Below are positions 1 to 64,000 of a stretch of 64,000 bases of DNA, one piece after another. Origin of the DNA: Candidatus Methylomirabilis sp. GTDB taxonomy: Bacteria > Oederibacteriota > PGYV01 > DYJU01. Positions within the stretch are counted from its first letter, which is position 1, and the number at the start of each line of letters is the position of its first letter. The translations under genes were made by a program, and so were the position numbers. The notes below the pieces were generated by a model. It was not told the DNA's origin. It searched no databases and saw nothing but the letters and a program-made list of their open reading frames with translations. Location: positions 4,943 to 68,942 of the forward strand of contig DYJU01000001.1 in assembly GCA_020722985.1 (NCBI GenBank). The letters run 5' to 3'.

Positions 1-1710
1 GGGGAAGATGCAGATGATGCTATGGGTATTTGCTGGAAAGGCAATCTTTTTGCAGGATATAGAAAACCATGTGGAGGATGTGTCGCAGGAGAATCCTGTT
101 CAAAAGGTGACAGGGATAGCGACCATGATAATAATAATACCTTTGCAATAAATTTAAAAGGAAATAAAATTTCTGATTCTGATTCTGATATTTTATATGG
201 ATGTATATCAAAGGCTTATGTATATAATAGTAGTTATTCAGGTAGAGGAGAACTCGTTATTACAAATGTTGGATCTGCATCCAATACAGCCAAAGTTGAT
301 GTTTATAAATATCGCTCTTCATCATCAGGGCTTGTAGACCCTGTGCCAGTAAGTTCTGGTTCTTTTGGAAATAATGGAAACTGGATGTTGTGGAAATCAG
401 ATTTGAGTATTGCAGGACAGAGCAGTTTAACTGTTTATAATGGTTTACCTTATGATGATCAGTTATCCCCTTTGGCAGAAGAATATTACGGTAGTTTTAT
501 AAAAATAGTTTTAAAATCAGGCGGTCCTATTCAGGCAGTGGGCGGATCCAATATTTTCGGTGCACATTACGGTCAGGCAGATTATTTAGAAGCAGCAGAT
601 ACTAAACTTGCTGTAGGAACTGAATTTTATCTGGGAAATGCAAATTATCAGGCAGCAAGAACCTGGGCACCAAACCTTGACTGGTGGACAGATAATAAAG
701 GGGGTATTTTAATAGCCCTCTGTCCTATACCAAATACAACGGTTCAAATAGTTCAGGGAAATCTTGTTGACGTAGGCGCGGCGACAGAGCATGGAACAAA
801 TGCTTATAGTGGGACAACTTCACTTATACAAACAACAGGTGCAACACCTGACCAGGCATTAAAATTTTATAGTTTAAATACTGATACCACATATAAAATA
901 ACTTCTAATAATAAAATATATCTTATGTATCAAAATTTAAAAGGCAGGGAAAAAGTCTTTTCGGGCGTTGTTGTTGATGTTGAATTTTTAAATCCTCAGG
1001 TAAATTTAAGTAAAAGTGCAAGTTCATCTCAGGTATATCAGGGAGATACAGTCACATACACAATAAAATTTACAAATAATGGCATGGGAGATGCATATGA
1101 TACGATAGTCATTGATACAATACCTGCAAATGCTACATATATAGGTGCAAGTAGAGCACCAATTGGAAGTTCCGGTAATGTTTTTACATGGGCTTTAACC
1201 TCTCCCATACTGGCAAATGGAGGACAGGATTTATTTGATTTATATTTACAGATAAATGCACCGGCGAATACATGCGTTACAAATACCACAGATGCTCATT
1301 ATACTGATTCTACAGGTAATTCAAAATTTTCAAGAATATCAAATGAATCAATAGTTTGCGTTCTTGCAACAAGCACTATTGTTCCTGACTTAAGATTGGA
1401 GATAGTTACAAATTATCCAAATCCTTTTAATAAAGGGACAGTTTTAGTTTTTAATTTATCTGTAAAGGCAGAAGTTACAATAAAAGTTTTTACTCTGGCA
1501 GGAGAGACGGTAAGAACTTTAAAACCGCTTGATGTAAAACGCAATCTTGTTAATCAGGTGGATATAAGACCTGGAGAAAATAGAGTTTACTGGGATGGTC
1601 TTAATGATTATAATGAAAAGGTAAGTTCTGGAGTTTATATTTATAAGATAGAAGCAAAAACAAAAGATGAAAATATTTTCAAATTTTCTAAACTCGCTGT
1701 AATGAGATAA
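1..1710 (+). CDS. Secreted cell-surface protein, 5' end truncated by the window start. It has DUF11/CARDB-like beta-sandwich repeats and a T9SS-type, FlgD-Ig-like C-terminal sorting domain.
   Basis: The reading frame is open from position 1 and the first ATG is at 22. A DUF11-like segment reads VTYTIKFTNNGMGDAYDTIVIDTIPANATYIG. The last ~90 aa (YPNPFNKGTVLVFNL...VYWDGLNDYNEKVSSGVYIYKIEA) match the YPNPF...WDG...SGVY pattern of Por secretion CTDs. The stop codon is TAA. Confidence 0.6.
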   Translation, partial: GEDADDAMGICWKGNLFAGYRKPCGGCVAGESCSKGDRDSDHDNNNTFAINLKGNKISDSDSDILYGCISKAYVYNSSYSGRGELVITNVGSASNTAKVDVYKYRSSSSGLVDPVPVSSGSFGNNGNWMLWKSDLSIAGQSSLTVYNGLPYDDQLSPLAEEYYGSFIKIVLKSGGPIQAVGGSNIFGAHYGQADYLEAADTKLAVGTEFYLGNANYQAARTWAPNLDWWTDNKGGILIALCPIPNTTVQIVQGNLVDVGAATEHGTNAYSGTTSLIQTTGATPDQALKFYSLNTDTTYKITSNNKIYLMYQNLKGREKVFSGVVVDVEFLNPQVNLSKSASSSQVYQGDTVTYTIKFTNNGMGDAYDTIVIDTIPANATYIGASRAPIGSSGNVFTWALTSPILANGGQDLFDLYLQINAPANTCVTNTTDAHYTDSTGNSKFSRISNESIVCVLATSTIVPDLRLEIVTNYPNPFNKGTVLVFNLSVKAEVTIKVFTLAGETVRTLKPLDVKRNLVNQVDIRPGENRVYWDGLNDYNEKVSSGVYIYKIEAKTKDENIFKFSKLAVMR

Positions 1711-1741
1711 TTCTTATCCTTTATTCTTTTCAGGGGCAATT

Positions 1742-2746
1742 ATGAATAATAAAAGATGTATTGCATTATTTTCAGGTGGGCTTGATAGTTTGCTGGCAGT
1801 TAAAATTGTAATGCAACAGAATATAGAAGTTATTCCGATATATTTTGATACTGGTTTTTTTTTAAAAACTATTATAAAAAAAGATGATAAATTTATATAT
1901 ACACCTAAAACGCCGCCAGATATTAATGTAGTTGTTGTTGATATTTCTTTGGAATTTTTTGAAATGCTTAAAAATCCAACCTTTGGATTTGGCACTAATA
2001 TGAATCCATGTATTGATTGTAAAATTTTAATGTTAAAAAAAGCTGGTGAACTTCGTTCGATATATAATGCCGGATTTGTTATAACAGGAGAAGTGTTAGG
2101 TCAAAGACCAATGACACAAAATATACAGGCGATGAAGTTAATAGAAGAAAAATCAGGAATTTCAGGATTTCTTTTAAGACCTTTAACAGCAAAAAATTTA
2201 CCTGAAACTGAACCGGAAAAATTAAAATGGGTTGATAGGGAAAAATTATTAGATTTTAAAGGTAGGGGAAGAAAACCTCAATTAGAACTGGCAAAAAAAT
2301 TTGGATTAGAAGAATATATAATTTCACCTGCCGGTGGTTGTATTTTAACTGACCCTAATTTTTCTAAAAGATTAAAGGATTTTTTAGAAAATGAAAATAA
2401 AATAACAAGAGATGATGTTTTTTTATTAAATACAGGAAGACATTTCCGTTATAATAAGAAAAAATTTATTATCGGTCGCAATAGATCTGAAAATGAAAAT
2501 CTTTTAAAATATAAAGGGATGGCGGATTTCTGTTTTTTTGATACACTTGAAATACCAGGACCTGTTTGTGTTGCAAAAGGAAAATTAAATAATGAAGAGA
2601 AAATTTTTATAGCCTCTGCGGTTGCGAGATATTCAGATGGTAAAGGATTAAATAATGTAAAAATTTTATTTTTTAACGGAGAAAAAGAAAAAGTGCTTAA
2701 TGTCCAACCTGTAGATGACAATATTTTAAAAAAATATATTATATAG
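1742..2746 (+). CDS. PP-loop (adenine-nucleotide alpha-hydrolase) superfamily ATPase, probably a divergent MnmA/TrmU-like tRNA thiolation enzyme
   Basis: The N-terminal SGGLDS PP-loop motif is present (ALFSGGLDSLLAVKIV). Downstream come NPCIDCKI, ITGEVLGQRP and SGFLLRPL blocks. They occupy the same positions as MnmA's NPDILCNKEIKF, ATGHYV and SYFL blocks, as recalled from memory. Confidence 0.4.
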   Translation: MNNKRCIALFSGGLDSLLAVKIVMQQNIEVIPIYFDTGFFLKTIIKKDDKFIYTPKTPPDINVVVVDISLEFFEMLKNPTFGFGTNMNPCIDCKILMLKKAGELRSIYNAGFVITGEVLGQRPMTQNIQAMKLIEEKSGISGFLLRPLTAKNLPETEPEKLKWVDREKLLDFKGRGRKPQLELAKKFGLEEYIISPAGGCILTDPNFSKRLKDFLENENKITRDDVFLLNTGRHFRYNKKKFIIGRNRSENENLLKYKGMADFCFFDTLEIPGPVCVAKGKLNNEEKIFIASAVARYSDGKGLNNVKILFFNGEKEKVLNVQPVDDNILKKYII

Positions 2747-2754
2747 GTATATAT

Positions 2755-3132
2755 ATGAAAATTTTGATAGATGGCTATAATCTTTTACATCAATTAAAAT
2801 TTAAAGAAAAAATTTTTTCTGATAAAAGAGAAAGGTTAATTTGTTTGCTCGAAGATTTTAAGAAAATAAACGAAGTTGATATTACAGTGATTTTTGATGG
2901 TAAAAATCAGGAGTCGCAGATAAGGGGTTTTGAAAATAAAAACGGAATAAAAATAATATATTCGGCATCAGGAGAAACAGCAGACGATGTTATAATTGAT
3001 ATTTTAAAAAAAAGAAAAGAAAAACCAGAAAATTATGCAGTGGTTACATCAGATAATAAAATAATAAATTTTGCTTATGAAAATTCAATAAGAATTATTA
3101 CAAGTGAAAGTTTTGCAGATTATTTAATTTAA
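2755..3132 (+). CDS. YacP-like NYN-domain (PIN-like) predicted RNA-binding protein or ribonuclease
   Basis: The N-terminus reads MKILIDGYNLLHQ...ITVIFDG, which is typical of YacP/Rae1 NYN proteins. Size is 125 aa. Confidence 0.55.
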   Translation: MKILIDGYNLLHQLKFKEKIFSDKRERLICLLEDFKKINEVDITVIFDGKNQESQIRGFENKNGIKIIYSASGETADDVIIDILKKRKEKPENYAVVTSDNKIINFAYENSIRIITSESFADYLI

Positions 3133-4187
3133 CTCTGTTTTAAAAAAATTGTTTGAGTGGGATAGGCAAAGATAATATTCAATTTTGAAAATTCTTCAAA
3201 TATTTTTAAATTAATTTCCTGTTGAATATCCATATATTTATTATAATCATTGCCATTTACATAATAGACAATTTCATAAATTAAAGCAGAATCACCGTAA
3301 CTTGCAAAATGTGCTCTATCAAATTTTGTATCGTTGATGGATAAAATTATATTTTTAATAATATCAGGGAGCTTTTTTAATTTTTCCAGCGGGGTGTCAT
3401 AAGTTACACCTATTTTAAATTCAACCCGCCTTAAATACATTCTTTTATAATTTTTAATACTGGAATTTGTTAAGGCAGAATTAGAAAAAATAAGTTCTTC
3501 ACCACTTAAACTTCTTATTCTCGTAGTTTTAAGACCTATGGTTTCAATTGTTCCTGAAGCATCGCCGACTATTATGAAATCGTCAACTTCAAATGGTTTA
3601 TCAAAGATAATAACAAAATATGAAAATAAATCACCAAGAATTGCTTGTGCTGCAAGGGCAACTGCAATACCGCCAATTCCAAGTCCAGCAAGGACAGTGG
3701 AAATTTTATAACCTAAATTATCTAAAATTAAAATAAACCCTAATCCCCAGATAAATACTTTAAAAATTATTAAAAATCCTTTTAGATTTTTTATTTTTGA
3801 AGTATCTTTGCTTTTATTTATTAAATAAAATTCCATAAAAAATGAAATTAAATTTACAATAAATTTTAGAATAAAAAATGTTGCAGAAATGATAAATAAA
3901 ATTTTAATATATTTGAATATTTTATCCGGCAATTCAATAAAATTAAAAGCAATGTAAAAAACACTTAAATAGAATAAGGGAATTATTGTATTATTAATTG
4001 TTGAATTTAAAAAAGTAAAGAAGTTTGAAGTTTTATCATCTAAAAATTTTTTTGAAAAATTTTTATAGATTTTTTTTAATAAAAATATACAAAACCAGCC
4101 TGTGAAAATAACCGCAAGAAAAAGAAAAAAATTATAAAATGCAGGGGTATTTTTAAAAAATATAAATAATTTATTTAATTTTTCCAT
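3129..4187 (-). CDS. Small-conductance mechanosensitive channel, MscS family
   Basis: There are N-terminal transmembrane helices and a conserved MscS beta-domain block (FEVDDFIIVGDASGTIETIGLKTTRIRSLSGEELIFSNSALTNSSIKNY). This is the only long minus-strand gene in the window. Confidence 0.8.
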   Translation of the reverse strand: MEKLNKLFIFFKNTPAFYNFFLFLAVIFTGWFCIFLLKKIYKNFSKKFLDDKTSNFFTFLNSTINNTIIPLFYLSVFYIAFNFIELPDKIFKYIKILFIISATFFILKFIVNLISFFMEFYLINKSKDTSKIKNLKGFLIIFKVFIWGLGFILILDNLGYKISTVLAGLGIGGIAVALAAQAILGDLFSYFVIIFDKPFEVDDFIIVGDASGTIETIGLKTTRIRSLSGEELIFSNSALTNSSIKNYKRMYLRRVEFKIGVTYDTPLEKLKKLPDIIKNIILSINDTKFDRAHFASYGDSALIYEIVYYVNGNDYNKYMDIQQEINLKIFEEFSKLNIIFAYPTQTIFLKQS

Positions 4188-4238
4188 AAGTTGCTCCTTG
4201 GTTATAATTTATAATTGAATATAACAGAAAATAATAAT

Positions 4239-4284
4239 TTGTAAAATATTTTTTTTCTTTTATAATTTAACTATATGGTTAAAT
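4239..4284 (+). promoter_or_regulatory. Sigma70-like promoter (TTGTAA, 16-bp spacer, TATAAT) with a 20-bp near-palindromic operator ATTTAACtATATGGTTAAAT immediately downstream
   Basis: TATAAT lies at 4261-4266 and the palindrome at 4265-4284. The same promoter-plus-operator arrangement recurs at 9427-9472 upstream of the TetR-family regulator gene. This copy points rightward toward the RND operon and sits divergently from mscS. Confidence 0.45.
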
Positions 4285-4617
4285 ACAAAATATATGAGGT
4301 GGCATATGTATAAAAAAAAGGGTAATAATTTTTATTTTTTTAATATTCTGGATAATTCCTGCATTTTTATTTTTTAATTTTAAAAAAATTTTTACAGTGA
4401 ATTTGCTATTGAATACAGGAGCATAATTGCGCCTTCCTTTGTTGAAAATAATACGACAGGCACTTCATATTTTTTAGGTAAACCGGGGATAGATATTTCA
4501 AAATGGGTAAATATATATGCCGGTCTTTCTTTTGCTTTTTTTGCTGAACATGCAAATAAACAGCATCATTTATATATCTAAAGTATATCAAATAAAAGAT
4601 TCATCACTAAAAAAATA

Positions 4618-4931
4618 GTAATGATTTAGCCACCAGGAGTAATTAAAAAGTTCGTATATTAAAAAAGACCTGGCGATGTCATTCTTAGGAAGCCGAAGTA
4701 GAAGTGAAGTGAGAAAAATAAGGGCGTATGAGGCTTAAGGAAGCAATCTGGCAGTTGAAAAACGAAAGAAGACAACACTAAAAGGCGATCGGTGATAAAA
4801 TCAAGATTGCTCTGTCAGCCTCATCAAACGGTAGAATAGAAGATAGAGGGAATCATTCGCCTGACAACGCAATGACAAATAAAAAATTTATTTATGGACC
4901 AATTTTGTTCTGCTAACGGCTAAACTATTAC
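4618..4931 (+). mobile_element. MITE-like repeat bounded by terminal inverted repeats, copy 1 (~315 bp)
   Basis: The 5' end reads GTAATGATTTAGCCACCAGGAGT and the 3' end reads AACGGCTAAACTATTAC. The conserved core is cattcttaggaagccgaag...aagcaatctggcagttgaaaaacgaaagaagacaa...gataaaatcaagattgctctgtcag...tcgcctgac...gcaatgacaaa. It contains no consistent ORF. Confidence 0.65.
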
Positions 4932-5012
4932 AAAAAATAAATTTTTGCATAGAAAAAAATTTTTATTTAATTTAAAATATTTAAAATATATTTAATTTAA
5001 CTGGAGGATAAA

Positions 5013-5906
5013 ATGAATGAAAAGATAAAAAAATTGTTAATCATTTTTATAGTAATAATTTTTATAATTATTTTTTTTCGGATAATAAGAAAAATAATTA
5101 TAACAACGGGAAAATCAAAAGAAATTTTTTTTGAAGTTGGCATTGAAAAATTAGTTTTAAAAGAAATTACAGAGATAATAAAATTTGAAGGTGTTGTAGA
5201 AGGAGATCCACAGATAAAGGTATATTCACAGGTCCCGGGAAAATTTGAAAAAAATAATGTAATAGAAGGTAATTATGTTAGGAAAGACAATATAATTTCA
5301 TATATAAATAGAGATGTTATCGGTTTTGAATATAATTTAGCTCCTGTAAAATCGCCAATAGATGGAATTGTTGTAAAACTTTATTTTTTTGATAAAGGCG
5401 ATACTGTTTTTCCTCAGATGCCAGTTGCTGAAATTGCAAAAGTTGATAATTTAAAAGTGGTTATTAATACAGGTGAAAAAGATTTAATTAAATTAAAAAA
5501 AGACCAGGCAGCAAAAATTACTTTAATTTATGATGAAAATGTTTATCTTAAAGGAAAAGTTTTTTCTGTAACGCCATTTATAAATAAAGACACCCTTTCA
5601 GGAACAGTTGTAATAAAAGCAAAAAATCCCGAACAAAAAATTAAACCAGGACAATCTGTTAAAATTGAAATTGAAACAGAAAAGAAAATTGCGTTTTTAA
5701 TTCCAGATAAAGCAATATTGACAGATGAAAATGGCACATATGTTTTTATAAATGATAATAATACTGCTAAAAAAGTTTATGTTAAAATCGGTTATATAGA
5801 AAATGATTTAACGGAGATAATAGGAGATTTAAAGGAAGGAATAGAAGTAATTACAGAAGGTAGTTTTAAACTTTATGAAAATGCAAAAATAAAAATATTA
5901 AATTAA
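5013..5906 (+). CDS. Efflux RND transporter periplasmic adaptor subunit (membrane fusion protein, HlyD/AcrA family)
   Basis: It has an N-terminal transmembrane or signal anchor and biotinyl/lipoyl-like and beta-barrel adaptor motifs (VKSPIDGIVV; KPGQSVKIEIE). It sits immediately upstream of the RND pump with a 10-bp gap. A GGAGG ribosome-binding site precedes the ATG. Confidence 0.8.
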   Translation: MNEKIKKLLIIFIVIIFIIIFFRIIRKIIITTGKSKEIFFEVGIEKLVLKEITEIIKFEGVVEGDPQIKVYSQVPGKFEKNNVIEGNYVRKDNIISYINRDVIGFEYNLAPVKSPIDGIVVKLYFFDKGDTVFPQMPVAEIAKVDNLKVVINTGEKDLIKLKKDQAAKITLIYDENVYLKGKVFSVTPFINKDTLSGTVVIKAKNPEQKIKPGQSVKIEIETEKKIAFLIPDKAILTDENGTYVFINDNNTAKKVYVKIGYIENDLTEIIGDLKEGIEVITEGSFKLYENAKIKILN

Positions 5907-5916
5907 AAGGATAAAA

Positions 5917-8900
5917 ATGAATATCGCAAAATTAGCAATTGAAAGACCCATTTTTGTAGTAATGATAATCATGTCTTTAATTACTTTAGGGGTAATTGGT
6001 TATAATAACATGGGCGTTGATTTACTTCCCGATGTTGAATATCCAACAATTACAGTGATAATAATATATGGAGGAGCATCAGCAGAAGAAATGGAAAATT
6101 TAATAACAAAACCGGTAGAAGATGCATTAGGAACGATACAGGGATTAGATTCAATTATTTCCACATCAAAAGAAAATATAGCATATATAACTGCAAAATT
6201 CGGACTTGGAACAGATATAAAATATGCAGAAATGAAAGTAAAAGAAAAAATTGACCTTGTAAAAACTAAACTGCCAGATGGCATAGAAGAGCCAAAAGTA
6301 ACCAGATTTTCTTTAACAGATATACCAGTGATTGCTTTAACTTTACAGGGTAAAAAAGATCTTGCCACCTTGTATGATATCGTTGAAGATACTTTAAAGC
6401 CGGAGTTAGAAAAAATATCAGGTGTTGGTAAGGTTGAAATCTGGGGTGGGAGGCAACGGGCAGTTATGGTTTATATTAATAAATCTTTACTTTCAGCAAG
6501 GGCAATTACTTTAAATCAAATAGTTGAGTCAATTAAAAAAGAAAATTTAAATATACCGGCTGGTTCTTTAAAAACAGACAACAAAAGTATCATTGTGAGG
6601 GTAAAGGGGCAATCTGACAGTATTGATGAAATAAAAAATATCCCTATAAAAACTTATACAGGAGAAGTTGTAAGATTGAAAGATATCGCAGATGTTAAAT
6701 TTACTTTAAAAGATGAAGAAGCAAGGGCAAGGGCAGAAGGAGAAAACGCAATAAGAATTGGTGTTTATAAACAAAGTGGAGAAAATACTGTTGCGGTTGC
6801 AAAAAGGGTTAAAATAAAGTTAAAAGATATACAAAAAGTTTTAAAAGATGAAGCAAGTATAAAGATATTCAGGGATCCTTCGGAATATATAAAAATAAGC
6901 ATAAAAGGTTTGCAGGAAGACATTTTACTTGGTGCTTTATTTGCAATGCTTATTGTGTGGTTATTTATGGGTAATTTCAGATCAACGATAATTACTGCAA
7001 TAGCATTGCCAAATTCATTGATAGGGGCTTTCTTTTTTATTTCAAATTTTGGATTTACAATTAATCTTATGGTTTTGCTTGCGCTTTCTCTCTGTATTGG
7101 ACTTTTAATTGATGATTCCATAGTTGTAAGAGAAAATATTTTTAGATATATGGAAAAAGGATTAAAACCAAAAGAAGCAGCTGAAAAAGGAACCAATGAA
7201 GTAGCTCTTGCAGTTGTTGCAACAACCATTTCAATTATGGCAGTTTTTATACCCATTTCTTTTTTACAGGGGGTAGTGGGACAATATTTCAAACAATTTG
7301 GTTTAACGGTTGCTTTTGCTTTAGTAATATCTTTAATTGATGCGTTTACTACAGCACCCATGCTATCTGCTTACTGGTGGAAAAAACATAAAAAAGGGGA
7401 AGGTGAATTTAATAAATTTTTTGATAAACTTTCTTATGAATGGAATTTATTTTATGAAAAGTTAAACAGCATTTACAGAGAAATACTTATCTGGGCGTTA
7501 GAAAAAAAGAAAAAAGTTTTATCAATTGTAATACTTTTATTTATTTTCAGTATAATATGCCTGAAATTTATTGGACTTAGTTTTTTACCTGACACGGATT
7601 ATCATAACTATGAGTTAAAATTTGAAACTTACCCGGGCGCTACACTTGATGAAACAGATAACAAAATAAAAAAAATTGAAAAGTATATTATGTCACACAA
7701 AGAAACTTTAAAATGTTTTACCGCAGTTGGGACAGATGGAGAAAATACCGGCACAATATTTGTGGAGACGGATAAGAAAAAACAAAAAAAACCAACACAG
7801 ATGATAGTAGAAGAAGTTATAAGTTATATAAAGAAAAATTATGGCAGTGATTTATTGATAAATCAGGAAGAAACAGGTGGAGCAGAAGTTATCTCGGGTG
7901 GTGGAGATAGTGCTTCTCTGGTTATAAATATAACTGGTCCAGAAATGAAAACTTTAGAAAAGTTAGCAACAGAAATAAAAAATGTAATATTAGAGACAGG
8001 GGGAGTATCTGGTGCGAATACTTCATTAAAAACAGGCAAACCAGAAATAATTATAAAGTTAGATAGAACCAAAGCATCAAGTTTTGGTATAACAAGTTAT
8101 GATATTGGTATTTTATTAAATTTTCTTATAAAAGGTGCTGAAATATCAAAATTTAAAAAGCGTGAAAAAGAATATGATATTATTTTAAGAATGAAAAAAA
8201 ACAATATCAAAACAATTGATGATTTAAAAGATATAATCATAACAACTTCTGCGGGTAAAAAAATACCATTAAACGCAATAAGCACAATGGAATATACGAC
8301 AGGTCCTGTTGAAATATTAAGAGAAAATAAAAAAAGAGTAATAAAAATTACTGGAAATTTACAGCATGGGTTTGCATTGGGCGATGTTATAAATATGATA
8401 AACGAAAATATTAAACGAAATGTTAAAATTCCAGAAGGTTATGAATATAATTTTTCAGGACAGGCAACACAGATGACAGAAACTATAACCCAGATGAGTA
8501 AGGCAATGTTTTTTGCGCTGCTTTTTATGTATATGATACTTGCATCTCTTTATAATTCTTTTATCCAGCCGCTTATTTTAATGCTTTCTGTTCCTCTTGC
8601 AATAATAGGCGCTTTTCTTACGCTTTTGCTTTTTGGAATAAAAATGGATGTTATGGCTATGATAGGAATTTTAATGGTTTTAGGTCTTGTCGCAAAAAAT
8701 GGAATACTACTTATAGATTTTACAAATCAGAAGAGAAAAGAAGGCTTATCAGCAAGAGATGCTTTGCTATATGCAGGTCCAATAAGGTTAAGGCCGATTT
8801 TGATGACTACATTTGCAATGATATTTGGAATGTTGCCGCTTGCTTTGGGTTTTGGAGAAGGACCGATGAGAACAAGAGCAATGCCTGTTGCAGTAATAGG

Positions 8901-9009
8901 CGGGTTGCTTACTTCTACTTTCCTAACTCTTGTTGTGATACCGATTGTGTATGAAATGTATGAGAATTTTAAAGAGAGGTTTAGTAAAAAAGTTAATAAA
9001 AAAAATTGA
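5917..9009 (+). CDS. RND efflux pump, inner-membrane permease of the AcrB/AcrD/AcrF family (hydrophobe/amphiphile efflux-1)
   Basis: The protein is 1030 aa with the classic AcrB N-terminus (IERPIFVVMIIMSLITLGVIGYNNMGVDLLPDVEYPTITV). It has the duplicated 12-TM architecture with two large periplasmic loops. No outer-membrane factor gene follows it. Confidence 0.9.
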   Translation: MNIAKLAIERPIFVVMIIMSLITLGVIGYNNMGVDLLPDVEYPTITVIIIYGGASAEEMENLITKPVEDALGTIQGLDSIISTSKENIAYITAKFGLGTDIKYAEMKVKEKIDLVKTKLPDGIEEPKVTRFSLTDIPVIALTLQGKKDLATLYDIVEDTLKPELEKISGVGKVEIWGGRQRAVMVYINKSLLSARAITLNQIVESIKKENLNIPAGSLKTDNKSIIVRVKGQSDSIDEIKNIPIKTYTGEVVRLKDIADVKFTLKDEEARARAEGENAIRIGVYKQSGENTVAVAKRVKIKLKDIQKVLKDEASIKIFRDPSEYIKISIKGLQEDILLGALFAMLIVWLFMGNFRSTIITAIALPNSLIGAFFFISNFGFTINLMVLLALSLCIGLLIDDSIVVRENIFRYMEKGLKPKEAAEKGTNEVALAVVATTISIMAVFIPISFLQGVVGQYFKQFGLTVAFALVISLIDAFTTAPMLSAYWWKKHKKGEGEFNKFFDKLSYEWNLFYEKLNSIYREILIWALEKKKKVLSIVILLFIFSIICLKFIGLSFLPDTDYHNYELKFETYPGATLDETDNKIKKIEKYIMSHKETLKCFTAVGTDGENTGTIFVETDKKKQKKPTQMIVEEVISYIKKNYGSDLLINQEETGGAEVISGGGDSASLVINITGPEMKTLEKLATEIKNVILETGGVSGANTSLKTGKPEIIIKLDRTKASSFGITSYDIGILLNFLIKGAEISKFKKREKEYDIILRMKKNNIKTIDDLKDIIITTSAGKKIPLNAISTMEYTTGPVEILRENKKRVIKITGNLQHGFALGDVINMINENIKRNVKIPEGYEYNFSGQATQMTETITQMSKAMFFALLFMYMILASLYNSFIQPLILMLSVPLAIIGAFLTLLLFGIKMDVMAMIGILMVLGLVAKNGILLIDFTNQKRKEGLSARDALLYAGPIRLRPILMTTFAMIFGMLPLALGFGEGPMRTRAMPVAVIGGLLTSTFLTLVVIPIVYEMYENFKERFSKKVNKKN

Positions 9010-9044
9010 AAATTCTTTTTAGTTATAGGTATTATAGATTTTTT

Positions 9045-9362
9045 GTAATAGTTTAACCATCAGAAGCAACTTATGAAAGTTCATATATTAGTAAAAGCCC
9101 CTTGAAGTTGTCATTCTCAGGAAGCCGAAAGGGGAGAATGAAAAACAAATGGCGTATGAGAATTAACAAAGCAATATAGCAGTTGAAAGCATGAAGCAAA
9201 AAAGGTGAGAAGGCAATCGGTAATAAAAGCAAGATTGCTCTGTCAGTCTCATTTAACGATGGGGTTAAAAAATAGGGGTTATAGTTCGTCTGACTTTAAA
9301 ATGGAAAGGCAAAAAAATTTATTTATGGGCGAAATTTATTCAACCAGTAACTAAATTATTAT
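9045..9362 (+). mobile_element. MITE-like TIR-bounded repeat, copy 2
   Basis: It starts GTAATAGTTTAACCATCAGAAG, shares the family core, and ends CAACCAGTAACTAAATTATTAT. It lies between the RND pump stop and the tetR promoter. Confidence 0.65.
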
Positions 9363-9426
9363 AATTTTTAATTTATTTAACTGTCCGCCATGTCTTTCAT
9401 TATTCCCATTAACAATAAAATTTTAC

Positions 9427-9472
9427 TTGATTTAATATTTTTTTATTTTATAATTTAACCATATGGTTAAAT
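9427..9472 (+). promoter_or_regulatory. Promoter (TTGATT, 16-bp spacer, TATAAT) overlapping a perfect 20-bp palindrome ATTTAACCATATGGTTAAAT. This is the likely autoregulatory operator of the TetR-family repressor.
   Basis: The palindrome at 9453-9472 is perfect. It lies 24 bp upstream of the tetR start at 9496 and overlaps the -10 element. Confidence 0.55.
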
Positions 9473-9495
9473 TCAATGGTCAAAAGGATGAATAA

Positions 9496-10158
9496 ATGAA
9501 GGGGAAAAAAGAAAAAGAAAGTAAAAGGGATAAGATTTTAAATGCCGCAGCAGAAGAATTTATAGAATATGGTTTTTATGGTGCAAGAACGCAAAGAATT
9601 GCAAATAAAGCAAAAGTGAATAAAGCAATGCTCCATTATTATTTTTCAAGTAAAGAAAATATTTACAAAGAAGTTTTAAAAACAGTTTTTAATTTACTTA
9701 TAGAAAAATTAAATTCAATAAAAGTTGATGATAAAGAGGGTAGACCAGAAGAAAAAATGCGACAAATAATTGATGCCTATAATGAAGTTTTTAAAAATTA
9801 CAGTAATTATGTAAGATTGGTGATTTATGAAGTTATAACGGGCGGCAGATACATACAACAGATAATCTTTGAAAATATCAACAGGATTCCTTTTAATCCA
9901 TGGACAGGTAAGTTATATAAATACTTTGAAAAACAGATAAGAAAAGGTAATATAAGAAAACTTAATATAATTCAGATGCTTATAAGTTTAATAAGTCAGA
10001 TGGTGCCTGTTTATATAGCAAAACCTGTTGCTGAAAATATATTTAAAAAATTAGGACTTGATAAATTTATAATAGAAAAATTTATCAATAAGAGAAAAGA
10101 GTTTGTAATGGATATTCTAAAACATGGGATTTTTAAAAAAAGTAATAAAAGGAGATAA
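9496..10158 (+). CDS. TetR/AcrR-family transcriptional regulator (YbiH/CecR-like)
   Basis: It has an N-terminal helix-turn-helix typical of TetR (ILNAAAEEFIEYGFYGARTQRIANKAKVNKAMLHYYFSSKENIY). It is the first gene of a regulator, HlyD, ABC, ABC, ABC-2, ABC-2 operon. Confidence 0.8.
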   Translation: MKGKKEKESKRDKILNAAAEEFIEYGFYGARTQRIANKAKVNKAMLHYYFSSKENIYKEVLKTVFNLLIEKLNSIKVDDKEGRPEEKMRQIIDAYNEVFKNYSNYVRLVIYEVITGGRYIQQIIFENINRIPFNPWTGKLYKYFEKQIRKGNIRKLNIIQMLISLISQMVPVYIAKPVAENIFKKLGLDKFIIEKFINKRKEFVMDILKHGIFKKSNKRR

Positions 10159-10163
10159 AGTTT

Positions 10164-10967
10164 ATGGAACATAATTTGCCACCTTTAAAAATAAGATTGG
10201 CAGTAGTTTTTTCATTAATTTTGATTTTTACTTTAATTTATATTTTTTTAAAATGCGAGAGAAACACAGGAAAAATAGAGGCGATGGGGACAATAGAAAT
10301 AAAAGAAGTTGATATAACTTCGCGGGTAAATGCAAAAGTTGAAAAAATATTTTTTGATGAAGGGCAGGAGGTTAAAAAAGGCGATATTTTAATTAAATTG
10401 GAATCACGGGTTTATGAGGCACAATTTAATGCGGCAACATCATTATATAACAATGCACAAAAAAATTATGAAAGATCAAAAGAACTTTTTAAAGTAAATT
10501 CAATTTCGAGGCAGCAGTATGAGCAGGCAGAAGCAAATTTTTTATCTGCAAAGGCAAACTTAGAACAGGCAAAATTATTGTTTGAAGATACCCAACCCAA
10601 GGCGCCCTGGGATGGAATTATTTTAAAAAGGCATGGGGAAGAAGGCGAACTTATATCGCCTAATACTCCACTTTTTACAATAGGCAATTTAAAAGAAGTA
10701 AAAATTATAGTATATGTTTCGTTAAAAGATTTGGGAAAAATAAAATACGGGCAGATGGCAAAGATAAAAATAGATAGTTTTAAAAATAAAATTTATGAAG
10801 GAAAAATTACATTTATCTCTGATAAAGCTGAGTTTACCCCTAAAAATATTCAGACAAAAGATGAAAGAGTAAAACAGGTTTTTGCAGTGGAGGTAAGTGC
10901 TAAAAATGATAATTATGAGTTAAAACCCGGGATGCCATGCGATGTTATTATTGACATTGAAAAATAA
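10164..10967 (+). CDS. HlyD-family periplasmic adaptor for the ABC-type efflux system (YbhG-like)
   Basis: It has one N-terminal transmembrane helix, a coiled-coil segment (QQYEQAEANFLSAKANLEQAKLL) and a beta-barrel domain. Its position matches ybhG. Confidence 0.75.
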   Translation: MEHNLPPLKIRLAVVFSLILIFTLIYIFLKCERNTGKIEAMGTIEIKEVDITSRVNAKVEKIFFDEGQEVKKGDILIKLESRVYEAQFNAATSLYNNAQKNYERSKELFKVNSISRQQYEQAEANFLSAKANLEQAKLLFEDTQPKAPWDGIILKRHGEEGELISPNTPLFTIGNLKEVKIIVYVSLKDLGKIKYGQMAKIKIDSFKNKIYEGKITFISDKAEFTPKNIQTKDERVKQVFAVEVSAKNDNYELKPGMPCDVIIDIEK

Positions 10968-10969
10968 AA

Positions 10970-11881
10970 ATGGAATCAATCGTAAAAGTTCAGGATTTAA
11001 AAAAATATTTTGGTAATATAAAAGCAGTTGATGGGATTTCTTTTGAGGTGAAAAAGGGGGAGATTTTTGGACTTATAGGACCAGATGGAGCAGGAAAAAC
11101 AACAACTTTAAGAATATTAACTGGCCTACTTAATATAAATTCAGGTGAAGTTCAGGTTGCAGGTTTTTATCTCCCGCAGGATTCAGAAAAAGTAAAAGAA
11201 AATATAGGTTATATGCCACAAAAATTTAGTTTATATAATGATTTAACTGTAAAAGAAAATATCTCATTTTTTGCAGAAATTTTTGAAATAGATAAAAAAA
11301 TTCTCATGGAAAGGATGGAACCGCTTCTTGAGATGACACGACTTCATCCTTTTTCAGACAGATTAACTGGTAATTTATCAGGTGGAATGAAACAGAAACT
11401 TGCCCTGATGTGCACTTTGATACACAGACCTAAAATTTTAATACTTGATGAACCAACAATAGGGGTTGATCCGGTTTCAAGGCGTGAATTCTGGGAAATT
11501 TTACAGAATATTGTTGCAGAAGGGATAACTGTTATATTAAGTACACCTTATATGGATGAAGCAGAGTGGTGCACACATATAGGACTTATTTTTAAAGGAA
11601 AAATATTGCAGATTGATACACCTAAAAATTTAAAAAAGCAATTTCCTTTTAATGTTTTTGAAATTGAATTAAAAAATAACAGGGAAAAAGTAATTGAAAA
11701 AATAAATAATATTAAAGAAATTGTTGATGCAAAAATTTTAGGTAAAAAAATACGAGTTATTACAAAAATTGATGAAATAGTGTTTAATTTAAAAAAAGAT
11801 TTTTATGATGCAATTGAACTAAAAAAGGTTGAACCGGTTATAGAAGATATATTTATTACAAAAATAAAAACAGGACATTGA
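10970..11881 (+). CDS. ABC transporter ATP-binding protein (ABC-2 type exporter)
   Basis: Walker A is GPDGAGKTT, the signature motif is LSGGMKQKLAL, and Walker B is ILILDEPT. Confidence 0.85.
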   Translation: MESIVKVQDLKKYFGNIKAVDGISFEVKKGEIFGLIGPDGAGKTTTLRILTGLLNINSGEVQVAGFYLPQDSEKVKENIGYMPQKFSLYNDLTVKENISFFAEIFEIDKKILMERMEPLLEMTRLHPFSDRLTGNLSGGMKQKLALMCTLIHRPKILILDEPTIGVDPVSRREFWEILQNIVAEGITVILSTPYMDEAEWCTHIGLIFKGKILQIDTPKNLKKQFPFNVFEIELKNNREKVIEKINNIKEIVDAKILGKKIRVITKIDEIVFNLKKDFYDAIELKKVEPVIEDIFITKIKTGH

Positions 11882-11891
11882 GGAGATAAAA

Positions 11892-12809
11892 TTGCAGGAT
11901 ATAGTAGTTTATGCGGAAAATTTAACAAAAAAATTTGGCAATTTTGTTGCTGTTGATAATATTTGTTTTGAAGTAAAAAAAGGTGAAATATATGGTTTTT
12001 TAGGCGCAAATGGTGCAGGAAAAACAACTACCATAAGAATGTTATGTGGTTTAATTACTCCAACATCAGGAGATGGTTTTGTTTGTGGGTTCAGCATAAA
12101 AGAAAATCCTGAGGAGGTTAAAAAACGTATAGGATATATGTCGCAAAAATTTTCTTTATATAATATATTAACTGTCAGGGAAAATTTAGAATTTTACGGT
12201 GGCATCTATGGGCTTGATAGCGGTTTAATAAAAAAGAGGATAAAAGAAATTTCAGAAAAAATTGATTTAAAAGAAGAAATTGACAGATTGGTGGAAGATT
12301 TGCCTGGTGGGATAAAACAACGTGTTGCACTTGCGTGTGCATTGCTGCATGATCCGCAGGTAATTTTTCTTGATGAGCCGACAGCAGGCGTTGATCCGGT
12401 TTTAAGAAAAAAATTCTGGGATATAATTGATGAATTATCTTTACAGGGAAAAACAGTTTTTGTCACCACACATTATATGGATGAAGTTGAACATTGTCAT
12501 AGAATTGCTTTGATGGATGAAGGGAAAATAATAAAAGAGGGTAAAATAAATAAGATAAAAAATCAAGATTTTGATAAAAAAATTTATGAAATAACTGTTA
12601 GCGATCCAGTTACTGAATATAAAAAATTAATAAAAGAAAAAGAAAAAATTGGAGATATATCTTTACATGGTTCATACATACATATAATAACCGATTTTTT
12701 TAAAGAAAAATTAAAAGAGTTATTATCTGATAATAATGTAGATTTTTCTGAAATAAAGCAAATAAATCCGAGCATGGAAGATATTTTTATAAAACTTGTG
12801 AAAAAATAG
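11892..12809 (+). CDS. ABC transporter ATP-binding protein, second ATPase. It is equivalent to the second half of the fused YbhF.
   Basis: Walker A is GANGAGKTT, the signature motif is LPGGIKQRVALA, and Walker B is VIFLDEPT. Confidence 0.85.
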   Translation: MQDIVVYAENLTKKFGNFVAVDNICFEVKKGEIYGFLGANGAGKTTTIRMLCGLITPTSGDGFVCGFSIKENPEEVKKRIGYMSQKFSLYNILTVRENLEFYGGIYGLDSGLIKKRIKEISEKIDLKEEIDRLVEDLPGGIKQRVALACALLHDPQVIFLDEPTAGVDPVLRKKFWDIIDELSLQGKTVFVTTHYMDEVEHCHRIALMDEGKIIKEGKINKIKNQDFDKKIYEITVSDPVTEYKKLIKEKEKIGDISLHGSYIHIITDFFKEKLKELLSDNNVDFSEIKQINPSMEDIFIKLVKK

Positions 12810-12817
12810 GGGAAATA

Positions 12818-13969
12818 ATGGATATAAAGGAAATAAATTTTAAAAGGATGCTTACAATATTTTTAAAAGAGTTTGTGCATATAAAAAGAGATGCGAGGTC
12901 TTTAGCAATTACTTTATTCGCCCCTGTTATATTGTTAATTCTATATGGATATGCGGTTACTTTTGATATAAAAAAAATAGATTTAGGCGTTGTTGATTAT
13001 GATAAAACAAAAGAAAGCAGGGAATTGATTATAAAATTTTTATCTTCTTCCTATTTTGAATTAAAAGAATCTAAAGATATAAAATTATGCATTGCGGCTT
13101 TAAGGGTAAATAAAATAAAAGCAATTTTAGTTATACCTGAAAAATTTTCAACTGATTTTAAGAAAAATAAAGATGTAAAAATACAGTTTATATTAGATGG
13201 CTCAGATGCCAATACAGCAAACGTTGCCCTGGGTTATGCAAAGATAATAATTGCAACATATTCAAAGAATATAATACTTGAAAAGGTAAGAAAAAAAGGA
13301 ATTAATCCTAAAAATATACCTGCTTTAGAACCTGTAGAAAGAATTTTTTATAATTCGGAATTAAAAAGTACAAATTTTATTATACCCGGGCTCATTGCCA
13401 TACTTATGATGTTAATTGCTGCAACATTAACATCGTTAACTATAGTCAGAGAAAAGGAAAGGGGAACATTTGAGCAGTTAATATCAACACCTGCAAAACC
13501 AATGGAACTCATGACGGGAAAATTATTTCCCTATGTTATCATAGGATGCGTTGATGTTGTTTTAGTTACACTTTTTGGGCTTTTATGGTTTAAAGTGCCG
13601 TTTAAGGGAGATATTTTTACTTTTTCTCTTTTTACAATACTCTTTATTTTTTGCGCGATGGGCCAGGGATTATTTATGTCAAGTATAGCAAAGAATCAGA
13701 CCATAGCAGTAATTGCAACTGTTTTTTCTACTGTTTTACCTTCCATGTTGCTTTCTGGCTTTGTTTTTCCAATTGATTCAATGCCATGGATTATAAGGTT
13801 ATTGACCTACATAGTTCCTGCAAAATATTTTTTAACTGCTTTACGTTCTATTTTTTTAAAAGAAGGCGTGGGACTTAATATTCTTTATCCAGAAGCTTTG
13901 TTTCTTTTTGTATTTGGTATGGTATTTTTATTGCTTGCTGCAAAAAAATTTAAAAAAAATCTGGAGTGA
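12818..13969 (+). CDS. ABC-2 family transporter permease (YbhS/YhhJ-like)
   Basis: It has an N-terminal transmembrane helix, a large periplasmic loop and six C-terminal transmembrane helices, which is the ABC-2 fold. Its end overlaps the next permease gene in an ATGA arrangement. Confidence 0.75.
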   Translation: MDIKEINFKRMLTIFLKEFVHIKRDARSLAITLFAPVILLILYGYAVTFDIKKIDLGVVDYDKTKESRELIIKFLSSSYFELKESKDIKLCIAALRVNKIKAILVIPEKFSTDFKKNKDVKIQFILDGSDANTANVALGYAKIIIATYSKNIILEKVRKKGINPKNIPALEPVERIFYNSELKSTNFIIPGLIAILMMLIAATLTSLTIVREKERGTFEQLISTPAKPMELMTGKLFPYVIIGCVDVVLVTLFGLLWFKVPFKGDIFTFSLFTILFIFCAMGQGLFMSSIAKNQTIAVIATVFSTVLPSMLLSGFVFPIDSMPWIIRLLTYIVPAKYFLTALRSIFLKEGVGLNILYPEALFLFVFGMVFLLLAAKKFKKNLE

Positions 13970-15099
13970 AAATGAATAAACCTATTTTAGCAATTATAAA
14001 AAAAGAATTTATAGAAATAAAAAGAAGCCATCTTATTGCATTGCTTATTATATCTCCTATTTTGCAGGTTATTGTATTCGGGTATGTTGCCACAACAGAT
14101 ATAAAAAATGTAAAAACAGTGATATGTGACAGGGATAATTCTGAATTAAGCAGAAAACTAACGGGAAAATTTTTAAATTCAGAATATTTTAAGGTAGTTG
14201 CATATACCCGTAATGAAAAAGATATAGATGAATTTATTAAAAGCAATAAGGCAGTTATAGGCATTTATATACCTGAAAAATTTTCAGAAAATATTAAAAG
14301 AACAAAAAAAACTCCTGTGCAAATAATAATAGATGGAACTGATTCAAATATGTCAACGATAAGTTTGAGCAGAACAGTTATGATAATAAATGCTTTTTCA
14401 GAAGATTGTTTTAAACAGAAAATGGAAATAATGAAAAAAATAATAGGTGGGCTTCCGTCTTTGAGTATGGAAGAACGAATCTTTTTTAATACCGAATTAA
14501 AAAGCGCAAATACAATGGTGCCTGGAGTTGTTGGACTTATTTTAACAATAGTTACGCTTGCAATAACTGCTGTTGCAATAGTGAGAGAAAAAGAAACAGG
14601 CAATATTGAGCAGATTATTGTAACTCCTGTAAAACCAGCAGAAATAATCGCAGGAAAAGTAATACCATATATTTTAATTGCTCTGTTAGACATTGTTTTA
14701 ATAACATTAACAAGTATTTTTATTTTCAGAATAAGTTTTGAAGGCAGTTTTACTTTGCTTGTTGCTTTATCATTTTTTTTGATTCTGGCAAATTTAGGAA
14801 TTGGGATTTATGTTTCAACTATTTCTTCAACCCAACAGCAAGCATTGCTTTCTTCTATTTTTTTTGCAGTGCCAAGTATTTTATTGTCTGGTTTTTTATT
14901 TCCTATAAAAAATATGCCGGAAATTTTGCAACTGCTCACCTTTTTTATACCGATGAGATATTATATGGTGATTTTGCGGGGAATATTTTTAAAAGGACTT
15001 GGCTTTATGGAACTTTTACCACAGACGCTTGCGTTATTCGTTTTTGGAGTAATTATTTTTATTGTTGCAATAAAGCAGTTTAGAAAACAGATAGGGTAA
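13966..15099 (+). CDS. ABC-2 family transporter permease (YbhR-like)
   Basis: It is a paralogue of the preceding permease with the same topology. Confidence 0.75.
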   Translation: MKMNKPILAIIKKEFIEIKRSHLIALLIISPILQVIVFGYVATTDIKNVKTVICDRDNSELSRKLTGKFLNSEYFKVVAYTRNEKDIDEFIKSNKAVIGIYIPEKFSENIKRTKKTPVQIIIDGTDSNMSTISLSRTVMIINAFSEDCFKQKMEIMKKIIGGLPSLSMEERIFFNTELKSANTMVPGVVGLILTIVTLAITAVAIVREKETGNIEQIIVTPVKPAEIIAGKVIPYILIALLDIVLITLTSIFIFRISFEGSFTLLVALSFFLILANLGIGIYVSTISSTQQQALLSSIFFAVPSILLSGFLFPIKNMPEILQLLTFFIPMRYYMVILRGIFLKGLGFMELLPQTLALFVFGVIIFIVAIKQFRKQIG

Positions 15100-15294
15100 A
15101 AATATTGTTGATCTTAGAATATTAGTTAGCGGTTAAAAAATCATATAGAATTACTTACTATAGATTAAAAAGAGTCGGTAAACGAATCTCATACAATAGA
15201 TAAAAAAATTTATGATTTGCGGTTCGGGGTTTATAAATAAAAATAACTTTTTTGAATTTGTATTATTTAAATATTATTTATTTTTATTCAACAC

Positions 15295-15322
15295 TTGACA
15301 GGGGAGGGTAGTATGCTATAAT
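15295..15322 (+). promoter_or_regulatory. Near-consensus sigma70 promoter: TTGACA, 16-bp spacer, TATAAT
   Basis: The exact sequence is ttgacaggggagggtagtatgctataat. It points toward the methyltransferase gene about 250 bp downstream. Confidence 0.4.
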
Positions 15323-15578
15323 TTTTATAATTGTTACAAGATAGTGAAAAAAATTTTTTAAATACATTAAAAAAACTTTAATTATTAATTATCGCAAACA
15401 ATTTTGTTGACTTGAGGAATCTGAATTTTACGTTTTTTTTAAAGGAAAAAATGAAAAAAAAGTCAAATATAAACAAAAAAGAAAAGAAAAATATTTTGTA
15501 AAAGAAAATTTTTTAACTACAATTGAATATAATAATGGAAGAAAAATAAAAAATAGTGAAGAAAATAAGCAAGTAACA

Positions 15579-16412
15579 ATGCATAATCTGGTTATAGTAG
15601 ACAAAGAAGATGAAAATTATTCTTTTGATAAAATTTCAAATAAAGTTATTTTAGGTGATTGTTTTAAAGTAATGAAAAGGTTGCCTTCCGAATTTGCCGA
15701 TTGTGTCTTTGTTGATCCCCCTTATTTTTTGCAACTCCCACCTAAAAAATTATTAAGGTGGACCGGTAGCATAGTTGATGGTGTAAATGACAAGTAGGAT
15801 ATTTTTAAAGATTTTGATGATTATGATAATTTTACAAAAAATTATTTGACGGAAATTAAAAGATTAATGAAACCCAATGCAACTATCTGGATTATAGGGA
15901 CATATCATAATATTCATAGAATTGGAAAGATAATGTTAGATTTGGGCTTTTGGATTTTAAATGATATAATATGGTTTAAGACAAATCCAATGCCTAATTT
16001 TTTAGGCGTTAGATTTACAAATGCTACAGAAACTTTACTTTGGGCTGTAAAAGATAAAAAAATAAAAAAATATACTTTTAATAAAGAAATTGCCAGAAGT
16101 TTCAATGGCGGTAAATTGGGAATAAATGTATGGCAAATACCGCTTTGCACTGGACGGGAGAGATTAAGAAATGAAAAAAAGGAGAAAATACATTCAACAC
16201 AAAAACCACAAGAATTATTAAGAAGAGTTATTTTAACATCTACAAAAGAAAATGATGTTATTTTTGACCCGATGGCTGGCACTGGAACAACTGGATTTAT
16301 GGCAAAAAAATTAAATCGTAAATTTGTAATGATAGAAAAAAATAAAGATTACGTTGATGCCATTGTTAAAAGATTTGAGACAGAATTTAATTCTTTATTA
16401 TTTAAAACATGA
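15579..16412 (+). pseudogene. Beta-class (DPPY) N6-adenine or N4-cytosine DNA methyltransferase of the CcrM/M.HinfI type, interrupted by a single in-frame TAG
   Basis: ORFs 15579-15797 and 15846-16412 lie in the same reading frame. Only the TAG at 15795-15797 separates them. Motif IV (VFVDPPY) comes first, then IWIIGTYHNI..FWILNDIIWFKTNPMPNF, then the C-terminal SAM-binding FDPMAGTGTTG. The TAG falls where CcrM-like enzymes have Trp (DEWDKF against DK*DIF), which fits a TGG to TAG change. Confidence 0.65.
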
Positions 16413-17275
16413 ATTATAAAAATTTTTGTTTAATTTTAAATAAACATATTTTTGAAGATGAAAAAAAAGAATTATTAAAAAATATCTCTGAAAGGCCAGA
16501 GCGTTTTATCGGATTGTTCAGACCTACAAAACCTGGTGCTAAAATTCTTCAACATATTTTGTAATCACACGAAATCAGATTTGGCGATGCTTTTGAAGAG
16601 TTAATAGGAGAAATTTTAAGAGAGTGTGGGTTTGTAATTCATAATAAAACAATTACTGATGAAAATGGAAATTTTTTATCATTGGATCAATATTATGAAA
16701 TAAATGAGATTTATTATTTTATTGAACAGAAAGTAAGGGATGATCATGACTCTACTAAAAAACGAGGACAAATCTCTAATTTTGAATCAAAATTAGAGAT
16801 ATTGTATAAAAAACACAAAGAGAAACTTGTTGGGATTATGTATTTTATTGATCCAGAACTTTCAAAAAATAAAAATTATTATTTGCCTGAATTAAATAAA
16901 TTATGTAAATTTTATGATGTTAAAACTTATTTGTTTTATGGAAAAGAATTATTTAATCATCTTGGCAGGTCAGATTTATGGAATCATATTCTCTCCTGGT
17001 TGAAAGAATGGAAAGACAGCTTACCGGAAATCCCGGAAATTGATTTTGATAAAACGCCAGAAAAAAGTTTTGAACAATTGAAAGAATTACCAATTAGATA
17101 TTGGCGTAAGGTATTAGAAAATGAAAAATTATGGACAGAAGGAATTGTTAAAGCAATTTTTAGAAAAGGCGAAGTACTAAAATTATTATTAGAATATTTT
17201 AAACAACAAAAAGACAAGCCACACATTGAATTATCAAAATTGCTAAAGGATTTATTAAAAAAATATTATGGTTAA
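16409..17275 (+). pseudogene. Probable cognate type II restriction endonuclease gene, interrupted by an in-frame TAA. Specific function is unassigned.
   Basis: Its ATG at 16409 overlaps the methyltransferase TGA in an ATGA arrangement. A 51-codon N-terminal segment ends at a TAA at 16562-16564. The listed ORF 16682-17275 continues in the same frame, and the frame is already open from 16565. Position directly after a methyltransferase is typical of an R-M pair, but no catalytic motif was recognised. Confidence 0.35.
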
Positions 17276-17344
17276 TTGCTTATCAAACGAGTTAAAAATC
17301 TGCATTATTTCAGAAAAATTCTCAAATACCTAAAATAATAAAAA

Positions 17345-17742
17345 GTAATAGTTCAACTTCCAGAAGTTCGTTTATAAAAGTTCATATATTAGCAGAAAAC
17401 TCTTGAAGACGGACTTCTTAGGAAGCCAAAAGAAAAGTGTAAAAGATTAAATAAGGATTAATGTGAGCCAGACGAAGCAATTTTGCAGTTAAAAAACGAA
17501 AGAAGACAACACTAAAAGGCGTCAGGTGATAAAAGCAAGATTGCTTTGTCGGGTTCAATTAAACGAGGGAATAGAAGACAAAGGGGTTTGTTCGTCTGAC
17601 ATTTAGAAGGTAGAGACGCCCATCCTTGGGCGTCTACACCCGGGGAATAGAAGATAAAGGAATTCATTCACCTGACTTTAAATGACAGAACAAAAAATTT
17701 ATATATGGGTAAAATTTATTCAATCAGCAACTAAATTATTAT
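17345..17742 (+). mobile_element. MITE-like TIR-bounded repeat, copy 3, carrying an internal ~75-bp duplication
   Basis: It starts GTAATAGTTCAACTTCCAGAAGT and ends CAGCAACTAAATTATTAT. The segment gaatagaaga..cctgac is duplicated inside it and includes a perfect hairpin, agacgccca-tcct-tgggcgtct, at 17605-17626. Confidence 0.65.
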
Positions 17743-17808
17743 AATTTTTAACTTCTTTAATCGTGCATCCTATATTTCCTTATTCCTCAACCTGTGCAAT
17801 TTTTTTAC

Positions 17809-17835
17809 TTGACAAATTATACGATAGCGTATAAA
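17809..17835 (+). promoter_or_regulatory. Promoter (TTGACA, 15-bp spacer, TATAAA) ending 8 bp before the ATG of the AAA ATPase gene, which suggests a leaderless transcript
   Basis: The sequence is ttgacaaattatacgatagcgtataaaATGtc... No Shine-Dalgarno sequence precedes the ATG at 17844. Confidence 0.35.
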
Positions 17836-17843
17836 ATGTCATT

Positions 17844-19097
17844 ATGAAATTAAAAAGGACAATATATAAAAGCATTATACGAGGAATAAAACGCAAAGAA
17901 ATATCAATAATTATAGGTCCAAGACAGGTCGGTAAAACAACACTGCTTAATGAAGTGGCCGGGCATTGCGTTAAAAATAAATTAAAATATAAATATTTTA
18001 ACCTTGAAATGCCTGCTGATGCCGCTTATTTTGCGCAAAATTTTGGGGTCCTATTAAAAGAACTATGCGCTGAAAAAAACATTATTTTGATAGATGAATT
18101 TCATTACCTTCCTAATGCAACGAAATTATTTAAAACTGTATATGACGGTTATCAAGGGATTAAAATAATAGCATCCGGTTCATCCGCATTGGAAATGCAT
18201 AAGCACATGAAAGAGAGTCTGGCAGGAAGGCGGATTATTCACAAAGTTTATCCTTTGTCTTTTGATGAATGGCTTCCTTCAAAAACAAAAAATCAACTAC
18301 TTCCTCGCAGCATCAAAGAAAAAACCAATAATATATTTCATAAAAAAATTAAAAAATATTTTAATGAATTTTTAATTTATGGTGGTATGCCAGGGCTTGT
18401 GCATGAAAAAAACTCTTCAGACAAAAAAAGATTGTTGATAGACTTTGTCTCAACATATATACAAAAAGACGTTAAATCCTTATTAAGAGAAGAAGACGTG
18501 CTTTCTTTTAATAGATTAATTGCCCTTTTGGCTGCAAACGAAGGAGGATTATTAAGTGAAAATGCGGTATCGGGAAACCTTAATTATTCATTAAGACAGG
18601 TACGTAAAGATCTGGCAATTTTAAATCAAATGTTTTTACTTTACAGTTTGAAACCTTTTTCCACAAATAGGGGAAGAGAATTAAAACAAACTGTTAAAAC
18701 GTATTTTTTTGATTCTGGAATAAGAAATGCGATTATAAATGATTTTAGAAGTGTTAAATCGCGGGAAGATAAAGGTGCGTTATTTGAATCATTTGTTTTT
18801 AATGAAATACAAAAAAATATAAAAATAGGACAGGATATTTACTATTGGCGAACAAGGCAGAAGGACGAAGTGGATTTTGTGCTCGTTCAGGATAGAATGC
18901 CCGTGGCAATTGAAGTAAAATCTAATATTTATAATGACGAAGTTCCACATGGGATAAAGCGGTTCATTGATGTTTATCCAGAATGTAAAACTGCAGTGGT
19001 TTTAAATAGCGATTATTATGGTAAGACAACGTATAAAGGTAAAAAAATTATATTTGCACCACATTATTATGCACATTTACTACCAGATATTTTTTAA
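17844..19097 (+). CDS. AAA+ ATPase with a C-terminal DUF4143 domain (the archaeal-ATPase-like AAA_14 plus DUF4143 family)
   Basis: Walker A is GPRQVGKTTLL and Walker B is IILIDEFHY. The C-terminal region (YYWRTRQKDEVDFVL) is typical of DUF4143 proteins. Confidence 0.7.
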   Translation: MKLKRTIYKSIIRGIKRKEISIIIGPRQVGKTTLLNEVAGHCVKNKLKYKYFNLEMPADAAYFAQNFGVLLKELCAEKNIILIDEFHYLPNATKLFKTVYDGYQGIKIIASGSSALEMHKHMKESLAGRRIIHKVYPLSFDEWLPSKTKNQLLPRSIKEKTNNIFHKKIKKYFNEFLIYGGMPGLVHEKNSSDKKRLLIDFVSTYIQKDVKSLLREEDVLSFNRLIALLAANEGGLLSENAVSGNLNYSLRQVRKDLAILNQMFLLYSLKPFSTNRGRELKQTVKTYFFDSGIRNAIINDFRSVKSREDKGALFESFVFNEIQKNIKIGQDIYYWRTRQKDEVDFVLVQDRMPVAIEVKSNIYNDEVPHGIKRFIDVYPECKTAVVLNSDYYGKTTYKGKKIIFAPHYYAHLLPDIF

Positions 19098-19166
19098 CTA
19101 TCTTTGCTTAAAGGAACGAGCATAAATCCGCGGATGGTAAATGCGAAGGAGGGGGTTAAATTTAAC

Positions 19167-19488
19167 GTAATAGTTAAGCCACTAGAAGTGAATTTGTAAA
19201 AGTTTGGCTACTAGTAAGGAAACACTTGGCGATGTCATTGCGAGGAAGCCGAAAGAAAAGTGTAGAAAGAAAAATAAAAAGCGGACGAGGCTGACGAAGC
19301 AATCTGGCAGTTGAAAAACGGAAGCAGACAAGGTGAGAAAGCATCATGTGATAAAATCAAGATTGCTTTGTCGGGCGGGAGTTAACTGTGGAATAAAATG
19401 CATAAGTTATCGTTCGCCTGACTTTAAAATGACAGAACAAAAATTTATTTATAGACTGATTTTATTTTATTGGTGGCTAAACTATTGC
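19167..19488 (+). mobile_element. MITE-like TIR-bounded repeat, copy 4
   Basis: It starts GTAATAGTTAAGCCACTAGAAGT and ends TGGTGGCTAAACTATTGC. The internal ORF 19333-19542 is not conserved in frame among copies. Confidence 0.65.
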
Positions 19489-19604
19489 AAATCTCTCTTT
19501 AACTGTTTACCATGTCTATCCTTATTCCCAGTAAAAATATAAAAATATTTGTAAAATTTATTTATTTTGTTATACTTATATAAGTAAATTTCAAGGAGGT
19601 AAAA

Positions 19605-20702
19605 ATGGAAATAGTAAATATTATTTTTTTAGTTGCAATATTTATTTTTTTAATTTTTATATTTTTAAGACCAAAAACAGGAGAAATTAATGAAATAAAT
19701 GAATTGAAAAAAGAAATTCTGGAATTAAAAACAAAGCAACTTGAAGCACAGGCAGAGAGTTTAAGAAGGCAGCAGGAACTTTTTATTCAAACACAGAATA
19801 TGATAAATAGCCAGTTACAGGGAATAATGAAAACTGTTAATGAAAATTTAACGAATACTTCAGGAAATATTATTAATCAGTTAAAAGTCGTTCAGGATAT
19901 AGAAAAAAAATTAGGTGAATTACAGGAGACATCAAGGCAGATGCGGGAAATAGGGAAAGACATTTCTTCTTTACAGGATATTTTTAAAGCGCCAAAAATA
20001 AGAGGAAATATAGGAGAGATGCTTCTTGAAAATTTACTCGGACAGATATTCTCTAAAGAAAATTTTCAGACGCAATATAAATTCAGGGATAATTCTCTGG
20101 TTGATGCTGTTATAAGATTAAGCGGAAAATTAGTGCCTGTGGATTCTAAATTCCCGCTGGAAGATTTTCAAAAAATTGTAGATGCAAAGGATAATAAAAC
20201 AAAAGGAATAGCAAAAACAGCATTTATAAGAAATGTAAAAAGTAAAATAGATAGTATTGCAAAAAACTATATAAAACCAGATGAAGGAACCTATGATTTT
20301 GCATTAATGTATATTCCTGCTGAAAATGTATATTATGAAGTAATAATTAACGAATCTTTTAAAGAAAATGATAAAGAAAAAGGAAATGAAATTTTGCATT
20401 ATGCGATAGAAAAAAAAGTTATTCCGGTTTCGCCCAATACTATGTATGCATATTTAATAGCAATTGCGTATGGATTAAAGGGATTCAGTTTAGAGAAAAA
20501 AACAGAGCAGATTTTATCGTATATTTCCTCAATTTTAAATGATTATAAAAATTTTCAGGAATCATATAAAACCCTCGGTGGACATTTGAAAAATGCAATA
20601 AATAAATATGAAGAAACTTCACAAATATCATTTGAACTCGGAACTAAAATTGCATCAACTGCTCAAATTGGGGGAGAAGAAACGAAAAAGTTGAATAATT
20701 AA
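19605..20702 (+). CDS. rmuC: DNA recombination protein RmuC
   Basis: It has an N-terminal transmembrane helix, a long coiled coil and a conserved RmuC core (GNIGEMLLENLLGQIF...LVPVDSKFPLEDFQKI...YIPAENVYYE). An AAGGAGG ribosome-binding site is present. Confidence 0.7.
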   Translation: MEIVNIIFLVAIFIFLIFIFLRPKTGEINEINELKKEILELKTKQLEAQAESLRRQQELFIQTQNMINSQLQGIMKTVNENLTNTSGNIINQLKVVQDIEKKLGELQETSRQMREIGKDISSLQDIFKAPKIRGNIGEMLLENLLGQIFSKENFQTQYKFRDNSLVDAVIRLSGKLVPVDSKFPLEDFQKIVDAKDNKTKGIAKTAFIRNVKSKIDSIAKNYIKPDEGTYDFALMYIPAENVYYEVIINESFKENDKEKGNEILHYAIEKKVIPVSPNTMYAYLIAIAYGLKGFSLEKKTEQILSYISSILNDYKNFQESYKTLGGHLKNAINKYEETSQISFELGTKIASTAQIGGEETKKLNN

Positions 20703-20811
20703 TAAAAACTCTGGACAAAAAAATTTTTTCGGGTATAATATATTTAGAAACTTTTTTGAAATTATTTTGTCTAATATAATAATAACAAAAACGTTTTCGG
20801 AGAATTTTTAA

Positions 20812-23436
20812 ATGAAAAAAAATTTCATTTTGGCTTTAATAATAAATATATTCTCAACTCATATTTTTTCTGCAAATATAACTTCTGTTTCAAATGTTCA
20901 GATAATTCCATCTAATCCATCCCCAGGACAGACAGTTGAGGTAAGATGGGACTATTATGTTGATTCTGAATATAATAATCCGCATGCACTTGTAGTTGTA
21001 TCCGATACAAATACTTTAAGACCAGCAAATACATCAGGGCAGTGGGTTATGATAGGGAATGGCTGCATAACGCCACCAAATCCTGAATCAGCACAGGTTA
21101 CTGGCGGATGCAGTTTAGGCAATAATATTTCACCGGCAGGCACTCATTCTTCCATAGAAAGTGGGACATACACTTTCACTTTGCCATCTACTTTGATTCC
21201 TGGTTATACGTATTATATTATTGTTGGAATGAAAGATTACAATGTTTATATGAATCCAAGCGTTGATGTCAGTGCACAAAATTATTTTCAGTTTACAATA
21301 CCGCTACCACCACCTACCATCCAATTAAGTAAAGTAGCCGAAGGTTCTGCTGCACAGCCAGGTGGTTATGTGCTTTATACAATTTATTATTATATAGCAA
21401 ATACAAATAATGTAGTAATAACAGATGATATTCCAGCAAATGTAACATGTGTGGAAGTTTACGATGGTGGAACCTGTGGCAATCCAATAACATGGAATTT
21501 AGGTAATATTTCAATTCCAGTAAGGGGAAGTGTGTCATGGCTCGGGCAGATAAGTGGATCAGTTTCTCAGGGAACAGTAATACATAATACAGCACAGGGC
21601 ACGAGTAATGAGACGAGTGCTACATCAAATGATGCTACTGTAACAATTGGTGCATCACTTGAAATAAATAAAGGTGCGGTTTCAAATGCTGTACAGGTTG
21701 GAGATACGATAACTTATGTCTTAACTTATACAAATAGCGGATTTGCACTTTCAGAATATGTTGACTTTTCAACTCCTGCAACAGAACCAATTCCAGGGTG
21801 GACAGAAGAAGTTACAGGCGCAACATGGCAGATAATTGGCGGGTATTTACAGGCGACAGGTCCCGGCGGTCAGTGGGGTAAACTTATTAAAAATACACCA
21901 TCTTTACATGATGCTATGTATATAACAGATATATATGTACCATCAAGTAATACTTCGGGTGATGCTGTTTTTATTTTTAATTTTATTGATCAGGGAAATA
22001 TGTATCATGCGAGAATACAATCAGATGCAAATCAGGTTTGTTTTGATAGGGTTCTTTCAACCACATGGTCTCAATTACAATGTGCGACTCCAAGTGGTTT
22101 TTCAATTCAGAATGACAGATGGTATACGATGAAAGTGGCTGTGCAGGGTTCAAATATCAGAATAAAAGCATGGCCCAAAGGCGAATCTGAGCCAGTTAAC
22201 TGGCAGATAAATTATACAGAATCTTCTCTACCTCTATCTGGTAGACCAGGATATCAGGATAATGAAGGAGAAGATAGATTTGATAATTTGAAAATTTTTG
22301 TACCAGCACCTGCAACAAATGTTGTAATCTGGGATACAGTTCCTGATTGCACAACTTATCTTTCCTGTATTGGCGGAACATCATGTGATCATACAGGCGC
22401 AAGTCCAGATGTTGTTTACTTTAATCTCGGGAACTTAGGATATCAATATGGACAAATAACTTTTACAGTAAGGACAGAAGCATGTGCAGGCGGAACTTAC
22501 GTAAATAATACAGCATGTATAGATTCAACTGAACCAGCACCGGAGGTTTGCTCAAATATTGCAACTGTTGCAGTAGGTTCTGTTGCAACAGAAACATTTA
22601 CATCCACAAGCACTTTTACACCCACATCCACGAATACATTTACTTTTACATATACAAATACAATAACAAATACGCCGACAAATACTAATTCTCCAACAGA
22701 AACAAACACAGCAACAGATACCAGAACACAAACTGCAACATTTACTTTTACAAATACAGGGACACCAACATCAACAAGCACACCACAACCAGCGAATATC
22801 GCACTTATATTAGAAGCAATTGATACAACGACAACCTCTGGCGGTTATGCAAAGTTTAAAATAACAATAAAAAACACAGGGAGTGATGCATTTGATGTGA
22901 TATTATGGGATTCGATTCCTTCTGATGCTTTGTTTGATGTAAATTATTTTGAAAATACTGGCTGGTCATTAAATGAAAATGTTTTTTATAAAAACATATC
23001 ATCTGTATCAGCAGGAGAGACAAGAACATTTTATTTTAATTTAAAAACTTCTGAGGGGTTATCGACAGGTCATTTAATTTATGTATCACCTGTATTATCA
23101 AGTTATAGTGATATTTTAAATCCAATTGCTTATGCAGTTAGTAATCCTGTTGTCATATCTGTCGGTGAGATAGTTGTATATCCTAATCCATTTAATCCTG
23201 AAACTGCGAAGGGAAATGTTTTAAAATTCGCGAATATACCAAGAAATGCAAAAATTATGATATATACTATTTCAGGAGAGCTGATAAAAGTATATACCGC
23301 ATTGAGTGCTTATGTATTCTGGGATGGAACCAATGCCTTTGGGGATAAAGTTTCTCCGGGAATATACTATTATATTATTACATGGGATGAAGGGAAAAAG
23401 ATAAAGAAGGATAAGATTTTTGTGATAGGACAATGA
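20812..23436 (+). CDS. Secreted 874-aa surface protein. It has DUF11-like repeats, a LamG or lectin-like segment, a Thr-rich TxT linker and a T9SS-type C-terminal sorting domain.
   Basis: It has a signal peptide. The TxT linker runs TFTSTSTFTPTSTNTFTFTYTNT... The C-terminus (VVYPNPFNPETAKGNVLKFANIP...VFWDGTNAFGDKVSPGIYYYIITW) resembles the C-termini of the genes ending at 1710 and 48787. Confidence 0.6.
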   Translation: MKKNFILALIINIFSTHIFSANITSVSNVQIIPSNPSPGQTVEVRWDYYVDSEYNNPHALVVVSDTNTLRPANTSGQWVMIGNGCITPPNPESAQVTGGCSLGNNISPAGTHSSIESGTYTFTLPSTLIPGYTYYIIVGMKDYNVYMNPSVDVSAQNYFQFTIPLPPPTIQLSKVAEGSAAQPGGYVLYTIYYYIANTNNVVITDDIPANVTCVEVYDGGTCGNPITWNLGNISIPVRGSVSWLGQISGSVSQGTVIHNTAQGTSNETSATSNDATVTIGASLEINKGAVSNAVQVGDTITYVLTYTNSGFALSEYVDFSTPATEPIPGWTEEVTGATWQIIGGYLQATGPGGQWGKLIKNTPSLHDAMYITDIYVPSSNTSGDAVFIFNFIDQGNMYHARIQSDANQVCFDRVLSTTWSQLQCATPSGFSIQNDRWYTMKVAVQGSNIRIKAWPKGESEPVNWQINYTESSLPLSGRPGYQDNEGEDRFDNLKIFVPAPATNVVIWDTVPDCTTYLSCIGGTSCDHTGASPDVVYFNLGNLGYQYGQITFTVRTEACAGGTYVNNTACIDSTEPAPEVCSNIATVAVGSVATETFTSTSTFTPTSTNTFTFTYTNTITNTPTNTNSPTETNTATDTRTQTATFTFTNTGTPTSTSTPQPANIALILEAIDTTTTSGGYAKFKITIKNTGSDAFDVILWDSIPSDALFDVNYFENTGWSLNENVFYKNISSVSAGETRTFYFNLKTSEGLSTGHLIYVSPVLSSYSDILNPIAYAVSNPVVISVGEIVVYPNPFNPETAKGNVLKFANIPRNAKIMIYTISGELIKVYTALSAYVFWDGTNAFGDKVSPGIYYYIITWDEGKKIKKDKIFVIGQ

Positions 23437-23730
23437 TGGGAGACGGCAAGTTTATCAAAAATTGGCTTGAAGTTTGAGTTTTAAAGATAAACGTTGGTTA
23501 TTACGAGGAGTTCAAACGAAAAATTTTTAAAATCTTGCCAATTGCTGTGTTTAAAAAAATAATAGCAGAAATAAATAGATATTTACTCAAAATTATAATT
23601 TACTGGAAATATTTTTTGCGAAAGAGGATGCTTATAAAAATATCTATTAACACATAATTAAAAAAATATTGAAAATTAAAAATACTGTTGTTAAAATATA
23701 ACTAAATTTTTATTTTTAGAGGGAAACAAA

Positions 23731-24459
23731 ATGAAAGTTGTTTTAAAAATTTTTTTCATTATACTTTTGCCATGTTTAATTTTTGCGAAAAATAATTTTA
23801 AAGAAGGAAATAAATTCTATTTTGAAAAAAAATATGATGATGCTATATTAGAATATAACGAATTTTTAAAGAAAAATCCTGATTATTATGAGGGTTATTA
23901 TAATGCTGGCAATTCGTATTTCAGAAAAGGAGAATATCAAAAAACATTAGAAATGTATAAAAAAGCTCTTGAATTAAAACCCGATGATGAAGATATAAAA
24001 CATAATATAAAAGTTGTAGAAGAAAAATTAAAAAATCAAAATAAAGAGGCAAAACAACAGGATAATAAAAAAGAAAACCAGCAATCTTCTAATAATAAAG
24101 AACAACAAAAAAATGAACAATCAGCAAATAATAAACAAGACGGGAAAAATCAGCAATTAGCAAACAACAGCAAGAATGATAAAAAAATTCAACAAGAAAA
24201 AAAACAATCAGTTAAACCAGATATGTCGGATGATGAGGTTCAGGCAATGCTTAATATGATGCAAAAACAGGAAAAAAAATTAAGGCAATATTTTAATCAA
24301 CAGCAAAAAAGAAACCAGAGAAGCGGAGAACCTGATTTTTCTGACTTTTTTAACATGTCTCCTGAAGAAATATTTGAGTATATGAATAAAAGAATGATGG
24401 ATCCCTTTGATGAGAATATAACGAGAAGAAGAGGCAATCAACAGGAAAAGGATTGGTAA
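23731..24459 (+). CDS. TPR-repeat protein with a lysine/glutamine/asparagine-rich low-complexity C-terminal half (BatC-like)
   Basis: It has a signal or anchor sequence, then two or three TPR motifs (YNAGNSYFRKGEYQKTLEMYKKALELKP), then a K/Q/N-rich tail. Confidence 0.55.
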   Translation: MKVVLKIFFIILLPCLIFAKNNFKEGNKFYFEKKYDDAILEYNEFLKKNPDYYEGYYNAGNSYFRKGEYQKTLEMYKKALELKPDDEDIKHNIKVVEEKLKNQNKEAKQQDNKKENQQSSNNKEQQKNEQSANNKQDGKNQQLANNSKNDKKIQQEKKQSVKPDMSDDEVQAMLNMMQKQEKKLRQYFNQQQKRNQRSGEPDFSDFFNMSPEEIFEYMNKRMMDPFDENITRRRGNQQEKDW

Positions 24460-24574
24460 AGAGTTTCAGATTTATGAATAAGGATCAGGGATTGAATATT
24501 TAGAATATTGATAGGTATTTAGCGATTTAAGGATTAAATAGTTAATGCTATAAGTATTAGAAAAAATATTGAGA

Positions 24575-24902
24575 GTAATAGTTCGGATACCAGAGGTAAT
24601 TTATAAAAGTGCATATATTAGAAAAAAACTCTTGAAGGCGTTGATGGAAGAAAGCCGAAAAAGAATGGTGGAATGGGAAATAAGGGTAACGGGTAACGGA
24701 AGGATTAATAAAGCAATCTTGCAGTTTAAAAATGAAAGAAGACAAGGCGAAAAGGCAACCGTAAATAAAATCAAGATTACTTTGTCATGCAAAATTTAAG
24801 GTGTAATAGTAGATAAATGGACCCATTCACCTGACTTTAAAATGACAAAGCGAAAAATTTATATCTGGACTAATTTTGTTTTACCAGTGGCTAAACTATT
24901 AC
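24575..24902 (+). mobile_element. MITE-like TIR-bounded repeat, copy 5
   Basis: It starts GTAATAGTTCGGATACCAGAGGT and ends TACCAGTGGCTAAACTATTAC. The ORFs 24569-24799 (+) and 24557-24745 (-) are artefacts within it. Confidence 0.65.
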
Positions 24903-24939
24903 AATTTACAATAAAGATAATTTAAAAGGATAGAATTTA

Positions 24940-26862
24940 ATGAAAAATATCTTTACAAATATACTTTCAAAGTATATTTCAGATTATGAACACAGAGAAG
25001 AACAGATATTAATGGCAGATGCGGTAAGGGATACAATAAAAAATAAAAAAACTCTTTTAATAGAAGCAGGAACAGGTATTGGAAAAACTATGAGTTATAT
25101 TATTCCGCTTGCTGAATACGCAATAAAAGAAAACAAAAAAGTTATAATTTCTACTTATTCAAAAGCTTTACAGCAGCAGATTTACAAAAAAGATATGCTT
25201 GCGGTAAAAAAGGTATTTCCAGAAATAAAATATAATGTTGTCTTTGGAACTGCTAATTATATCTGTAAGAAAAGGATGAATACATTTTCAAATAAAGAAG
25301 GTTTATTTACAGCGTCAGGAATGAAAGATATTTTAGAATTTATTAAAATAGGTGATGGGGTAAGAGAAAATTTAAAATTTCATTTGCCTGATGAAATATG
25401 GAATGAAATAAACATGGATAGGGAACTATGCATGGATACAAAATGCGAATATTTAAAAAAATGTTATTACTTTAATATGAGAAAAAAATTAAGCAAAAGC
25501 CATATAATAATTGCGAATCATTATTTATATTTTAGCGATATTTTGGTGGCAAGGGCATTATTACCAGAAGCAGATATAGTTGTTTTTGACGAAGCTCACA
25601 GAGTAGAAGATGTCATAAGAGATACTTTCAGTAAACAATTTTCAACCATTGCTTTTTTTAAATTTTTATCTTTGCTTGAAAATTTTATAAAAGATTATCT
25701 TTCTAAAAAAGATATGACTCACATACGCAATTCTATAATAAATTTAAAATATGAAATAAAATATTTTTTAGATGAAATATATTCCAAATTTTTTAGTGAT
25801 AAAAAAGAATATTTGTTATGTAATTTCAAACTGGATAGAGAAATAAACATAAAGAATTTTTTAAGAGACGTTATACATGAACTGGATGTCTTAAAAAAGA
25901 AAAAAGAAATAAGTAAAAATCAAAAAAATTTTATAGATTTTTTGCTTTCAAAGATAGAAGATTATTCTGAAATATTGAATTGTTTTTTTAATAAGAATGC
26001 AAAGGATAGTTTTTACTGGATAGAAGCAAAGGAAAAAAAATTTAATTTTTTTATAACACCATATAAAATCAAAGATATTTATAAAGAAAATGTCGAAAAT
26101 TTTCATAAATCAATTATTTTTACTTCTGCAACACTTTCTGTTGATAAAAATTTTGAATATATAAAAAAACAATTTGGCTTAAATGGGGTTCTTGAAAAAA
26201 TTTTACAATCTCCTTTTAATCATAAAAAACAAAGCATTCTTTACCTTGAAGAAAATTTACCTTTTCCAACTGAAGATATTTTTGAAAAGAAATTATTAGA
26301 AAAAATTTATGAAATCATAGATATAACAAAAGGTGGTGTTATGTTTCTTTTTACAAATATCAATTTAATGAATAATATTTATAGAAAAATTAAGAGTAAT
26401 ACAGGAAAGATACCAATTTTAATACAGGGAGAAATGAATTCTAATGATTTAATTGAAAATTTTAAAAAGGAACCTTCGGCTCTTTTTGCAACATATTCAT
26501 TCTGGCAGGGGATAGATATAAAAGGCGAGGCATTAAAATGTGTTGTAATAACCCGTCTGCCATTTGAAATGCCAGACCATCCTGTGCAGAAAGCATTATA
26601 TGAAAATATAAGGAGAGAAGGGGGAGATCATTTTTATGACTATGCATTGCCAAGGGCAGTGTTTATGTTAAAACAGGGTTTTGGAAGATTGATAAGATCT
26701 AAAAAGGATTATGGAGCTGTGATGATATTAGATAAGAGAATAAAAATAAAAAATTATGGGAAAAAATTTTTAAATTCCTTGCCAGATGTAGTTATAACAA
26801 GCAATATTAAAGATATTAAAGAATTTTTTTGGGCAAAAGAAAACACAGAAATAGTTGTATGA
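24940..26862 (+). CDS. dinG: ATP-dependent DNA helicase of the DinG/Rad3 (XPD-like superfamily 2) family
   Basis: It has helicase motif I (LIEAGTGIGKTMSYIIP), a DEAH box (VVFDEAHR) and C-terminal motifs V and VI (FATYSFWQGIDIKG...GRLIRS). Confidence 0.7.
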   Translation: MKNIFTNILSKYISDYEHREEQILMADAVRDTIKNKKTLLIEAGTGIGKTMSYIIPLAEYAIKENKKVIISTYSKALQQQIYKKDMLAVKKVFPEIKYNVVFGTANYICKKRMNTFSNKEGLFTASGMKDILEFIKIGDGVRENLKFHLPDEIWNEINMDRELCMDTKCEYLKKCYYFNMRKKLSKSHIIIANHYLYFSDILVARALLPEADIVVFDEAHRVEDVIRDTFSKQFSTIAFFKFLSLLENFIKDYLSKKDMTHIRNSIINLKYEIKYFLDEIYSKFFSDKKEYLLCNFKLDREINIKNFLRDVIHELDVLKKKKEISKNQKNFIDFLLSKIEDYSEILNCFFNKNAKDSFYWIEAKEKKFNFFITPYKIKDIYKENVENFHKSIIFTSATLSVDKNFEYIKKQFGLNGVLEKILQSPFNHKKQSILYLEENLPFPTEDIFEKKLLEKIYEIIDITKGGVMFLFTNINLMNNIYRKIKSNTGKIPILIQGEMNSNDLIENFKKEPSALFATYSFWQGIDIKGEALKCVVITRLPFEMPDHPVQKALYENIRREGGDHFYDYALPRAVFMLKQGFGRLIRSKKDYGAVMILDKRIKIKNYGKKFLNSLPDVVITSNIKDIKEFFWAKENTEIVV

Positions 26863-26985
26863 TTAGATATTGAAAGATAAAATTATAGAAACATAGATGA
26901 AAGAAATTTGAAAATTGGGAAACAAAATAAATTGTAAAATGAAAAATGGAAATCATAAAATATAAAATAAAAATTTTACTTAGAT

Positions 26986-27105
26986 TTGATTTTTTAAAAT
27001 AATATGCTATAATTATAATAAGGACCCGGAAATCACGGGTTATGGGAGAGTCGGCAAAAAGCCATTTTATATGGTTTAAAGAGATGAGGGACTCTCCCAT
27101 TAATA
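26986..27105 (+). ncRNA. Candidate small structured RNA with its own promoter (TTGATT, 16-bp spacer, TATAAT). It contains two hairpins.
   Basis: The -10 element lies at 27008-27013. Hairpin 1 is acccgg-aaatca-cgggt. Hairpin 2 is gggagagtc...gactctccc, an 11-bp stem closing a ~37-nt loop. No family was recognised. A 37-codon ORF would also fit this stretch. Confidence 0.2.
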
Positions 27106-27111
27106 TTTTAT

Positions 27112-27431
27112 GTAAAAATTTAGTCACCAGAGGTAATTTACAAAAGTTCAGATATTAGTAAAAAACTCTTGAAGACGGCCTTCTTAGGAATCCGAAAGAG
27201 AAGCGTAGAAAGAAAAATAAAGGGCGGACGAGCAAAATGAAGCAATCTTGTAATTGTATAGCGGCAAGAAAACTAAGCTAAAAAACAATCGGTAATAAGA
27301 GCAAAGATTATTTTTAAGGTGGGAGTTAACTGTGAAATAAAAGACAAAAGGGCTTGTTTGCCTGACTTTAAAATGACAACAAAAAATTTATTTATTGGCA
27401 AATTTTATTATGCTAGTGGTAAAATTATTGC
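27112..27431 (+). mobile_element. MITE-like repeat, copy 6, with a degenerate 5' TIR
   Basis: The 5' end is GTAAAAATTTAGTCACCAGAGGT. The core is conserved (ggaatccgaaagagaag...aagcaatcttgtaattg...). The 3' end is GCTAGTGGTAAAATTATTGC. Confidence 0.55.
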
Positions 27432-27615
27432 ATATATTTTATAGGGAGGAACCCTTTTTGAAAAGTCCACACAATATTATACATTAACCAGTGGGAAAAT
27501 ATTGCGTAAATTCTAATTTTTGGCTATAATTATTTAATAAATAAATTTTAAAAATCTGTTCTATTTGAGGCTAAACTATTATCAGTATTGAAATATTCAT
27601 TAAGGAGGTTATATT

Positions 27616-27832
27616 ATGAAATTTAATATCATTCTTGAATCGGCTGAGGAAGGTGGTTTTAATGTGAGTGTTCCGGCCGCTTGACGGATGTTTTACGCAA
27701 GGGGTAACCGAAGAAGAAGCGATTAAAAACGCTAAAGAGGCTATTCTCACATATCTGGAAGGACTTAAAAAAATTAATCAAATTAAATCAGTGCTGAAAG
27801 CCATTCTGAAAGAAGTTGAGATAGTGCTGTGA
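27616..27832 (+). pseudogene. hicB: HicB-family antitoxin gene with a +1 frameshift
   Basis: The N-terminal frame gives MKFNIILESAEEGGFNVSVPAA and then a stop at 27682. The next frame continues RPLDGCFTQGVTEEEAIKNAKEAILTYLEGL, which matches the HicB consensus VPALPGCF.QG.T.EEA. A ribosome-binding site AAGGAGG is present. Confidence 0.6.
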
Positions 27833-28044
27833 GCAAGACTTTTTTAGAGGAGTAGGTAATAAAAGCACTGAGGAGAATCGGCTTTATTGTTGACCATCAG
27901 AGAGGAAGTCATGTATTCTTGCATAACATTGAACGTAATATCTCTGTTGTTGTGCCTATGCATAAGGAGTTAAAAAAAGGGACGTTAAATAACATAATCA
28001 AGAAAGCAGGCATTACAGTAGATGAATTAAAGGAACTGGTATAA
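27829..28044 (+). pseudogene. hicA: HicA-family mRNA interferase toxin gene with an in-frame TAG at codon 9
   Basis: Its GTG start overlaps the hicB stop in a GTGA arrangement. The translation reads [61 protein letters not shown]. The GSH..., VP.H and G.L...I...G motifs are typical of HicA. Confidence 0.6.
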
Positions 28045-28110
28045 TTTTTGATGATACAGTTCAAGAATTGTGTGGAAAAATTAATTAACATAAAAGGGTG
28101 CGCCTTGCCA

Positions 28111-28499
28111 GTAATGGTTCAGCCGCCAGAAGTGAACTTGGAAGAGTGTGGCTACCATTAAGTAAATATATGGCATTGTCATTTTTAGGAAGCCGAAAGA
28201 GGAATGTAAAATGGGAAATAAGGATAATATGAGCCGAATGAAGCAATCTTGCAGTTGAAAAACGAAAGAAGACAATATTAAAAGGCGATCGGTAGTAAAA
28301 AGCAAGATTGCTTTGTCAGGCGATAGTGAATGTATAAAAAATATAGGTTATCATTCGCTTTGCTTTAAAATGACAACGGAAAAAATTTAATGATTAATTT
28401 TGTTCTACCAGTGGCTAAGCTATTACCCTGATTTTGCAATGAAAGAGCGAAAAATTTATATCTTAACAAATTTTATTTTACCAACGGCTATACTGTTAC
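28111..28499 (+). mobile_element. MITE-like repeat, copy 7 (28111-28426), followed by a tandem partial duplicate of its 3' end (28427-28499)
   Basis: It starts GTAATGGTTCAGCCGCCAGAAGT. Its first 3' end is CTACCAGTGGCTAAGCTATTAC. The partial unit then repeats gcaatgaaagagcgaaaaatttatat...CCAACGGCTATACTGTTAC. Confidence 0.6.
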
Positions 28500-28688
28500 T
28501 AAATATTTTAATTATTATTATTGTTTTATAATATGGGACAGTTTTTAAATAATTTTTTTATTTCTATTGCTAGTTTAAGGAACCTGACAAAATGATTTTA
28601 AAGTAATATATGAATAATATATACTATGTGTTTCGGTTTCGCTTAGAAAATTTATCTAAAAATATTACGAAAACTAAATAAAAAAAAT

Positions 28689-28716
28689 TTGACAAATAAT
28701 TAAAATATGCTATTAT
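28689..28716 (+). promoter_or_regulatory. Promoter (TTGACA, 16-bp spacer, TATTAT) whose -10 element ends 6 bp before the ATG at 28723, which suggests a leaderless mRNA
   Basis: The sequence is tttgacaaataattaaaatatgctattatttaaatATGaaa. No Shine-Dalgarno sequence is present. Confidence 0.35.
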
Positions 28717-28722
28717 TTAAAT

Positions 28723-30783
28723 ATGAAAACAAAAAAAGCGTTTTTGCGAAAAGGGTTAATTTCAATTAGAGAAATAATAATTGTAATAATTTTGTTATAC
28801 TTTAATTCTTTTTTGTTTTCGCAAAATTTCGGAACAAATACAGCAGAATTTATAAAAATAGAGCCAGAAGCAGAAACAGCAGGAATTGGTGGGGCTGGAA
28901 TTGCAATTGTAGATGGAACTAATTGTTTGTCGTTAAATCCAGGTCGTCTTGCATTACTTGATAAGTCCGAGATAACATTTAATGAAATACTCTGGTTTAA
29001 TAATATTTATATGGAATATTTTGCTTTTGCATATACACCTGAAATAGGAACTGGATTTGGTTTGAATTTTTTTTATATTAACTTTGGAGATTTTGATTCA
29101 ACAGGTTTCCTTTCTGAATCAATAAATGTCCAAAATGCATTTTTAAATTTTGGTTTTGGAAAAAGTTTTGGAGAAAGTTTTTCTTTAGGCATTTCCTTAA
29201 AAGGAATTTATGAAAGTTTTATTGATGAAAAAAGTTTTGGGCTTTCTTTTGACGCAGGATTTGTTTTACCACTGATAGAGAGAACTTTATTTACAGGGAT
29301 GTCTTTTAAGAATTTAGGTTTTTTATTTGGTGGTAAAGACCTTTTGCCGATGGAAATAGGATTGGGAATAGGATTTAAATTTTTTCAGCGGAATTTTGAC
29401 TTTGCCAATATAGCGTTAGACATTAGAAAAATAATAAACACAGATAATGTTTTTATTGGGGCGGGCTTTGAATATTATTTTTTAAAAATGTTAGCATTCA
29501 GATTGGGAGTAAAATATAACAATGCACTTGATATGGAACATATATTTGATAATCTACAAAATTTTCTTATCCTTTCAGGTGGGGTTGGCTTGAATTTTGG
29601 TGATACAGTATCAATTGATTATGCATATTCACCTATGGGAGATATTGGTATTGCTCATAGAGCTTCCTTGAAAATTAAATTTGGAGAATCCCATTATGAA
29701 GAACAACTCGCAGAAAAACAGGCAGTTTACATTCCAAAAGCAATTGAAGTTCCTGAAGTAAAAGCAGAAGCGGGGGAGATAAAAGCAGTATCATTTAAAC
29801 CAACTTTACCAGAAGAAAAAATAAAAGAATGGAAATTAAATATTAAAACATCAGATGGTAAAATAATTAAAACATATAGTGGTTTTGGTGAAATACCTAA
29901 AACTTTAAAATGGGATGGAACTGATAATCGTGGGCAGATATCAAAAGCAGACATAGGTTATATCTATGATTTTAAAGTAAAAGATGTAGGAGGAAAAATT
30001 ACTAAATCAATGGGTAAAATTCAGATAACCAAAAAATTTGAATTTTTAAAATTTGATGTAGAGAGTGCGCAGGAGCGTTTTATACCTGAAAAAGGAAAAG
30101 AGATGCTCGTTATACCGATGGCATCTATCATTTCGCCCGATTTTAAAGAACGTCAGAATGTTCCTTTTATAATGGAAAATAAATATATGAAAAAAATAAA
30201 GGGGTGGGAATTTAATATATATGATAAAAATGGCAATATTGTTAAAACTTTTTCAGGTAGAAGTGTTTTTCCATCATATCTTATATGGGATGGTAAGGAT
30301 ATAAATGGCAATTATGTAAAAGAAACAGATAAGTGCGATTATTTATTAGTACTTACCGGGATAGATAGTAAAAAGAAAGAAGTTAAAGAAAGAAAAATAG
30401 TAAGAAGTCCATTTGCTATAGCTTCTAAAAATAAAGTAGTGAAAGTTTTGAAGAAAATTTATTTTGATAAAAGATCGTATGAAATTATGTCTGAGATGCA
30501 GGATTGGATAAGTGAAATAGCAGAAGAAATAAAAAAATATAGAAAAGTTAATGTGTTTATCCAAGGACACTCTTCTAATGAAGGGACTGCAATTTATAAT
30601 CAGACAATTTCTGAAGAGAGGGCAAAAATGGTTTTAAGGGCACTGGTTGAAAATTATTATATAAATCCTAATATTTTATCTACGGCAGGTTATGGTAATA
30701 ATGTTCCTGCTGTTAAAGGTAGTGAAGAAGAAGCAGAACAGCAGAACAGAAGGGTTGAAATAATATTATTAGGAGAAGAATAG
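28723..30783 (+). CDS. Outer-membrane protein combining three parts: an N-terminal PorV/FadL-like beta-barrel, two internal FlgD-Ig/CTD-like domains and a C-terminal OmpA peptidoglycan-binding domain
   Basis: The signal peptide is followed by the motif TAEFIKIEPEAETAGIGGAGIAIVDGTNCLSLNPGRLALL. This resembles the PorV/FadL signature FL.I.PdARs.GMG.AgVA...NPA. Two internal repeats read K.W.LNIKTSDGKIIKTYSGFGEIPKTLKWDGTDNRGQ and KGWEFNIYDKNGNIVKTFSGRSVFPSYLIWDGKDINGN. The C-terminal OmpA block is NVFIQGHSSNEGTAIYNQTISEERAKMVLRAL...NRRVEIILL. The TAG stop is followed by TGA. Confidence 0.55.
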   Translation: MKTKKAFLRKGLISIREIIIVIILLYFNSFLFSQNFGTNTAEFIKIEPEAETAGIGGAGIAIVDGTNCLSLNPGRLALLDKSEITFNEILWFNNIYMEYFAFAYTPEIGTGFGLNFFYINFGDFDSTGFLSESINVQNAFLNFGFGKSFGESFSLGISLKGIYESFIDEKSFGLSFDAGFVLPLIERTLFTGMSFKNLGFLFGGKDLLPMEIGLGIGFKFFQRNFDFANIALDIRKIINTDNVFIGAGFEYYFLKMLAFRLGVKYNNALDMEHIFDNLQNFLILSGGVGLNFGDTVSIDYAYSPMGDIGIAHRASLKIKFGESHYEEQLAEKQAVYIPKAIEVPEVKAEAGEIKAVSFKPTLPEEKIKEWKLNIKTSDGKIIKTYSGFGEIPKTLKWDGTDNRGQISKADIGYIYDFKVKDVGGKITKSMGKIQITKKFEFLKFDVESAQERFIPEKGKEMLVIPMASIISPDFKERQNVPFIMENKYMKKIKGWEFNIYDKNGNIVKTFSGRSVFPSYLIWDGKDINGNYVKETDKCDYLLVLTGIDSKKKEVKERKIVRSPFAIASKNKVVKVLKKIYFDKRSYEIMSEMQDWISEIAEEIKKYRKVNVFIQGHSSNEGTAIYNQTISEERAKMVLRALVENYYINPNILSTAGYGNNVPAVKGSEEEAEQQNRRVEIILLGEE

Positions 30784-30785
30784 AA

Positions 30786-31856
30786 ATGAAAGTAAGAATC
30801 TTTTTATCAGTTTTATTAATTTTTATAATTTTTATCAATTGTAAAAAGCAAGCCCCAGGTGAAGCGCCTGAGAGTATTTTTAATAAAGCAAATAATTTTA
30901 TGGTAAAAAAGGAATATTCCCTTGCCATAGAATTATATTATAAACTTTTAAATGAATATCAAAATTTTAAAAAATACAGGTCGGATGTTATTTATCGTTT
31001 AGGTTTTTCACTTTATAAAACTGAAAGGTATGATGAAGCAGAAAAGATCCTTTTGCTTTTATTAAATAAATATAAAAACTATCCTAAAATAAAAAACGCT
31101 TATATTATGCTTATTCATATTTATATTCAGATTTTAAGAGACGAAGAAAAAGCATTAAAATTATTAAATATTTATAAAAAAGAATTTGGAGAAGATGAAA
31201 ATTATTATGAAATAAAAAAGACATTGCTATTTTTAAAAACAGATGATAAAGCGTTAAGTATTTTAAAACTTAAAGAAAAAGATATTGTTATAGTTAATGA
31301 CACCATTGTTGATTATTACGATAAGGAAATTTTCCCTGTTATAAATTATGAATTAAAAGCAAGAATATCAAATAATAAAAAAATGTTTGTTGAAAGAAAA
31401 AAAATAAAAGAAGGATATTATTTATTTTTAAAAAATTTGATCAATAATAAAACCACAAAAATCCATAGCAGTAAAAATGGTTATGCTCCACAATGGTCAT
31501 GGGATAACAGGTTGATATTATTTACTGCAATGGATTGGGATAATGAAGAGAGAAAAATAAAAATATATGATTTAGGAAAAAATAAAAGTAATATGATATT
31601 TAAAGGGAAAAATATTGGAAGTATTTTATGCATTTCTCCTGATTCAACTAAAATCATTTTTAGTTATGTTGGAAAATATTGGATTATAAATAGCAATGGG
31701 TCAAATGTTTCATTACTCCATAAAAATTTAAACAGTTCAGATATTGAATTTATGGCGTGGTCAAGAGATAGCGATAAAATACTGGTAAAAAAAAGAAAAG
31801 AAAAAAAATACCATATATTACAGCTTGGAAAAAGAGAAATAAGTATATTTAAATAA
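30786..31856 (+). CDS. Lipoprotein with N-terminal TPR repeats and a C-terminal TolB-like PD40/WD40 beta-propeller
   Basis: A lipobox-like FINC ends the signal peptide. TPR motifs follow (AIELYYKLLNEYQNF...). PD40-like repeats come next (SSKNGYAPQWSWDNRLILFTA; ISPDSTKIIFSY; MAWSRDSDKIL). Confidence 0.5.
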   Translation: MKVRIFLSVLLIFIIFINCKKQAPGEAPESIFNKANNFMVKKEYSLAIELYYKLLNEYQNFKKYRSDVIYRLGFSLYKTERYDEAEKILLLLLNKYKNYPKIKNAYIMLIHIYIQILRDEEKALKLLNIYKKEFGEDENYYEIKKTLLFLKTDDKALSILKLKEKDIVIVNDTIVDYYDKEIFPVINYELKARISNNKKMFVERKKIKEGYYLFLKNLINNKTTKIHSSKNGYAPQWSWDNRLILFTAMDWDNEERKIKIYDLGKNKSNMIFKGKNIGSILCISPDSTKIIFSYVGKYWIINSNGSNVSLLHKNLNSSDIEFMAWSRDSDKILVKKRKEKKYHILQLGKREISIFK

Positions 31857-31867
31857 AGGAGGATTAA

Positions 31868-33724
31868 ATGAAAAAATTATTAAGTTTTTTGTTCTTGTTT
31901 TTTATTCTTTTTAATTTTTTGTCCCTTGCTTCTATTGAAGAATATAAAAAAGCAGTTGAACTTGAAAAAGATAATGTCATTAAAAGATTTAATCTGGGAC
32001 TTGCATATTATAAAGAACAGATGTTTGATGATTCAATAAAAACATTTAAAGAAATGCTTGAACTTAACAGGGCAGATATAGAATCTCATAAAAAAGTTGA
32101 TGCAACTGCAACTCAACTTATAGGTATAATTTATTTTAATTATAAAGAAAATGATGATGAATCTATAAAATATTTTAATAAAACAATGGAATTAAATCCT
32201 TCTGACCCGGACAATTATTATTATGCTGGACTTGCTTTTTTAAGAAAAAACGATTTAGAAAAAGCATTATCAATGTTTTTAGAAAGTTTAAAAAAAGGTA
32301 TTAAAGATACAACTGATGTTAATTTCAGGATTGGTTTGATTTATTATAAGAAAGGCATTTATGGAGAAGCACAGAAGCATTTTGAAAATGTTATTAAAGA
32401 AAAATCAGACCATATAGAAGCCCTGGAACAATTAGGGCTTATTTATCATAAAAGAGAAAATTCAAAAGAAACGATAAGAGTTTTTAAAAAGGTGGTAAGG
32501 ATAAAACCCGATGATTTTAATGCATATTACCTTTTAGGACTTAATTATTTTAAAGAAAAACAATATGAAAAAATGATAGAGGCATATAAAAAAGCAATAA
32601 CGATAAATCCTGATTTTGCAGATGCGCATTATAATCTCGGTATGGCTTATTATTATAGAAATATGTATGAAGATGCAATAGAAGAACTTGAAAAGGCAAA
32701 AAAATTAAATCCAGATGATCCTGCTACTTATTCTTTTTTGGCACAGGTAAAAACAACTGCTTTTGAATATCATTTAAGTAAAGGAACAACATATTTAACA
32801 GAAGAAGAATATTATAAAGCCAAAAATGAATTTGAACTCGCTTTAAAAGCAAAACCTGGTGATGGTGAAGCAGAAAAATATAAAAATAAAGCGCTTGAAG
32901 CAATAAAAAAGGAAATACCTTTCCGTCTTGAAAAGGCAGATAAATATTTTAAAGCAGGTAAATATTCTGAGGCATTTACAGAATGGAATGGTGTAATTGA
33001 GATAGACCCTGAAAACAGCGAAGCAAAAGAAGGATTAAAAAAGATAGAAAAAAATTTAAGCGATATTATAAATGCACGAGAAAAAAAGGCTAAAGACCTG
33101 TTAGGTGAAGGGAAATATACTGAAGCGTTAAATGAATATATTGAACTTAAAAAAGTAATTCCTAAAACAAAACTGGCTGCTGTTAATGAAAAAATAACGA
33201 AAATAAGAACAAAATTAAAAATAAAAGTTGCTACGCTTTTAAACGATGCTGAAAAATATTTAATAGGAGAAAAAAAGAATTATAAAAAGGCACTTGAAAA
33301 ATATAATGAAGTGTTAAAATATGATGAAAATAACGAAAAAGCATTAAACGGAATAACAAAAATAAATTCCAAAATTGAAGAAGATAAAGAAAAATATTTA
33401 GAATATGGCAAACAAAATATGAAAAGCAATAGGATTAAAGCTTTAAATTATTTTAAAAAAGTTTTAGAACTTGACCCTAATAATAAAGACGCAGATAAGT
33501 TTATCCAGGAATTAACAGGTGAAGAATCAAAACAGGCTAAAGATGCAAAACAGATCAGGACGCTTTATTATGAAGGTGTTGATAAGTATGTAAATGGCGA
33601 TATAGAGCAAGCAATCGCAATCTGGCAAAAAGTTTTATCAATTGATCCCGGTCATATTGAAGCAAAGAAAAATATGCAAAGGGCAAAGGAAAAACTCGCT
33701 GCTATTAAAAGTCTGACTAAATGA
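31868..33724 (+). CDS. Multi-TPR repeat protein, 618 aa
   Basis: It has a signal peptide and at least ten TPR units (for example AYYLLGLNYFKEKQYEKMIEAYKKAITINPDFADAHYNLGMAYY). Confidence 0.65.
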   Translation: MKKLLSFLFLFFILFNFLSLASIEEYKKAVELEKDNVIKRFNLGLAYYKEQMFDDSIKTFKEMLELNRADIESHKKVDATATQLIGIIYFNYKENDDESIKYFNKTMELNPSDPDNYYYAGLAFLRKNDLEKALSMFLESLKKGIKDTTDVNFRIGLIYYKKGIYGEAQKHFENVIKEKSDHIEALEQLGLIYHKRENSKETIRVFKKVVRIKPDDFNAYYLLGLNYFKEKQYEKMIEAYKKAITINPDFADAHYNLGMAYYYRNMYEDAIEELEKAKKLNPDDPATYSFLAQVKTTAFEYHLSKGTTYLTEEEYYKAKNEFELALKAKPGDGEAEKYKNKALEAIKKEIPFRLEKADKYFKAGKYSEAFTEWNGVIEIDPENSEAKEGLKKIEKNLSDIINAREKKAKDLLGEGKYTEALNEYIELKKVIPKTKLAAVNEKITKIRTKLKIKVATLLNDAEKYLIGEKKNYKKALEKYNEVLKYDENNEKALNGITKINSKIEEDKEKYLEYGKQNMKSNRIKALNYFKKVLELDPNNKDADKFIQELTGEESKQAKDAKQIRTLYYEGVDKYVNGDIEQAIAIWQKVLSIDPGHIEAKKNMQRAKEKLAAIKSLTK

Positions 33725-34764
33725 AAGGAAATATACAAATGAAAGTAACTATTTATGATGTGGCTAAAAGGGCAAAAGTTTCAATATCAACAGCATCAAA
33801 GGCATTAAATGATAGACGTGATGTGAGTGAGGCAACCAAACAGCGCGTTCGGGAAATTGCAAAAGAATTAAACTATGAACCATCACATTTTGCAAGAGCA
33901 TTAGCCTCGCGTAAGACAAATAATATTGGTGTTATTACAGTAAGATATTTTAAAACTCCGATTCTCACGAACCCTTTTTATTCAAAAATAATAGAAGGTA
34001 TAGAAGAACAATTGATAGGAACGGAATTTAATCTTTTAACCAATATTTTAAACAAAGAACAATTAAAAAGTATGGAAATTCCAAGAATGATAAAAGAAAA
34101 AAATGTAGATGGTGTTATACTTATGGGACATATGAATAAAGAGTTTATAGATATGCTAAATCAAAAAGGCATTCCTGTGGTTATGATAGATAATTATTTT
34201 GAAGGCACACCAATAAAATATGTAATTGCTGATAATATTGACGGTGCTTATCAGATCGTGAGTTATCTTATCAATACAGGACATAAAAAAATTGCATACC
34301 TTGCTGTTTCAAAAGAAAGATATAGTTTTGTAGAAAGAGAAAAAGGTTACAGGAAAGCACTTGAAGGAAAAGGGATTCCAATTGATGAAAGATTCATTAT
34401 ATACAGTTCTGAGCAAGGGGATGAGCAGGATTATAGCTGGATGAAAAAAGTATTTGAATATGATGAAAAACCAGATGCTTTATTTTTATGCAATGATGTA
34501 AATGCAATACTTGCTTTAAATATGTTAAATAATATGGGCATTAGGGTTCCTGATGATATAAGTGTTGCAGGATTTGATAACATTGATTTAACTCAGCATT
34601 TCATTCCATCAATAACAACAGTTGATATACCAAAAGATTTGATGGGGAAAAAAGCAGTTGAAATATTATTAAACATAATTGCAAAGAAAAAAGAAGGAAT
34701 AGAAAATATAATTTTTCCGACACAACTTATAATAAGAAATTCAACAAAAGAAAGAAAAAGTTAA
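33721..34764 (+). CDS. LacI-family transcriptional regulator
   Basis: It has an N-terminal helix-turn-helix (VTIYDVAKRAKVSISTASKALND) and a periplasmic-binding-protein-like sugar-binding core. Confidence 0.8.
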   Translation: MKGNIQMKVTIYDVAKRAKVSISTASKALNDRRDVSEATKQRVREIAKELNYEPSHFARALASRKTNNIGVITVRYFKTPILTNPFYSKIIEGIEEQLIGTEFNLLTNILNKEQLKSMEIPRMIKEKNVDGVILMGHMNKEFIDMLNQKGIPVVMIDNYFEGTPIKYVIADNIDGAYQIVSYLINTGHKKIAYLAVSKERYSFVEREKGYRKALEGKGIPIDERFIIYSSEQGDEQDYSWMKKVFEYDEKPDALFLCNDVNAILALNMLNNMGIRVPDDISVAGFDNIDLTQHFIPSITTVDIPKDLMGKKAVEILLNIIAKKKEGIENIIFPTQLIIRNSTKERKS

Positions 34765-34818
34765 AATTCAATTTTTATTATAAAAAAATTTTTTATTAAA
34801 CAAACAAAAGGATTATTT

Positions 34819-36015
34819 ATGAAAATAAAAGAAAATTTAATATTATATCTATTTTTATTATATGCCTTATTTGCAGTTGTATCAATAACAATATCGGAAT
34901 TTTTTTTTATTTTAACGCTTATATTATGTATTTGTGAGATAATAAAGAAAAAAATAGATATAAAAAAAATTTTTTCAACGCCTGTCGCTTTGCCTGTAAT
35001 TATTTTTATTATTTTTCATTTTATATCGGCACTTTTTAGTATAGACCATTTTAATAGTTTAAAAGATATGAGGAAAGTTTATTTAATATTGATGTTTTTT
35101 TTAAGTATATATTGCCTTGATAATACAGAAAAAATAAAAGCAGTTTTAAATGCTTTTACTTCAGGAGCAGGTTTTGTAGGATTATATGCTATTATAAATA
35201 GTATTTATTTTAAATATATAAAAGGGATTTCTGATTTTAGAGCAACTTCTTTTTCTGGTAATCATATGCATTTAGGTGGAATGCTTATGATGGCTTTGAT
35301 CATAATTTTTATATTATTGATATATTCTATAAAAGAAAAACAAAAAGTTAAAACTTTTTTTTATACTATAACTTTTATTATAGTTTTTTTGGGGCTTTTG
35401 TTTACCTATACACGTAGTTCCTGGATTTCCGCTATTTCTGGTATACTTTTAATTTTATTTATTTTAAATAAAAAATGGTTTTTAAGTGGCATTGCAGTTT
35501 TATTTTTGTTATTTATTTTATTTTTTAATACTTCGTTTGCCCAGCGAATTGTAAGAACCGTTTCCTTTTTTTCAAATGATTCGGGTGCGGAAAGAATTTA
35601 TATGTGGAAAAGCGGGCTTAATATAATCAAAGATTATCCTTTAACCGGCATAGGGACAGCCAACCTTGAAAAAATATATCCGCGTTATATTAATAAAAAT
35701 GCAAAAGAAAAAAATCAGGGGCACATGCATAATAATATTTTACAGATTGCAGTAATTGATGGTTTGCCTGGACTCGCTGCTTTTTTATGGATTTTTATTG
35801 CGATTTTTATTTATTTTTATAAAAATTTTATAAAAGCAAAAGAAACCTATTTAAAATATATTTTACTTTCTGCTTTTTCAATTAGTGTTTCTTTTTTTAT
35901 TAATGGTTTTTTTGAATATAATTTTTTTTCTTCGCAGGTTGTATTGATTTTCTGGTTTTTAATAGGAACTGGTGAAGCTGCAAAAAGGTTGATAATAAAT
36001 GACCATGCAAATTGA
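34819..36015 (+). CDS. O-antigen ligase or polymerase family membrane protein (WaaL/Wzy_C domain)
   Basis: It has about twelve transmembrane helices and a Wzy_C block (TYTRSSWISAISGILLILFIL) with a periplasmic loop. Confidence 0.65.
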   Translation: MKIKENLILYLFLLYALFAVVSITISEFFFILTLILCICEIIKKKIDIKKIFSTPVALPVIIFIIFHFISALFSIDHFNSLKDMRKVYLILMFFLSIYCLDNTEKIKAVLNAFTSGAGFVGLYAIINSIYFKYIKGISDFRATSFSGNHMHLGGMLMMALIIIFILLIYSIKEKQKVKTFFYTITFIIVFLGLLFTYTRSSWISAISGILLILFILNKKWFLSGIAVLFLLFILFFNTSFAQRIVRTVSFFSNDSGAERIYMWKSGLNIIKDYPLTGIGTANLEKIYPRYINKNAKEKNQGHMHNNILQIAVIDGLPGLAAFLWIFIAIFIYFYKNFIKAKETYLKYILLSAFSISVSFFINGFFEYNFFSSQVVLIFWFLIGTGEAAKRLIINDHAN

Positions 36016-37111
36016 TAAAAGAAAAATAAAAAAAATTCTTATTTTAAGACCCCGAGCAATAGGAGATGTGATCCTGACAACTCCATTTATAAGAACATTA
36101 AGAAAAGAATTCCCGCAGGCACAGATTGATTATGTTGTAGAAGAATTTGTCAAGCCTGTTTTAGAAGGCAATCCCCATATCTCCAATATTATTATACTAA
36201 AAAGACATAAATTAAAAAAAGAACCGGAAAATATAAAAGCAATAAAAAATAAGTTGAAAAAGTCAATGCCTTCTGTCAAAATAATAGAAGATATTAGATT
36301 TTATCTAAAACTTATTAAAGAAAGATATGATATTGTTTTTGACCTATGGGGCAATTTAAGGACAGCCCTTATAAGCTTTTTGACAGGAGCAAAGTATAGA
36401 GTCGGTTTTACCTTTCGTTTTAGAAAATATTTTTATAATATAAGGGTAAGACCTGATATTATCCCAAAGTATAATGCCAATTACCACCTTGATCTTTTGA
36501 GAGCAATAGGTGTAGAGCCAGATTCGGATAGAACTGAATTTTATTTTAATGAGAGTGATGATGAATTCATTAAAAATTTTTTAAAAAACGCAGGTATAAG
36601 AGAAAATGATGCTATTATTGGATTAAGTGGTTCGGGGTCATGGGTTACTAAAAGGTGGTTTGAAGAGAAATTTTCAAAACTGGCTGATATTATACTTAAA
36701 GAGATAAAAAATTCAAAAATCATCATCTTATGGGGACCGGGTGAAAAACAAATGGCAGAAAAGATAATAAACGGTATAGAATCAGATAAGGACAGGGTTT
36801 TTTTAGCGCCAGAGACAAATTTAAAACAGTTTGGCGCTTTGATTAAAAATTTAACACTTTTAATTACCAATGATGGTGCAGCAAGCCATATTGCTGTTGC
36901 AGTTTCAACTAAGTCAATAACTATTTATGGTCCTACAAACCCTATTTCCTGGTCACCAGAAGGAAATAAAATGCATTTAACTGTTTCGCCTTTGATAAAA
37001 TGTGCTCCATGTGATAAAACCATATGTCCTTCTGGAACAATAGAATGTATGAAAAAGATAGATGAAAAGGAAGTTTTTGAAAAAGTAAAAAATATTCTGG
37101 AATTAAGTTAA
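35999..37111 (+). CDS. Glycosyltransferase family 9 (ADP-heptose:LPS heptosyltransferase-like, RfaF/RfaC/RfaQ family)
   Basis: The N-terminus reads KKILILRPRAIGDVILTTPFIRTLRKEFPQAQIDYVV, which is typical of GT9. The C-terminal block is LLITNDGAASHIA. Confidence 0.75.
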   Translation: MTMQIDKRKIKKILILRPRAIGDVILTTPFIRTLRKEFPQAQIDYVVEEFVKPVLEGNPHISNIIILKRHKLKKEPENIKAIKNKLKKSMPSVKIIEDIRFYLKLIKERYDIVFDLWGNLRTALISFLTGAKYRVGFTFRFRKYFYNIRVRPDIIPKYNANYHLDLLRAIGVEPDSDRTEFYFNESDDEFIKNFLKNAGIRENDAIIGLSGSGSWVTKRWFEEKFSKLADIILKEIKNSKIIILWGPGEKQMAEKIINGIESDKDRVFLAPETNLKQFGALIKNLTLLITNDGAASHIAVAVSTKSITIYGPTNPISWSPEGNKMHLTVSPLIKCAPCDKTICPSGTIECMKKIDEKEVFEKVKNILELS

Positions 37112-37137
37112 ATAAATCTAACTGGAGGTTTCTTGTT

Positions 37138-37803
37138 ATGGTTGATATTGATATAGATAAAATACTTGAAAAAACTGAAAAGATGGAGGAAGAAAAGAAA
37201 AAGAAACAAAAAGTAATTTTAATTTCAATTACTTCTGCCACTGTAATTTTACTTGCGATTTTTATATTTTTTTTAATAAATATTATTTTAGGTGAAAAAA
37301 GCACAGTTTATTACCCATTAAAGAGTGGAATTAAATTTATTTATAATAAAAAGAATCAAAGTCCAGAAGAATGGGAAATTTTAAATAAAATAGAAAATAT
37401 AAATAATTATGAGTGCAAAATTTTAAATGTTATTGACAAAGGAACGTTTTCTTCAACACAGGAATATTATTATACAGGAAAGAAAGAAGGAATAATAAGG
37501 ATGGCAATATCAAAAGATTATGGGAAAAAAATAAAAGCAGGTTTTAAATTACTTCCTGCAAGAATAAAAAAAGGCATGGAATTTAAAACAGGGAAAATTA
37601 AAGATAAAATTATTAATGCAAAAGTTGAAGAAAAGGAAACTTTATCTTTACCTATTGGAACTTTAACTACTTACAGGGTTCATTATAAGGCAGAACCATA
37701 TTATGATGAAATAATATGGTTTGCAAAAAATACTGGAATAGTAAAAAAAGTTGATAATGTAAATAATACAGAATTAAATATTATTAATATGGAAGAAAGA
37801 TGA
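37138..37803 (+). CDS. Hypothetical membrane-anchored protein
   Basis: It has one N-terminal transmembrane helix and no recognised motif. Its stop overlaps the MCP gene start in an ATGA arrangement. Confidence 0.35.
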
Positions 37804-39446
37804 ATATAAATAAATTTATTTTAAAGAAAGATTTTTTATTTTATATTGCATTAGGTTCATTATTGCTGGTTATGATTTTGTTTTCTATAGTAAATTCTTA
37901 CACAAAAAAGCAAATTGCAAAAAGCAATGAAATTATTGAAAAAAATTTATCGGATATATCAATCCTGTCTATCATATATTCGGATTTAAAAAGTTATACT
38001 GCTAAACTTATCTTAATCAGGAATTTAAAATGGAATAATTCATCAAAAATAAAATATTTAAGCGTTAAATTTAATAAACAAAAAGAAAATATCCAGAAGA
38101 TAAATAAAGAATATATAAAAAATTTATTAACTTCTTTTTTTGAAAATTTAAAAGAAATAGAACCGGATAAAACTTCAACTAAAATTTTAACAGAAAAGAT
38201 AAATAAAAATAATGGATTTTTAAAAAAAATTGATACTTCAATTCAACTGTTAAAAGCAGAAATAAATAAAAGCAGGGCAAATTTAAAACAAATTTCTGGT
38301 TCATCTGGAATTATTTTTATAGTTGTTGTTTTTATTATATTGATAATTTCCGGATGGGGGTTTTATTATAATTATAATGCAATAAATATAACAAAATCTT
38401 TTATTGAAAAATGGCAAATAGAAACTTCCATTATCGAAAATTTTGGAGAATTTTTTAGCATTAAAGAAAAATTAAATGAATTTTTATCAGAAGTAAAAAA
38501 AGCAAAATTAATTGAAAAAAATACAGAAGAAAAAATTAAATTAATTAAAGATGCATTAATAAATGTTATAACTTCTTTTTCTGAAATTTCACTTGCTGCT
38601 GATTCTGTATCAACTGCGTCTCAGGAACTTGCAAAAAAAATTACAGGGTATTCTGATAGTATAAAAAGCACAAAAGATTTGACAATCAATATGGCAAATG
38701 ATACAGAAAAGATAAGAACAGAAACAAATAAGGGGGCTGTTTATTCACAAAAAATGAATGAAACAGCAAAGGCAGATGAAGACACTATCGTTTCAATTAT
38801 AAAAGAAATTGAATCAATGCATGGGGTTATAAATGATTTAAATAACGTAATAGGTAATATGAATACTAAAGCAACAGAAATAAGTAAAGTGGCTTCTTTG
38901 ATAAAAGAAATAGCAGAGCAGACTAACCTTCTCGCTTTAAATGCTTCAATAGAAGCAGCAAGGGCAGGGGAGGCTGGCAGAGGTTTTGCTGTTGTTGCCG
39001 AAGAAATAAGACAACTTGCAGAATCTACAGGTAGTGCGTCCAAAAAGATTTCAGAAGAAGTAAGAGAAATAAATAAAATAACTAATCTTACAGTTGAAAA
39101 AATAAGTGGGGCAACCAAAAGAATAAATGCAAGTGTGAGTGTTGCAAATGATGTTGCAATTTCATTCCAGAAAATAAAAGATTCAATTGAAGAAACAATG
39201 CAGGTATCGGGCAATATTTATAATTTAACAAATGATGAAGTAAACAAAATACAGAGCATAGTTGGAATAATTAAGGATGTTGAAAGTATAATTGATGAAA
39301 TGGCTTCAAATATAGAAGGCATATCAGCTTCCATTGAGCAGGAAACTGCAAGCATTGAAAATTTGCGTTCGTCCTTAGAAGAGATTTATCAAAAATCCGA
39401 AAATATACGGCTTGATATAGAGAAAATCAGGAAATCTGAAAATTAA
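37800..39446 (+). CDS. Methyl-accepting chemotaxis protein
   Basis: It has two transmembrane helices and a highly conserved MCP signalling hairpin ([41 protein letters not shown]). Confidence 0.8.
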
Positions 39447-42400
39447 ATGCCTTATCTATTTTTTTTTATTAAAATTTTAATTTTAATTTTTAATATATCA
39501 TTATTTGCCGAAGAAAAAATATCAGATAACGCTGCCAATACTCAAAATGTAACAATTGGAAATTATGTTTTTAAAGGACCTGAAAATTTAAGGGCACAGG
39601 TAGATGGGATACAGGTAAAATTGATATGGGATTCAGTTAATTTACCGGGAATAACATATAATATATACAGAAGCACAGAAGAACAGGGAGAATATTTAAA
39701 AATAAATAAAGAAGAAATAAAAATAAATGAATATATTGACAATAAAAAAAATAGTATAATGTCATTGTTAAGCAGTATTAAATATTTTTATAAGGTGTCT
39801 GCCGTTGATTCCGGGAAGGAAATAGGGGAATCCAATATAGTATTTGCTGTCCCTACAGGCAGTCTTTTACCGCCAGATGAAGTAAATGTTGTCCCTTATC
39901 CTGATAAGGTTTTGATAAAATGGGTAGAACCTGATTCAACAGGCGAATATGAAATTGATGGATATAATATTTTCAGGTCAATTGATGATAAAGAAGAGGG
40001 TATAAAATTAAACAAAGAGTTAATAAAGGGTTTTGAATACGAAGATAAAGATATTGAACAGGGAGTAAAATATTTTTATAAATTGCAGAGTGTTGATGTC
40101 AGGGGAAATACTTCTGCATTTTCTAAAAGTTATGAGACAATGCCTTTTTCACTTATCTCAGAACCACTTGATGTTACTGCTTATGCTAAGTCAAGCGAAA
40201 GTATAAAAATTGCCTGGTCAGAGCCAGATATAAAAGGGACATATGGCATAGGTTATTATAATATATTCAGAAGTGAAAATCCTGATTCTTTTCCTGAAAA
40301 ACCGATTAATATTAAACCTGTAAAAACTTATTATGACGAAGAAGGAAAAGTTTTTTATTTTGATAATATAATAAATAGCACCGAACCGCCACAGCCCGGG
40401 AAAAATTATTATTATAAAGTTGTTCCTGTTGATGCAGAGGGGCACGCAGGAGTTGCAAGTAAAGTTGCAGGAGCAAATATAGAGATTTTGAAACTAAAAA
40501 AATCCGGAATTATTTCTGCTGAAATTTCAGAATACGGGCTTCCACCAGATTCAAATTTAAAGATATCGGGAAGTAAACAAATAGAGTTATCCTATAAATA
40601 TGTATTTGAAACAGGTAAAATTCCACAGCGAACCAGATTTGACATTAAGCAACCACTTAAAGTTAAAGTGGAAGGAAACATAGGCAAAAAAATAACTGTG
40701 GAAGTTGACCATGATGATGACAGGACTCAGGATGAACAAAGGAAAATATCAATTAAATATCAAGGTGATAAAGAAGAGACCATACAGGAAGTAAATTTCG
40801 GTGATATAACACTTTCCATACCTGCAACGAGATTTGTAAGTTATTCACAGTCATTGTTCGGTATTAATGCAAAAGCAAAATTTGGTGATAAATTTACGCT
40901 TTCTGCAATTGCGGCGCAGACAAAAGGTATAACAGCCAAACAGACTTTTAAAGGCAATTTAAGGGAAAAAGAAGTAAACGGTAAAATAGGTATTTTTATA
41001 ATGGATACAGATTTTATCAAAAATACATATTATTATATAACAAAAGAAAATATTCAAATAAAACCAGGTTCGGTAGTTGTTTATGTTGACAATGCCAATG
41101 CGTATGATTCAAACATTTATACCAGAAAGTCATATCCGACAGGCAAATTTGAATTTGACTTTAAATATTTAGGGCTTGATTATACAGTTGATTATAAAAA
41201 TAATATAATTAAGTTTAGTTTTCCGATATATGATAATTATATAATTGCAATTGCTTATGAAACAATGGATGGAAGAAAAATAGGTTTTGATGCAAGTGGT
41301 AATTTTGATTTTAATGAAGCAAATTTAGTTTCTGATACCAACGGTATGACATCTGAATATGCACATCTTATTCAGGATGGAACAATGCAAAACCCCAAAG
41401 ATATATCACATAAAGTTTTAAGTTATTATTATCTGGGCGATACGCAGATTTTTGACCCTAAACTGGATCAGGATTTTGAAATAAGAATATATGATATGTC
41501 AGATAAAGAATATTATATACCTAAACCAACAGACCCTGATGCTGATAAATGGTATGAAATAGATACGGATTTTGGTTTGCTTAGATTTAAAAGTTATTAT
41601 CCTTTTGTTTATCCAAATAATTCACCCTGCGATCCTGCAACAAGCAATACAAGAATAGGAACAGAAGATGATGCATATAAAACCTATCCACCAGTTAGTT
41701 CAAGATATAAAATATATTTAAGATATAAATATTATGTTTCATCTTATAAACTTGATTATCCCGGTGTAGTATATGGAAGCGAACGTGTATATTTAAATGG
41801 CAGATTATTAAAAAAAGATGTAGATTATTATATTATATATGAAACCGGAGAAATAAGTTTTATTGATAAAAATTTGATTCAATCAGATTCTGAAATTATA
41901 ATTACTTATGAATATTTTCCATTTTTTCAGGCATTCCCGAGTAATCTATATGGAGCAAGGGCAGAGTATAAATTGCTTGATAATTTATCTCTGGGCTCTA
42001 CTTTTCTTTATAAAAGCGCAAATACAAGTAGTAAAACTATTCCGGATGCAAGGTCCACATATCAGGGACTTTCAACGCCATACAGTATGTATATATTAGA
42101 TGGTGATATCAAATTTGATTTAAAAAAAGATCAGATAAATAAAATACTGGACGCTTTACCACTTATTGAAAATTCTGAAGTGCCTGTTGATTTTTCATTC
42201 CAGGCTGAAATAGCCCATAGCAATTTTAACCCCAATATATTTGATAAAAATAATGAGCATGGCGTTGCTATGATAGATAATATAGAAGGTGCTGATAACA
42301 TAATTAGCACATCAATGGATCTAAATTACTGGTTCCCGGCGAGTAGACCACAGGCATCAGATATTTCAACTGATAGAATTCAGATAAGAAAATCAAATAT

Positions 42401-45400
42401 AACAGATGTTGATCCCGCACCGAGTTCAGGTACTGATATATACGGGACATCAGATAGAAAAATTATGCTCCAGTTAAATTATGCTAACTTAACGAGTTCA
42501 AGATGGGATGCATATAGATATTTAATTTCTTCCTATGGCGAAAATTTAAATAGTTATTCATATATTGAAATGTGGATTTATACAACACAGCCAATTGAAA
42601 TTGGCTTTGATCTCGGAGTAATCAGTGAAGATTCAAATGGGAATGGTATTTTAAATACTGAAGATAACTCTGGTGGTAGGCCAAATGGTATTTTAGAATC
42701 AGGCGAAGATATCGGGATAGATCAGTCAGGAAACGAATACTGGGGAGGAGGAAATGGTTTTTTAGATACTGAAGACATGAGTAATAATGGGATTTTGGAT
42801 ACATATGATGCATATTACCAGTATAGAAAAACACTTACAGAAACCGGCAGGTGGATAAATTTAAAAATTGATTTAAAAAAGATAGGAGAATTTGTAGGAT
42901 ATAATGTTACAACTGATCCAGCAAATAAGAATTTTCTTTCTCTTGTGAAACATTTAAGATTAGTTATAAGAGGCACTTCGGCAACGCCTGTAAATGGTTA
43001 TGTAAAAATATCATCAGTTGATATTACCGGGAATTCATGGGTTTTAAAAGTTATGCCAAATTCTTATGACAGGGTAGGTAATAAAATTGACTCTCCTGAT
43101 GTAAACAAATTTAATATGACAACTGTAAATCAATATACAGATTCTTCGTATATTCCGAATACCAGTTTTTTTGAATATCAGAGTGAAGAAGATAAAAAAT
43201 CAGAAAAAGGATTAAAAATAAATTATGAACTGTCAAATTATGATTTTAGAACAGATGGTAAACCTATTTATTTTGCAACCAAGGATTTAAGCAGGAGTAT
43301 AGGATATGATTATTCGGCATTTAAAAAATTAAGGTTTGATATTTTATATTCAAAAAAAGATGGTAGTTCTGGTTCCGGAAAAATATTATTTATACGCCTG
43401 GGTACCGGAACATCAGATGATAATAATTATTATCAGTATAACACTCAATTAGATGAAATACCTGTAGATAATGCATGGCATACCATTGAATTAAGACTGG
43501 ACGGTTCAGATAAAAAAAGAAGCGAACCTGTTGGTTCGCCCAATTTAAAACAGATAAATTATATTTCAATAGGTGTTATTAATCCTAATTCAATGTCTGT
43601 AAATGAAATTTTTTATATAAATAATATAAGGTTAACAGATCCGGACGAAAAGGTTGGCTCAGGTAAATATACCAATGCTACAATTAATTATTCTAATTTT
43701 GGAACTTTATCGCATTCTTTTGAAGAAAAAGAAAGTGATTTTATGACAATTGCTGATATAGGAAGTTCTATAGTAAAACAGCATTCCCGTAAAAATTCTA
43801 TAAATTTTAATTATAACCAGATTTCTTTTTTACCGGTAAATAACTCATATTCAAAAGAAGAATTATTTACCGAGGGTAAATATAGAAATGACCCTGAATA
43901 CACAAGTAATTATATAATACCTGATATCGTCAGAGAAAGTTTTACAAATTCAACAACATTCAGTTTAGTCCCAAACCTTACACTTATCAATAATCTAACA
44001 AAAGAAAACAGTAAAAACAGATATGTAAAAGTTTATACATATAAAGATTATGATTATGAAAAATTAAAAACTGTGCCTTCTGCCCGCTATATAGTTCCTG
44101 CTGAAATTGAATTACCAGCAGGTTTTAAGGTGCCGCTCGGAAATAACACCATAGAAGGCAATATTGCTTTTACAGATGAAAGATATAATTATATTCAGCC
44201 AGAACCAATTACCATCTGTGCTGACTGCTTTGATCAATGGAAATTGAGCAGGGAGCAAAGTTATAAATGGACAGGTAATTATAAAATTGACAGACTAACT
44301 TTATCCCCTGGTTATCAATATTCGCTTAATGAAATAAAAGGGAATGTTCAATCTATATATACTTATTATCAGGATAGGATAAGCCCTGATAAAAAATATG
44401 TGGATGATTATATACTTTTAAAACGAAGTATAATACCAGCGCTATCTTTGTCACTTGGTGAAATTTTGATTTTTAATCCACAGATTTCTTATCAAACAAA
44501 CTATACTATGGATTATTCACAGAGAAATCTATCAACAACAGGTAATTTTTCTTTTATGACAAAGGTAGAATTAAAAAAATTACTTGACTTTTTACCAGAC
44601 ATCAGCACATATAATATCAGTATAAACATTGTTGAAAACTATAATGATGCATATTATGCGGATTCAACGAAAGAATATGAAAAGTTAAGTTTTGAAACAA
44701 AGTGGTTTATTAATTCCTGGGAGAATATATTTAACATTAAAAAAATAGAGGAGTTAGAAAACATATCCTATAATGGTTCATTAAGATTAAATCATAATTT
44801 AAATTTTTCAGAAATAAAATTACTTGATAGAATTTCTATTTCGCCGGGCTTCGAATATGGTATTTATAGGAGTTCATATTCAAGGATTTTAAACACATTT
44901 ACAAATACAATAACTTTGAGTGTTTATAATATACAAATTTTTAATGTTAATATTCCAGGATTGGAAAAATTTATAAGAAATGAAACAATATCAGGTAAAT
45001 ATTCGTATAATAATACGAAAACCATAAACCCAACAAATAAAGAAGAGATAATAGCTGAAAATTCAAATCAACAGGTAAGCGCAACCTTAAATTTTAAAGA
45101 TTATGATGCAAATGAAAATCCGCTTACAGGCCAGATTGGCATTACATATAGCAATAAAAATAACAAAAACAAAGAGATTTTAACCTCGGAAAATATTTTT
45201 ACACCTACGTTTCAAATTAACTATCAGTTAAAATTTGGAGAACCATTTGTTTTTCCCTCATGGATGCCATGGATTGGTGGAAAAGCATTTAAGTTAGAAC
45301 ATATATTACAGTGGCAGAATTCAATGGCAGTTACAATAACAAGAGGCGATGAAAAAGGCGGAACTGGTGCAAATAAACAATCAAATGAAAAATATACAGC

Positions 45401-45545
45401 TTCAACAGAATTTTCTTATAATTTTCTTGAAAATTTTAATGGAATTTTCAGGCTGACCTATGAAAATAATGTGGATAGGATAAAAGATCCCAAGTATTCA
45501 TATAGTTCAATAGAAATTTCTCTTTCTTTCAGTGCATATTTTTAA
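39447..45545 (+). CDS. Giant 2032-aa outer-membrane-associated protein with four N-terminal Fn3 repeats and a long beta-rich region of about 1,650 aa ending in Phe. It may be a very large beta-barrel, possibly SprA/Sov-like.
   Basis: It has a signal peptide. The Fn3 repeats carry YNIYRS/YNIFRS ... YFYK/YYYKV motifs. The rest is rich in alternating Y, N, S and T beta-strand-like sequence. The C-terminus ...IEISLSFSAYF is an OMP-type aromatic end. Its ATG directly abuts the MCP stop codon (aatTAAATG). Confidence 0.45.
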   Translation: MPYLFFFIKILILIFNISLFAEEKISDNAANTQNVTIGNYVFKGPENLRAQVDGIQVKLIWDSVNLPGITYNIYRSTEEQGEYLKINKEEIKINEYIDNKKNSIMSLLSSIKYFYKVSAVDSGKEIGESNIVFAVPTGSLLPPDEVNVVPYPDKVLIKWVEPDSTGEYEIDGYNIFRSIDDKEEGIKLNKELIKGFEYEDKDIEQGVKYFYKLQSVDVRGNTSAFSKSYETMPFSLISEPLDVTAYAKSSESIKIAWSEPDIKGTYGIGYYNIFRSENPDSFPEKPINIKPVKTYYDEEGKVFYFDNIINSTEPPQPGKNYYYKVVPVDAEGHAGVASKVAGANIEILKLKKSGIISAEISEYGLPPDSNLKISGSKQIELSYKYVFETGKIPQRTRFDIKQPLKVKVEGNIGKKITVEVDHDDDRTQDEQRKISIKYQGDKEETIQEVNFGDITLSIPATRFVSYSQSLFGINAKAKFGDKFTLSAIAAQTKGITAKQTFKGNLREKEVNGKIGIFIMDTDFIKNTYYYITKENIQIKPGSVVVYVDNANAYDSNIYTRKSYPTGKFEFDFKYLGLDYTVDYKNNIIKFSFPIYDNYIIAIAYETMDGRKIGFDASGNFDFNEANLVSDTNGMTSEYAHLIQDGTMQNPKDISHKVLSYYYLGDTQIFDPKLDQDFEIRIYDMSDKEYYIPKPTDPDADKWYEIDTDFGLLRFKSYYPFVYPNNSPCDPATSNTRIGTEDDAYKTYPPVSSRYKIYLRYKYYVSSYKLDYPGVVYGSERVYLNGRLLKKDVDYYIIYETGEISFIDKNLIQSDSEIIITYEYFPFFQAFPSNLYGARAEYKLLDNLSLGSTFLYKSANTSSKTIPDARSTYQGLSTPYSMYILDGDIKFDLKKDQINKILDALPLIENSEVPVDFSFQAEIAHSNFNPNIFDKNNEHGVAMIDNIEGADNIISTSMDLNYWFPASRPQASDISTDRIQIRKSNITDVDPAPSSGTDIYGTSDRKIMLQLNYANLTSSRWDAYRYLISSYGENLNSYSYIEMWIYTTQPIEIGFDLGVISEDSNGNGILNTEDNSGGRPNGILESGEDIGIDQSGNEYWGGGNGFLDTEDMSNNGILDTYDAYYQYRKTLTETGRWINLKIDLKKIGEFVGYNVTTDPANKNFLSLVKHLRLVIRGTSATPVNGYVKISSVDITGNSWVLKVMPNSYDRVGNKIDSPDVNKFNMTTVNQYTDSSYIPNTSFFEYQSEEDKKSEKGLKINYELSNYDFRTDGKPIYFATKDLSRSIGYDYSAFKKLRFDILYSKKDGSSGSGKILFIRLGTGTSDDNNYYQYNTQLDEIPVDNAWHTIELRLDGSDKKRSEPVGSPNLKQINYISIGVINPNSMSVNEIFYINNIRLTDPDEKVGSGKYTNATINYSNFGTLSHSFEEKESDFMTIADIGSSIVKQHSRKNSINFNYNQISFLPVNNSYSKEELFTEGKYRNDPEYTSNYIIPDIVRESFTNSTTFSLVPNLTLINNLTKENSKNRYVKVYTYKDYDYEKLKTVPSARYIVPAEIELPAGFKVPLGNNTIEGNIAFTDERYNYIQPEPITICADCFDQWKLSREQSYKWTGNYKIDRLTLSPGYQYSLNEIKGNVQSIYTYYQDRISPDKKYVDDYILLKRSIIPALSLSLGEILIFNPQISYQTNYTMDYSQRNLSTTGNFSFMTKVELKKLLDFLPDISTYNISINIVENYNDAYYADSTKEYEKLSFETKWFINSWENIFNIKKIEELENISYNGSLRLNHNLNFSEIKLLDRISISPGFEYGIYRSSYSRILNTFTNTITLSVYNIQIFNVNIPGLEKFIRNETISGKYSYNNTKTINPTNKEEIIAENSNQQVSATLNFKDYDANENPLTGQIGITYSNKNNKNKEILTSENIFTPTFQINYQLKFGEPFVFPSWMPWIGGKAFKLEHILQWQNSMAVTITRGDEKGGTGANKQSNEKYTASTEFSYNFLENFNGIFRLTYENNVDRIKDPKYSYSSIEISLSFSAYF

Positions 45546-45556
45546 AAGGAGGTATT

Positions 45557-48500
45557 ATGAGTTTAATAAAAAAAATTTTTTATATAATAATAATTACTTC
45601 AATGCCTGTTTTTTTATCTGCTGAGATTTTACCGCCTTCTTCAGTAAATCCTGTAAGATGGGATGATGGAGTTGAAATTATATGGCAGGATGCTGTTTCA
45701 ACAACGAATGTTTCTTATTATATAATTTACAGATCGACCTTTGAAAATTTAACCGAGACATATTATGATGTTACATTTTCAACAGGCACAAACGTAACGC
45801 GTTATGTTGATAGTTTAATAAATACCTATGATGTTTTTTATTATGCTATCCAGACAGTTGATTCAGCAGGCAATACCAGTGTTTTATCATCTGTAAAACC
45901 TGCTTTCCCTTATAACCTGACAATTACAGCTTTTAACTCAAAAAATTTTTTAAAATGGAATAACAAATTTTTAAGTTCGTGTAGTTTTAATATTTATAGT
46001 AGTACAGATGCACAGGGGAATTTCACATCAATTGCAAGCACAATAACAGCAGGAGAATATATAGATACTGAAGTTATAAATGGATTTACATATTATTATA
46101 AAATAGGTGTTATTTACAATTCGCAGGAAGCGCCTTTATCATCAACAAAATCTGCTATACCTTTTGTAAATCCATTTTCGCCTGCAAATTTATCGTATTC
46201 TGTAAATATTGATACTTCGGGAAATACAAATGTAATTATCACATGGTCATCTGAAAATACAAAAGGAACCTATCCTGTATCAGGATTTAAAATTTTCAGG
46301 TCATTAATTTATGATGATGAAAATGATTTTTCTGCTTTTTCAACGTCAACGGGTTATGTGGATACTTTACCTGCACCCGGATATAAATATTATTATAAGA
46401 TAATGACAGAAGATATAAAAGGTAATACTTCTTTGCCTTCCTATTTTTCGGTATATATAAATGGTCAGCCATCAGCGCCTTTAAATCTCACAATTACCTC
46501 TTCTGGTATTGAATCTGTAAATCTTATGTGGGATACAAATTTAAGTTATGAAAATGTAACTGCTTATGTTGTTTACAGGGCAACTTATGAAGAAATTGGT
46601 TTGACATCTTTTAATTTTTATATTGATAATATTACTTTTTCACCCGGGGAAACAATAAATTATCATGTGCGTGCTTTAAATGCATCTGGATTAAGTGATT
46701 TTTCAAATGCTGTTACAGTAACAGTGGTTCCTAAAAAACCTTCAAATTTTAATGTTTATCAGGATGAACCCGACAAAGTCAATCTAAACTGGGATGCAAA
46801 TGGTACAATTGAAAATATAAAGATATATAATATTTATAGAGTTGTGCCGCCTGCAACAATTGATATTAACAATCCATATTATGTTTTGACAACAGAAACA
46901 GTAGCAGGAACTATTGAGTGGCAGGATTCAGCAGTAAATACAGGCACATTTTATAGTTATGCTGTGGCAGGTGTTACATTAAATGCTTATTCACAGTATG
47001 TAACAGGAATTGCAACATCTGCGCTTTATATAACACCTGTTTCAATACCTGCAATTCCTGTTAATTTAACGATCACAGCTTTTAATTCCTATGTTTTACT
47101 TTCCTGGGTTGAAAATGATGAAAAAGAAAAAATAGCAGGATATAATATATTTAGAAGTACTGATGATATTTTTTATGAGAATATTACAAAAGTAGTAAAT
47201 AACTATTATTATGATACAGGACTTAATACATATACTGTTTATTATTATAAAACTAATGCTGAAAATTATCTGGGCTGGTCATCAACCTTAACTGCTTATG
47301 TTTTTGCTATACCTTATGCGTTAAATTTTATAGATAATCCAAGAAACGTAACCTTATCATCAAAAGGAGATGGAAATTTATTTTTACAATGGTCGGCATC
47401 GCCGCCTGAGGATTCTGTTACAAAATACAATATTTACAGGTCAACAGTTTCAGGAATTTATGAAGCAACCCCATATACTTATACACAGGTTACATATTAT
47501 ACTGATACATCTGTAACAGCAGGAACACAATACTTTTATAAAATAACAGCTTTTGGGGTAACAGAAAGTGCAGCATCAGATGAAGTGAACGGAATACCAT
47601 ATTTAAAACCATATCCGCCGACAAATATAGAAATTGTTAATTTGCATAATAAGGTTTTATTAAAATGGACTGCTCCTGCTTTAAAAGGCACATATCAGAG
47701 TATAGATCAGTATAATATTTATAAAAGCACATCTTCCAGTAATTTTACTCTTATAGAATCAAAAACCACTGAAAATTATTTTATTGATAGTTCTGTAAAT
47801 ACAGGATATTCTTATTATTATAAAATAAAAACAGTTGATGATAATAACGAAGAAGATACAGATACCACAAATTATTATATAAATCTCATTGATACATCTT
47901 TTCCGCCGGATACTCTTATTGCATTTGCAGGAGAAAACTGGGTTACCTTGAACTGGAAAAGGGTTACTTTAACTGCTGATTCATATAATATTTATAAAAG
48001 CACTACATCAGGTAATTATGGAGAACCTTACATTTATTCTTTGGGCGTAAATCAATACAAGGAATTTACGGATTATAATGTCCAGAGGGGAATTACATAT
48101 TATTATACTATAACTGCAATTAATTCAGCAGGTGAAGGTCCTAAATCAAATGAAGTTGAAATTACACCATATCTTACAGCAAGATTACCTGAAAATCCTT
48201 TAATAAGATATACATTAGAAAACAAGAAAAACATCCATCTTTACTGGGATAAGGCAATAGATGGCGATTATCCGGTTGTGGGATATAATATTTTGAGGAG
48301 TAAAGATGGTGGAGCAAATTATGAAACTTTAGGTTTTGTAACAGCAACAGCTACTCCTGATTTTTTAGATGATAAGACAGAGTGGGGTAATATTTATTAT
48401 TATATGATAAGAACTGTTGACTCTAAATCAAATCAGGATGCTATATATCCTGTTTTAAAGGTTGAATTGCCGGTGCCTGAAGATAAAATAAGAGTTTTTG

Positions 48501-48787
48501 CCAATCTTTTTGATTTGAGCAAAAATGAAAAATTAAAATTAAAATATCAGGCAGTAAAAAGTGGAAAAATAAGGATAAAAATTTATACATTAAGTGGTAA
48601 TTTTGTAAAAACTTTATTAGAAGAAGAGGTACCGGAAGGAACTTCTTCAGAAAATCCTTATGAAAGTCATGAATTTTTCTGGGATGGAAAGAATTCCAAT
48701 GGAGAAAAAGTTGCATCCGGAGTTTACATTATAATACTTGAAACAAAAGATAAAAAAGTTATGGCAAAGGTGGCAGTGGTGAAGTAA
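45557..48787 (+). CDS. Secreted 1076-aa protein with about ten Fn3-like repeats and a T9SS-type, FlgD-Ig-like C-terminal sorting domain
   Basis: It has a signal peptide. The repeats show YNIYRS/FRST ... YYYKI motifs. The C-terminus reads KIRIKIYTLSGNFVKTLLEE...FFWDGKNSNGEKVASGVYIIILE. Confidence 0.65.
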   Translation: MSLIKKIFYIIIITSMPVFLSAEILPPSSVNPVRWDDGVEIIWQDAVSTTNVSYYIIYRSTFENLTETYYDVTFSTGTNVTRYVDSLINTYDVFYYAIQTVDSAGNTSVLSSVKPAFPYNLTITAFNSKNFLKWNNKFLSSCSFNIYSSTDAQGNFTSIASTITAGEYIDTEVINGFTYYYKIGVIYNSQEAPLSSTKSAIPFVNPFSPANLSYSVNIDTSGNTNVIITWSSENTKGTYPVSGFKIFRSLIYDDENDFSAFSTSTGYVDTLPAPGYKYYYKIMTEDIKGNTSLPSYFSVYINGQPSAPLNLTITSSGIESVNLMWDTNLSYENVTAYVVYRATYEEIGLTSFNFYIDNITFSPGETINYHVRALNASGLSDFSNAVTVTVVPKKPSNFNVYQDEPDKVNLNWDANGTIENIKIYNIYRVVPPATIDINNPYYVLTTETVAGTIEWQDSAVNTGTFYSYAVAGVTLNAYSQYVTGIATSALYITPVSIPAIPVNLTITAFNSYVLLSWVENDEKEKIAGYNIFRSTDDIFYENITKVVNNYYYDTGLNTYTVYYYKTNAENYLGWSSTLTAYVFAIPYALNFIDNPRNVTLSSKGDGNLFLQWSASPPEDSVTKYNIYRSTVSGIYEATPYTYTQVTYYTDTSVTAGTQYFYKITAFGVTESAASDEVNGIPYLKPYPPTNIEIVNLHNKVLLKWTAPALKGTYQSIDQYNIYKSTSSSNFTLIESKTTENYFIDSSVNTGYSYYYKIKTVDDNNEEDTDTTNYYINLIDTSFPPDTLIAFAGENWVTLNWKRVTLTADSYNIYKSTTSGNYGEPYIYSLGVNQYKEFTDYNVQRGITYYYTITAINSAGEGPKSNEVEITPYLTARLPENPLIRYTLENKKNIHLYWDKAIDGDYPVVGYNILRSKDGGANYETLGFVTATATPDFLDDKTEWGNIYYYMIRTVDSKSNQDAIYPVLKVELPVPEDKIRVFANLFDLSKNEKLKLKYQAVKSGKIRIKIYTLSGNFVKTLLEEEVPEGTSSENPYESHEFFWDGKNSNGEKVASGVYIIILETKDKKVMAKVAVVK

Positions 48788-48828
48788 AAACTTTACCGAT
48801 TGTCAATGCTGGTTGATATAACAAAGAC

Positions 48829-49154
48829 GTAATAGTTTTGCCATTAGAAGTCCACTTGTAAAAGTATGGCTACTAGTAAGGAAAACCCTAACTATTGTCA
48901 TTCTTAGGAAGCCGAAAGAGAAGTTAAGAAGAGGAAATAAGGGCGGACGGACGAGCCAGACGAAGCAATCTGGCAGTTGAAAAACGAAAGAAGACAAGAT
49001 AAAAAGGCGCTCAGGTATAAAAGCAAGATTGCTTTGTCAGACTCATTAAACGGAGGAATAGAAGTCAGAAGTTATCGTTTGCCTGACTTCGCAATGACAA
49101 AGTAAAAAATTTATTTATTGACCAATTTTGTCCTATCAGTGGCTAAAATGTTAC
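48829..49154 (+). mobile_element. MITE-like TIR-bounded repeat, copy 8
   Basis: It starts GTAATAGTTTTGCCATTAGAAGT and ends ATCAGTGGCTAAAATGTTAC. Confidence 0.65.
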
Positions 49155-49317
49155 TAATATTTTATTAATACTATTATTTTATAAAAAAGGGCAATCTTTT
49201 TTAATTATTTTCCCCTTTCTATTACAATTTTAACGGATACAGAACATGCTTTTTAAAATCAATAAACTATGATAAAATAAAAATCAAATTTATATTTAAT
49301 TCAGGAAGGAAAGAAAA

Positions 49318-51045
49318 ATGAATAAAATTCAGTTATTACCAGAAAATGTGGCAAACCAAATAGCAGCAGGTGAAGTAATTGTCAGGCCTGCATCCTGTGT
49401 TAAAGAACTTATTGAAAATTCAATAGATGCGAATGCGAAAAATATAAAAATAAACATAAAAAAAGCAGGCAGAAAACTAATAGAAGTTATTGATGATGGT
49501 TCTGGAATGAGTCATCAGGATGCCCAAATTGCATTTTTACGGCATGCGACAAGTAAAATAAGAAATACAAACGATCTTAATAATATTTCAACCTTTGGTT
49601 TCAGGGGGGAAGCGCTTGCTGCTATTTCTTCTGTTTCAAAGGTTGAAATTTTAACAAAAGATAGTGAAGCAGAAGAAGGTATTTTCCTTTATTTGGAATC
49701 AGGCAGGATAAAAAAAGAAGAAAAGGTGGCTTTAAATAAGGGAACCATAATAAGAGTAAAAGAACTTTTTTTTAATACTCCAGCACGCCTTAAATTTTTA
49801 AAATCAGATTATACAGAAGAAAATCATATAATAGAAACAGTAACCATGCTTGGACTTTCAAATGAAGGAATTTCTTTTACTCTAAAAATTGATGAAAAAG
49901 ATGTAATATATTTCCCGGCACAGATAAAATTAAAAGAAAGAATAAAAATCATATACGGATCAGAAATCTATAACTCGCTTTTAGAAATAAAAAATTTTTC
50001 AGATAATATAAAAATATATGGCTATATTGCAAAACCGGAAATTACAAAAACAACAAGGAATTTTATTAATATTTTTGTAAATCAAAGACCGGTTTCGGTG
50101 CGCAGCCTTTTATATGCAATATACGAAGGATATGGCACAACCATGATGAAAGGCAACTATCCTGTTGCATTTATTTTTATTGATATTAATCCGCAATTGA
50201 TTGATGTAAATGTTCATCCTGCAAAAGCAGAAATTAAATTTAAAGATGAAAGATCGGTTTTTAATAAAATAAAATATGCAATTTCTGAAGTTTTAAAAAG
50301 TTCTGAACTTACACCTGAGATTAACCTTGAAAAAGCCGGGAGAAAGCCAGAAATAGAAAATGCCATAAAAGAATACTTTGCCAGAGAAACGCCTGAAATG
50401 TTCCCTGATAATAAAAATGTTTTTGAAAAAAGTAAGGATACAGAGATAGTTTCCCGGAGAAGAAAGTTTTTTAATTATAAAATTTTAGGGCAATTACATA
50501 ATACATATATAATAGGTGAGGATGAAGAAAATTTAATTATCATTGACCAGCATGCCGCACATGAAAAGGTATTATTTGAGCAATTTATAAAAGAAGTGGA
50601 AGAAAAAAGGGTTAAAGTTCAGGAAATGTTAATTCCAGAAATAATAGAGTTAACCCCTGAAGAAAAAAATGTATTATTAAATAATATGGAAATTTTTAAC
50701 GAAATGGGATTTGAACTGGAACCTTTTGGAAAAAATCAATATAAGGTAACGGCACACCCTGTAATAATAAAAGAAAAAATAAACAGAGAATTTATCAAAG
50801 AAATTTTAGGAAATATAAAAGAAAAAGAAAAATCAGAAAAAAAAGAAATATTAAAAGATCTGATAGCAACCACCGCCTGTCGGGCAGCAGTTAAAGGAGG
50901 CGATATTTTAAAGGATGAAGAGATAGAGAATTTACTTACAGAATACTTTGAAATAGAAGATCCATTCAGCTGTCCGCATGGCAGACCACCTATAATTAAA
51001 ATTTCTTTTTCGGAAATTGAGAAAATGTTTAAAAGGAAAAAATAA
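49318..51045 (+). CDS. mutL: DNA mismatch repair protein MutL
   Basis: The N-terminal GHKL ATPase motifs are present (ANQIAAGEVIVRPASCVKELIENSIDA; DDGSGM; FGFRGEAL). The C-terminal dimerisation domain ends with a CPHGRP metal-binding motif. Confidence 0.85.
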   Translation: MNKIQLLPENVANQIAAGEVIVRPASCVKELIENSIDANAKNIKINIKKAGRKLIEVIDDGSGMSHQDAQIAFLRHATSKIRNTNDLNNISTFGFRGEALAAISSVSKVEILTKDSEAEEGIFLYLESGRIKKEEKVALNKGTIIRVKELFFNTPARLKFLKSDYTEENHIIETVTMLGLSNEGISFTLKIDEKDVIYFPAQIKLKERIKIIYGSEIYNSLLEIKNFSDNIKIYGYIAKPEITKTTRNFINIFVNQRPVSVRSLLYAIYEGYGTTMMKGNYPVAFIFIDINPQLIDVNVHPAKAEIKFKDERSVFNKIKYAISEVLKSSELTPEINLEKAGRKPEIENAIKEYFARETPEMFPDNKNVFEKSKDTEIVSRRRKFFNYKILGQLHNTYIIGEDEENLIIIDQHAAHEKVLFEQFIKEVEEKRVKVQEMLIPEIIELTPEEKNVLLNNMEIFNEMGFELEPFGKNQYKVTAHPVIIKEKINREFIKEILGNIKEKEKSEKKEILKDLIATTACRAAVKGGDILKDEEIENLLTEYFEIEDPFSCPHGRPPIIKISFSEIEKMFKRKK

Positions 51046-51049
51046 AGTT

Positions 51050-52009
51050 ATGCTTATCATTGTTGCGGGACCAACCGGCACCGGTAAATCAGAAATAGCG
51101 GTTGAACTTGCATTAAAATTAAATGGAGAAATAATATCAGCAGATTCAATGCAGATTTATAAAGGAATGGATATTGGAACTTTTAAAATAAAAAAAGAAG
51201 ATATGAAAGGAATAAAACATTATATGTTAGATGTGGTTTTGCCATCTGATAATTTTACAGCAGGTGATTTTAAAAAAATGGCTGAAAATTTTATTGATAA
51301 AATAAAAAGTAAAAAAAAAATACCTATAATTGCTGGTGGAACAGGTTTATATATTGACGCAATAATAAGGGGGCTTTTTGAATTTAAGAAAACAGACCAG
51401 AATTTAAGAAAAAAATTAAATGATATCTATAAAGAAAAGGGACTTGATTTTTTAGTGAATATGTTAAAAGAAAAAGATAAAGAAGCAATAAATTTAATAG
51501 ATATAAAAAATCCGAGGCGTGTGCTAAGAACGCTTGAAATAATTTTATCAGAGAATCTTAAATTCTCAGAGATAAGAAAAAAAACAGAAAAAACAAAATA
51601 TAAAGACAGTTATATTTTATTTGTTTTTTTTATGGATAGAAAAAAATTATACGAAAAAATTGAAAAAAGGGTAGAGGAAATGTTTGAAAATGGCTTAATA
51701 GATGAAGTAAATAACTTAATAAAAAGCGGAATTGATTTAAATACAACTTCCATGCAGGCAATTGGCTATAAAGAAATTATAGATACTTTTTATACGAAAA
51801 AAATAATGGATTTAAAAGAAAAAGTTAAAAAAGCAAAAGAAAAAATAAAAATAGCCACAAAAAATTATGCAAAAAGACAGATAACATGGTTTAGAAGATA
51901 TAAAGAAGCAATATGGATTGATGTCACTGATAGAAAAAAAGAAGATATGGTTCAAGAAATTTTATCAATTATAAAAGAAAAGGAGAAAAATGAAAAACAT
52001 ACTAATTAA
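51050..52009 (+). CDS. miaA: tRNA dimethylallyltransferase MiaA
   Basis: The track ORF starts at 51017, but the likely start is the ATG at 51050 (MLIIVAGPTGTGKSEIAVELA...ISADSMQIYKGMDIGT). This is the P-loop and DSMQ motif of MiaA. It lies immediately after mutL, which is the classic synteny. Confidence 0.85.
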   Translation: MLIIVAGPTGTGKSEIAVELALKLNGEIISADSMQIYKGMDIGTFKIKKEDMKGIKHYMLDVVLPSDNFTAGDFKKMAENFIDKIKSKKKIPIIAGGTGLYIDAIIRGLFEFKKTDQNLRKKLNDIYKEKGLDFLVNMLKEKDKEAINLIDIKNPRRVLRTLEIILSENLKFSEIRKKTEKTKYKDSYILFVFFMDRKKLYEKIEKRVEEMFENGLIDEVNNLIKSGIDLNTTSMQAIGYKEIIDTFYTKKIMDLKEKVKKAKEKIKIATKNYAKRQITWFRRYKEAIWIDVTDRKKEDMVQEILSIIKEKEKNEKHTN

Positions 52010-53264
52010 TAGAAATTTTTTACTTTTATGGTCAGGACAGATCTTTGAACAATTTGGTGATAGTTTAAATTTAATGGCTTTAATTGCCTGGGTTATAAAT
52101 TTTCATTCTAAAGAGGGAAGCAACGCTATGCATATGTCAATTTTAATGTTCTGGCTTGGACTACCTATAATACTTTTAGGACCATTTGCAGGTGTTTTTG
52201 TTGACAGAATTAAAAGAAAAACAATTTTACTTTTAGCCGCTGCAATCCGCGGCTCCCTGGTTTTTATTATGTTTTTAATAATTTCAGGAAAAGAAAATAC
52301 ATGGTCAGTATATTTAATTGTATTTTTTATATCAATTGTTACCCAATTTTTTATACCTGCAAAATCATCATTTATACCCGTAATTGTTGAGAAAGAAAAA
52401 CTTTTAATTGCAAATTCTCTTTCCGCAACAACAACAATAATCGTCCAGATATTCAGTTATGCTCTTGCCGGGATTATTATTGCTGAAATAGGTGTTGAAA
52501 AAACTTTGCTTATAAATGTATTTACTTACATCATTTCATTTACAACCCTTTCATTTATAAATGCGAGGGAAGAGATAAAAAAAGGAATCAATATTAAAAC
52601 TCAACAGATTTTTAATGAATTAAAAGAGGGTCTTTCTTTCATAAAACATCAGGAGGATATATTTTTTGTTGTTAGAAGAGTTTTTGTTTTAATGATTGTT
52701 ACTGGATTTTTTTATGTTGCATTTACAAGTTCATTTATTCAGGATGTAATAGATGCATCTCATATCAAAATGCAGAGTATAAAAGCAATAGGTTTTATGC
52801 AGTCATTTTTAGGATTCGGACTTGTTGCTGGTATATTTTTTATTGAAAAGGTGGCAAAAAGATTTTCGGCATTTAAATTGATACGATTTTTATTTCCATT
52901 ACTTGGTATTTTAGTGGTTGTTTTTTATTATGTTAAAAATTTTTATTATATGCTTTTTATGGCATTTTTTGCAGGCATTGCAGCTGTTGTTATATTGAGT
53001 ATTGCTGAAACACTTATTCAGAATAAAACGCCTGATAATTTACGCGGTAGAGTTTTTGCTGCATATTATGTATTAAGAAATATAGGAACAGTTATTGCTT
53101 CTGTTTTAACAGGACCTTTGACAATGATAATAAAAGAATCTTTAATAATTTTACTTTCGGGTTTGACACTTATTATTTATGCAATTATAAATATATTTGT
53201 AAAAATAAAAGATATAAAAACAGAGTTAAAAATAATTTTTAAAGGTGAACCATGGGTGAAATAA
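51990..53264 (+). CDS. Major facilitator superfamily transporter
   Basis: It has twelve predicted transmembrane helices arranged 6+6 with a central loop. Confidence 0.65.
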   Translation: MKNILINRNFLLLWSGQIFEQFGDSLNLMALIAWVINFHSKEGSNAMHMSILMFWLGLPIILLGPFAGVFVDRIKRKTILLLAAAIRGSLVFIMFLIISGKENTWSVYLIVFFISIVTQFFIPAKSSFIPVIVEKEKLLIANSLSATTTIIVQIFSYALAGIIIAEIGVEKTLLINVFTYIISFTTLSFINAREEIKKGINIKTQQIFNELKEGLSFIKHQEDIFFVVRRVFVLMIVTGFFYVAFTSSFIQDVIDASHIKMQSIKAIGFMQSFLGFGLVAGIFFIEKVAKRFSAFKLIRFLFPLLGILVVVFYYVKNFYYMLFMAFFAGIAAVVILSIAETLIQNKTPDNLRGRVFAAYYVLRNIGTVIASVLTGPLTMIIKESLIILLSGLTLIIYAIINIFVKIKDIKTELKIIFKGEPWVK

Positions 53265-53785
53265 AAGAAGTAAAAGAAGAAAAGTTAGTTATGGGTTTTA
53301 TATATAAAGAAGATGATATTTATTTAAAAGCAAAAGAAAAACTTATAGAAAAATTCGGGAATATTGACTTTGAAAGCAATAAGATATCTTTTATTCATAC
53401 GGATTATTATAATAAAGAAATAGGAGAAAATCTCTTAAAAAAATTTATCTCTTTTGAGAAATTTGTTTTGCCTGATATTCTGGCTGATATTAAACTTTTT
53501 ACAAATGATGTTGAAAAACAGTTTTTATATGAAGGAACAAATAAAAGAAAGATAAATATAGATCCTGGATTACTATCTCTTTCAAAGTTTATACTTGCCA
53601 CTACCAAAAATTATGACCACAGGATCTATATAGGTAAAGGAATATATGCAGAAGTTACTTTAAAATATACCCAAAAAGATTTCAAAGAATTTGAATGGAC
53701 CTATCCTGATTTTAGAACGGATGAATATAAAAATATATTAAAGATAATAAGAGAAATTTACAAAAAGCAGATAAATGTTTTATAA
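53252..53785 (+). CDS. Hypothetical cytoplasmic protein, 177 aa
   Basis: No diagnostic motif was found. It overlaps both neighbouring genes. Confidence 0.35.
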   Translation: MGEIKEVKEEKLVMGFIYKEDDIYLKAKEKLIEKFGNIDFESNKISFIHTDYYNKEIGENLLKKFISFEKFVLPDILADIKLFTNDVEKQFLYEGTNKRKINIDPGLLSLSKFILATTKNYDHRIYIGKGIYAEVTLKYTQKDFKEFEWTYPDFRTDEYKNILKIIREIYKKQINVL

Positions 53786-54992
53786 AGGTGATAAAATGAG
53801 ACGTAAATTAGAAAATTTAAAAAAAGAAATTTTAGAGGAATTTAACAGAGTTATTTCTTTCTGGATGGAAAATGTTATAGATTATAAAAATAGGGATTTT
53901 ATTGGTAAAATAAAAGCAGATGGAACAAAGGAAATGCAAAGTGAAAAATCTTTAATTTTGGCAACAAGAATACTATGGACATTTTCTAAATGTTATCAGA
54001 GATTTAAAGAAAATAAATATTTAGAAACAGCAGATATTTTATATGAATATATAAAAAATAATTTCGTTGATAAGGAGTATGGCGGACTTTACTGGATGTT
54101 GGATTATAATGGAAATGTTATTGATTCTACAAAAAAATTTTATGGGCAAAGTTTTGGTATATACTCATTTGTAGAATATGCAAAGGCATCAGGTAATAAG
54201 CAGGCAGTAGCAGATGCTTATGAAATATTTGATATTATTGAAAAGTATGGAAAAGATAAAGAAAATGGAGGATATATTGAATCAGCATCAAGGGATTTTT
54301 CTTTTATAAAAGACATGCGGCTTTCAGAAAGAGATATGAATGCACCTAAGAGTATGAATACGCATCTTCATATTTTAGAAGCATATTCAAACCTGGCAAA
54401 TTTTACAAAAGATGAAAAGGTCATAAAAGTATTAGAAGAAATAATTGAGATTTTTTTAGATAAGATTATGCAGAAAAATGGGCATTCAGGATTATTTTTT
54501 GATATGAAATGGAATTTGCTTTCTGATTTAATATCTTACGGACACGATATAGAAACGAGCTGGCTTTTAAAAGAAGCAGTAGAAAATTCAAATGATAAAG
54601 ATTTAAAAGAAAAGGTAATTTTATCTTCTATAAATTTAGCAGAAGTTTCAACAAAAGAAGCAATAGATAAAAAGGGTGGTATTTTATACGAAGGGGCTAG
54701 CAAAGGTCCATTTAAAACAAAAAAAGAATGGTGGATGCAGGTTGAAGCAATGGTTGGATATATGAATGCTTATCAAATGACAGATAAGGAAATATATATA
54801 GATAAATTATTAAATATATGGAAGTTCTGTAAGGAAAAATTCAGAACCCCTTATGGAGAATGGTATTATTTTGTTGATGAAAAAAACGAACCGGTAAAAG
54901 AAAGGGAAATTGCAGGTCCCTGGAAATGCCCGTATCATAGCATAAGGGCTTTTTTAGAGATAATGGAAAGGATTGAAAAGGTTTTTATTTAA
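53775..54992 (+). CDS. N-acylglucosamine 2-epimerase (AGE) superfamily protein, cellobiose/mannose epimerase-like
   Basis: It contains (alpha/alpha)6-barrel AGE motifs (GGLYWMLDYNGNVIDSTKKFYGQSFGIYSFVEYAKASG; DKENGGYIE). Confidence 0.65.
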   Translation: MFYKGDKMRRKLENLKKEILEEFNRVISFWMENVIDYKNRDFIGKIKADGTKEMQSEKSLILATRILWTFSKCYQRFKENKYLETADILYEYIKNNFVDKEYGGLYWMLDYNGNVIDSTKKFYGQSFGIYSFVEYAKASGNKQAVADAYEIFDIIEKYGKDKENGGYIESASRDFSFIKDMRLSERDMNAPKSMNTHLHILEAYSNLANFTKDEKVIKVLEEIIEIFLDKIMQKNGHSGLFFDMKWNLLSDLISYGHDIETSWLLKEAVENSNDKDLKEKVILSSINLAEVSTKEAIDKKGGILYEGASKGPFKTKKEWWMQVEAMVGYMNAYQMTDKEIYIDKLLNIWKFCKEKFRTPYGEWYYFVDEKNEPVKEREIAGPWKCPYHSIRAFLEIMERIEKVFI

Positions 54993-55105
54993 TATTTTAA
55001 AAAAATAATTTAGACTTTTTTGTTTTGTTTGCATTTTATAAAGTGTAACAGAATTTTAAAGGAAATGGGTAAAGTTAAAAACTGCCTTTATATTTCAGAA
55101 TAATA

Positions 55106-55428
55106 GTAATAGTTCAGACACCAGAAGTCCACCTGTAAAAGTGTGATTACTAGAAAGAAAATACATGGCTTTGGCATTCTTAGGAAGCCGAAATAAAAGT
55201 TAAGAAGGGAAAATAAGGGCATATGAGGCTTAAGGAAGCAATATGGCAGTTAAAAGCCAGAAGATGATAATGGAAGAAGGCATTTTGTGATAAAAGCAAG
55301 ATTGCTTTGTCAGGCGAGAGTTAAGGTGGAATAGAAGGCAGTGGTTATCATTCGCCTGACTTCGCAATGACAAAATGAAAAAATTTATATATGGACAAAA
55401 TTTATTCTGCCAGTGGCTAAAATATTAC
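55106..55428 (+). mobile_element. MITE-like TIR-bounded repeat, copy 9
   Basis: It starts GTAATAGTTCAGACACCAGAAGT and ends CTGCCAGTGGCTAAAATATTAC. Confidence 0.65.
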
Positions 55429-55439
55429 AAAAAGAAGTC

Positions 55440-55462
55440 CCTTCTCCCCAGAGGGGAGAAGG
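55440..55462 (+). terminator. GC-rich perfect hairpin (10-bp stem, 3-nt loop) followed by a G/T-rich tract. It may be a terminator or RNA stability element.
   Basis: The hairpin ccttctcccc-aga-ggggagaagg sits immediately 3' of repeat copy 9. Confidence 0.3.
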
Positions 55463-55503
55463 ATAGGATGAGGGGGTTTTGTTGTTGCGGTTAAAATTTT
55501 TTC

Positions 55504-55531
55504 TTGACAGGGAGTTGAATTGGTGTAAAAT
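55504..55531 (+). promoter_or_regulatory. Promoter-like TTGACA, 16-bp spacer, TAAAAT upstream of the giant NHL-repeat gene
   Basis: The sequence is ttgacagggagttgaattggtgtaaaat. It lies about 230 bp upstream of the proposed start. Confidence 0.3.
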
Positions 55532-55757
55532 AAATTTAATAAAAAAAAGAGATATAACTTACTTTGTGGCTTCTTACCTGTAGGGCAAGAAAAATCTCTT
55601 TTCCCTATGGAGGGGTTTTGAATTGGAAATAAAAAATTTATTTTTAAAATTTATAGGGACATACAGGAATAATTTATACCCATGGAACAACGTTTTATAT
55701 ACTTTTAAAAATATAATACTGTATGAAATAGACTCAGTTTTAAAATGGGTTAAAAAT

Positions 55758-58700
55758 TTGAAAAAGGTATTTTTTATAATAACCTACCTGAGTCTTTATT
55801 TCGTTTTTATTTTAACTCCTTCTTCTGTTCTGGCTGATTCTAATGATAATATATATATTCCCTGTGATGCTGATTTTACAAAAAAACTTGATTTAATGGT
55901 GAATTGTTCGCTTCATGGAAAAGACGAAAGAAGGTATTATTTAAAGATTATAAATCGCAATAACGAGGCAATAGATATAAGGGATATAAATCTTGCAATC
56001 AAATTATGGCTGTATGAACCTGAACTCTGGTGTATAACATTAACCGGTCAGAATGGTGAAGTTTATGATGGTAATGGCAACCGCATAAATGCAATGCAGA
56101 TAGAATCAAATAATTTTTGTTCTTTTGTTTCAAAAGAAATATTTATAGAAGACAAAAATCACAAATCAAATCAGGAAGGATCATCTTTTATTATTTATAA
56201 ATCAGGAGTTGCCACCATACCTGCAGGTGGCTGGGTTCAGGGATTTGAAATATTCATAACATCAAAGTGTAATTTTCTAAAACCAGCTGAGAACAGGCAG
56301 AAAATTTATTATGCATATCTTCCAGATAATATGAAAAACAAGGAACAGACAGTAATTCCTGGAGGGATGTATGAAGCCAGTGGGAGAATTATTCTGGCAT
56401 CAAACAATGGTTATGTTAAATGGCGGGATGATGATAAAGAAACGTGTTATGGGATTTTTGATGATTATTCTGGTATTCCATCAAACCAGGGAAAAAGCAA
56501 TGGAAATATAATGGGTCCATATTATGACGACCATCATTTTGCTTTGTATTCAGGAAGTTCACTTATAGGAGAAATAAAAAAGTATGGCAAAATAGATCCT
56601 GAAACAGGGTTGCCTCCTGGTGCTGCATTATGTATGCCTGCTATAACGCATACCCCGGCGTTTACAATAACAGCAACTTGCACAATTACACCAACTCTTA
56701 CTGCAACGCTGACAGAAAATGTGTTTAACTGTCCTCCGAAAAAACATAGATGGCATCCATGCGGACTTGTTTGCGAAGCAGTTACTAGGAATTGTGAAGA
56801 AGATGACGACGACGATGACTGCGATGATGACGGTTGCAGGGATGATGACTGTTTTTCTGCGGGCTCAGACTGTAAAAAGTGCGGGGATGGATGTGAAAAA
56901 AGTAAATGCAAACATAAGTGTGGGAAACATGGTTCTTACATAAAATTGACATGGCACGCAGCCTATAAAGGGATATTCAGAAATCCAGATTATTACGAGG
57001 TTTATAGAGCGTTATCAGAAGCAGGACCATTTAATTTAGTTTTTATTGTTCCGGGAAAATCAGGAAGCATTCATCATCAGATTGTAACTGTTTATGATAA
57101 GCCTGGTGACGGGTACTGGTGTTATAAGGTAAGGGCTGTAAAGAAGGAATGTAAAAAAGGGTGTAAAAAATGTAAAAAGAAATACAGTAATTTTACAAAT
57201 ATATGTTGTGCAGCAACAGGAGTGGTAGATTCACCAACAATAACACCAACTATATCCTTTACTGCAACCAATATTTTAAGTCCAACTTTTACAATGACAC
57301 AGACTTCTTCAGACACAGAGACACTTACTGCAACGCCTACTGTTACAATTACAGTTACATACACAATAACGCGGACAATGACGGAAACAATAACTCCGAC
57401 AATCACTTATACAATAACTCCGACAATTACGGAGACCGTAACTCCTACTGTAACACAAACAGTAACCCGAACAGTTACACAAACCATAACGAAGACTGTA
57501 ACGTCAACAATTACACCTACGATATCGCCTACCATAACAGAAAGCATAACACAGACCATAACAGCAACAATAACGCAAACAGTGACGCCTACAATAACTG
57601 AAACAATAACACCAACAGTAACGACAACGATAACAGAGACAATAACGCGGACAATGACGGAAACAATAACTCCGACAATTACTTATACAATAACTCCGAC
57701 AATCACGGAGACCGTAACGCCTACTGTAACACAAACAGCAACCCGAACAGTTACACAAACCATAACGAAGACTGTAACGTCAACAATTACACCTACGATA
57801 TCGCCTACCATAACAGAAAGCATAACACAGACCATAACAGCAACAATAACGCAAACAGTGACGCCTACAATAACAGAAAGCGTGACGCCTACCATAACTG
57901 AAACAATAACACCAACAGTAACGCAAACAATGACAGAGACAGTAACAGAGACAGTAACTCAGACAATAACATCATCAATAACTCAAACAATTACACCAAC
58001 TATTACAGTGACTTTTACGCCGGTTAGTGAAATTTGTCTTAAATTTGCAGAAAAATGGGGAGTTGACCTTTCACTATTGTTTGGGGCAATTGCATATTAT
58101 ACGGGAGAACAGGGATATATTGTGCCTATTGGAGCAGGATACGGGCAGGATGGGAATATATACGTATCAATAACCGGATATATACCTGTAACAGGTGTTT
58201 ATGAAATATTAATAAACGAGTATCCCCGGCTGGCGCCGCTCATAGAAAGCATGGGGCTGGCAGATATTTACATAGATCAGGTTGTCGTGCTTAATAAGGA
58301 TGGAAAAGTTATAAAGCAATGGGGTAAACATGGAAGTGAACCGGGTGAGTTTAATATTCCAGGAACAATTGCAATATCTCCAGATGGGTTAGTATATGTA
58401 TGGGATTTTGGTAACAATCGTATTCAGATATTTAATACGGATGGAGATTATATAAGAGAAATACCCGGGAGTGGTTCGGGCCCTGGTTCAACACCTCAAA
58501 TTCAGGATTATTTTCCAATTGGAATAGCATTTGATAATTTGGGGTATATTTATATAGCAGATGGATATAGCACAGTTATGAAATTTACACCAGAAGGTGA
58601 TCCTGTTAATGGGCAGTGGCCAGTCGGTAGTTTTGGGAGTGAGACTGAACAATTTATGTATCCAGGTAGTCTTGCTATAGGTGAGGATAATAAAATTTTT

Positions 58701-61700
58701 GTGCTTGATATTGGAAATATGCGCGTTCAGGTACTTGATACGGATGGTAATTTTCTCGGAAACTGGGGAAATTGCGGGAGCGGGGATGAATGCTTACAAT
58801 CGCCTTTTTCAATTGCAATTGACGGTTCGGGGTTCCTTTATATTGTGGATGGGACACGGGTTAAGGTTTTTGACCAGACAGGCAACCTTAAAGAACTGGC
58901 AGAAAATGAGAATATGGTTTATCCTGTATCAGTAGCGATAGATGAGGAAAGGAACGTTTATGTAACGCAGGCTTCCGGCTGGACGCTTTTAAAATATATC
59001 CCGTGTGAGACATTGCCAACGCCTACATCATCGGCAATACCAACTTATTTACCAACGATATGTTATGAACTGGGAAATAAGTGGGGGTATGAAATTGAAA
59101 ATTTACCGTTTGGTGGCATAGCAGTGGATACTGATGGTAAAATATATCTGGCAGAAACAGCAATAGGTCAGGTCACCATTCTTGATCAGGCAGGAAAACA
59201 AATCGGTTATTTCAGAACATCTCCAACAGTTGTGAGCGAGGATTTTCCATTTGGAGATCCCAGTGCTGTAGGTATAAGCAGTTTAGACAAAATTTATGTT
59301 ACAGATATACTCGGCAGTAATGTTCAGGTATTTACAAAGGAGGGGATTTTCGTTGATTTATGGACTGGAGATGGAACAGAAGCAGGGAAATTTAAGCAAC
59401 CTTCCTGGGTTGCTGTTGATGATATAAGAGGGCTGGTATATATCACAGATTTTCAAAATTCACGTATTCAGGTATTTGATTTAAATGGCGCACCTGCAGG
59501 GAAAATTGGTGAGATTGGTGTTTTCAATGGACAATTTTTAGGACCTATAGGAATAACTTTGGGTAAAGATGAAAACATTTTTGTAAGCGATATTATTTCT
59601 GGAAATATCACAAAATTAAATAATAATTATGAGTTTATTAAAAGGTGGGGTGGTTTTGGAACCACATCGGGATTATTTGCAGGAGCAGGTGGAATTGCTA
59701 CAGGTCATGATGGCAGAATATTTGTTTTAGATATTTTAAGGAAGAGAATCCAGGTTTTTGATCCGGATGGAAATCTTATACAGGTGCTTAATGGTCAATT
59801 AATGGGAGGAGAAGATTTTAACTATCCGTCAGGAATAGCAGTTGATTCAGAAGGCAGTATTTATGTATCTGAGATGGGGTTGCAGAGGTTACAAAAGTTT
59901 GTTATATGTGGGACGGCGCCGACACCAACCTCAACACCGGTTTCAACACCAGGAATAACAGTATGCCTTACTCCTGGAATGAAACTTGGTGGTGTGGATG
60001 CAAAGGGGTTTATAAATCCTGCTTATTTTGACATTGATACCAAAAATAAAAAAATTATAGTTATGACAGAACTTACTATAGGACCTGGCTTAAAAATTGC
60101 AATATTTACATTAGATGGTGTATATGTAAGTAGTTTTGATATACCGGGGGAAAGGTTTGATTATGCCTCCTTAGAAATAACCTCTGATGGTAGAATATTT
60201 TTATTAAACAAGAAAAATAAACAAATACTTGTATATAACCAGGAAGGGATGCTTTTAAATACCTTTGGTGAAGAAGGATATGAAAAAGAAAAATTAAAAA
60301 TTCCTTCGGATATGGCGGTTAATTCAACCACGGTGTATGTTGCGGATGAGACTTTTAAAATAAATAAATATAACCTGTCAGGAGAGTTTATAAAAGAGGA
60401 AGGAAGAGGAACAGGCGCGTTTGAAGGGCAGGTTGGAATAGTTAAAAAGATATATATAAATGAAGATGGAAGTATGATAACTTTTGATCAGAATAATAAA
60501 AAAATTTCAAGATTTGACCCTTCAGGCAGTTTTGTAACAAGGTTTGGTGGTGCTGATGTATTTAATTTAATAATAGATATAGCATTTGACTCTTATGGAA
60601 GTATATGGGTGGTTGATAATATGGGGGTTGAACAGGGTAATATAAAAATATTTGATGGGAATGGGTATATTATAAAAACTTTAACAGGAAATGATTTTGG
60701 GGTTGAAAATTTTAATACAATAAATGAGATAAAATTTGATAGCAAAGGGAATTTATATACTTTACAAACATCGGAGAATCAGATAAGAAAATTTGATTTA
60801 TGTTATCTTATTACTCCAACACCTACGCCAGATGTTATTCAGGGTATTGAACATTGTGAGGTATTTATTAAACAATGGGGGAAACAGGGAAATGAGCCTG
60901 GTTTTTTAAATTACCCATCAGGCGTAGCAATAGACAGTGATGGAGATTTATTTGTAAGTGAAAAATACGGAAAGCGGATAGATGTATTCAGTTCCAGTGG
61001 AGATTATATAAAATCATTTGGCAGTGAATTGCTTGAAGTTCCATCGGATCTGGTAATAGATAGTTACAATAGATTTCTGGTTCTTGATAGTTCCCTTGGT
61101 TGTATTTATGTATTTGATTCAACCGGGAATTGTCTGACATCCATTGGATTTTTTGATGATGAATATAGACATTTAAAAAATCCTTCTTCGCTGACAATAG
61201 ATGGTGATGATAATGTTTATGTGGTAGATACAGGAAATCACAGAATACAGAAATATCACATAGATGCCCTGAATAATACAACGTTTGTAAAACAGATAAG
61301 TATAGGCCCGGGAGCATTTAAAAACATGCTGGATACGCCTGTTACAATATGTGTAAATAATAATTATATATACGTTGTTGAAGAGACAAATAAAAGGATA
61401 AGTGTGTTTGATCTTGATGGAAATTTTATAAGAATATGGGAACCATATATACCTGGTGAAGGTTATTTAGATGTTCATAAGATTAGAGACATTCAATATT
61501 TTGAAAATAATTATATGTATATATCTGACTGGGAAAAAGACAGGATAATTGTATTTGATGAAAAGGGTAGATTCATACATTCTTTTGGAAAAACCGGGGA
61601 GCAGATTGGTGAATTTATGGAACCATATATTGCTTTAAATGGAGATGGACAGATATATGTGGTTGAACATACGGGAAACAGGATACAGAAGTTTCAGCTT

Positions 61701-64000
61701 TGCGAAAATCTGATGCCGATGCCAGTAGGCACGCCTATGCCAGATTTGATAATAGCAGGGCTTAACGTAGTAGAGGACGGTGTGACAAGGACATTCACGG
61801 CACGGGTAAAAAATATAGTAATATCCACGTTTGGTATAGCATCGCCTCAGGTGGCGGTTTCTATTTATGAAAATGATCCCAGAACAGAAAACGGAATTCT
61901 GCTTGGCACAGGATTTACGGATGGAGCTCTCTTAAAGGGAGAGGTAAAGGAAGTCAGTATTCCTGTTTCTGTGACATTGACTGTAAGAGGTCCAATATGG
62001 GCAGTTGCAGACGATACAGGCAATATTACGGGCTTGTTTCAGGAAATAAATGAGGAAAATAATTTTTATAATTCAGAGATATTTATAGAGGCGCCTGAGT
62101 TCACACCAACACCAGGTATAAAGAACGAAGCGCCTGTAGTTAATCTGGGAAAAGACAGGGTGCTTACCTGTATGGACTCTAAATTGCCTGTGGTGACGCC
62201 CATACCTGTATTTGAATTAACCGAGATAAGCACAAAATTGAATAACGCAACAGGGATAGACCACAACCAGAGGCTTAATAAGATAATATTATCAGTGAAT
62301 TATTCAAATGGACTGCCATGGAACTTTGAGGTTGTAAACCCTGATGGATCCCATGAACAGTTCAGCGATATAAAAGGATTCACAGATGAGGTGCCGATTG
62401 CGATAGCAAAAGGTAGTTGTGACGGGTTTTCCATAGGAGGATTTGAGATAGGGACGCTGTTCGTAGGAACGGGAAATCCAGGGGAAATAGCGAAGATTTC
62501 GTCTGATGGTCTGGTAGCGGAGGTGCCATGGGTAAAAATTCCAGGTGAGACAGGCTTATTCAGGGGTGATTTATACATAGACGATACCGGCATATTCGGA
62601 GGAGATTTAATAGCGGTCACCACTGCAGGAGGGGCATACAGGATTAATTCAAACAAAGAAATCACAATGCTTGCGAAGTTTAATTTTAAACTGGGAGACG
62701 GCTTGATAGTGGTGCCGGATAATGAAGAAAAATACGGTCCGTGGTCCGGGAAAATACTGGTAGGTGCAGAAGATACGGGACAACTTATAACAATAGATGC
62801 TGAAGGCAATACACAAGCTTACCCGGGATACTCGCCTGAAGACATAAAACTGGTCCCACCGAACGAGAATTTTTACGCCTGCGCTTATTCAGACGCGGTT
62901 TTATACGGCGCACCAGCAGGCATGTTCGCTAATATGGTAGGCGATATTATAATAGCGCAGGAATTTCCGGGTATACTGTGGCATGTAAAATGGAACGGCG
63001 AGGAATTCGTCAAAAAACAACTCGGTAAGACATTAGGTCAATTTGAACAGATAGCGTTTTCAACAGAAGGTATCGTTGAGATACAGCCTATTTATTCAAT
63101 GAGAATAGAGCCAGAGGTGAGCGATGACGGACTGCCGAAACCGTCTACTTTAACCGCACAGTGGGTCCTGGTGGATGGTCCTGGAAGCGTTGATTTTTCC
63201 GCACCCAATAGCATAAACACTGATGTGGTCTTTGAAAAACCAGGGATATATAGATTAAAACTTTCTGTTTCTGATGGTATGCTGAGCGAGTCTGACGAAA
63301 TAAGTATTACTGTCCCTGATTACGGAGTTCCGACTTTAACACCCACAATAACGCCGACCGTAAACCCTTCCTTTAAAAGCGATCTGACGATACTTGATAT
63401 AAATACATCGGAAATACATAGAGATATAAAAACCCTTGAAGTTACAGGCAGGATTACTGTAACCATAGCGAATATAGGTGATAGGTCTCCAGGAATTGAA
63501 ACCGAACTTATAATTTTTGAAGATATCAATTTCAATCAGTCCTATGATTATGGGATTGATACAGTGCTTGGAAGTGCAGCAATACCAGCCAGTTTTAAGC
63601 CAGGATCAGACGCAGATTTCACATTTGAACTTCATTATACTGAACTTTTCAGGGAAAACATTATTTATGCTGTTGTTGATGGCGGGAGTATTGTTGCAGA
63701 ATATAATGAAAATAATAATATATTAAATACAGGCGACAGGTGCGGAAATATGTCCTTGCCTCAACCTGATACGCTTTCTTTAAAATGGGCATGGACATCT
63801 TCAACAAAAGAACCTGATTTTATTAATGTAAGAACAAGTCCGCTTGTGTGTGACATTAACAATGATAACGTTCCTGAAATAATAGTTAATACAGGAAATA
63901 TAAATGGCGGAGAAGATGGTATTTTAAGAATTCTTAATGGAATTTCAGGAGTGGAGGTGTTATCAGTTACGGTAAATGCCTACAGGATAAACAGTATGGT
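55758..64000 (+). CDS. Giant secreted multi-domain protein of more than 2,740 aa that continues past the window end. It has multiple NHL-repeat six-bladed beta-propeller domains separated by TPT-rich linkers, a Cys/Asp-rich segment, a PKD-like domain and FG-GAP-like repeats.
   Basis: I read the frame by hand and found it open from 55584 to 64000 with no stop. The ORF track omits it because it has no in-window stop. The proposed start is the TTG at 55758, followed by the signal peptide KKVFFIITYLSLYFVFILTPSSVLA. The TTG at 55623 sits downstream of a GGAGG and is an alternative start. NHL signatures recur, for example EFNIPGTIAISPDGLVYVWDFGNNRIQIF and FMYPGSLAIGEDNKIFVLDIGNMRVQVLD, with ...RIQ(V/K)F repeated. 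The PKD-like block is QWVLVDGPGSVDFSAPNSINTDVVFEKPGIYRLKLSVSDG. The FG-GAP-like block is VCDINNDNVPEIIVNTG. Confidence 0.65.
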   Translation, partial: MKKVFFIITYLSLYFVFILTPSSVLADSNDNIYIPCDADFTKKLDLMVNCSLHGKDERRYYLKIINRNNEAIDIRDINLAIKLWLYEPELWCITLTGQNGEVYDGNGNRINAMQIESNNFCSFVSKEIFIEDKNHKSNQEGSSFIIYKSGVATIPAGGWVQGFEIFITSKCNFLKPAENRQKIYYAYLPDNMKNKEQTVIPGGMYEASGRIILASNNGYVKWRDDDKETCYGIFDDYSGIPSNQGKSNGNIMGPYYDDHHFALYSGSSLIGEIKKYGKIDPETGLPPGAALCMPAITHTPAFTITATCTITPTLTATLTENVFNCPPKKHRWHPCGLVCEAVTRNCEEDDDDDDCDDDGCRDDDCFSAGSDCKKCGDGCEKSKCKHKCGKHGSYIKLTWHAAYKGIFRNPDYYEVYRALSEAGPFNLVFIVPGKSGSIHHQIVTVYDKPGDGYWCYKVRAVKKECKKGCKKCKKKYSNFTNICCAATGVVDSPTITPTISFTATNILSPTFTMTQTSSDTETLTATPTVTITVTYTITRTMTETITPTITYTITPTITETVTPTVTQTVTRTVTQTITKTVTSTITPTISPTITESITQTITATITQTVTPTITETITPTVTTTITETITRTMTETITPTITYTITPTITETVTPTVTQTATRTVTQTITKTVTSTITPTISPTITESITQTITATITQTVTPTITESVTPTITETITPTVTQTMTETVTETVTQTITSSITQTITPTITVTFTPVSEICLKFAEKWGVDLSLLFGAIAYYTGEQGYIVPIGAGYGQDGNIYVSITGYIPVTGVYEILINEYPRLAPLIESMGLADIYIDQVVVLNKDGKVIKQWGKHGSEPGEFNIPGTIAISPDGLVYVWDFGNNRIQIFNTDGDYIREIPGSGSGPGSTPQIQDYFPIGIAFDNLGYIYIADGYSTVMKFTPEGDPVNGQWPVGSFGSETEQFMYPGSLAIGEDNKIFVLDIGNMRVQVLDTDGNFLGNWGNCGSGDECLQSPFSIAIDGSGFLYIVDGTRVKVFDQTGNLKELAENENMVYPVSVAIDEERNVYVTQASGWTLLKYIPCETLPTPTSSAIPTYLPTICYELGNKWGYEIENLPFGGIAVDTDGKIYLAETAIGQVTILDQAGKQIGYFRTSPTVVSEDFPFGDPSAVGISSLDKIYVTDILGSNVQVFTKEGIFVDLWTGDGTEAGKFKQPSWVAVDDIRGLVYITDFQNSRIQVFDLNGAPAGKIGEIGVFNGQFLGPIGITLGKDENIFVSDIISGNITKLNNNYEFIKRWGGFGTTSGLFAGAGGIATGHDGRIFVLDILRKRIQVFDPDGNLIQVLNGQLMGGEDFNYPSGIAVDSEGSIYVSEMGLQRLQKFVICGTAPTPTSTPVSTPGITVCLTPGMKLGGVDAKGFINPAYFDIDTKNKKIIVMTELTIGPGLKIAIFTLDGVYVSSFDIPGERFDYASLEITSDGRIFLLNKKNKQILVYNQEGMLLNTFGEEGYEKEKLKIPSDMAVNSTTVYVADETFKINKYNLSGEFIKEEGRGTGAFEGQVGIVKKIYINEDGSMITFDQNNKKISRFDPSGSFVTRFGGADVFNLIIDIAFDSYGSIWVVDNMGVEQGNIKIFDGNGYIIKTLTGNDFGVENFNTINEIKFDSKGNLYTLQTSENQIRKFDLCYLITPTPTPDVIQGIEHCEVFIKQWGKQGNEPGFLNYPSGVAIDSDGDLFVSEKYGKRIDVFSSSGDYIKSFGSELLEVPSDLVIDSYNRFLVLDSSLGCIYVFDSTGNCLTSIGFFDDEYRHLKNPSSLTIDGDDNVYVVDTGNHRIQKYHIDALNNTTFVKQISIGPGAFKNMLDTPVTICVNNNYIYVVEETNKRISVFDLDGNFIRIWEPYIPGEGYLDVHKIRDIQYFENNYMYISDWEKDRIIVFDEKGRFIHSFGKTGEQIGEFMEPYIALNGDGQIYVVEHTGNRIQKFQLCENLMPMPVGTPMPDLIIAGLNVVEDGVTRTFTARVKNIVISTFGIASPQVAVSIYENDPRTENGILLGTGFTDGALLKGEVKEVSIPVSVTLTVRGPIWAVADDTGNITGLFQEINEENNFYNSEIFIEAPEFTPTPGIKNEAPVVNLGKDRVLTCMDSKLPVVTPIPVFELTEISTKLNNATGIDHNQRLNKIILSVNYSNGLPWNFEVVNPDGSHEQFSDIKGFTDEVPIAIAKGSCDGFSIGGFEIGTLFVGTGNPGEIAKISSDGLVAEVPWVKIPGETGLFRGDLYIDDTGIFGGDLIAVTTAGGAYRINSNKEITMLAKFNFKLGDGLIVVPDNEEKYGPWSGKILVGAEDTGQLITIDAEGNTQAYPGYSPEDIKLVPPNENFYACAYSDAVLYGAPAGMFANMVGDIIIAQEFPGILWHVKWNGEEFVKKQLGKTLGQFEQIAFSTEGIVEIQPIYSMRIEPEVSDDGLPKPSTLTAQWVLVDGPGSVDFSAPNSINTDVVFEKPGIYRLKLSVSDGMLSESDEISITVPDYGVPTLTPTITPTVNPSFKSDLTILDINTSEIHRDIKTLEVTGRITVTIANIGDRSPGIETELIIFEDINFNQSYDYGIDTVLGSAAIPASFKPGSDADFTFELHYTELFRENIIYAVVDGGSIVAEYNENNNILNTGDRCGNMSLPQPDTLSLKWAWTSSTKEPDFINVRTSPLVCDINNDNVPEIIVNTGNINGGEDGILRILNGISGVEVLSVTVNAYRINSM
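57363..57941 (+). repeat. Near-identical tandem duplication, about 276 bp then about 303 bp, inside the Thr-rich linker of the giant NHL gene
   Basis: The unit acaataacgcggacaatgacggaaacaataactccgacaat... at 57363 recurs at 57639 with only a few substitutions and a 27-bp indel. It encodes TITRTMTETITPTITYTITPTITETVTPTVTQT... Confidence 0.7.

What the first reader, a model, noticed from the sequence alone, without database searches (positions are those of the whole stretch)
4239..5012. Repeat copy 1 sits between a promoter/operator and the RND efflux operon it presumably drives
The TTGTAA-16-TATAAT promoter and the ATTTAACtATATGGTTAAAT operator at 4239-4284 point rightward. The 315-bp element at 4618-4931 lies between them and the adaptor gene start at 5013. 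If transcription starts near 4270, the element forms most of a roughly 740-nt 5' UTR. This could act as an RNA-level regulatory or stability module, or it could be an insertion that has uncoupled the pump from its operator.
Basis: partly seen in the sequence, partly recalled or inferred. Interest (0 to 1): 0.55.

Follow-up and report, generated by a model that had tools for sequence, protein, structure and literature searches.

The report
Mobile repeat inserted upstream of efflux pump
The 314-bp element in front of the efflux-pump genes is one copy of a small non-coding jumping-DNA family (a MITE with IS66/ISBst12-type ends) that is absent from the same sites in related genomes, so it is an ordinary insertion and not a dedicated pump regulator.

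Summary
The TTGTAA-16-TATAAT match and the 7-bp palindrome are no commoner than chance in this 16-20% GC spacer. The element at 4618-4931 is real. It is one of nine full copies in the window, all on the + strand and all intergenic. It has about 20-bp terminal inverted repeats that start with GTAA. A perfect 8-bp target-site duplication (AAAAAATA) flanks it, and another (CATGAAGA) flanks a copy in a second genome. Its ends match 11 of 15 bases with a bona fide ISBst12-group (IS66 family) insertion sequence that also makes an 8-bp duplication. Orthologous loci in relatives (75-88% protein identity) lack the element at four of four comparable sites. There, a marR gene or an outer-membrane-factor gene sits directly upstream of the adaptor gene. 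The roughly 80 nt just upstream of the adaptor start codon are conserved with the closest relative and contain a promoter-like site. The pump therefore probably keeps a proximal promoter downstream of the insertion. There is no Rfam match, no significant covariation, and no link to the function of neighbouring genes. One feature remains unexplained: every copy or copy cluster examined (13 sites) points the same way as the flanking genes. Verdict: a new MITE family, which is a known kind of element, and of modest interest.

The parts
4239..4266 (+). Sigma-70-like promoter match, TTGTAA-16-TATAAT
   Evidence: scores it 10/12. Such sites are not enriched over shuffles (8 found against 6.6 +/- 2.9).
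4218..4245 (-). Overlapping promoter-like match TTTACA-16-TATATT (with TG) that faces mscS (3129-4187, minus strand)
4265..4284 (.).
   Evidence: One search shows the sequence. One search shows it is not above chance (4 such repeats against 1.4 +/- 1.6, p about 0.1).
4306..4580 (+). Degenerate reading frame with its own RBS (4296-4302). In-frame stops lie at 4375-4377 and 4381-4383. Its origin is unknown; it may be a gene remnant.
   Evidence: Searches show the frame. No homologue was found. Similarity to the outer-membrane-factor gene of relative L006 is not significant.
4610..4617 (.). Left copy of the 8-bp target-site duplication AAAAAATA
   Evidence: 8/8 match at offset 0, with a null probability of 1e-4. 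One search shows the empty-site alignment.
4618..4931 (+). Copy c1 of the repeat family, a 314-bp MITE-like element
   Evidence: nhmmer E = 1.6e-85.
4618..4636 (+). Left terminal inverted repeat, GTAATGATTTAGCCACCAG
   Evidence: helix 1 is 92% paired. The GTAA...TTCAGCC type matches ISBst12-group ends.
4740..4749 (+). 5' arm of the internal inverted repeat, GAAGCAATCT. It is among the most conserved blocks of the family.
4804..4813 (+). 3' arm of the internal inverted repeat, AGATTGCTCT
4910..4931 (+). Right terminal inverted repeat, CTGCTAACGGCTAAACTATTAC
4932..4939 (.). Right copy of the 8-bp target-site duplication AAAAAATA
4950..4978 (+). Proximal promoter-like site TAGAAA-17-TAAAAT. It lies inside the roughly 80-nt stretch conserved with relative L006, where the hexamers read TAGAAA-17-TAGAAT.
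5003..5007 (+). Ribosome-binding site GGAGG of the adaptor gene
   Evidence: The site is conserved in L006.
5013..5906 (+). RND periplasmic adaptor gene
5917..9009 (+). RND inner-membrane pump gene (ACR_tran)
9045..9362 (+). Copy c2, between the pump gene and the tetR-ABC operon
17345..17742 (+). Copy c3, which carries a 52-nt internal duplication and an inserted hairpin
19167..19488 (+). Copy c4
24575..24902 (+). Copy c5. It ends 37 nt before the helicase start codon, so it must be part of that gene's transcript.
27112..27431 (+). Copy c6
28111..28499 (+). Copy c7 (28111-28426) with an abutting 3' fragment (28427-28499, model positions 248-319)
48829..49154 (+). Copy c8, upstream of mutL. The site is empty in relatives L014 and L015, and the 281 nt held upstream of mutL in L013 carry no copy.
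55106..55428 (+). Copy c9, after the GlcNAc 2-epimerase gene. The site is empty in relatives L013 and L015.

Best explanation
The element at 4618-4931 is a non-autonomous DNA transposon (a MITE). Its ends are of the IS66-family, ISBst12-group type. It encodes no protein. It was inserted by a DDE transposase supplied in trans, which duplicated 8 bp of target (AAAAAATA). The insertion site is the spacer between a now-degenerate upstream reading frame and the RND adaptor gene. The family expanded in this lineage to about one copy per 7 kb in the window, in ordinary intergenic spacers.

At this locus the roughly 80-nt region proximal to the adaptor gene was left intact. That region holds a promoter-like site and the RBS, so the pump operon is most likely still expressed from a promoter downstream of the element. 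Any transcript that enters from upstream would carry the element in sense orientation, with its ends able to form a stem of 13-19 bp.

Shown here: repeat family membership, terminal inverted repeats, the target duplication, the empty orthologous sites, and the resemblance of the ends to ISBst12-group elements. Inferred: the identity of the mobilising transposase, the activity of the proximal promoter, and the absence of a specific regulatory role.
For: 1. Copy number and position. There are nine full copies plus fragments in 64 kb, all intergenic.

2. Ends. Terminal inverted repeats of 19-22 bp begin with GTAA.

3. Target duplications. Perfect 8-bp direct repeats flank c1 (AAAAAATA) and the L003 copy (CATGAAGA), and c2 matches 6/8. 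The null probability of 8/8 is 1e-4 per site.

4. Literature. IS66-family elements have terminal repeats that start with GTAA(GCG) and make 8-bp direct repeats (PMC11946415). ISDge4, of the ISBst12 group, has the repeat GTAACTGCTCAGCA and an 8-bp direct repeat (PMC12898284).

5. Direct comparison. The IS66-like element of plasmid pHTA426 ends in GTAACTATTCAGCCC with the 8-bp duplication AACTCGTC. The family's end GTAATAGTTCAGCCA matches it at 11 of 15 positions, including TTCAGCC at the same offset.

6. Empty orthologous sites. The c1 site is empty in L006, and the reconstructed pre-insertion sequence aligns collinearly across the junction. Sites c1 and c2 are empty in L007 and L008-L012. Site c8 is empty in L014 and L015, and the 281 nt upstream of mutL held in L013 carry no copy. 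Site c9 is empty in L013 and L015. In total, about 100 kb of relatives' DNA holds 0 copies, against 9 in the 64-kb window.

7. No coding capacity. There is no transposase remnant or conserved ORF in the copies.

8. Neutral decay. Private substitutions are spread evenly along the element (variance/mean 0.85) and are not depleted in otherwise conserved columns. This is as expected for neutral decay after insertion.

9. No functional link. Neighbouring genes are functionally unrelated.
Against: Most copies lack a recognisable target duplication. Matches of 2-5 out of 8 are close to random. This includes copies with very few private changes (c4, c8, L005).

No cognate autonomous element with these ends was found. 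There is no transposase gene in the window, and the rest of the genome could not be searched.

Random insertion by a DDE transposase does not predict the strict co-orientation of all 13 copies or copy clusters with the flanking genes.

The most invariant blocks are internal: AAGCAAT, CAAGATT and AGGAAGCCGAAA. They are not terminal, which hints at a constraint other than transposase binding.
Confidence: 0.78

Rival explanations
1. The family is, or has become, a functional sense-strand RNA module. It is co-transcribed with its neighbours and folds into a multi-helix structure closed by the terminal stem. It acts on the mRNA, for example in processing, in stability, or in protection from Rho-dependent polarity. 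Copy c1 would then modulate expression of the pump.
For: Every copy or cluster is co-oriented with the flanking genes. One contig (L004) has copies on both strands, each following its own gene.

Copy c5 ends 37 nt before a start codon and the L003 copy ends 52 nt before one, so both must lie within transcripts.

In the predicted helices G-U pairs outnumber A-C mismatches on the + strand by 73 to 25. The excess is weaker in the terminal stem alone, at 25 to 13.

The terminal stem, a long-range helix (GTCATT/AATGAC) and two internal helices are 86-94% paired, against 33-45% in slid controls.

The + strand is purine-rich and C-poor, with GC skew +0.25 to +0.29. The antisense transcript would therefore be C-rich and G-poor, like a Rho loading site. 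This last point is inference.
Against: No covariation measure exceeds the shuffles (215/500, 153/500 and 120/500).

Consensus folding energies are equal on the two strands. The folding z-score of c1 is only -1.2.

There is no Rfam match even at E <= 10.

The element is absent from the orthologous sites of relatives.

Private substitutions are not depleted in conserved blocks.

The G-U excess is biased, because the structure was predicted on the + strand.
Confidence: 0.15
2. The orientation bias reflects the replication direction and not transcription. An end-asymmetric transposition mechanism coupled to the replication fork inserts copies in one orientation on the leading strand, and most genes also lie on that strand.
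For: In the window 38 of the 47 listed ORFs of 100 aa or more are on the + strand, and most of the nine on the - strand lie inside + strand genes. Cumulative GC skew rises steadily. Orientation relative to genes and orientation relative to replication are therefore confounded for the nine window copies.
Against: In L004, elements lie on opposite strands within 4 kb. Each lies downstream of, and is co-oriented with, a divergently transcribed gene. As far as I know, fork-coupled orientation has not been reported for IS66-family elements.
Confidence: 0.05
3. The 4239 promoter and palindrome are the true control region of the pump operon. The element would then be a long 5'-UTR insert that attenuates or uncouples regulated expression.
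For: No terminator-like site lies between 4267 and 5013. In the closest relative an outer-membrane-factor gene lies directly upstream of the adaptor in the same orientation, so an upstream promoter serving the pump is plausible. There is a locally similar stretch, TTTCTTTTATAATTT in the window against TTTCTTTTAAAATTT upstream of that gene in L006.
Against: The promoter and the palindrome are not above chance. Similarity of 4188-4400 to the L006 upstream region is not significant (score 26 against 20.8 +/- 3.6). A degenerate ORF with its own RBS follows the promoter. A promoter-like site conserved with L006 lies downstream of the element. More distant relatives regulate the operon with a marR gene, which is missing here.
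Confidence: 0.12

Closest known systems
ISBst12-group / IS66-family insertion sequences (for example ISDge4 and the IS66-like element of Geobacillus kaustophilus plasmid pHTA426)
   Same: Both have terminal inverted repeats that begin with GTAA, followed by ..TTCAGCC. The match is 11/15 to the pHTA426 element and 10/14 to ISDge4. Both make an 8-bp target duplication.
   Different: This element is only about 320 bp long. It has no transposase gene and no detectable transposase remnant. Its internal sequence is unrelated to those elements. No cognate autonomous partner was identified.
Correia elements (CREE) of Neisseria
   Same: Both are abundant intergenic MITEs with long terminal inverted repeats. 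When co-transcribed, the repeats form a long RNA hairpin, and the elements can alter expression of neighbouring genes (from my own knowledge).
   Different: Correia elements are 100-155 bp with 26-bp repeats and a TA duplication. They occur in both orientations and have different ends and a different transposase lineage. Effects on RNA are not shown for the present element.
ERIC/IRU and MIRU intergenic repeats
   Same: These too sit in transcribed intergenic regions of operons. MIRUs are co-oriented with the flanking genes (from my own knowledge).
   Different: They are much shorter, at 40-127 bp. They have no GTAA ends or 8-bp duplications. MIRUs overlap stop and start codons as small ORFs, which is not the case here.
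Large multi-copy structured RNAs linked to mobile elements (HEARO/IscB omega RNA, TnpB omega RNA, IS110 bridge RNA)
   Same: They are of similar size (about 300 nt), occur in multiple copies, and are associated with mobile DNA.
   Different: There is no Rfam hit to HEARO or to any other family, even at E <= 10. No nuclease or recombinase gene lies next to any copy. Covariation is not significant.

Membership tests
MITE derived from an IS66-family (ISBst12-group) insertion sequence | Terminal inverted repeats of about 15-30 bp that begin with GTAA | tested here: met
   The ends GTAATAGTTYAGCCACCAG and CTGGTGGCTAAACTATTAC occur in 12 copies. Helix 1 is 92% paired. The family hallmark is taken from PMC11946415.
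MITE derived from an IS66-family (ISBst12-group) insertion sequence | 8-bp target-site duplication | tested here: inconclusive
   The duplication is perfect (8/8) for c1 and for the L003 copy, 6/8 for c2, and 8/8 with a 1-2 nt offset for c6. It is near random for the other copies. Two perfect matches among 12 copies has a probability of about 7e-7 by chance, so a duplication is made, but most copies have lost it or never had it.
MITE derived from an IS66-family (ISBst12-group) insertion sequence | End sequence similar to that of bona fide family members | tested here: met
   The match is 11/15 to the pHTA426 IS66-like element (GTAACTATTCAGCCC) and 10/14 to ISDge4 (GTAACTGCTCAGCA).
MITE derived from an IS66-family (ISBst12-group) insertion sequence | Short, non-coding, multi-copy | tested here: met
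   Copies are 314-328 bp. No conserved ORF was found and there is no tblastn match to an IS66-like transposase. The window holds nine copies.
MITE derived from an IS66-family (ISBst12-group) insertion sequence | Presence/absence polymorphism at orthologous sites | tested here: met
   Sites c1, c2, c8 and c9 are empty in relatives.
MITE derived from an IS66-family (ISBst12-group) insertion sequence | A cognate autonomous element with the same ends in the same or a related genome | not testable with these tools
   Only the window and a few short contigs of the carrier genomes are available. No such transposase lies in the window.
Curated structured RNA family (Rfam) | A match to a covariance model at or near the gathering score | tested here: not met
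   There were 0 matches at gathering score in the whole window. Only chance-level hits (E of 0.2 or higher) appeared in relaxed scans of c1, c3 and c4.
Conserved structured RNA (any) | Compensatory base changes that support the helices | tested here: not met
   Five pairs change on both sides, against 3.8 +/- 1.5 in shuffles. The covariation score is 0.128 against 0.124.
Cis-regulatory 5' leader of the RND operon | Conserved upstream of orthologous operons or of functionally related genes | tested here: not met
   The element is absent from all seven orthologous RND loci recovered. The other copies flank unrelated genes.

The most novel reading that the evidence does not exclude
The family is a domesticated, strictly sense-oriented RNA module. 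It began as a MITE, but only copies transcribed in the purine-rich orientation are kept. In that orientation it acts as an intercistronic or UTR element, for example as an RNase-processing or stability site, or as a spacer that resists Rho. This would explain the co-orientation of all copies and the invariant internal inverted repeat.
Probability: 0.15. Interest if true: 0.55.

Novelty: new member of a known kind. Interest (0 to 1): 0.3.

Why it matters
The practical consequence is for annotation. The long 'UTR' upstream of this efflux operon is a mobile-element insertion. It should not be read as a riboswitch-like leader or as evidence for a distal operator.

The family is a previously undescribed, very dense MITE in an uncultivated lineage whose nearest named relatives are Candidatus Goldbacteria. 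It occurs about once per 7 kb and makes up about 4.5% of this window. To my knowledge MITEs with IS66/ISBst12-type ends are rarely reported. Elements this dense break assemblies and shape the evolution of intergenic regions.

The strict co-orientation with transcription is the one feature that could lead somewhere new. It might reflect orientation-dependent polarity, or domestication of a MITE as an RNA element.

Tried and rejected
1. Known RNA families. Rfam gave nothing at gathering score over the whole window, and relaxed scans of c1, c3 and c4 gave only chance-level hits. No tRNA or tmRNA was found.

2. RNA structure. RNAalifold on both strands gave equal energies. The covariation test was not significant. 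Single-sequence z-scores were -1.2 for c1 and -2.4 for c8.

3. Small conserved ORF. The 'MSFLGSR..' peptide seen in some copies was rejected. Its start codon varies (ATG, TTG, ATT or none), its length varies from 10 to 23 aa, and indels shift the frame.

4. Conserved promoter inside the element. None was found on either strand at a fixed alignment position.

5. More family members. The genome collection gave only 3 contigs, all from one cave metagenome. The metagenome collection gave 0 with the internal pattern. With the end pattern it gave 4 contigs. Three of them are one eukaryotic locus (Bin3, SAM and CSL zinc-finger genes). None carries more than the last 28 nt of the element, so I treat these as chance. 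Viral contigs gave 0, and plasmids and phages gave no match.

6. Identity of the 4285-4580 segment. A homologue search found nothing. It has no significant similarity to the outer-membrane-factor gene or the upstream region of L006, or to the marR regions of L007 and L008.

7. IS200/IS605-type, IS110-type and group II intron origins. These were considered because of the abutting partial copies and the TTAC-like 3' end. They were rejected because the element has long terminal inverted repeats and a target duplication.

8. Orthology between the L004 gene and the window's epimerase gene. This would have provided orthologous element copies, but the two genes are not related.

Full report
**Observation**

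The stated sequences are present at the stated coordinates.
- TTGTAA lies at 4239-4244, followed by a 16-nt spacer and TATAAT at 4261-4266.
- The palindrome is ATTTAAC (4265-4271), N6, GTTAAAT (4278-4284).
- A G+C-richer, purine-rich element spans 4618-4931. It is 314 bp, with GC 0.37-0.39 against 0.15-0.20 around it, and GC skew and AT skew of about +0.3.
- The adaptor ATG is at 5013.

The promoter and the palindrome do not exceed chance in this AT-rich spacer.
- The scan found 8 promoter-like sites in 4100-5100, against 6.6 +/- 2.9 in shuffles.
- One of them is an overlapping minus-strand site that faces mscS. Another is a plus-strand site at 4950-4978.
- Perfect inverted repeats of at least 7 bp numbered 4, against 1.4 +/- 1.6 in shuffles, and 10% of shuffles reached 4.

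Directly after the promoter come an RBS (GAGGTGG) and an ATG at 4306. They open a frame that runs to 4580 but has two in-frame stops. It has no detectable homologue.

**The element is a member of a dense repeat family**

The window holds nine full copies:

| Copy | Coordinates |
|---|---|
| c1 | 4618-4931 |
| c2 | 9045-9362 |
| c3 | 17345-17742 |
| c4 | 19167-19488 |
| c5 | 24575-24902 |
| c6 | 27112-27431 |
| c7 | 28111-28426 |
| c8 | 48829-49154 |
| c9 | 55106-55428 |

A 3' fragment abuts c7, and other 3'-end scraps follow c6. Pairwise identity between copies is 65-87%. All copies are intergenic and on the + strand, as are nearly all genes of the window.

The neighbouring genes are unrelated in function. 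They include the RND pump, a tetR-ABC operon, a DUF4143 ATPase, rmuC, a DinG-like helicase, an OmpA-like protein, mutL, a GlcNAc 2-epimerase and large surface proteins.

**Anatomy**

The two ends are inverted repeats of 19-22 bp: GTAATAGTTYAGCCACCAG and CTGGTGGCTAAACTATTAC. Inside lie three further complementary segments:
- a 10-13-bp inverted repeat, GAAGCAATCT and AGATTGCTTT, separated by about 50 nt;
- a second, GTCAGGC and GCCTGAC;
- a long-range pair, GTCATT and AATGAC.

In the consensus structure 90.5% of cells are paired, against 33-45% when the partners are slid by a few columns. The complementarity is therefore real. It is held by conservation and not by compensation, because no covariation measure exceeds the shuffles.

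Three further results bear on an RNA reading:
- Consensus folding energy is the same on both strands.
- G-U pairs outnumber A-C mismatches on the + strand by 73 to 25 overall and by 25 to 13 in the terminal stem. This is a weak hint, and it is biased because the structure was predicted on the + strand.
- No Rfam family matches, even in relaxed scans.

**Evidence that it is mobile DNA**

*Target-site duplications.* The 8 bases on either side of c1 are identical (AAAAAATA). So are those flanking the copy in contig L003 (CATGAAGA). For c2 the match is 6/8. An 8/8 match has a probability of 1e-4 per site in this window.

*Empty sites in relatives.* The window's adaptor and MutL proteins have relatives at 66-88% identity. 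The nearest named ones are Candidatus Goldbacteria.
- In L006 (87% adaptor identity) an outer-membrane-factor gene is followed by a 143-nt spacer and then the adaptor. The window sequence, with the element and one copy of the duplication removed, aligns collinearly with that spacer across the junction.
- In L007 (76%) the synteny is the same (DUF11, thiI, yacP, mscS), but a 146-aa marR gene ends 19 nt before the adaptor. No copy follows the pump.
- L008-L012 have the same marR-adaptor-pump or a comparable arrangement.
- Upstream of mutL, the fn3-to-mutL spacer is 60 nt in L014 and 40 nt in L015, and it carries no element. The 281 nt upstream of mutL that are held for L013 carry none either. 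L013 and L015 have no copy after the epimerase gene.
- An HMM of the family finds no copy in any of these roughly 100 kb.

*Distribution.* Elsewhere the family was found only in three contigs of MAGs from one cave metagenome. It was not found in the metagenome, viral, plasmid or phage collections.

**Which kind of mobile element**

GTAA termini together with an 8-bp duplication are the hallmark of the IS66 family (PMC11946415).
- ISDge4, of the single-ORF ISBst12 group, has ends GTAACTGCTCAGCA and an 8-bp direct repeat (PMC12898284).
- I read the ends of the annotated IS66-like element of G. kaustophilus plasmid pHTA426 directly. They are GTAACTATTCAGCCC and GGGCTGAATAGATAC, flanked by the 8-bp duplication AACTCGTC.
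- The family's end, GTAATAGTTCAGCCA, matches the pHTA426 end at 11 of 15 positions, including TTCAGCC at the same offset.
- The copies contain no transposase remnant.

The best description is a MITE with ISBst12-group ends. The partner transposase was not found. That could not be tested, because only the window and a few short contigs of the carrier genomes are available.

**What this means for the pump locus**

The roughly 80 nt between the element and the adaptor ATG are conserved with L006. They include TAGAAA-17-TAAAAT at 4950-4978 (TAGAAA-17-TAGAAT in L006) and the GGAGG ribosome-binding site. I infer that a proximal promoter downstream of the insertion still serves the operon.

The upstream promoter and palindrome more plausibly belonged to the degenerate frame at 4306-4580. 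That frame may be what is left of the outer-membrane-factor gene present in L006, but the similarity is not significant. The marR regulator of more distant relatives is absent here.

Read-through from 4239 cannot be excluded, because no terminator-like site was found. The 'regulatory 5' UTR module' alternative is not.

**What remains unexplained**

*Orientation.* Every copy or copy cluster is co-oriented with its flanking genes. That covers nine in the window and one each in L003 and L005. In L004, copies lie on both strands, each following its own divergently transcribed gene. Random DDE insertion does not predict this. Possible causes, all inferred:
- Selection against the antisense orientation. 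The antisense transcript would be C-rich and G-poor, like a Rho loading site.
- Selection against inversions between oppositely oriented copies.
- A role at the RNA level.

Copy c5 ends 37 nt before a start codon, so it must be transcribed.

*Missing duplications.* Most copies lack a duplication, even though some have very few private substitutions. Abutting partial copies occur at c7, in L004 and inside c3. Both observations suggest frequent recombination or rearrangement at the copies.

*Pattern of variation.* Private substitutions are spread evenly along the element (variance/mean 0.85) and are not depleted in conserved blocks. This fits neutral decay after insertion. The shared variation then reflects diverse source copies.

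**Verdict**

This is a real feature and an ordinary kind of element: a new MITE family with IS66/ISBst12-type ends, inserted upstream of the RND operon. It is not a dedicated regulator of the pump. Interest is modest. The strict sense orientation is the only lead worth following.

Noticed in passing
window 27616-28040: A degraded hicB/hicA-like toxin-antitoxin pair lies between copies c6 and c7. The HicB-like frame is interrupted, and the HicA-like frame ends ...[12 protein letters not shown] read this by eye from the sequence and did not scan it against profile libraries.
   Followed up: no
window 28053-28098: A 46-nt stretch is 93% identical to the sequence next to an IS256-family (Transposase_mut) gene in relative L013. 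It is probably a solo IS256-like end, lying immediately upstream of copy c7.
   Followed up: partly
window 9363-9410, 17743-17790 and 19489-19532; L004 about 20-75 (minus strand): A second conserved module (TTTAACTGT..CCATGTCT.TCCTTATTCCCA) lies just 3' of four copies of the element. It is followed by TTGACA-type promoter-like sequences for the downstream genes. Its nature is unknown.
   Followed up: partly
window 17605-17640 (inside copy c3); L003 about 4840-4855: A G+C-rich hairpin, GTAGAGACGCCCA-TCCT-TGGGCGTCTAC, is inserted in c3 together with a 52-nt internal duplication. The same GGGCGTCTCTAC motif lies upstream of the L003 copy. It may be a separate small palindromic repeat.
   Followed up: partly
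window 57284-58000: A long array with 12-nt periodicity is made of ACN (threonine) codons. It lies in what appears to be a very large ORF running to the end of the window.
   Followed up: no
window 15846-16412: An N6/N4 DNA methylase ORF of 188 aa matches only positions 37-220 of the Pfam profile. It lies in a region (15100-17275) with few intact ORFs, so it may be a truncated gene.
   Followed up: no
L016 4975-5008 (also L018 and L019): A eukaryotic metagenome contig (Bin3, SAM-domain and CSL zinc-finger genes) contains TTTATTTATTGGACCAGTGGCTAAATTATTAC. This resembles the last 50 nt of the element with 12 nt missing. No second end was found, so it is probably chance.
   Followed up: partly
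L007 6300-6400: In the 76%-identity relative, the mscS-marR spacer holds a near-consensus promoter (TTGACA-N17-TATAAT-like) followed by a 20-bp palindrome, TAATTAGGTTAACCTAATTA. This is a likely MarR operator. It has no counterpart in the window.
   Followed up: no

Follow-up and report, generated by a model that had tools for sequence, protein, structure and literature searches.

A predicted TetR operator shared by a tetR promoter and the promoter of a decayed efflux operon

Introduction

Does a single TetR-family repressor control two efflux systems in the genome represented by contig DYJU01000001.1? In the 64-kb stretch of this contig that we analyzed (the window), a palindrome upstream of a tetR gene and its ABC-type exporter genes recurs almost unchanged upstream of an RND adaptor and pump (Table 1). 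The first-pass annotation of the window read the two palindromes as operators of one regulator, which would repress both its own operon and, at the promoter of the adaptor and pump, the RND system; it also placed each operator next to a copy of a repeat element. We find that the operator in front of tetR belongs to an arrangement conserved in many phyla, and that the second operator lies at the promoter of a different gene, now a pseudogene, which probably once headed a longer efflux operon.

Table 1. Features of the 64-kb window, in window coordinates.
Feature	Position	Strand	Remarks
MscS-type channel gene, divergent	3129-4187	-	promoter-like site 4245-4218 (-), back-to-back with the 4239 promoter
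Promoter of former smallOMP-led efflux operon	4239-4266	+	-35 TTGTAA 4239-4244, 16-nt spacer, -10 TATAAT 4261-4266
Second TetR operator (predicted)	4265-4284	.	ATTTAACTATATGGTTAAAT, one mismatch; single dyad without third half-site
smallOMP pseudogene, intact form ~197 aa	4306-4581	+	SD GAGGTGG, ATG 4306; truncated after ~residue 90
Copy of ~320-nt intergenic repeat, 321 nt	4611-4931	+	lies where a deletion took out the TolC-like gene and the 3' half of the OMP gene
Retained ancestral region before adaptor	4932-5012	+	TAGAAA-17-TAAAAT 4950-4978 (weak, 9/12), SD GGAGG
RND adaptor, 297 aa	5013-5906	+	intact; HlyD_D23 and TIGR01730 above cutoff
AcrB-type pump, 1030 aa	5917-9009	+	intact; Pfam ACR_tran E = 1.8e-270, model positions 1-1019 of 1021
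Second repeat copy	9046-9362	+	between pump and tetR
tetR promoter	9427-9454	+	-35 TTGATT 9427-9432, 16-nt spacer, -10 TATAAT 9449-9454; consensus scan 10/12
Primary TetR operator (predicted)	9453-9472	.	perfect 20-bp palindrome ATTTAACCATATGGTTAAAT, core TTAACC-N4-GGTTAA
Third half-site GGTCAA	9478-9483	+	degenerate form of the orthologues' GGTTAA; makes a second overlapping site, offset 13 nt
TetR-family regulator gene, 220 aa	9496-10158	+	Pfam PF00440 TetR_N, E = 2.5e-13, residues 14-60
HlyD/YbhG-like adaptor	10164-10967	+	best NCBIfam match PRK03598, 158 bits vs 393, under cutoff
ABC ATPase	10970-11881	+	
ABC ATPase	11892-12809	+	
ABC-2 permease	12818-13969	+	
ABC-2 permease	13966-15099	+	

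Results

Two palindromes with the same promoter layout

The palindrome in front of tetR is copied at 4265-4284 with a single C>T mismatch. When up to 3 mismatches are allowed and both strands are read, these two sites are the only matches to ATTTAACCATATGGTTAAAT in the window, and 100 dinucleotide-preserving shuffles of the window yielded 0 matches at the same threshold. The similarity is wider than the palindrome itself, because 33 of 35 nucleotides are identical between 4250-4284 and 9438-9472, and the layout is common to both sites: a TTG-type -35 element, a 16-nt spacer and TATAAT, whose final two bases are also the first two of the palindrome. The earlier description of two promoters of identical architecture, with conserved TATAAT and spacer, is therefore correct, as are its gene calls. 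The variable center of the dyad also matches between the two sites in each species, being ATAT in the window and AGAT in the related contigs L163 and L177. The common spacer is mostly a run of T and carries little information. A search with TTTAACCAnnTGGTTAAA, the family motif, at a tolerance of 2 mismatches gives 3 matches in the window, against 0.24 expected; the third, at 9252-9269, is weak (2 mismatches) and lies within a repeat copy. Since a gene duplication would explain a shared promoter, we looked for a degraded tetR paralog downstream of the 4265 site, but a tblastn search of TetR against 4190-5012 found none (best E = 0.16, on the wrong strand).

The operator in front of tetR is conserved across phyla

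The primary operator covers the end of the -10 element and the expected transcription start, and it is kept at the same place upstream of tetR orthologs of 42-99% identity. It is immediately upstream of tetR in all the close orthologs examined (L162, L163, L164/165, L166/167, L168/169/L082 and L170), and L163, L164, L166, L168 and L170 all read ...GGTTAAAC-nnAATGGTTAA. Pairs of sites with the 13-nt offset that the third half-site creates recur in many distant loci. The -35 segment of the tetR promoter, TTGATTTAATAT, is common to L163, an 85% ortholog in which the repeat element is absent. The palindromic operator at its own promoter by which a TetR-family regulator is recognized is present here as a 20-bp dyad that abuts the -10 box and is conserved family-wide. 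The closest solved homolog of the regulator is Escherichia coli RutR (3loc; E = 4e-12, residues 7-120), and its best NCBIfam match is likewise RutR, far below the cutoff. For the C-terminal part, TetR_C_29 matches weakly and under its threshold (E = 4e-4; 21 bits, cutoff 26.2).

Gaps or overlaps between neighboring genes are at most 10 nt from tetR to the end of the second permease gene, so the cassette of five exporter genes and tetR look like one operon. Of 109 loci with 4 kb or more of sequence downstream, 92 have the same cassette after the tetR homolog. In a search of 172 loci with a tetR homolog, drawn from many phyla, 111 had TTTAACCAnnTGGTTAAA, at no more than 2 mismatches, in the 400 nt before that gene, and elsewhere in the 2.2 Mb of these loci there are only 20 matches, about 14 of which are just downstream of tetR. 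This strong phylogenetic footprint supports the identification of the palindrome as the operator of the adjacent TetR and, as had been suggested, autoregulation of the tetR-HlyD-ABC-ABC2 unit. A profile scan of genome contigs with the TetR alignment returned mostly relatives at ~30% identity, and one at 52%. We also sought the operator sequence itself in the literature, and no paper in the library searched contained the box.

The second operator precedes a pseudogene

The promoter at 4239 had been assigned to the RND adaptor and pump, but this assignment is not supported in that form: the operator is 728 nt upstream of the adaptor ATG, and what directly follows it is the pseudogene of a small outer membrane protein (smallOMP). 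We identified the pseudogene by an exhaustive search of representative proteins. Its frame-1 remnant, 4384-4578, shares 75% identity with residues 26-91 of the intact protein P0109, and the damage consists of two frameshifts in homopolymer runs and a 9-nt deletion (the frame switch being seen both by tblastn and in the translations). The pseudogene peptide has no match in Pfam; intact members of the family have an OmpA-TM/OmpX/Ail-like fold, an 8-stranded beta-barrel.

Sister-species contigs reveal the original arrangement of the locus. Contig L177 has the gene order ThiI-YacP-MscS(-), followed by the promoter and operator, an intact smallOMP gene and, 13 nt further on, a TolC-like gene. Its MscS and YacP are 82% and 93% identical to those of the window, and its promoter (TTGAAT-17-TATAAT) and operator (ATTTAACCAGATGGTTAAAT) stand at the place homologous to the 4265 site. 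Contig L172, from the same sample, contains the 3' end of smallOMP, a TolC-like/OEP gene, the adaptor and the pump consecutively. The full four-gene operon is thus a composite of two contigs, which belong to different organisms of a single sample. The position of mscS is syntenic in L177 and also in the more distant L166 and L173.

In the window, DNA homology with L177 stops at 4570, inside smallOMP, and homology with L172 picks up again at ~4926, the 3' end of a 321-nt repeat copy that occupies the junction; the 3' half of smallOMP and the TolC-like gene are missing. The retained stretch 4932-5012 and the OEP-adaptor spacer of L172 share 84% identity. No TolC/OEP gene or remnant was detected in the whole 64-kb window (tblastn best E = 0.18), so that of the components of a tripartite RND operon the adaptor and the RND permease are present and the outer-membrane factor gene is absent from the window. 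With no TolC-like gene within 64 kb, it is uncertain what the pump itself does. Other contigs carry an identical adaptor (P0079).

The promoter and operator at 4265 are fully preserved, with a perfect TATAAT, and are identical in the 99% strain L162. The TTAACT variant that distinguishes this site is also found in tetR-proximal operators (L164, L018, L062 and L064). Because it has one mismatch and no second overlapping site, binding here may be weaker than at tetR. The operator of L177, at the same position before an intact gene, indicates that the 4265 site predates both the species split and the decay of the gene. These data support a conserved two-operon TetR regulon, as opposed to chance or a duplication specific to the window, and make it plausible that one TetR ancestrally controlled both systems. 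The first-pass interpretation is supported in part: L177 and L172 place the second promoter at an efflux-related operon, but it is not directly the promoter of the adaptor and pump.

A model for the two promoters and its alternatives

We put the probability at roughly 0.7 for the model set out in this paragraph as a whole, in which the TetR protein represses its own operon and a second promoter, ancestrally that of a four-gene efflux operon. Conservation, synteny and the pseudogene are observed, and from them we infer protein binding, repression, read-through and a ligand response as follows. A TetR dimer on 9453-9472 would block RNA polymerase, because the operator overlaps the end of the -10 and the transcription start, and would in this way autoregulate tetR-HlyD-ABC-ABC2; the degenerate second site, at its 13-nt offset, probably lets a second dimer bind. 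A ligand would lift repression, in the usual manner of the TetR family. The ancestral 4265 promoter would have driven the small beta-barrel OMP, the TolC-like channel, the adaptor and the RND pump. The OMP gene then became a pseudogene and the TolC-like gene was deleted, leaving the promoter-operator in the same orientation as the intact adaptor and pump genes. Most likely, TetR today still represses a transcript that would start at ~4273 and extend across the pseudogene and the repeat as far as the adaptor and pump genes, and the pump in the window genome would be under TetR control by this route.

With smallOMP dead and the TolC-like gene lost from the head of the operon, the 4265 promoter is possibly a relic. 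TetR would then still bind 4265-4284, at a promoter that serves only a dead gene, and the adaptor and pump would be expressed, free of TetR, from a promoter past the deletion, either at 4950-4978 or in the repeat. We consider this unlikely, while giving it real weight. The 728-nt gap holds the 321-nt repeat, and the 4950-4978 site has a conserved counterpart in the 143-nt OEP-adaptor spacer of L172 (TAGAAA-17-TAGAAT) and could drive the pump independently. However, this proximal site is weak, no terminator-like site is predicted in 4100-5100, which includes the whole of 4285-5012, and the promoter at 4265 has stayed intact, TATAAT and operator included, in both the window and L162.

The repression model also has to be compared with the idea that duplication or gene conversion recently carried the tetR promoter to the interval between mscS and the pump genes of this species, which would leave the 35-nt similarity with no regulatory history at that position. 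The 33/35 identity does take in spacer positions that vary among orthologs, and RND orthologs at 66-76% identity (L166/L173, L174/L175 and L176) have no TetR operator; what precedes these more distant RND operons is either marR or a further RND operon. On the other hand, the shared spacer is mostly a T-run, and the operator before the intact gene of L177 largely refutes such a copying event, which we regard as very improbable. Since L166 has marR in this interval, we searched 4190-5012 for a marR remnant and found none; in an intergenic alignment of the window with L166, divergence was too great for a rearrangement junction to be placed.

The statement that both operators adjoin the repeat needs correction, the spacing being different at the two sites: one copy begins 326 nt downstream of the 4265 site and the other ends 90 nt upstream of 9453, or ~30 nt if its ~70-nt 3' tail is counted, which runs to ~9420 and is common to the copies at 17345 and 19165. 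We can practically dismiss the idea that the palindrome is part of the ~320-nt repeat, or a binding site for a different factor that is near tetR incidentally, because, in spite of the copy near each site and the weak match at 9252-9269 in one of them, seven other copies are without the palindrome (the check that the first-pass annotation had itself named), the operator is present in L163-L170 and L177 where the repeat is absent, and the motif tracks tetR across phyla. The association between operators and repeat copies is coincidental. The repeat itself is moderately structured; a consensus fold of nine copies has only a terminal stem with little covariation, and Rfam gave no credible family, either for the whole window at gathering thresholds or for one repeat copy in E-value mode.

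Discussion

As a piece of efflux biology the locus is an unsurprising case, one TetR repressor with two efflux operons, which amounts to an ordinary small efflux regulon. It offers a regulator and operator that can be tested together for an uncultured lineage, which the source names of homologs suggest is Candidatus Goldbacteria-like. From the consensus box one would also predict regulation of the tetR-HlyD-ABC-ABC2 cassette, which is very widespread and occurs in Bacteroidota, Cloacimonadota, Calditrichota, Fibrobacteria and other phyla. It also illustrates how regulatory inference from a single genome can mislead, because the "pump promoter" turned out to be that of a dead gene and the original operon was revealed only by the sister contigs.

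A broader proposal, to which we give somewhat less than even odds, is that a RutR-like TetR subfamily, apparently uncharacterized and with a nearly invariant box TTAACCAnnTGGTTAA, governs HlyD-ABC-ABC2 exporters across many phyla; that in one Goldbacteria-like clade its regulon grew to take in an RND operon headed by an undescribed 8-stranded beta-barrel OMP, replacing the MarR control seen in relatives; and that the window captures this second operon in mid-decay, after a deletion beside a repeat. If this reading is true, the locus would be a clean natural example of the rewiring of efflux regulation, with an operator and regulator pair for uncultured lineages.

Within this group a comparison can be made with the MarR-regulated RND operons of the Goldbacteria-like contigs L166/L173 and L174/L175, whose adaptor and pump are orthologous to those of the window (66-76% identity). 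L166/L173 share the synteny ThiI-YacP-MscS(-)-...-adaptor-pump-...-tetR. In these contigs, though, marR is the first gene of the RND operon and is accompanied by a palindrome of its own, AATTAGGTTAACCTAATT, and the operon lacks a TetR operator.

In gene content the cassette resembles the CecR-YbhGFSR system of E. coli, with a TetR-family gene first and then, in the same order, an HlyD-type MFP, ABC ATPase and two ABC-2 permeases. The window has two separate ATPase genes, whereas YbhF is a single fused double ATPase. The cecR-ybhGFSR operon is negatively autoregulated by CecR (YbiH) from a site in the spacer shared with a divergent gene (PMC12998191). The TetR of the window is no CecR equivalog (33.9 bits with NCBIfam NF008587, whose cutoff is 365), its operator is RutR-box-like, and it has a second predicted operator at an RND-related operon.

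The box itself resembles that of RutR, TTGACCAnnTGGTCAA (PMC2475637). The 16-bp dyad in the window has the same geometry, and all 14 specified positions agree except 3 and 14, with the key positions 4 and 13 kept. Members of the window's family consistently have A/T at positions 3 and 14, not G/C, and so form a distinct variant. The regulator scores far below the equivalog cutoffs for RutR (TIGR03613, 71.4 bits against 368; NF011584, 60.6 against 230); only its N-terminal ~120 residues align, the C-terminal ligand domain being not confidently alignable, and its genomic context is efflux, in contrast to pyrimidine catabolism for RutR.

Regulators of the TetR family with multiple targets have been reviewed (PMC6790063). 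The predicted arrangement in the window is like that of local repressors of RND pumps, in which two or more efflux promoters carry operators for a single repressor, overlapping the -10 and the transcription start. AcrR with AcrAB is one such local repressor, and EnvR acts on both acrEF and acrAB. What sets the window apart is the nature of the putative targets: an ABC-type cassette, and an RND-type operon, now partly decayed, with a small OMP gene at its head.

A palindrome shared by two efflux-associated promoters

The gene calls of the locus were confirmed by Pfam (see table). A perfect 20-bp palindrome, ATTTAACCATATGGTTAAAT, is located at 9453-9472, and a second copy with a single C>T difference, ATTTAACTATATGGTTAAAT, at 4265-4284. 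Searching both strands of the whole 64-kb window with up to 3 mismatches, we found these two sites only, and 100 dinucleotide-preserving shuffles gave 0 matches. The resemblance extends into the flanks: 33 of the 35 nucleotides at 4250-4284 are identical to those at 9438-9472, the consensus scan gave the two promoters an equal layout, and at both the palindrome begins inside the -10 hexamer, taking in its final two bases, so a bound protein would cover the transcription start. These results bear out the first-pass annotation, which had described two promoters sharing the palindrome, one copy with one mismatch, and a conserved TATAAT and flanks. At the unconstrained dyad centre, both sites of the window species read ATAT, and both sites on the sister-sample contigs read AGAT (the tetR site on L163, that of the outer-membrane protein gene described below on L177); gene conversion or a common constraint may account for this matching within species.

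Features of the efflux locus and copies of the intergenic repeat (window positions)
Feature	Position	Strand	Basis
MscS-type channel	3129-4187	-	Pfam
Promoter of 4265 site, TTGTAA-16 nt-TATAAT	4239-4266		Consensus scan
HlyD-type adaptor (RND)	5013-5906		Pfam
AcrB-type pump	5917-9009		Pfam
tetR promoter, TTGATT-16 nt-TATAAT	9427-9454		Consensus scan
TetR_N regulator	9496-10158		Pfam
Second HlyD-type adaptor	10164-10967		Pfam
Two ABC ATPases, then two ABC-2 permeases	end at 15099		Pfam
Repeat copies 1-5	4611-4931, 9046-9362, 17345-17744, 19165-19500, 24575-24904	+
Repeat copies 6-9	27112-27435, 28111-28426 (+28427-28503), 48827-49158, 55104-55440	+
Repeat 3' tails	9363-9420, 17745-17800, 19498-19568

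The -35 hexamer of the operator-controlled promoter (4239-4244, plus strand) overlaps back-to-back with that of an mscS promoter-like site (4218-4245, minus strand), and TetR bound 20 nt away might influence divergent mscS too, by analogy with CecR acting on divergent rhlE in E. coli. Directly downstream of the ABC operon (15846-17275) is a type II restriction-modification pair, an N6_N4 methyltransferase and a HinfI-like endonuclease; a HinfI-type pair is also found upstream of tetR in a 69% relative (L168). Elsewhere in the window, the repeat finder reported 37 overlapping copies at 56660-58015, a long coding array that repeats every 12 nt and has ACn-rich codons; its product is probably Thr-rich.

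The operator upstream of tetR is conserved

The source names attached to homologues suggest Candidatus Goldbacteria/Goldiibacteriota. Among fetched loci encoding TetR orthologues of 42-99% identity, every close orthologue has ATTTAACCAnnTGGTTAAAC directly upstream of tetR, adjoining a -10-like hexamer and followed by a further half-site, nnAATGGTTAA. A family-wide scan of 172 fetched loci (2.2 Mb) with the motif TTTAACCAnnTGGTTAAA, allowing up to 2 mismatches, located it within 400 nt upstream of a tetR homologue in 111 loci, from many phyla and at 25-99% identity. Only 20 matches lie elsewhere in the 2.2 Mb, about 14 of them just after tetR and before transporter genes. An HlyD-ABC-ABC2 cassette follows tetR in 92 of the 109 loci having enough downstream sequence. 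Many loci have paired sites at a 13-nt offset; the window's second site is degenerate (GGTCAA, 9478-9483). This conservation argues strongly that the palindrome is TetR's own operator and that the tetR operon is autoregulated through the 9453 site, as the first reading had proposed; we infer from the same comparison that TetR binds it.

In three relatives of 42-52% identity the operator is 160-1300 nt upstream of tetR (L083, ~9800-9990; L084, ~8580-8750; L002, 8675), with a short lysine-rich ORF (~40 aa) in between in L083 and L084. Many Chitinophagaceae-type loci have two operators, one upstream of tetR and another past it, ~630 nt from the tetR start and ahead of the transporter genes (L021, L028, L029, L047, L056, L057, L060, L063, L073, L110, L115 and L118).

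The 4265 promoter heads the remains of a reconstructed ancestral operon

The 4265 site is 728 nt upstream of the adaptor ATG. We tested this gap for a degraded tetR copy, a marR remnant and a TolC-like remnant, and rejected all three. The site is followed by a Shine-Dalgarno sequence (GAGGTGG) and an ATG at 4306, whose translation meets two in-frame stops and then 65 open codons without a start codon. In an exhaustive profile-free search, these 65 residues were 75% identical to residues 26-91 of P0109, a 197-aa protein encoded on the sister-species contig L177 (2065-2658). By TBLASTN, P0109 residues 3-28 and 29-90 match different window reading frames, with a 3-residue deletion and no match past residue 90. 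The frame switch, deletion and loss of the 3' part mark this gene, by its sequence, as a pseudogene that is truncated at its 3' end and carries two frameshifts, both in homopolymer runs; a 99% strain, assembled independently (L162), has the identical pseudogene sequence. The family (~195 aa; also P0111-P0119 and P0121-P0128) has no Pfam domain. Intact members are predicted to form an 8-stranded beta-barrel (mean pLDDT 74; Foldseek matches down to E = 6e-8) like the OmpA transmembrane domain, OmpX, Ail and NspA, and this small outer-membrane protein (OMP) may serve the efflux system as an accessory component in the outer membrane.

L177 has the order ThiI-YacP-MscS (minus strand), a 140-nt spacer, the small OMP gene, 13 nt and a TolC-like gene, with MscS 82% and YacP 93% identical to those of the window. 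Its spacer contains TTGAAT-17 nt-TATAAT, then ATTTAACCAGATGGTTAAAT, a Shine-Dalgarno sequence and ATG, and the region is collinear with window 4160-4570. The TolC-like gene is 87% identical to that of L172, on which the small OMP 3' end is followed by this outer-membrane factor (OEP), an adaptor (87% identical) and the pump. These arrangements indicate that the 4265 operator is native to an ancestral smallOMP-OEP-adaptor-RND operon, which we reconstruct by combining two contigs of one sample that belong to different organisms. The operator in L177 largely rules out a window-specific duplication as the origin of the site.

In the window, DNA homology to L177 ends at 4570 and homology to L172 begins again at ~4926. 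The sequence between them consists of ~40 unassigned nt and a repeat copy of 321 nt (4611-4931); the right-hand junction of the deletion falls at the 3' end of this copy. The OMP 3' half and the entire TolC-like gene are missing, and the 64-kb window has no OEP homologue; adaptor and pump are still full length by Pfam. The first-pass interpretation is supported in part: the 4265 promoter is efflux-related and its operator is conserved in L177, but it belongs to a now-dead small OMP gene.

We put at roughly 70% the probability that TetR binds both sites and that transcription from the 4265 promoter still reaches adaptor and pump. Terminator prediction gave no site in 4100-5100, so transcription could read through from the promoter under operator control; this counts against the unlikely alternative that a functional operator sits on a relic promoter and the pump is expressed independently. 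The alternative draws on a weak promoter-like site (4950-4978) in the retained 81-nt adaptor-proximal region, which has a counterpart in L172 and could allow TetR-independent expression. Continued control of the RND pump by TetR in this genome is what we infer, and the original proposal of one TetR with operators at two efflux-related promoters is well supported, the arrangement being conserved in a sister species.

More distant relatives (L166/L173, adaptor 76%; L174/L175, 66%; L176, 66%) have no TetR operator anywhere on their contigs, so among the contigs sampled only the window species and its sister species have the two-operon regulon. The RND operon has as first gene a marR with a palindrome of its own, AATTAGGTTAACCTAATT, in L166/L173, is likewise led by marR in L174/L175, and comes after another RND operon in L176; MarR would be the regulator in relatives, in place of TetR. 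The L166 palindrome (4470-4515; also in L173; 74-76% relatives) is perfect, lies before marR beside a TATAAT box, and is presumably the MarR operator.

An intergenic repeat near both operators

Nine copies of the ~320-nt intergenic repeat are spread over the 64 kb, all in the orientation of the flanking genes, 64-80% alike and with 14-bp terminal inverted repeats (GTAATAGTTTAGCCAC... / ...GTGGCTAAACTATTAC). It has no match in Rfam, shows slight covariation outside the closing stem and a single-copy fold z-score of -2.1, and was seen in the window species only (window, L162 and L001); a MITE-like element and an undescribed RNA are candidates for its nature. The first-pass annotation had each operator adjacent to a copy. 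There is one near each, but placed differently: downstream of the 4265 site one begins at a distance of 326 nt, and upstream of the 9453 site another ends 90 nt away (~30 nt including a shared tail). Its alternative, that the palindrome belongs to the repeat, is ruled out, since the palindrome is absent near 7 of the 9 copies and the other species with the operator lack the repeat. A third, weak occurrence of the motif, with two mismatches, falls within one copy (9252-9269); the others lack it. In three copies the 3' end is extended by a common tail of ~70 nt, CTTTAACTGT..CCATGTCTTTC.TTATTCCC..., and the TTG -35 box of the gene that follows (tetR, an AAA_14 gene and rmuC) comes right after the tail.

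Relationship to RutR and CecR

By sequence, the closest solved protein to TetR is E. coli RutR (E = 4e-12, residues 7-120). RutR is also its top NCBIfam model, at a score far below cutoff, and TetR is far below the cutoff of the CecR model as well. The present box, TTAACCAnnTGGTTAA, found no match in a literature search. It has the same geometry as the RutR box, TTGACCAnnTGGTCAA, and keeps positions 4 and 13, which matter most (PMC2475637), but at positions 3 and 14 it is consistently different. The operon is built like E. coli cecR-ybhGFSR, which is under negative control by CecR (PMC12998191). The locus belongs to an already known type of system, an efflux regulon under TetR control whose box resembles that of RutR.

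Follow-up and report, generated by a model that had tools for sequence, protein, structure and literature searches.

A repeat carried in nine copies by a 64,000-nucleotide stretch of the genome of Candidatus Methylomirabilis sp. (the window) is very probably a new family of non-autonomous MITE, about 320 bp long, non-coding and bounded by imperfect terminal inverted repeats (TIRs) of 16 bp. The element has transposed repeatedly in one lineage, including into its own older copies, and the nearest relatives are without it. Its nested stems derive from a palindrome-rich founder and have decayed by independent mutation on each side.

Results

Copies and their surroundings

An nhmmer profile built from the nine copies gave nine full-length matches in the window, all on the + strand and none on the – strand, which confirms the initial annotation in both the positions and the single strand that it had assigned to them. 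A 28-nt core motif occurs eight times in the window, against 0.04 occurrences expected from shuffled sequence. The copies measure 314–398 bp (typically ~320 bp), occupy 4.7% of the window, where ~5% had been claimed, and are all intergenic, as had also been proposed, sitting between the ORFs of the window ORF list. After insertion they drifted to 65–85% pairwise identity (mean 73%), a strong divergence, and the identity of single copies to the consensus, 76–89%, points to differing ages. Counting the other reachable stretches of the source genome brings the total to 17 insertions, at a density of about one per 5–7 kb. In the window, the repeat explains 8 of about 11 large intergenic gaps.

Copy c1 (4618–4931, 314 bp; all coordinates here are on the + strand) lies where an mscS-like gene (–) and HlyD/AcrB efflux genes (+) diverge and is flanked by a perfect 8-bp target-site duplication, AAAAAATA. 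The stop codon of an AcrB-like gene precedes c2 (9045–9362, 318 bp) by 36 nt, with a TetR gene downstream; the 3' TIR of this copy is degenerate, and ~45 nt past the 3' TIR are common to c2 and c3. The longest copy, c3 (17345–17742, 398 bp), contains a small hairpin insertion and an internal partial duplication in which profile positions 208–261 recur at 17628–17741. A DUF4143 ATPase gene and rmuC lie on the two sides of c4 (19167–19488, 322 bp). We rejected the idea that the DUF4143 gene, which stands between c3 and c4, forms a repeated composite unit with the element: the gene is single-copy, and a 77% homologue occurs in an unrelated context devoid of copies. Downstream of c5 (24575–24902, 328 bp) is a gene for a DinG-like helicase, and c6 (27112–27431, 320 bp) is a further profile match. 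A candidate solo remnant at 27552–27582, AAATCTGTTCTATTTGAGGCTAAACTATTAT, agrees with the consensus 3' end at 23 of 30 bases; it is below the length that the profile search can detect, was identified by direct reading of the sequence and is probably the leftover 3' end of another copy. The 5' end of c7 (28111–28426, 316 bp) begins 12 nt past the remnant of an IS256-like terminus, and a second copy of the element's last ~73 nt follows directly at 28427–28499. The same arrangement, a partial 3' repeat, is seen after copy f1 at another locus (L017). Finally, c8 (48829–49154, 326 bp) lies between a gene of 1076 aa and mutL, and c9 (55106–55428, 323 bp) follows a GlcNAc 2-epimerase gene.

Termini, coding capacity and target-site duplications

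The ends of the element read GTAATAG; as a pair they run GTAATAGTTNAGCCAC ... GTGGCTNAACTATTAC, or in short form GTAATAGTT...AGCCAC. TIRs are thus present as the initial annotation had described, but their length of ~19 bp did not stand: complementarity covers 16 bp (GTAATAGTTNAGCCAC at the 5' end, GTGGCTAAACTATTAC at the 3' end), and the next three bases, CAG against CCA, are unpaired. Across 13 copies, 87.5% of cells in the TIRs are paired. Open stretches within the copies change frame from one copy to the next and leave no conserved ORF, an alignment of pseudo-peptides from the copies found no match among 5.8 billion predicted proteins, and no transposase gene is encoded in the window, all of which bears out the earlier description of a repeat without transposase or conserved coding sequence.

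Target-site duplications of 8 bp, matching at 7 or more of the 8 positions, flank 3 of 12 copies, whereas none of 132 mismatched flank pairs used as a control reaches that level. The three are c1 (8/8), d1 (8/8) and d2 (7/8). Copy d1 has inserted into an older copy, and reading base by base shows AAAATTTA duplicated on both sides: the older copy runs to ...GAAAAAATTTA, then comes d1, and then AAAATTTATATATGAAC...GCCAAACATTAT. Together with the TIRs, the duplications, this nested insertion and the empty orthologous sites described below uphold the original classification as a TIR-bounded, non-coding, transposase-less MITE. A length of 314–398 bp also lies within the range of about 50–600 bp in the definition of bacterial MITEs that we used (PMC6382973).

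Conservation is somewhat higher in the central hairpin (0.84–0.93) than elsewhere (0.74–0.82), so that constraint beyond the ends is possible.

Relatives, wider searches and assemblies

The junction upstream of mutL is empty and measures 10–60 bp in three relatives (MutL identity 80, 75 and 71%), compared with 531 bp where c8 is present, and the c9 site is empty in one relative (L015). The flanking genes are housekeeping genes, syntenic in relatives without the element, and about 66 kb of sequence from relatives (L013–L016, L023 and L024) contained no copies. The nearest named relatives of the host are Candidatus Goldbacteria, which also supply the nearest named homologues of its MutL. Scanning genome and metagenome collections and viral contigs with the 28-nt core motif turned up a single true extra copy, L003, and a single distant relative, L008. 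None of the remaining motif matches is supported by the profile at E ≤ 1e-3, among them L001 and L005, which match weakly and briefly over the motif only; we treat these as chance. Plasmid and phage records searched by BLAST with the consensus returned no match.

Assembly ends and mis-joins fall inside copies, as expected of a high-copy repeat. Three assemblies of the same sample diverge after the c7 core and differ in the 3' half of c7, and the window and a second sequence (L010) part 55 bp downstream of c9. Copies c7 and c9 may therefore be chimeric in their 3' half and right flank. The orientation of the copies is identical wherever the three independent assemblies overlap.

Internal helices

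The initial annotation had suggested that the repeat may also be a structured RNA, in which selection on the transcript of the + strand would preserve the nested helices of a riboregulator or of a processed non-coding RNA. Such a role now appears very improbable. The three nested internal stems do exist in the consensus and occur in most copies, with 85% of cells paired against 29–45% with slid partners; H2 and H4 are disrupted in several copies. The consensus + strand folds far better than shuffled sequence (z = –4.3), and every copy is co-oriented with genes, as such an RNA would have it; the – strand, however, folds at least as well, with z = –5.7. In the four helices (42 pairs, 13 copies), double changes occur in 2 pairs against 2.6 expected, and the percentage of pairing equals that of the shuffles, 416 of 500 of which reach the observed value. 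Nor does the 87-pair minimum-energy consensus structure show pairing or covariation above shuffled expectation, in a set of 13 copies of limited power and with shuffles in which the two sides of a stem varied independently. Compensatory change in the proposed helices, by which the RNA reading could have been recognized, is thus at the level of the shuffles. The G-U pairs reported in one stem of copy 4 are as described, but the hint of RNA selection drawn from them does not extend to the family, in which 38 G-U cells (favouring the + strand) stand against 31 A-C cells (favouring the – strand), with no enrichment and no strand asymmetry. Rfam gave no match at gathering scores and only chance-level matches at E ≤ 10. 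With covariation no different from shuffles, G-U barely exceeding A-C and no Rfam match, selection on an RNA structure is not supported. The flanking genes, moreover, have unrelated functions and are kept in relatives that lack the element. A riboswitch or leader was ruled out because the genes downstream are unrelated. The hairpins are inherited DNA palindromes of the founder, and nothing shows a functional RNA.

Orientation

As first noted for the nine copies in the window, the repeat shares the orientation of its flanking genes. With the further reachable copies included, the count rises to 17 of 17 insertions; under random orientation, the probability is about 1.5e-5 (two-sided). The window is a confounded test of orientation, since 52 of its 53 listed genes with ORFs lie on the + strand and GC skew is strongly positive. 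At all loci within reach, the genes run in the direction given by the GC skew, and either could underlie the bias. In composition, the + strand of the repeat is rich in purines and has more G than C, whereas the reverse strand is pyrimidine-rich, with C over G. Co-transcription with the flanking genes is a prediction of the initial annotation. No consistent outward promoter or intrinsic terminator was found within the five copies c3–c7; in the 17–29 kb region scanned, the strongest promoter-like sites adjoining copies are located past c3 or c7, ahead of the next gene.

Discussion

Our preferred reading is a lineage-specific MITE. Another genomic locus would supply a DDE-type transposase that moves the element, by cut-and-paste or by copying, into A/T-rich intergenic targets, of which 8 bp would be duplicated. 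The better-kept TIRs and central hairpin may be the sites that a source copy needs for transposition, and the uniform orientation could reflect selection against reversed inserts where co-directional genes are closely spaced; a reversed insert would put the pyrimidine-rich, C-over-G strand into the transcript. Among the observations that count against this reading, only 3 of the 12 copies have a clear target-site duplication, the single orientation of all 17 copies is unexpected for a plain MITE, and the central hairpin is somewhat better conserved than the rest.

Several accounts of the orientation deserve to be weighed. One is a MITE with a cis effect on host transcripts, as for ERIC and Correia elements, in which selection on the effect fixes the orientation; the effect might be a 3' structure that stabilizes or insulates, or one that spares co-directional genes from polarity. 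We consider it unlikely, but it has the strict co-orientation and its low chance probability in its favour, as well as the composition of the element, a reversed copy of which would place a C-rich, G-poor tract in the mRNA. Copy c8 also probably lies inside a transcription unit, because the same junction is just 10–60 bp long in relatives. Against a cis effect are the lack of a consistent promoter or intrinsic terminator in c3–c7, the absence of covariation, and the agreement of gene strand with GC skew at every locus, with which a replication-linked cause is equally compatible. It is rather doubtful that orientation is a property of the element itself, either as a DDE-type MITE inserting relative to replication or transcription, or through copies co-opted as co-transcribed cis modules at operon junctions. 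In the co-option case, function would reside in the well-kept central hairpin.

Uniform orientation would be explained directly by an IS200/IS605-type derivative (PATE) or another element coupled to the replication fork, to which the strict co-orientation with positive GC skew at all loci, the palindrome-rich architecture and an element end reading TTAC could all be fitted. To our knowledge, however, IS200/IS605 elements have neither TIRs nor target duplications; PATEs have hairpins near their ends and insert 3' of a short target. The repeat has TIRs of 16 bp, 8-bp duplications and a clean nested insertion; no gene for TnpA(Y1), TnpB or IscB is present in any locus examined, and Rfam shows no HEARO or omega-RNA match. 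The TIRs and duplications led us to rule this reading out as highly improbable. The likelihood is close to negligible for invertible promoter switches (invertons) or integron attC-like sites, even though inverted repeats enclose a segment of ~300 bp upstream of genes and one orientation prevails throughout, as for attC sites in a cassette array. The copies c3–c7 lack a conserved promoter, there is no recombinase or integrase nearby, orientation is the same in three independent assemblies covering the same copies, and the flanking housekeeping genes are syntenic in element-free relatives. The element is also far larger than attC sites, which measure 57–141 bp. We rejected the inverton and attC readings on the target-site duplications, the nested insertion, the constant orientation, the size and the missing recombinase.

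If the repeat is a MITE, its parent may be sought among known insertion sequences. The only transposase-bearing element seen in the lineage is IS256-like (L013); its remnant at 28052–28098 of the window adjoins c7, and in a relative the element stands at the c9 site. The IS256 family makes duplications of 8–9 bp. The terminus of this element, GATACTGTCAAGAATTGTGTGG..., has no similarity to the TIR of the repeat, and it was excluded as the parent for that reason. Judged from the element's ends, an IS66-family element is the most likely parent, tentatively so. PMC11946415 (citing Ross et al. 2021) gives IS66 terminal inverted repeats as 20–30 bp long and starting with GTAAGCG, with 8-bp direct repeats as characteristic. 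The link is favoured because the ends of the repeat also begin with GTAA and its duplication is also 8 bp; compared with the IS66 ends described there, the bases after GTAA are TAG, not GCG, and the TIR, at 16–17 bp, is shorter. It is tentative because no parent transposase was found: the called genes of the fetched loci include no tnpA, tnpB, tnpC or IS66 Pfam domains, and neither the window nor these loci contain an autonomous parent with matching ends.

Among characterized repeats, ERIC (IRU) and Correia (CREE/NEMIS) elements are likewise intergenic, MITE-like, present at high density and able to form long stem-loops if co-transcribed, and both have orientation-dependent effects on mRNA. 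ERIC is 127 bp long and Correia elements about 100–155 bp with a TA duplication, and both belong to Proteobacteria. The present repeat, at 320 bp, with an 8-bp duplication and in an uncultured host whose nearest named MutL homologues are from Candidatus Goldbacteria, is set apart from them by size and duplication. MITEAba12 of Acinetobacter (113 bp, 16-bp TIR, 9-bp TSD; PMC6382973) is similarly small, AT-rich and non-coding, with 16-bp TIRs and AT-rich targets; in both, duplications accompany just a fraction of copies (40% in MITEAba12; PMC6382973) and mobilization is presumed to occur in trans. The repeat differs in being about three times longer, in its duplication of 8 rather than 9 bp, in the far greater divergence of its copies, in having no parent IS identified and in its strict orientation, whereas MITEAba12 has no orientation preference (PMC6382973).

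These results hold a lesson of method: a repeat with nested palindromes and some G-U pairs gives no evidence for an RNA unless its stems show covariation between their two sides. Of all its features, only the strict orientation bias merits further study. The element also breaks and mis-joins metagenome assemblies, so the contig joins of MAGs from this host need care, possibly including the window after c7 and c9. More broadly, the repeat is a clear case of a MITE burst confined to one lineage, that of an uncultured cave bacterium, in which one non-coding transposon has come to make up about 5% of a stretch of genome.

A transposable element limited to one lineage

The ~320-bp repeat is a transposable element and, among the stretches compared, is limited to this lineage. 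Repeat search, multiple alignment and profile search agree on nine full-length + strand copies (c1-c9: 4618-4931, 9045-9362, 17345-17742, 19167-19488, 24575-24902, 27112-27431, 28111-28426, 48829-49154 and 55106-55428), exactly where the initial annotation had placed them, and on zero - strand copies in the window. In this AT-rich sequence (30% G+C), a 28-nt core motif occurs eight times versus 0.04 expected from shuffles. The copies sit between ORFs and occupy 4.7% of the window, consistent with the intergenic position and ~5% first described. They share 65-85% pairwise identity (mean 73%). Their identity to the consensus varies between 76 and 89%, which marks copies of different ages. Terminal inverted repeats are present as claimed, but the complementary part is only 16 bp (GTAATAGTTNAGCCAC / GTGGCTAAACTATTAC) and not 19 bp, the three extra bases quoted being non-complementary.

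The copies carry neither a transposase nor a frame-conserved ORF, as originally noticed; a pseudo-peptide profile of them had zero matches among 5.8 billion predicted proteins, and the window contains no transposase genes. Target-site duplications, proposed earlier as a check, were found: c1 is flanked by identical 8-mers (AAAAAATA), as is d1 (AAAATTTA), a copy outside the window on locus L010; the two flanks of a further outside copy, d2, match at 7/8, a level reached by 0 of 132 mismatched left/right flank pairs. Moreover, d1 is a nested insertion within an older, more decayed copy, which reads base by base as ...GAAAAAATTTA, then d1, then AAAATTTATATATGAAC..., and on to its own degenerate 3' end. 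Comparison with relatives supplies unoccupied sites. The junction between a 1076-aa gene and mutL is 531 bp with c8 in the window versus 10-60 bp in three relatives whose MutL proteins are 80, 75 and 71% identical; one relative (L015) has an empty c9 site; and ~66 kb of relatives (L013-L016, L023 and L024) contain no copies, even at E <= 10. Besides the nine in the window, the accessible stretches of this genome contain four insertions on L010/L017, a single one on L003, a partial copy where a contig begins, and two additional 3' halves, each with flanks of its own, on L020/L021, which makes 17 separate insertions.

The element has the features that PMC6382973 uses as a working definition of bacterial MITEs; it functions like one and qualifies as one, as the initial annotation had read it. 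With ERIC and Correia elements it shares only the trait of being an intergenic repeat capable of forming a stem-loop, and plasmid and phage records gave no match. A contig of another metagenome (Ga0172364) has, at L008 100-290, a shorter and strongly diverged relative of the core in which the central hairpin is retained; its ends, ~190 bp apart, are GTAAT...ATTAC-like. The element is a new addition to the bacterial MITEs.

Several copies are irregular. c3 contains a partial internal duplication; the last ~73 nt of the element are repeated directly after c7 (at 28427-28499) and after f1, a copy on L017 (at L017 2625-2700), with a shared junction to the extra 3' end (...TATTAC|C(C)TGATTT); and c2 and c3 have ~45 nt in common past a degenerate 3' TIR (9363-9406 and 17743-17786). 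The JGI gene table lists odd features of 21-23 'residues' spanning ~250 nt that overlap or adjoin copies (L017 2416-2641 and 8229-8504, and L021 11291-11542; in window coordinates about 4306-4581 and 19134-19385), and Rfam has no match at window 4150-4650.

Candidate parent and neighbouring genes

The element combines ends starting with GTAA and an 8-bp duplication, a pairing that points to the IS66 family. IS66 terminal repeats are described as 20-30 bp long and beginning GTAAGCG, with characteristic 8-bp direct repeats (PMC11946415, citing Ross et al. 2021); the ends here, GTAATAG with a repeat of 16-17 bp, fit that description in part. IS66-type genes were not seen in the fetched loci, and we relate the element to IS66 tentatively. 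The sole transposase-bearing IS seen in this lineage is IS256-like and occupies the c9 site in the relative with 88% MutL identity. It was rejected as the parent, its terminus (GATACTGTCAAGAATTGTGTGG...) being unrelated to the ends of the repeat. A remnant of such a terminus (GATACAGTTCAAGAATTGTGTGGAAAAATTAAT...), nearly identical to the IS end in L013 (about 5990-6034), lies at 28052-28098, and c7 begins 12 nt past it; c7 may thus have inserted into or beside an IS256-like element.

The surrounding genes include an apparently decayed restriction-modification system (15579-17275), with a fragmented N6/N4 DNA methylase (15846-16412; Pfam match from profile position 37) plus an ORF for a HinfI-like endonuclease (16682-17275; Pfam match, precomputed annotation). 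Between c3 and c4 lies a DUF4143 AAA ATPase gene (17800-19097), with homologs in many phyla. It and a 77% homolog in an unrelated context (L023, L024) have nearly the same promoter-like region (CTTGACAAATTATACG..GCGTATAAAATGTCATTATG), suggesting mobility of the gene as a cassette. A small toxin-antitoxin pair of hicB-like and hicA-like genes separates c6 and c7 (about 27617-28045); its hicB-like frame has an apparent stop near 27683 and a weak HicB_lk_antitox match in the JGI annotation. Past c9, a giant + strand ORF (55584-64000, at least 2805 aa) extends beyond the window end, with a G+C content of 34-41%, above the rest of the window; at 57284-57931 it carries a long tandem repeat with a 12-bp period.

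A structured RNA under selection is not supported

The element was also proposed to be a structured RNA. The nested stems are indeed present in the consensus: 85% of cells pair in the four proposed helices (the TIR helix and three internal stems), versus 29-45% after the 3' partners are shifted by 1-3 columns, and the fold of the consensus is far more stable than those of dinucleotide shuffles (z = -4.3, + strand). The reverse strand folds better still (z = -5.7), and folding on both strands is the expectation for a DNA palindrome. Covariation in these helices, tested on 13 copies and with power limited accordingly, does not exceed shuffled expectation: double-sided changes affect two pairs versus 2.6 expected, 85.1% of cells are paired versus a shuffled mean of 85.3%, and the covariation score is 0.116 versus 0.118. 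The 87-pair minimum-energy structure of the consensus behaves alike (80.1% versus 80.0% paired; 11 versus 9.8 pairs with double changes; score 0.141 versus 0.144). The two sides of the stems therefore mutate independently. The best-conserved pairs in the central hairpin never vary and are thus uninformative either way. The G-U pairs seen in copy 4 exist, but the hint of RNA selection drawn from them does not generalize: 38 G-U cells, tolerable in + strand RNA, compare with 31 A-C cells, tolerable only in - strand RNA, and 50 more are plain mismatches. Rfam gave no match for the element at gathering scores or at E <= 10, and the genes downstream share no common function (RND efflux, TetR, AAA ATPase, RmuC, DinG-like helicase, OmpA and MutL). 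With no covariation, no strand asymmetry, symmetric folding and no Rfam match, selection on an RNA is unsupported. Conservation is mildly uneven (0.87-0.88 at the TIR-containing ends, 0.84-0.93 in the central-hairpin-arm blocks and 0.74-0.82 in most others), which would reflect constraint on transposition-competent source copies.

Source sample and assembly breaks

Exact protein matches assign the window to a metagenome from a sulfidic-cave biofilm (JGI 3300000227 'TB_AS07_7'; NCBI MAG GCA_973628015.1; run SRR1559028). The closest named homologs of its MutL, at 53-57% identity, are from Candidatus Goldbacteria, with further relatives at 88, 80, 75 and 71%; the L003 copy is on a GenBank MAG of the same sample labelled Acetofilamentum sp., a Bacteroidota name. 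Contigs of other assemblies terminate inside copies (L011, L012, L019 and L022) or continue differently past a copy. Three assemblies agree through the first ~232 nt of c7, but from the best-conserved core onward each has a different 3' half and flank, and the window diverges from the NCBI MAG contig (L010) 55 bp past c9, at 55483. The repeat therefore confuses assemblers; the breaks show that further copies exist, and c7 and c9, as assembled here, should be treated with caution in their right-hand parts. Another small palindromic repeat, rich in G+C (TCTCCCCAGAGGGGAGA / CCCTCTCCACCAAGGGGAGAGGG), occurs at 55440-55475 and at L010 16552-16575, with one copy just 3' of c9 and near that divergence point.

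Orientation bias

All 17 insertions are co-directional with their flanking genes, extending the bias first noticed among the nine; random orientation would give this with a probability of about 1.5e-5 (two-sided). MITEAba12, by comparison, showed no orientation preference (PMC6382973). The window's genes are almost all on the + strand, with strongly positive GC skew throughout, and gene direction and positive skew coincide in every accessible locus, so a transcription-linked cause is indistinguishable from a replication-linked one. Across 17-29 kb, a consensus scan detected neither a promoter nor an intrinsic terminator recurring inside c3-c7. The strongest promoter-like sites adjoining copies there lie between c3 (17809-17837) or c7 (28689-28716) and the gene downstream, and transcription of the copies together with the gene that follows is therefore not established; c8, whose junction in relatives is too short for a terminator, probably lies within a transcription unit. 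The + strand of the element is 60% purine with a GC skew of +0.21. We favour an explanation by purifying selection: at junctions of co-directional genes, an inverted copy would place a C-rich, G-poor tract in mRNA, might cause polarity and would be selected against. This orientation bias is the single feature of the element that merits whole-genome follow-up.

What the first reader, a model, noticed from the sequence alone, without database searches (positions are those of the whole stretch)
15534..17275. Decayed type II R-M pair: a DPPY methyltransferase with TAG at a conserved Trp and the adjacent endonuclease-like gene with an in-frame TAA
The methyltransferase at 15579-16412 is one continuous frame. 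Only the TAG at 15795 breaks it, exactly where CcrM/M.HinfI-like enzymes carry Trp in DEWDKF, which fits TGG to TAG. The downstream gene starts with an ATGA overlap, as expected for an R-M operon. A single TAA at 16562 interrupts it, and the frame is otherwise open from 16409 to 17275. Single nonsense changes in both partners look like recent inactivation of the restriction gene followed by relaxed selection on the methyltransferase. Sequencing errors are an alternative. A strong TTGACA-16-TATAAT promoter at 15295 is still in place.
Basis: partly seen in the sequence, partly recalled or inferred. Interest (0 to 1): 0.55.

Follow-up and report, generated by a model that had tools for sequence, protein, structure and literature searches.

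The report
Broken GANTC restriction-modification gene pair
This is an ordinary bacterial restriction-modification gene pair (a DNA methylase and its DNA-cutting partner, most likely specific for GANTC) that was recently switched off by single stop-codon mutations in both genes plus a one-base deletion at the methylase start.

Summary
Window 15451-17275 holds a co-oriented methyltransferase-endonuclease pair. The methyltransferase is a beta-class N6-adenine enzyme (PF01555) whose catalytic domain closely resembles CcrM. The downstream gene is an HpyAIV-family type II restriction endonuclease and scores above NCBIfam's curated cut-off. Both point to GANTC. The TAG at 15795-15797 replaces a Trp present in 118 of 118 homologues. 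The TAA at 16562-16564 replaces a Gln present in 116 of 118. I found a third lesion: the ancestral start (ATG 15451, with a Shine-Dalgarno sequence) is followed by an A8 tract one base short of the closest intact relative, so it is out of frame. The lesions are not assembly noise: three other public assemblies of this genome carry an identical R-M region. Recoding is unlikely, because TAA, TGA and TAG all end ordinary genes in the window. Inactivation is recent: dN/dS against intact relatives is 0.07-0.12, and conserved columns show no excess change. The host resembles Candidatus Goldbacteria. Interest is low. A nine-copy MITE-like intergenic repeat nearby is more unusual.

The parts
15295..15322 (+). 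Sigma-70-type promoter TTGACA-16-TGcTATAAT, 129 nt upstream of the ancestral methyltransferase start
   Evidence: 12 of 12 consensus matches with a TG extended -10. It is the best site in 15000-17900. Function is not tested.
15443..15461 (+). Ancestral translation start of the methyltransferase: Shine-Dalgarno AGGA (15443-15446), ATG (15451-15453) and an A8 tract (15454-15461). The tract is 1 nt shorter than in the closest intact homologue, so this ATG is out of frame and its frame ends at TAA 15499-15501.
   Evidence: L005 (encoding P0241) reads ATG AAA GAA AAA GCA AGA TAT; the window reads ATG AAA AAA AA- GTC AAA TAT. tblastn aligns P0241 residues 13-317 to window 15486-16403 in the methyltransferase frame.
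15453..16412 (+). Methyltransferase pseudogene: beta-class N6-adenine enzyme (PF01555) with a CcrM/M.HpyAIV-like catalytic domain. The first in-frame canonical start is ATG 15579.
   Evidence: PF01555, E 4.6e-56. CcrM structure 6PBD, E 1.1e-79. PADLOC MTase_II, E 7.5e-108; 82-84% identity to the closest intact homologues of about 295 aa.
15714..15725 (+). Catalytic motif IV, DPPY (GAT CCC CCT TAT)
   Evidence: D46, P47, P48 and Y49 are invariant in alignment A2.
15795..15797 (+). In-frame TAG replacing TGG (Trp)
   Evidence: Trp in 118 of 118 homologues.
16263..16295 (+). AdoMet-binding motif I, FDPMAGTGTTG, downstream of motif IV (beta-class order)
   Evidence: D230, P231, A233, G234, T237, T238 and G239 are invariant.
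16409..17275 (+). Restriction endonuclease pseudogene, HpyAIV family. Its ATG overlaps the methyltransferase TGA (ATGA).
   Evidence: NF045832, 236.8 bits against a cut-off of 160. PADLOC REase_II, E 2.3e-74; 1778 homologues, the best 81% identical. AlphaFold2 model with pLDDT 84; the top Foldseek hits are PD-(D/E)XK nucleases.
16562..16564 (+). In-frame TAA replacing CAA (Gln) in the conserved ILQSHEI block
   Evidence: Gln in 116 of 118 homologues.
16685..16732 (+). Putative PD-(D/E)XK catalytic residues D93 ... E106-Q-K108, intact and downstream of the stop
   Evidence: D93, E106 and K108 are invariant in alignment A1. Their assignment as catalytic residues is inferred from the motif pattern and the fold.

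Best explanation
This is a recently inactivated type IIP restriction-modification system of the HpyAIV / CcrM-like kind.

Inferred function when intact (not tested here):
- The methyltransferase would transfer a methyl group from AdoMet to N6 of the adenine in GANTC on both strands.
- The PD-(D/E)XK endonuclease would cut unmethylated GANTC in incoming DNA.

State in this genome. Both genes are dead, with three lesions:
1. A 1-nt deletion in an A-tract directly after the ancestral methyltransferase start.
2. TGG to TAG at a universally conserved Trp, between motif IV (DPPY) and the rest of the methyltransferase.
3. CAA to TAA at codon 52 of the endonuclease, upstream of its catalytic D...EXK residues.
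Both substitutions are GC-to-AT transitions, the expected kind in a genome of about 30% G+C.

Timing and order:
- Apart from the lesions the sequences look like those of working relatives, so the loss is recent.
- The usual logic of R-M addiction says the endonuclease had to be lost first, or together with the methyltransferase. That order is inferred, not shown.
For: Identity:
- Methyltransferase: PF01555, E 4.6e-56. CcrM structure 6PBD matches over residues 22-262 at E 1.1e-79.
- Endonuclease: NCBIfam 'HpyAIV family type II restriction enzyme', 236.8 bits against a cut-off of 160. PADLOC gives REase_II and MTase_II.
- M.HpyAIV (hp1352) methylates GANTC (m6A, type IIP, beta class) according to PMC3936762.
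- Intact relatives form M-R or C-M-R cassettes with genes of 295 and 287-294 aa.

Lesions:
- TAG falls at a Trp present in 118 of 118 homologues, and TAA at a Gln present in 116 of 118.
- The A8 tract is 1 nt shorter than in L005, which encodes P0241.

Real, not artefact:
- The R-M region is base-for-base identical in JGI 3300000227, NCBI GCA_973628015.1 and Logan SRR1559028.
- The NCBI contig differs from the window at 13 substitutions and 2 indels over its 20.5 kb; the nearest lie about 165 nt past the endonuclease stop.

Standard genetic code:
- The window's long + strand frames end in TAA 19 times, TGA 9 times and TAG 3 times.
- The window has no tRNA genes.

Recent:
- dN/dS against intact relatives is 0.10-0.12 for the methyltransferase and 0.07-0.08 for the endonuclease, at dS of 0.6-1.7.
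- At near-invariant columns the endonuclease has 2 deviations and the methyltransferase 1. Among intact homologues, 19% and 32% have at least as many.
- No other + strand gene in the window is interrupted.
Against: - No read-level data were available. The four assemblies may share samples, so a minority of cells with intact alleles cannot be excluded.
- The near-perfect conservation outside the lesions would also fit continued purifying selection, meaning the genes are still used in some way.
- GANTC is not depleted in the window: 121 sites against 133 +/- 9.7 expected. This argues neither for nor against past activity.
- The N-terminal extension removed by the frameshift is not conserved across the family, and some homologues start where ATG 15579 lies. 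That lesion alone may not be inactivating.
- Local Pfam scans did not reproduce the precomputed PF09520 label, even for intact homologues.
Confidence: 0.88

Rival explanations
1. The stops and the short A-tract are sequencing or assembly errors, and the genes are intact in the organism.
For: The source is metagenomic. Homopolymer length (A8 versus A9) is a classic error site. No reads were available.
Against: Three further public assemblies have an identical R-M region, and one differs from the window at SNPs and indels elsewhere. Two independent substitutions that both create stops, in adjacent genes, with no other + strand gene interrupted, is not the pattern of random error.
Confidence: 0.03
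2. The genes are still expressed. Possible routes are stop-codon readthrough or suppression, a two-piece methyltransferase, or reversible switching (phase variation) at the A8 tract.
For: Apart from the lesions both ORFs are as well conserved as working homologues. A perfect promoter and a Shine-Dalgarno sequence with ATG remain. An A8 homopolymer directly after the start codon resembles known phase-variation tracts in R-M genes (my own knowledge).
Against: TAG and TAA are ordinary terminators of neighbouring genes. Restoring function would need TAG read as Trp and TAA read as Gln, and no known code does both (my own knowledge). There is no tRNA in the window. All four assemblies show A8, so no length variation was seen. 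Even with A9 the TAG would still truncate the enzyme. The TAG removes an invariant Trp and separates motif IV from motif I.
Confidence: 0.04
3. The decay is old, and the pair is a long-standing fossil rather than a recent loss.
For: The lesions are shared by all the assemblies found, so they predate the divergence of those variants.
Against: There are only three lesions and no further stops. dN/dS is about 0.1. Substitutions at conserved columns are not in excess. The assemblies differ by only about 0.03-0.1%, so sharing the lesions says little about their age.
Confidence: 0.05

Closest known systems
HpyAIV R-M system of Helicobacter pylori (M.HpyAIV hp1352, with the adjacent R.HpyAIV); recognises GANTC
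   Same: The endonuclease passes NCBIfam's HpyAIV equivalog cut-off. The methyltransferase is a beta-class m6A enzyme of type IIP architecture, as M.HpyAIV is described in PMC3936762. The two genes are adjacent and co-oriented.
   Different: The host is an uncultured Goldbacteria-like bacterium. Both genes carry nonsense mutations. Specificity is inferred here, not measured.
CcrM of Caulobacter (PDB 6PBD), a GANTC m6A methyltransferase
   Same: The catalytic domain aligns over residues 22-262 at E 1.1e-79, including DPPY, the Trp lost here, and motif I.
   Different: CcrM is an orphan cell-cycle regulator with an extra C-terminal domain. The window protein lacks that domain, scores 345 against the equivalog cut-off of 830, and sits next to an endonuclease gene.
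HinfI R-M system (GANTC)
   Same: Same presumed target and same M-R logic. The precomputed Pfam label for the endonuclease homologues is PF09520, 'HinfI'.
   Different: The NCBIfam HinfI-family model scores only 18 bits against a cut-off of 175. The endonuclease is not a HinfI-family member in that classification.
Mutationally inactivated R-M systems and orphan methyltransferases left after endonuclease loss, for example in H. pylori
   Same: R-M genes are disrupted by point mutations. Orphan methyltransferases that have lost their endonuclease are described for H. pylori in the abstract of PMC8706393.
   Different: Here the methyltransferase is also broken, so it has not been kept as an orphan.
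C-protein-controlled C-M-R cassettes in the closest intact relatives (L006, L010-L012)
   Same: The M and R genes are 78-84% identical in protein sequence and in the same order.
   Different: No HTH controller gene or remnant lies upstream in the window. The closest methyltransferase relative, L005, also lacks one and carries a Lys-rich N-terminal extension instead.

Membership tests
Beta-class N6-adenine/N4-cytosine DNA methyltransferase (Pfam PF01555) | Profile match above the gathering score | tested here: met
   190.7 bits against a cut-off of 26.7, covering profile positions 2-220 of 221 (Trp restored at the stop).
Beta-class N6-adenine/N4-cytosine DNA methyltransferase (Pfam PF01555) | Motif IV (DPPY) lies N-terminal to AdoMet motif I (FxGxG) | tested here: met
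   DPPY at residues 46-49 and FDPMAGTGTTG at 229-239; both blocks are invariant in homologues.
Beta-class N6-adenine/N4-cytosine DNA methyltransferase (Pfam PF01555) | Uninterrupted reading frame that encodes a full enzyme | tested here: not met
   TAG at 15795, and the ancestral start is frameshifted.
CcrM equivalog (NCBIfam NF050803) | Score at or above the curated cut-off (full-length orthologue with the C-terminal domain) | tested here: not met
   345 bits against a cut-off of 830. Only profile positions 3-249 of 350 are matched.
GANTC-specific methyltransferases (CcrM, M.HinfI, M.HpyAIV) | Methylates the adenine of GANTC | not testable with these tools
   Inferred only, from the 6PBD similarity and the HpyAIV-family partner.
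HpyAIV family type II restriction enzyme (NCBIfam NF045832) | Score at or above the curated equivalog cut-off | tested here: met
   236.8 bits against a cut-off of 160, covering profile positions 1-267 of 269 (Gln restored at the stop).
HpyAIV family type II restriction enzyme (NCBIfam NF045832) | PD-(D/E)XK nuclease fold and motif | tested here: inconclusive
   D93, E106 and K108 are invariant. The AlphaFold2 model has pLDDT 84. The top Foldseek PDB hits are EcoO109I, Can2, R2 endonuclease domains and XisH, but only at E about 6e-3 and TM about 0.4. No relative with a solved structure was found by sequence.
HpyAIV family type II restriction enzyme (NCBIfam NF045832) | Uninterrupted reading frame | tested here: not met
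   TAA at codon 52.
HinfI family type II restriction enzyme (NCBIfam NF045831) | Score at or above the curated cut-off | tested here: not met
   18.1 bits against a cut-off of 175.
Type II R-M operon | Adjacent, co-oriented methyltransferase and endonuclease genes with matching specificity families | tested here: met
   ATGA overlap at 16409-16412; relatives show the same M-then-R order.
Phase-variable R-M system | Homopolymer or short repeat tract in the 5' coding region whose length varies between cells or strains | tested here: inconclusive
   The A8 tract after ATG 15451 is present, but all four assemblies have A8. Read-level variation could not be tested.

The most novel reading that the evidence does not exclude
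The interrupted pair is not dead. It could be kept in a switchable or partly functional state, for example by A8/A9 slippage at the start combined with low-level readthrough, or by fragments that still act, such as a two-piece methyltransferase or an endonuclease fragment that retains the catalytic core. That would explain why the sequence is otherwise pristine and why the perfect promoter and the Shine-Dalgarno sequence with ATG are retained.
Probability: 0.03. Interest if true: 0.5.

Novelty: new member of a known kind. Interest (0 to 1): 0.12.

Why it matters
It matters little beyond annotation. The locus is a clean, datable example of how a mobile type II R-M cassette dies in an uncultured, AT-rich lineage: GC-to-AT nonsense transitions and a homopolymer slip. 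For annotators, the four short ORFs called here (72, 181/188, 51 and 197 aa) should be merged into two pseudogenes. For methylome work on this organism, this locus predicts no GANTC methylation. If GANTC methylation were found with no other GANTC methyltransferase in the genome, the case would become interesting.

Tried and rejected
- Alternative genetic code. Rejected: TAA, TGA and TAG all terminate normal genes, and the window has no tRNA genes.
- Other broken genes as a sign of a poor assembly or genome-wide decay. None found on the + strand. The apparently ORF-free 55.4-64 kb region is one giant ORF that runs off the window.
- Remnant of a controller (C) protein upstream. tblastn with C proteins from relatives found nothing in 15000-17400.
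- GANTC avoidance as a footprint of past restriction. Not significant: 121 sites against 133 +/- 9.7 expected.
- An intact allele at the same locus in relatives.
  - The genome-contig scan gave one relative, 59% identical.
  - The metagenome-contig scan gave nothing.
  - The best protein hits are 81% (endonuclease) and about 85% (methyltransferase) identical, in other genomic contexts.
- Pfam PF09520 membership. Local hmmscan gave no hit even for intact homologues, although precomputed tables list it. I relied on NCBIfam and PADLOC instead.
- The nearby intergenic repeat as a structured RNA. Rfam gave no match to the repeat copies. RNAalifold found essentially no covariation apart from the terminal inverted repeat. 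An exact-pattern scan of metagenome contigs found no copies.

Full report
**Observation.**
- The frame from ATG 15579 to TGA 16410-16412 has one internal stop, TAG at 15795-15797.
- The frame from ATG 16409 to TAA 17273-17275 has one internal stop, TAA at 16562-16564.
- The two genes overlap in ATGA.
- A 12-of-12 sigma-70 consensus promoter with a TG extended -10 lies at 15295-15322.
- On the + strand, which carries almost all genes of the window, no other long coding frame is split by a single stop.

**What the genes are.**
- The upstream protein, with Trp restored, matches PF01555 at E 4.6e-56.
- It aligns to the catalytic domain of the GANTC methyltransferase CcrM (PDB 6PBD) over residues 22-262 at E 1.1e-79. 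The alignment includes DPPY, the Trp in question and motif I.
- It falls well below the CcrM equivalog cut-off (345 against 830 bits), because it lacks CcrM's C-terminal domain. It is CcrM-like but not a CcrM orthologue.
- The downstream protein has 1778 homologues; the best is 81% identical.
- It scores 236.8 bits against NCBIfam's 'HpyAIV family type II restriction enzyme', cut-off 160. It scores only 18 bits against the HinfI family model, cut-off 175.
- PADLOC calls the pair REase_II and MTase_II.
- M.HpyAIV (hp1352) is a type IIP beta-class m6A enzyme for GANTC (PMC3936762).
- An AlphaFold2 model of the endonuclease has pLDDT 84. Its best PDB matches are EcoO109I and other PD-(D/E)XK nucleases, but these are weak.
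- D93, E106 and K108 are invariant in the family.
- GANTC specificity is therefore well supported by homology but was not measured.

**The lesions.**
- Across 118 full-length homologues of each protein, the TAG column is Trp in 118 and the TAA column is Gln in 116 (alignments). The changes are TGG to TAG and CAA to TAA, both GC-to-AT transitions.
- I found a third lesion.
  - The closest methyltransferase relative is P0241 (317 aa, intact, on contig L005). Its Lys-rich N-terminal extension is encoded in the window, in the methyltransferase frame, back to about 15453.
  - That stretch has no canonical in-frame start codon.
  - The ancestral ATG at 15451, preceded by AGGA, is followed by A8. L005 has the equivalent of nine positions there, which puts the window's ATG out of frame; its frame ends at TAA 15499.
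  - Some family members begin near the position of ATG 15579, so this lesion alone might not be inactivating.
- The ATGA overlap is itself derived. Relatives have TAA, two bases, then ATG. The window has lost that TAA and reads two codons further.

**Artefact or recoding?**
- The R-M region is identical in a JGI contig (3300000227), an NCBI MAG contig (GCA_973628015.1) and a Logan assembly (SRR1559028).
- The NCBI contig differs from the window at 13 substitutions and 2 indels over its 20.5 kb. The nearest lie about 165 nt past the endonuclease stop.
- I cannot prove that these assemblies come from independent samples.
- All three stop codons terminate ordinary neighbouring genes: the window's long + strand frames end in TAA 19 times, TGA 9 times and TAG 3 times. 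The window has no tRNA genes.
- Function would require TAG read as Trp and TAA read as Gln together, and no known code does that (my own knowledge).

**Age.**
- Nei-Gojobori dN/dS against intact relatives is 0.10-0.12 for the methyltransferase and 0.07-0.08 for the endonuclease, at dS of 0.6-1.7. Intact-against-intact pairs give 0.04-0.14.
- At columns that are nearly invariant in the family, the window deviates twice in the endonuclease (E223Q, I224L) and once in the methyltransferase (G201K), not counting the stops. Among intact homologues, 19% and 32% have at least as many deviations.
- Almost all of the lineage's history was therefore spent under purifying selection, and the loss is recent.
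- The order 'endonuclease first' follows from the known lethality of losing the methyltransferase while the endonuclease is still active. It is inference.

**Context.**
- Intact relatives are C-M-R or M-R cassettes in unrelated neighbourhoods. One identical cassette occurs in three different contexts, once next to a serine recombinase. The system is therefore mobile.
- The window has no controller gene or remnant, and neither does L005.
- The G+C content of the two genes (28% and 26%) matches the window (30%).
- GANTC is not depleted in the window: 121 sites against 133 +/- 9.7 expected.
- The host's MutL is 54-57% identical to proteins named Candidatus Goldbacteria or Goldiibacteriota, with closer unnamed relatives.
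- The next gene downstream (17844-19097, AAA_14/DUF4143) matches the PADLOC candidate defence family PDC-S01. The remnant therefore sits in a small defence-type neighbourhood.

**Verdict.** This is an ordinary, recently decayed HpyAIV-type (GANTC) type II R-M pair.
- the methyltransferase start is also frameshifted;
- the endonuclease belongs to the HpyAIV family, not the HinfI family;
- no relaxed-selection signal is visible yet.

Interest is low.

**Side observation.** The window contains at least nine copies of an intergenic repeat.
- The core is about 330 nt. All copies are on the + strand, each in a gap just upstream of a gene or operon. One lies 68 nt after the endonuclease stop.
- It has terminal inverted repeats: GTAATAGTTnAGCCAC at one end and GTGGCTAAACTATTAC at the other.
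- Rfam gave no match to the repeat copies, and there is no covariation beyond the terminal helix.
- It is absent upstream of mutL in sister species. There the orthologous gap is 40-60 nt in L014 and L015, against 530 nt in the window.
- It behaves like a lineage-specific MITE-like element. I did not characterise it further.

Noticed in passing
window 4616-4940, 9043-9372, 17343-17752, 19165-19498, 24573-24912, 27110-27441, 28109-28436, 48827-49164, 55104-55438 (all + strand): A dense family of intergenic repeats of about 330 nt (60-88% identical), each just upstream of a + strand gene or operon. It has roughly 16-nt terminal inverted repeats (GTAATAGTTnAGCCAC / GTGGCTAAACTATTAC) and several conserved internal blocks. 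Rfam gave no match to the repeat copies, and RNAalifold found no covariation beyond the terminal helix. It is absent at the orthologous site upstream of mutL in sister species L013-L015 and was not found by an exact 24-mer scan of metagenome contigs. It looks like a lineage-specific MITE-like element. No transposase partner or target-site duplication was identified.
   Followed up: partly
window 17427-17520 region of copy e17343 (alignment A6 columns 276-350): The repeat copy next to the endonuclease pseudogene carries a 75-nt insertion. It contains a G+C-rich hairpin (GGTAGAGACGCCCATCCTTGGGCGTCTACACC) and a partial internal duplication of the repeat.
   Followed up: no
window 17844-19097 (+): The gene immediately downstream of the R-M remnant (417 aa, AAA_14 + DUF4143) matches the PADLOC candidate single-gene defence family PDC-S01 at E 2.6e-86. 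The locus may be a small defence island.
   Followed up: partly
window 55584-64000 (+), repeats at about 57284-58000: One giant ORF of more than 2800 codons runs off the window end, with a higher G+C content (38-41%). It has a long internal array with 12-nt periodicity (37 staggered copies), which suggests a Thr/Val-rich repeat domain. It is not listed by the ORF tool because it is open-ended.
   Followed up: partly
window 20812-23436 (+) versus L002 14946-17828; window 24684: There are differences between assemblies of the same genome. The CHU_C/DUF11-like surface protein is 874 aa in the window and 960 aa in the NCBI MAG, through a repeat-region length difference near 22650-22690. There is also a 7-bp indel (GGGTAAC) at 24684 inside a repeat copy.
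   Followed up: no
L010, L011, L012 (C-M-R cassette at 4888-6864 in L010 and L011): The identical endonuclease (P0009), with its methyltransferase and a 72-aa HTH controller gene, occurs in three different genomic neighbourhoods. An RNase H-like gene always follows it, and in L011 a serine recombinase lies next to it. This is evidence that the cassette is mobile.
   Followed up: no
L006-L009, gene before the methyltransferase (L006 5000-5098): In the closest endonuclease relatives, the controller (HTH_3) gene is called as only 32 aa. It may itself be truncated.
   Followed up: no
Endonuclease protein and its homologues P0001, P0009: Precomputed tables list PF09520 (HinfI) for every homologue, but a local hmmscan of the current Pfam-A copy finds no PF09520 hit at E <= 1, even for intact proteins. 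This may be a version or library discrepancy.
   Followed up: partly
window 9496-15099 (+): Upstream of the R-M remnant lies an operon of TetR, a membrane-fusion protein, two ABC ATPases and two ABC-2 permeases. The two ATPase genes share a 154-nt stretch that is 72% identical. The operon plus the R-M pair is bracketed by two repeat copies (e9043, e17343) that share an extra 3' extension of 83% identity.
   Followed up: no
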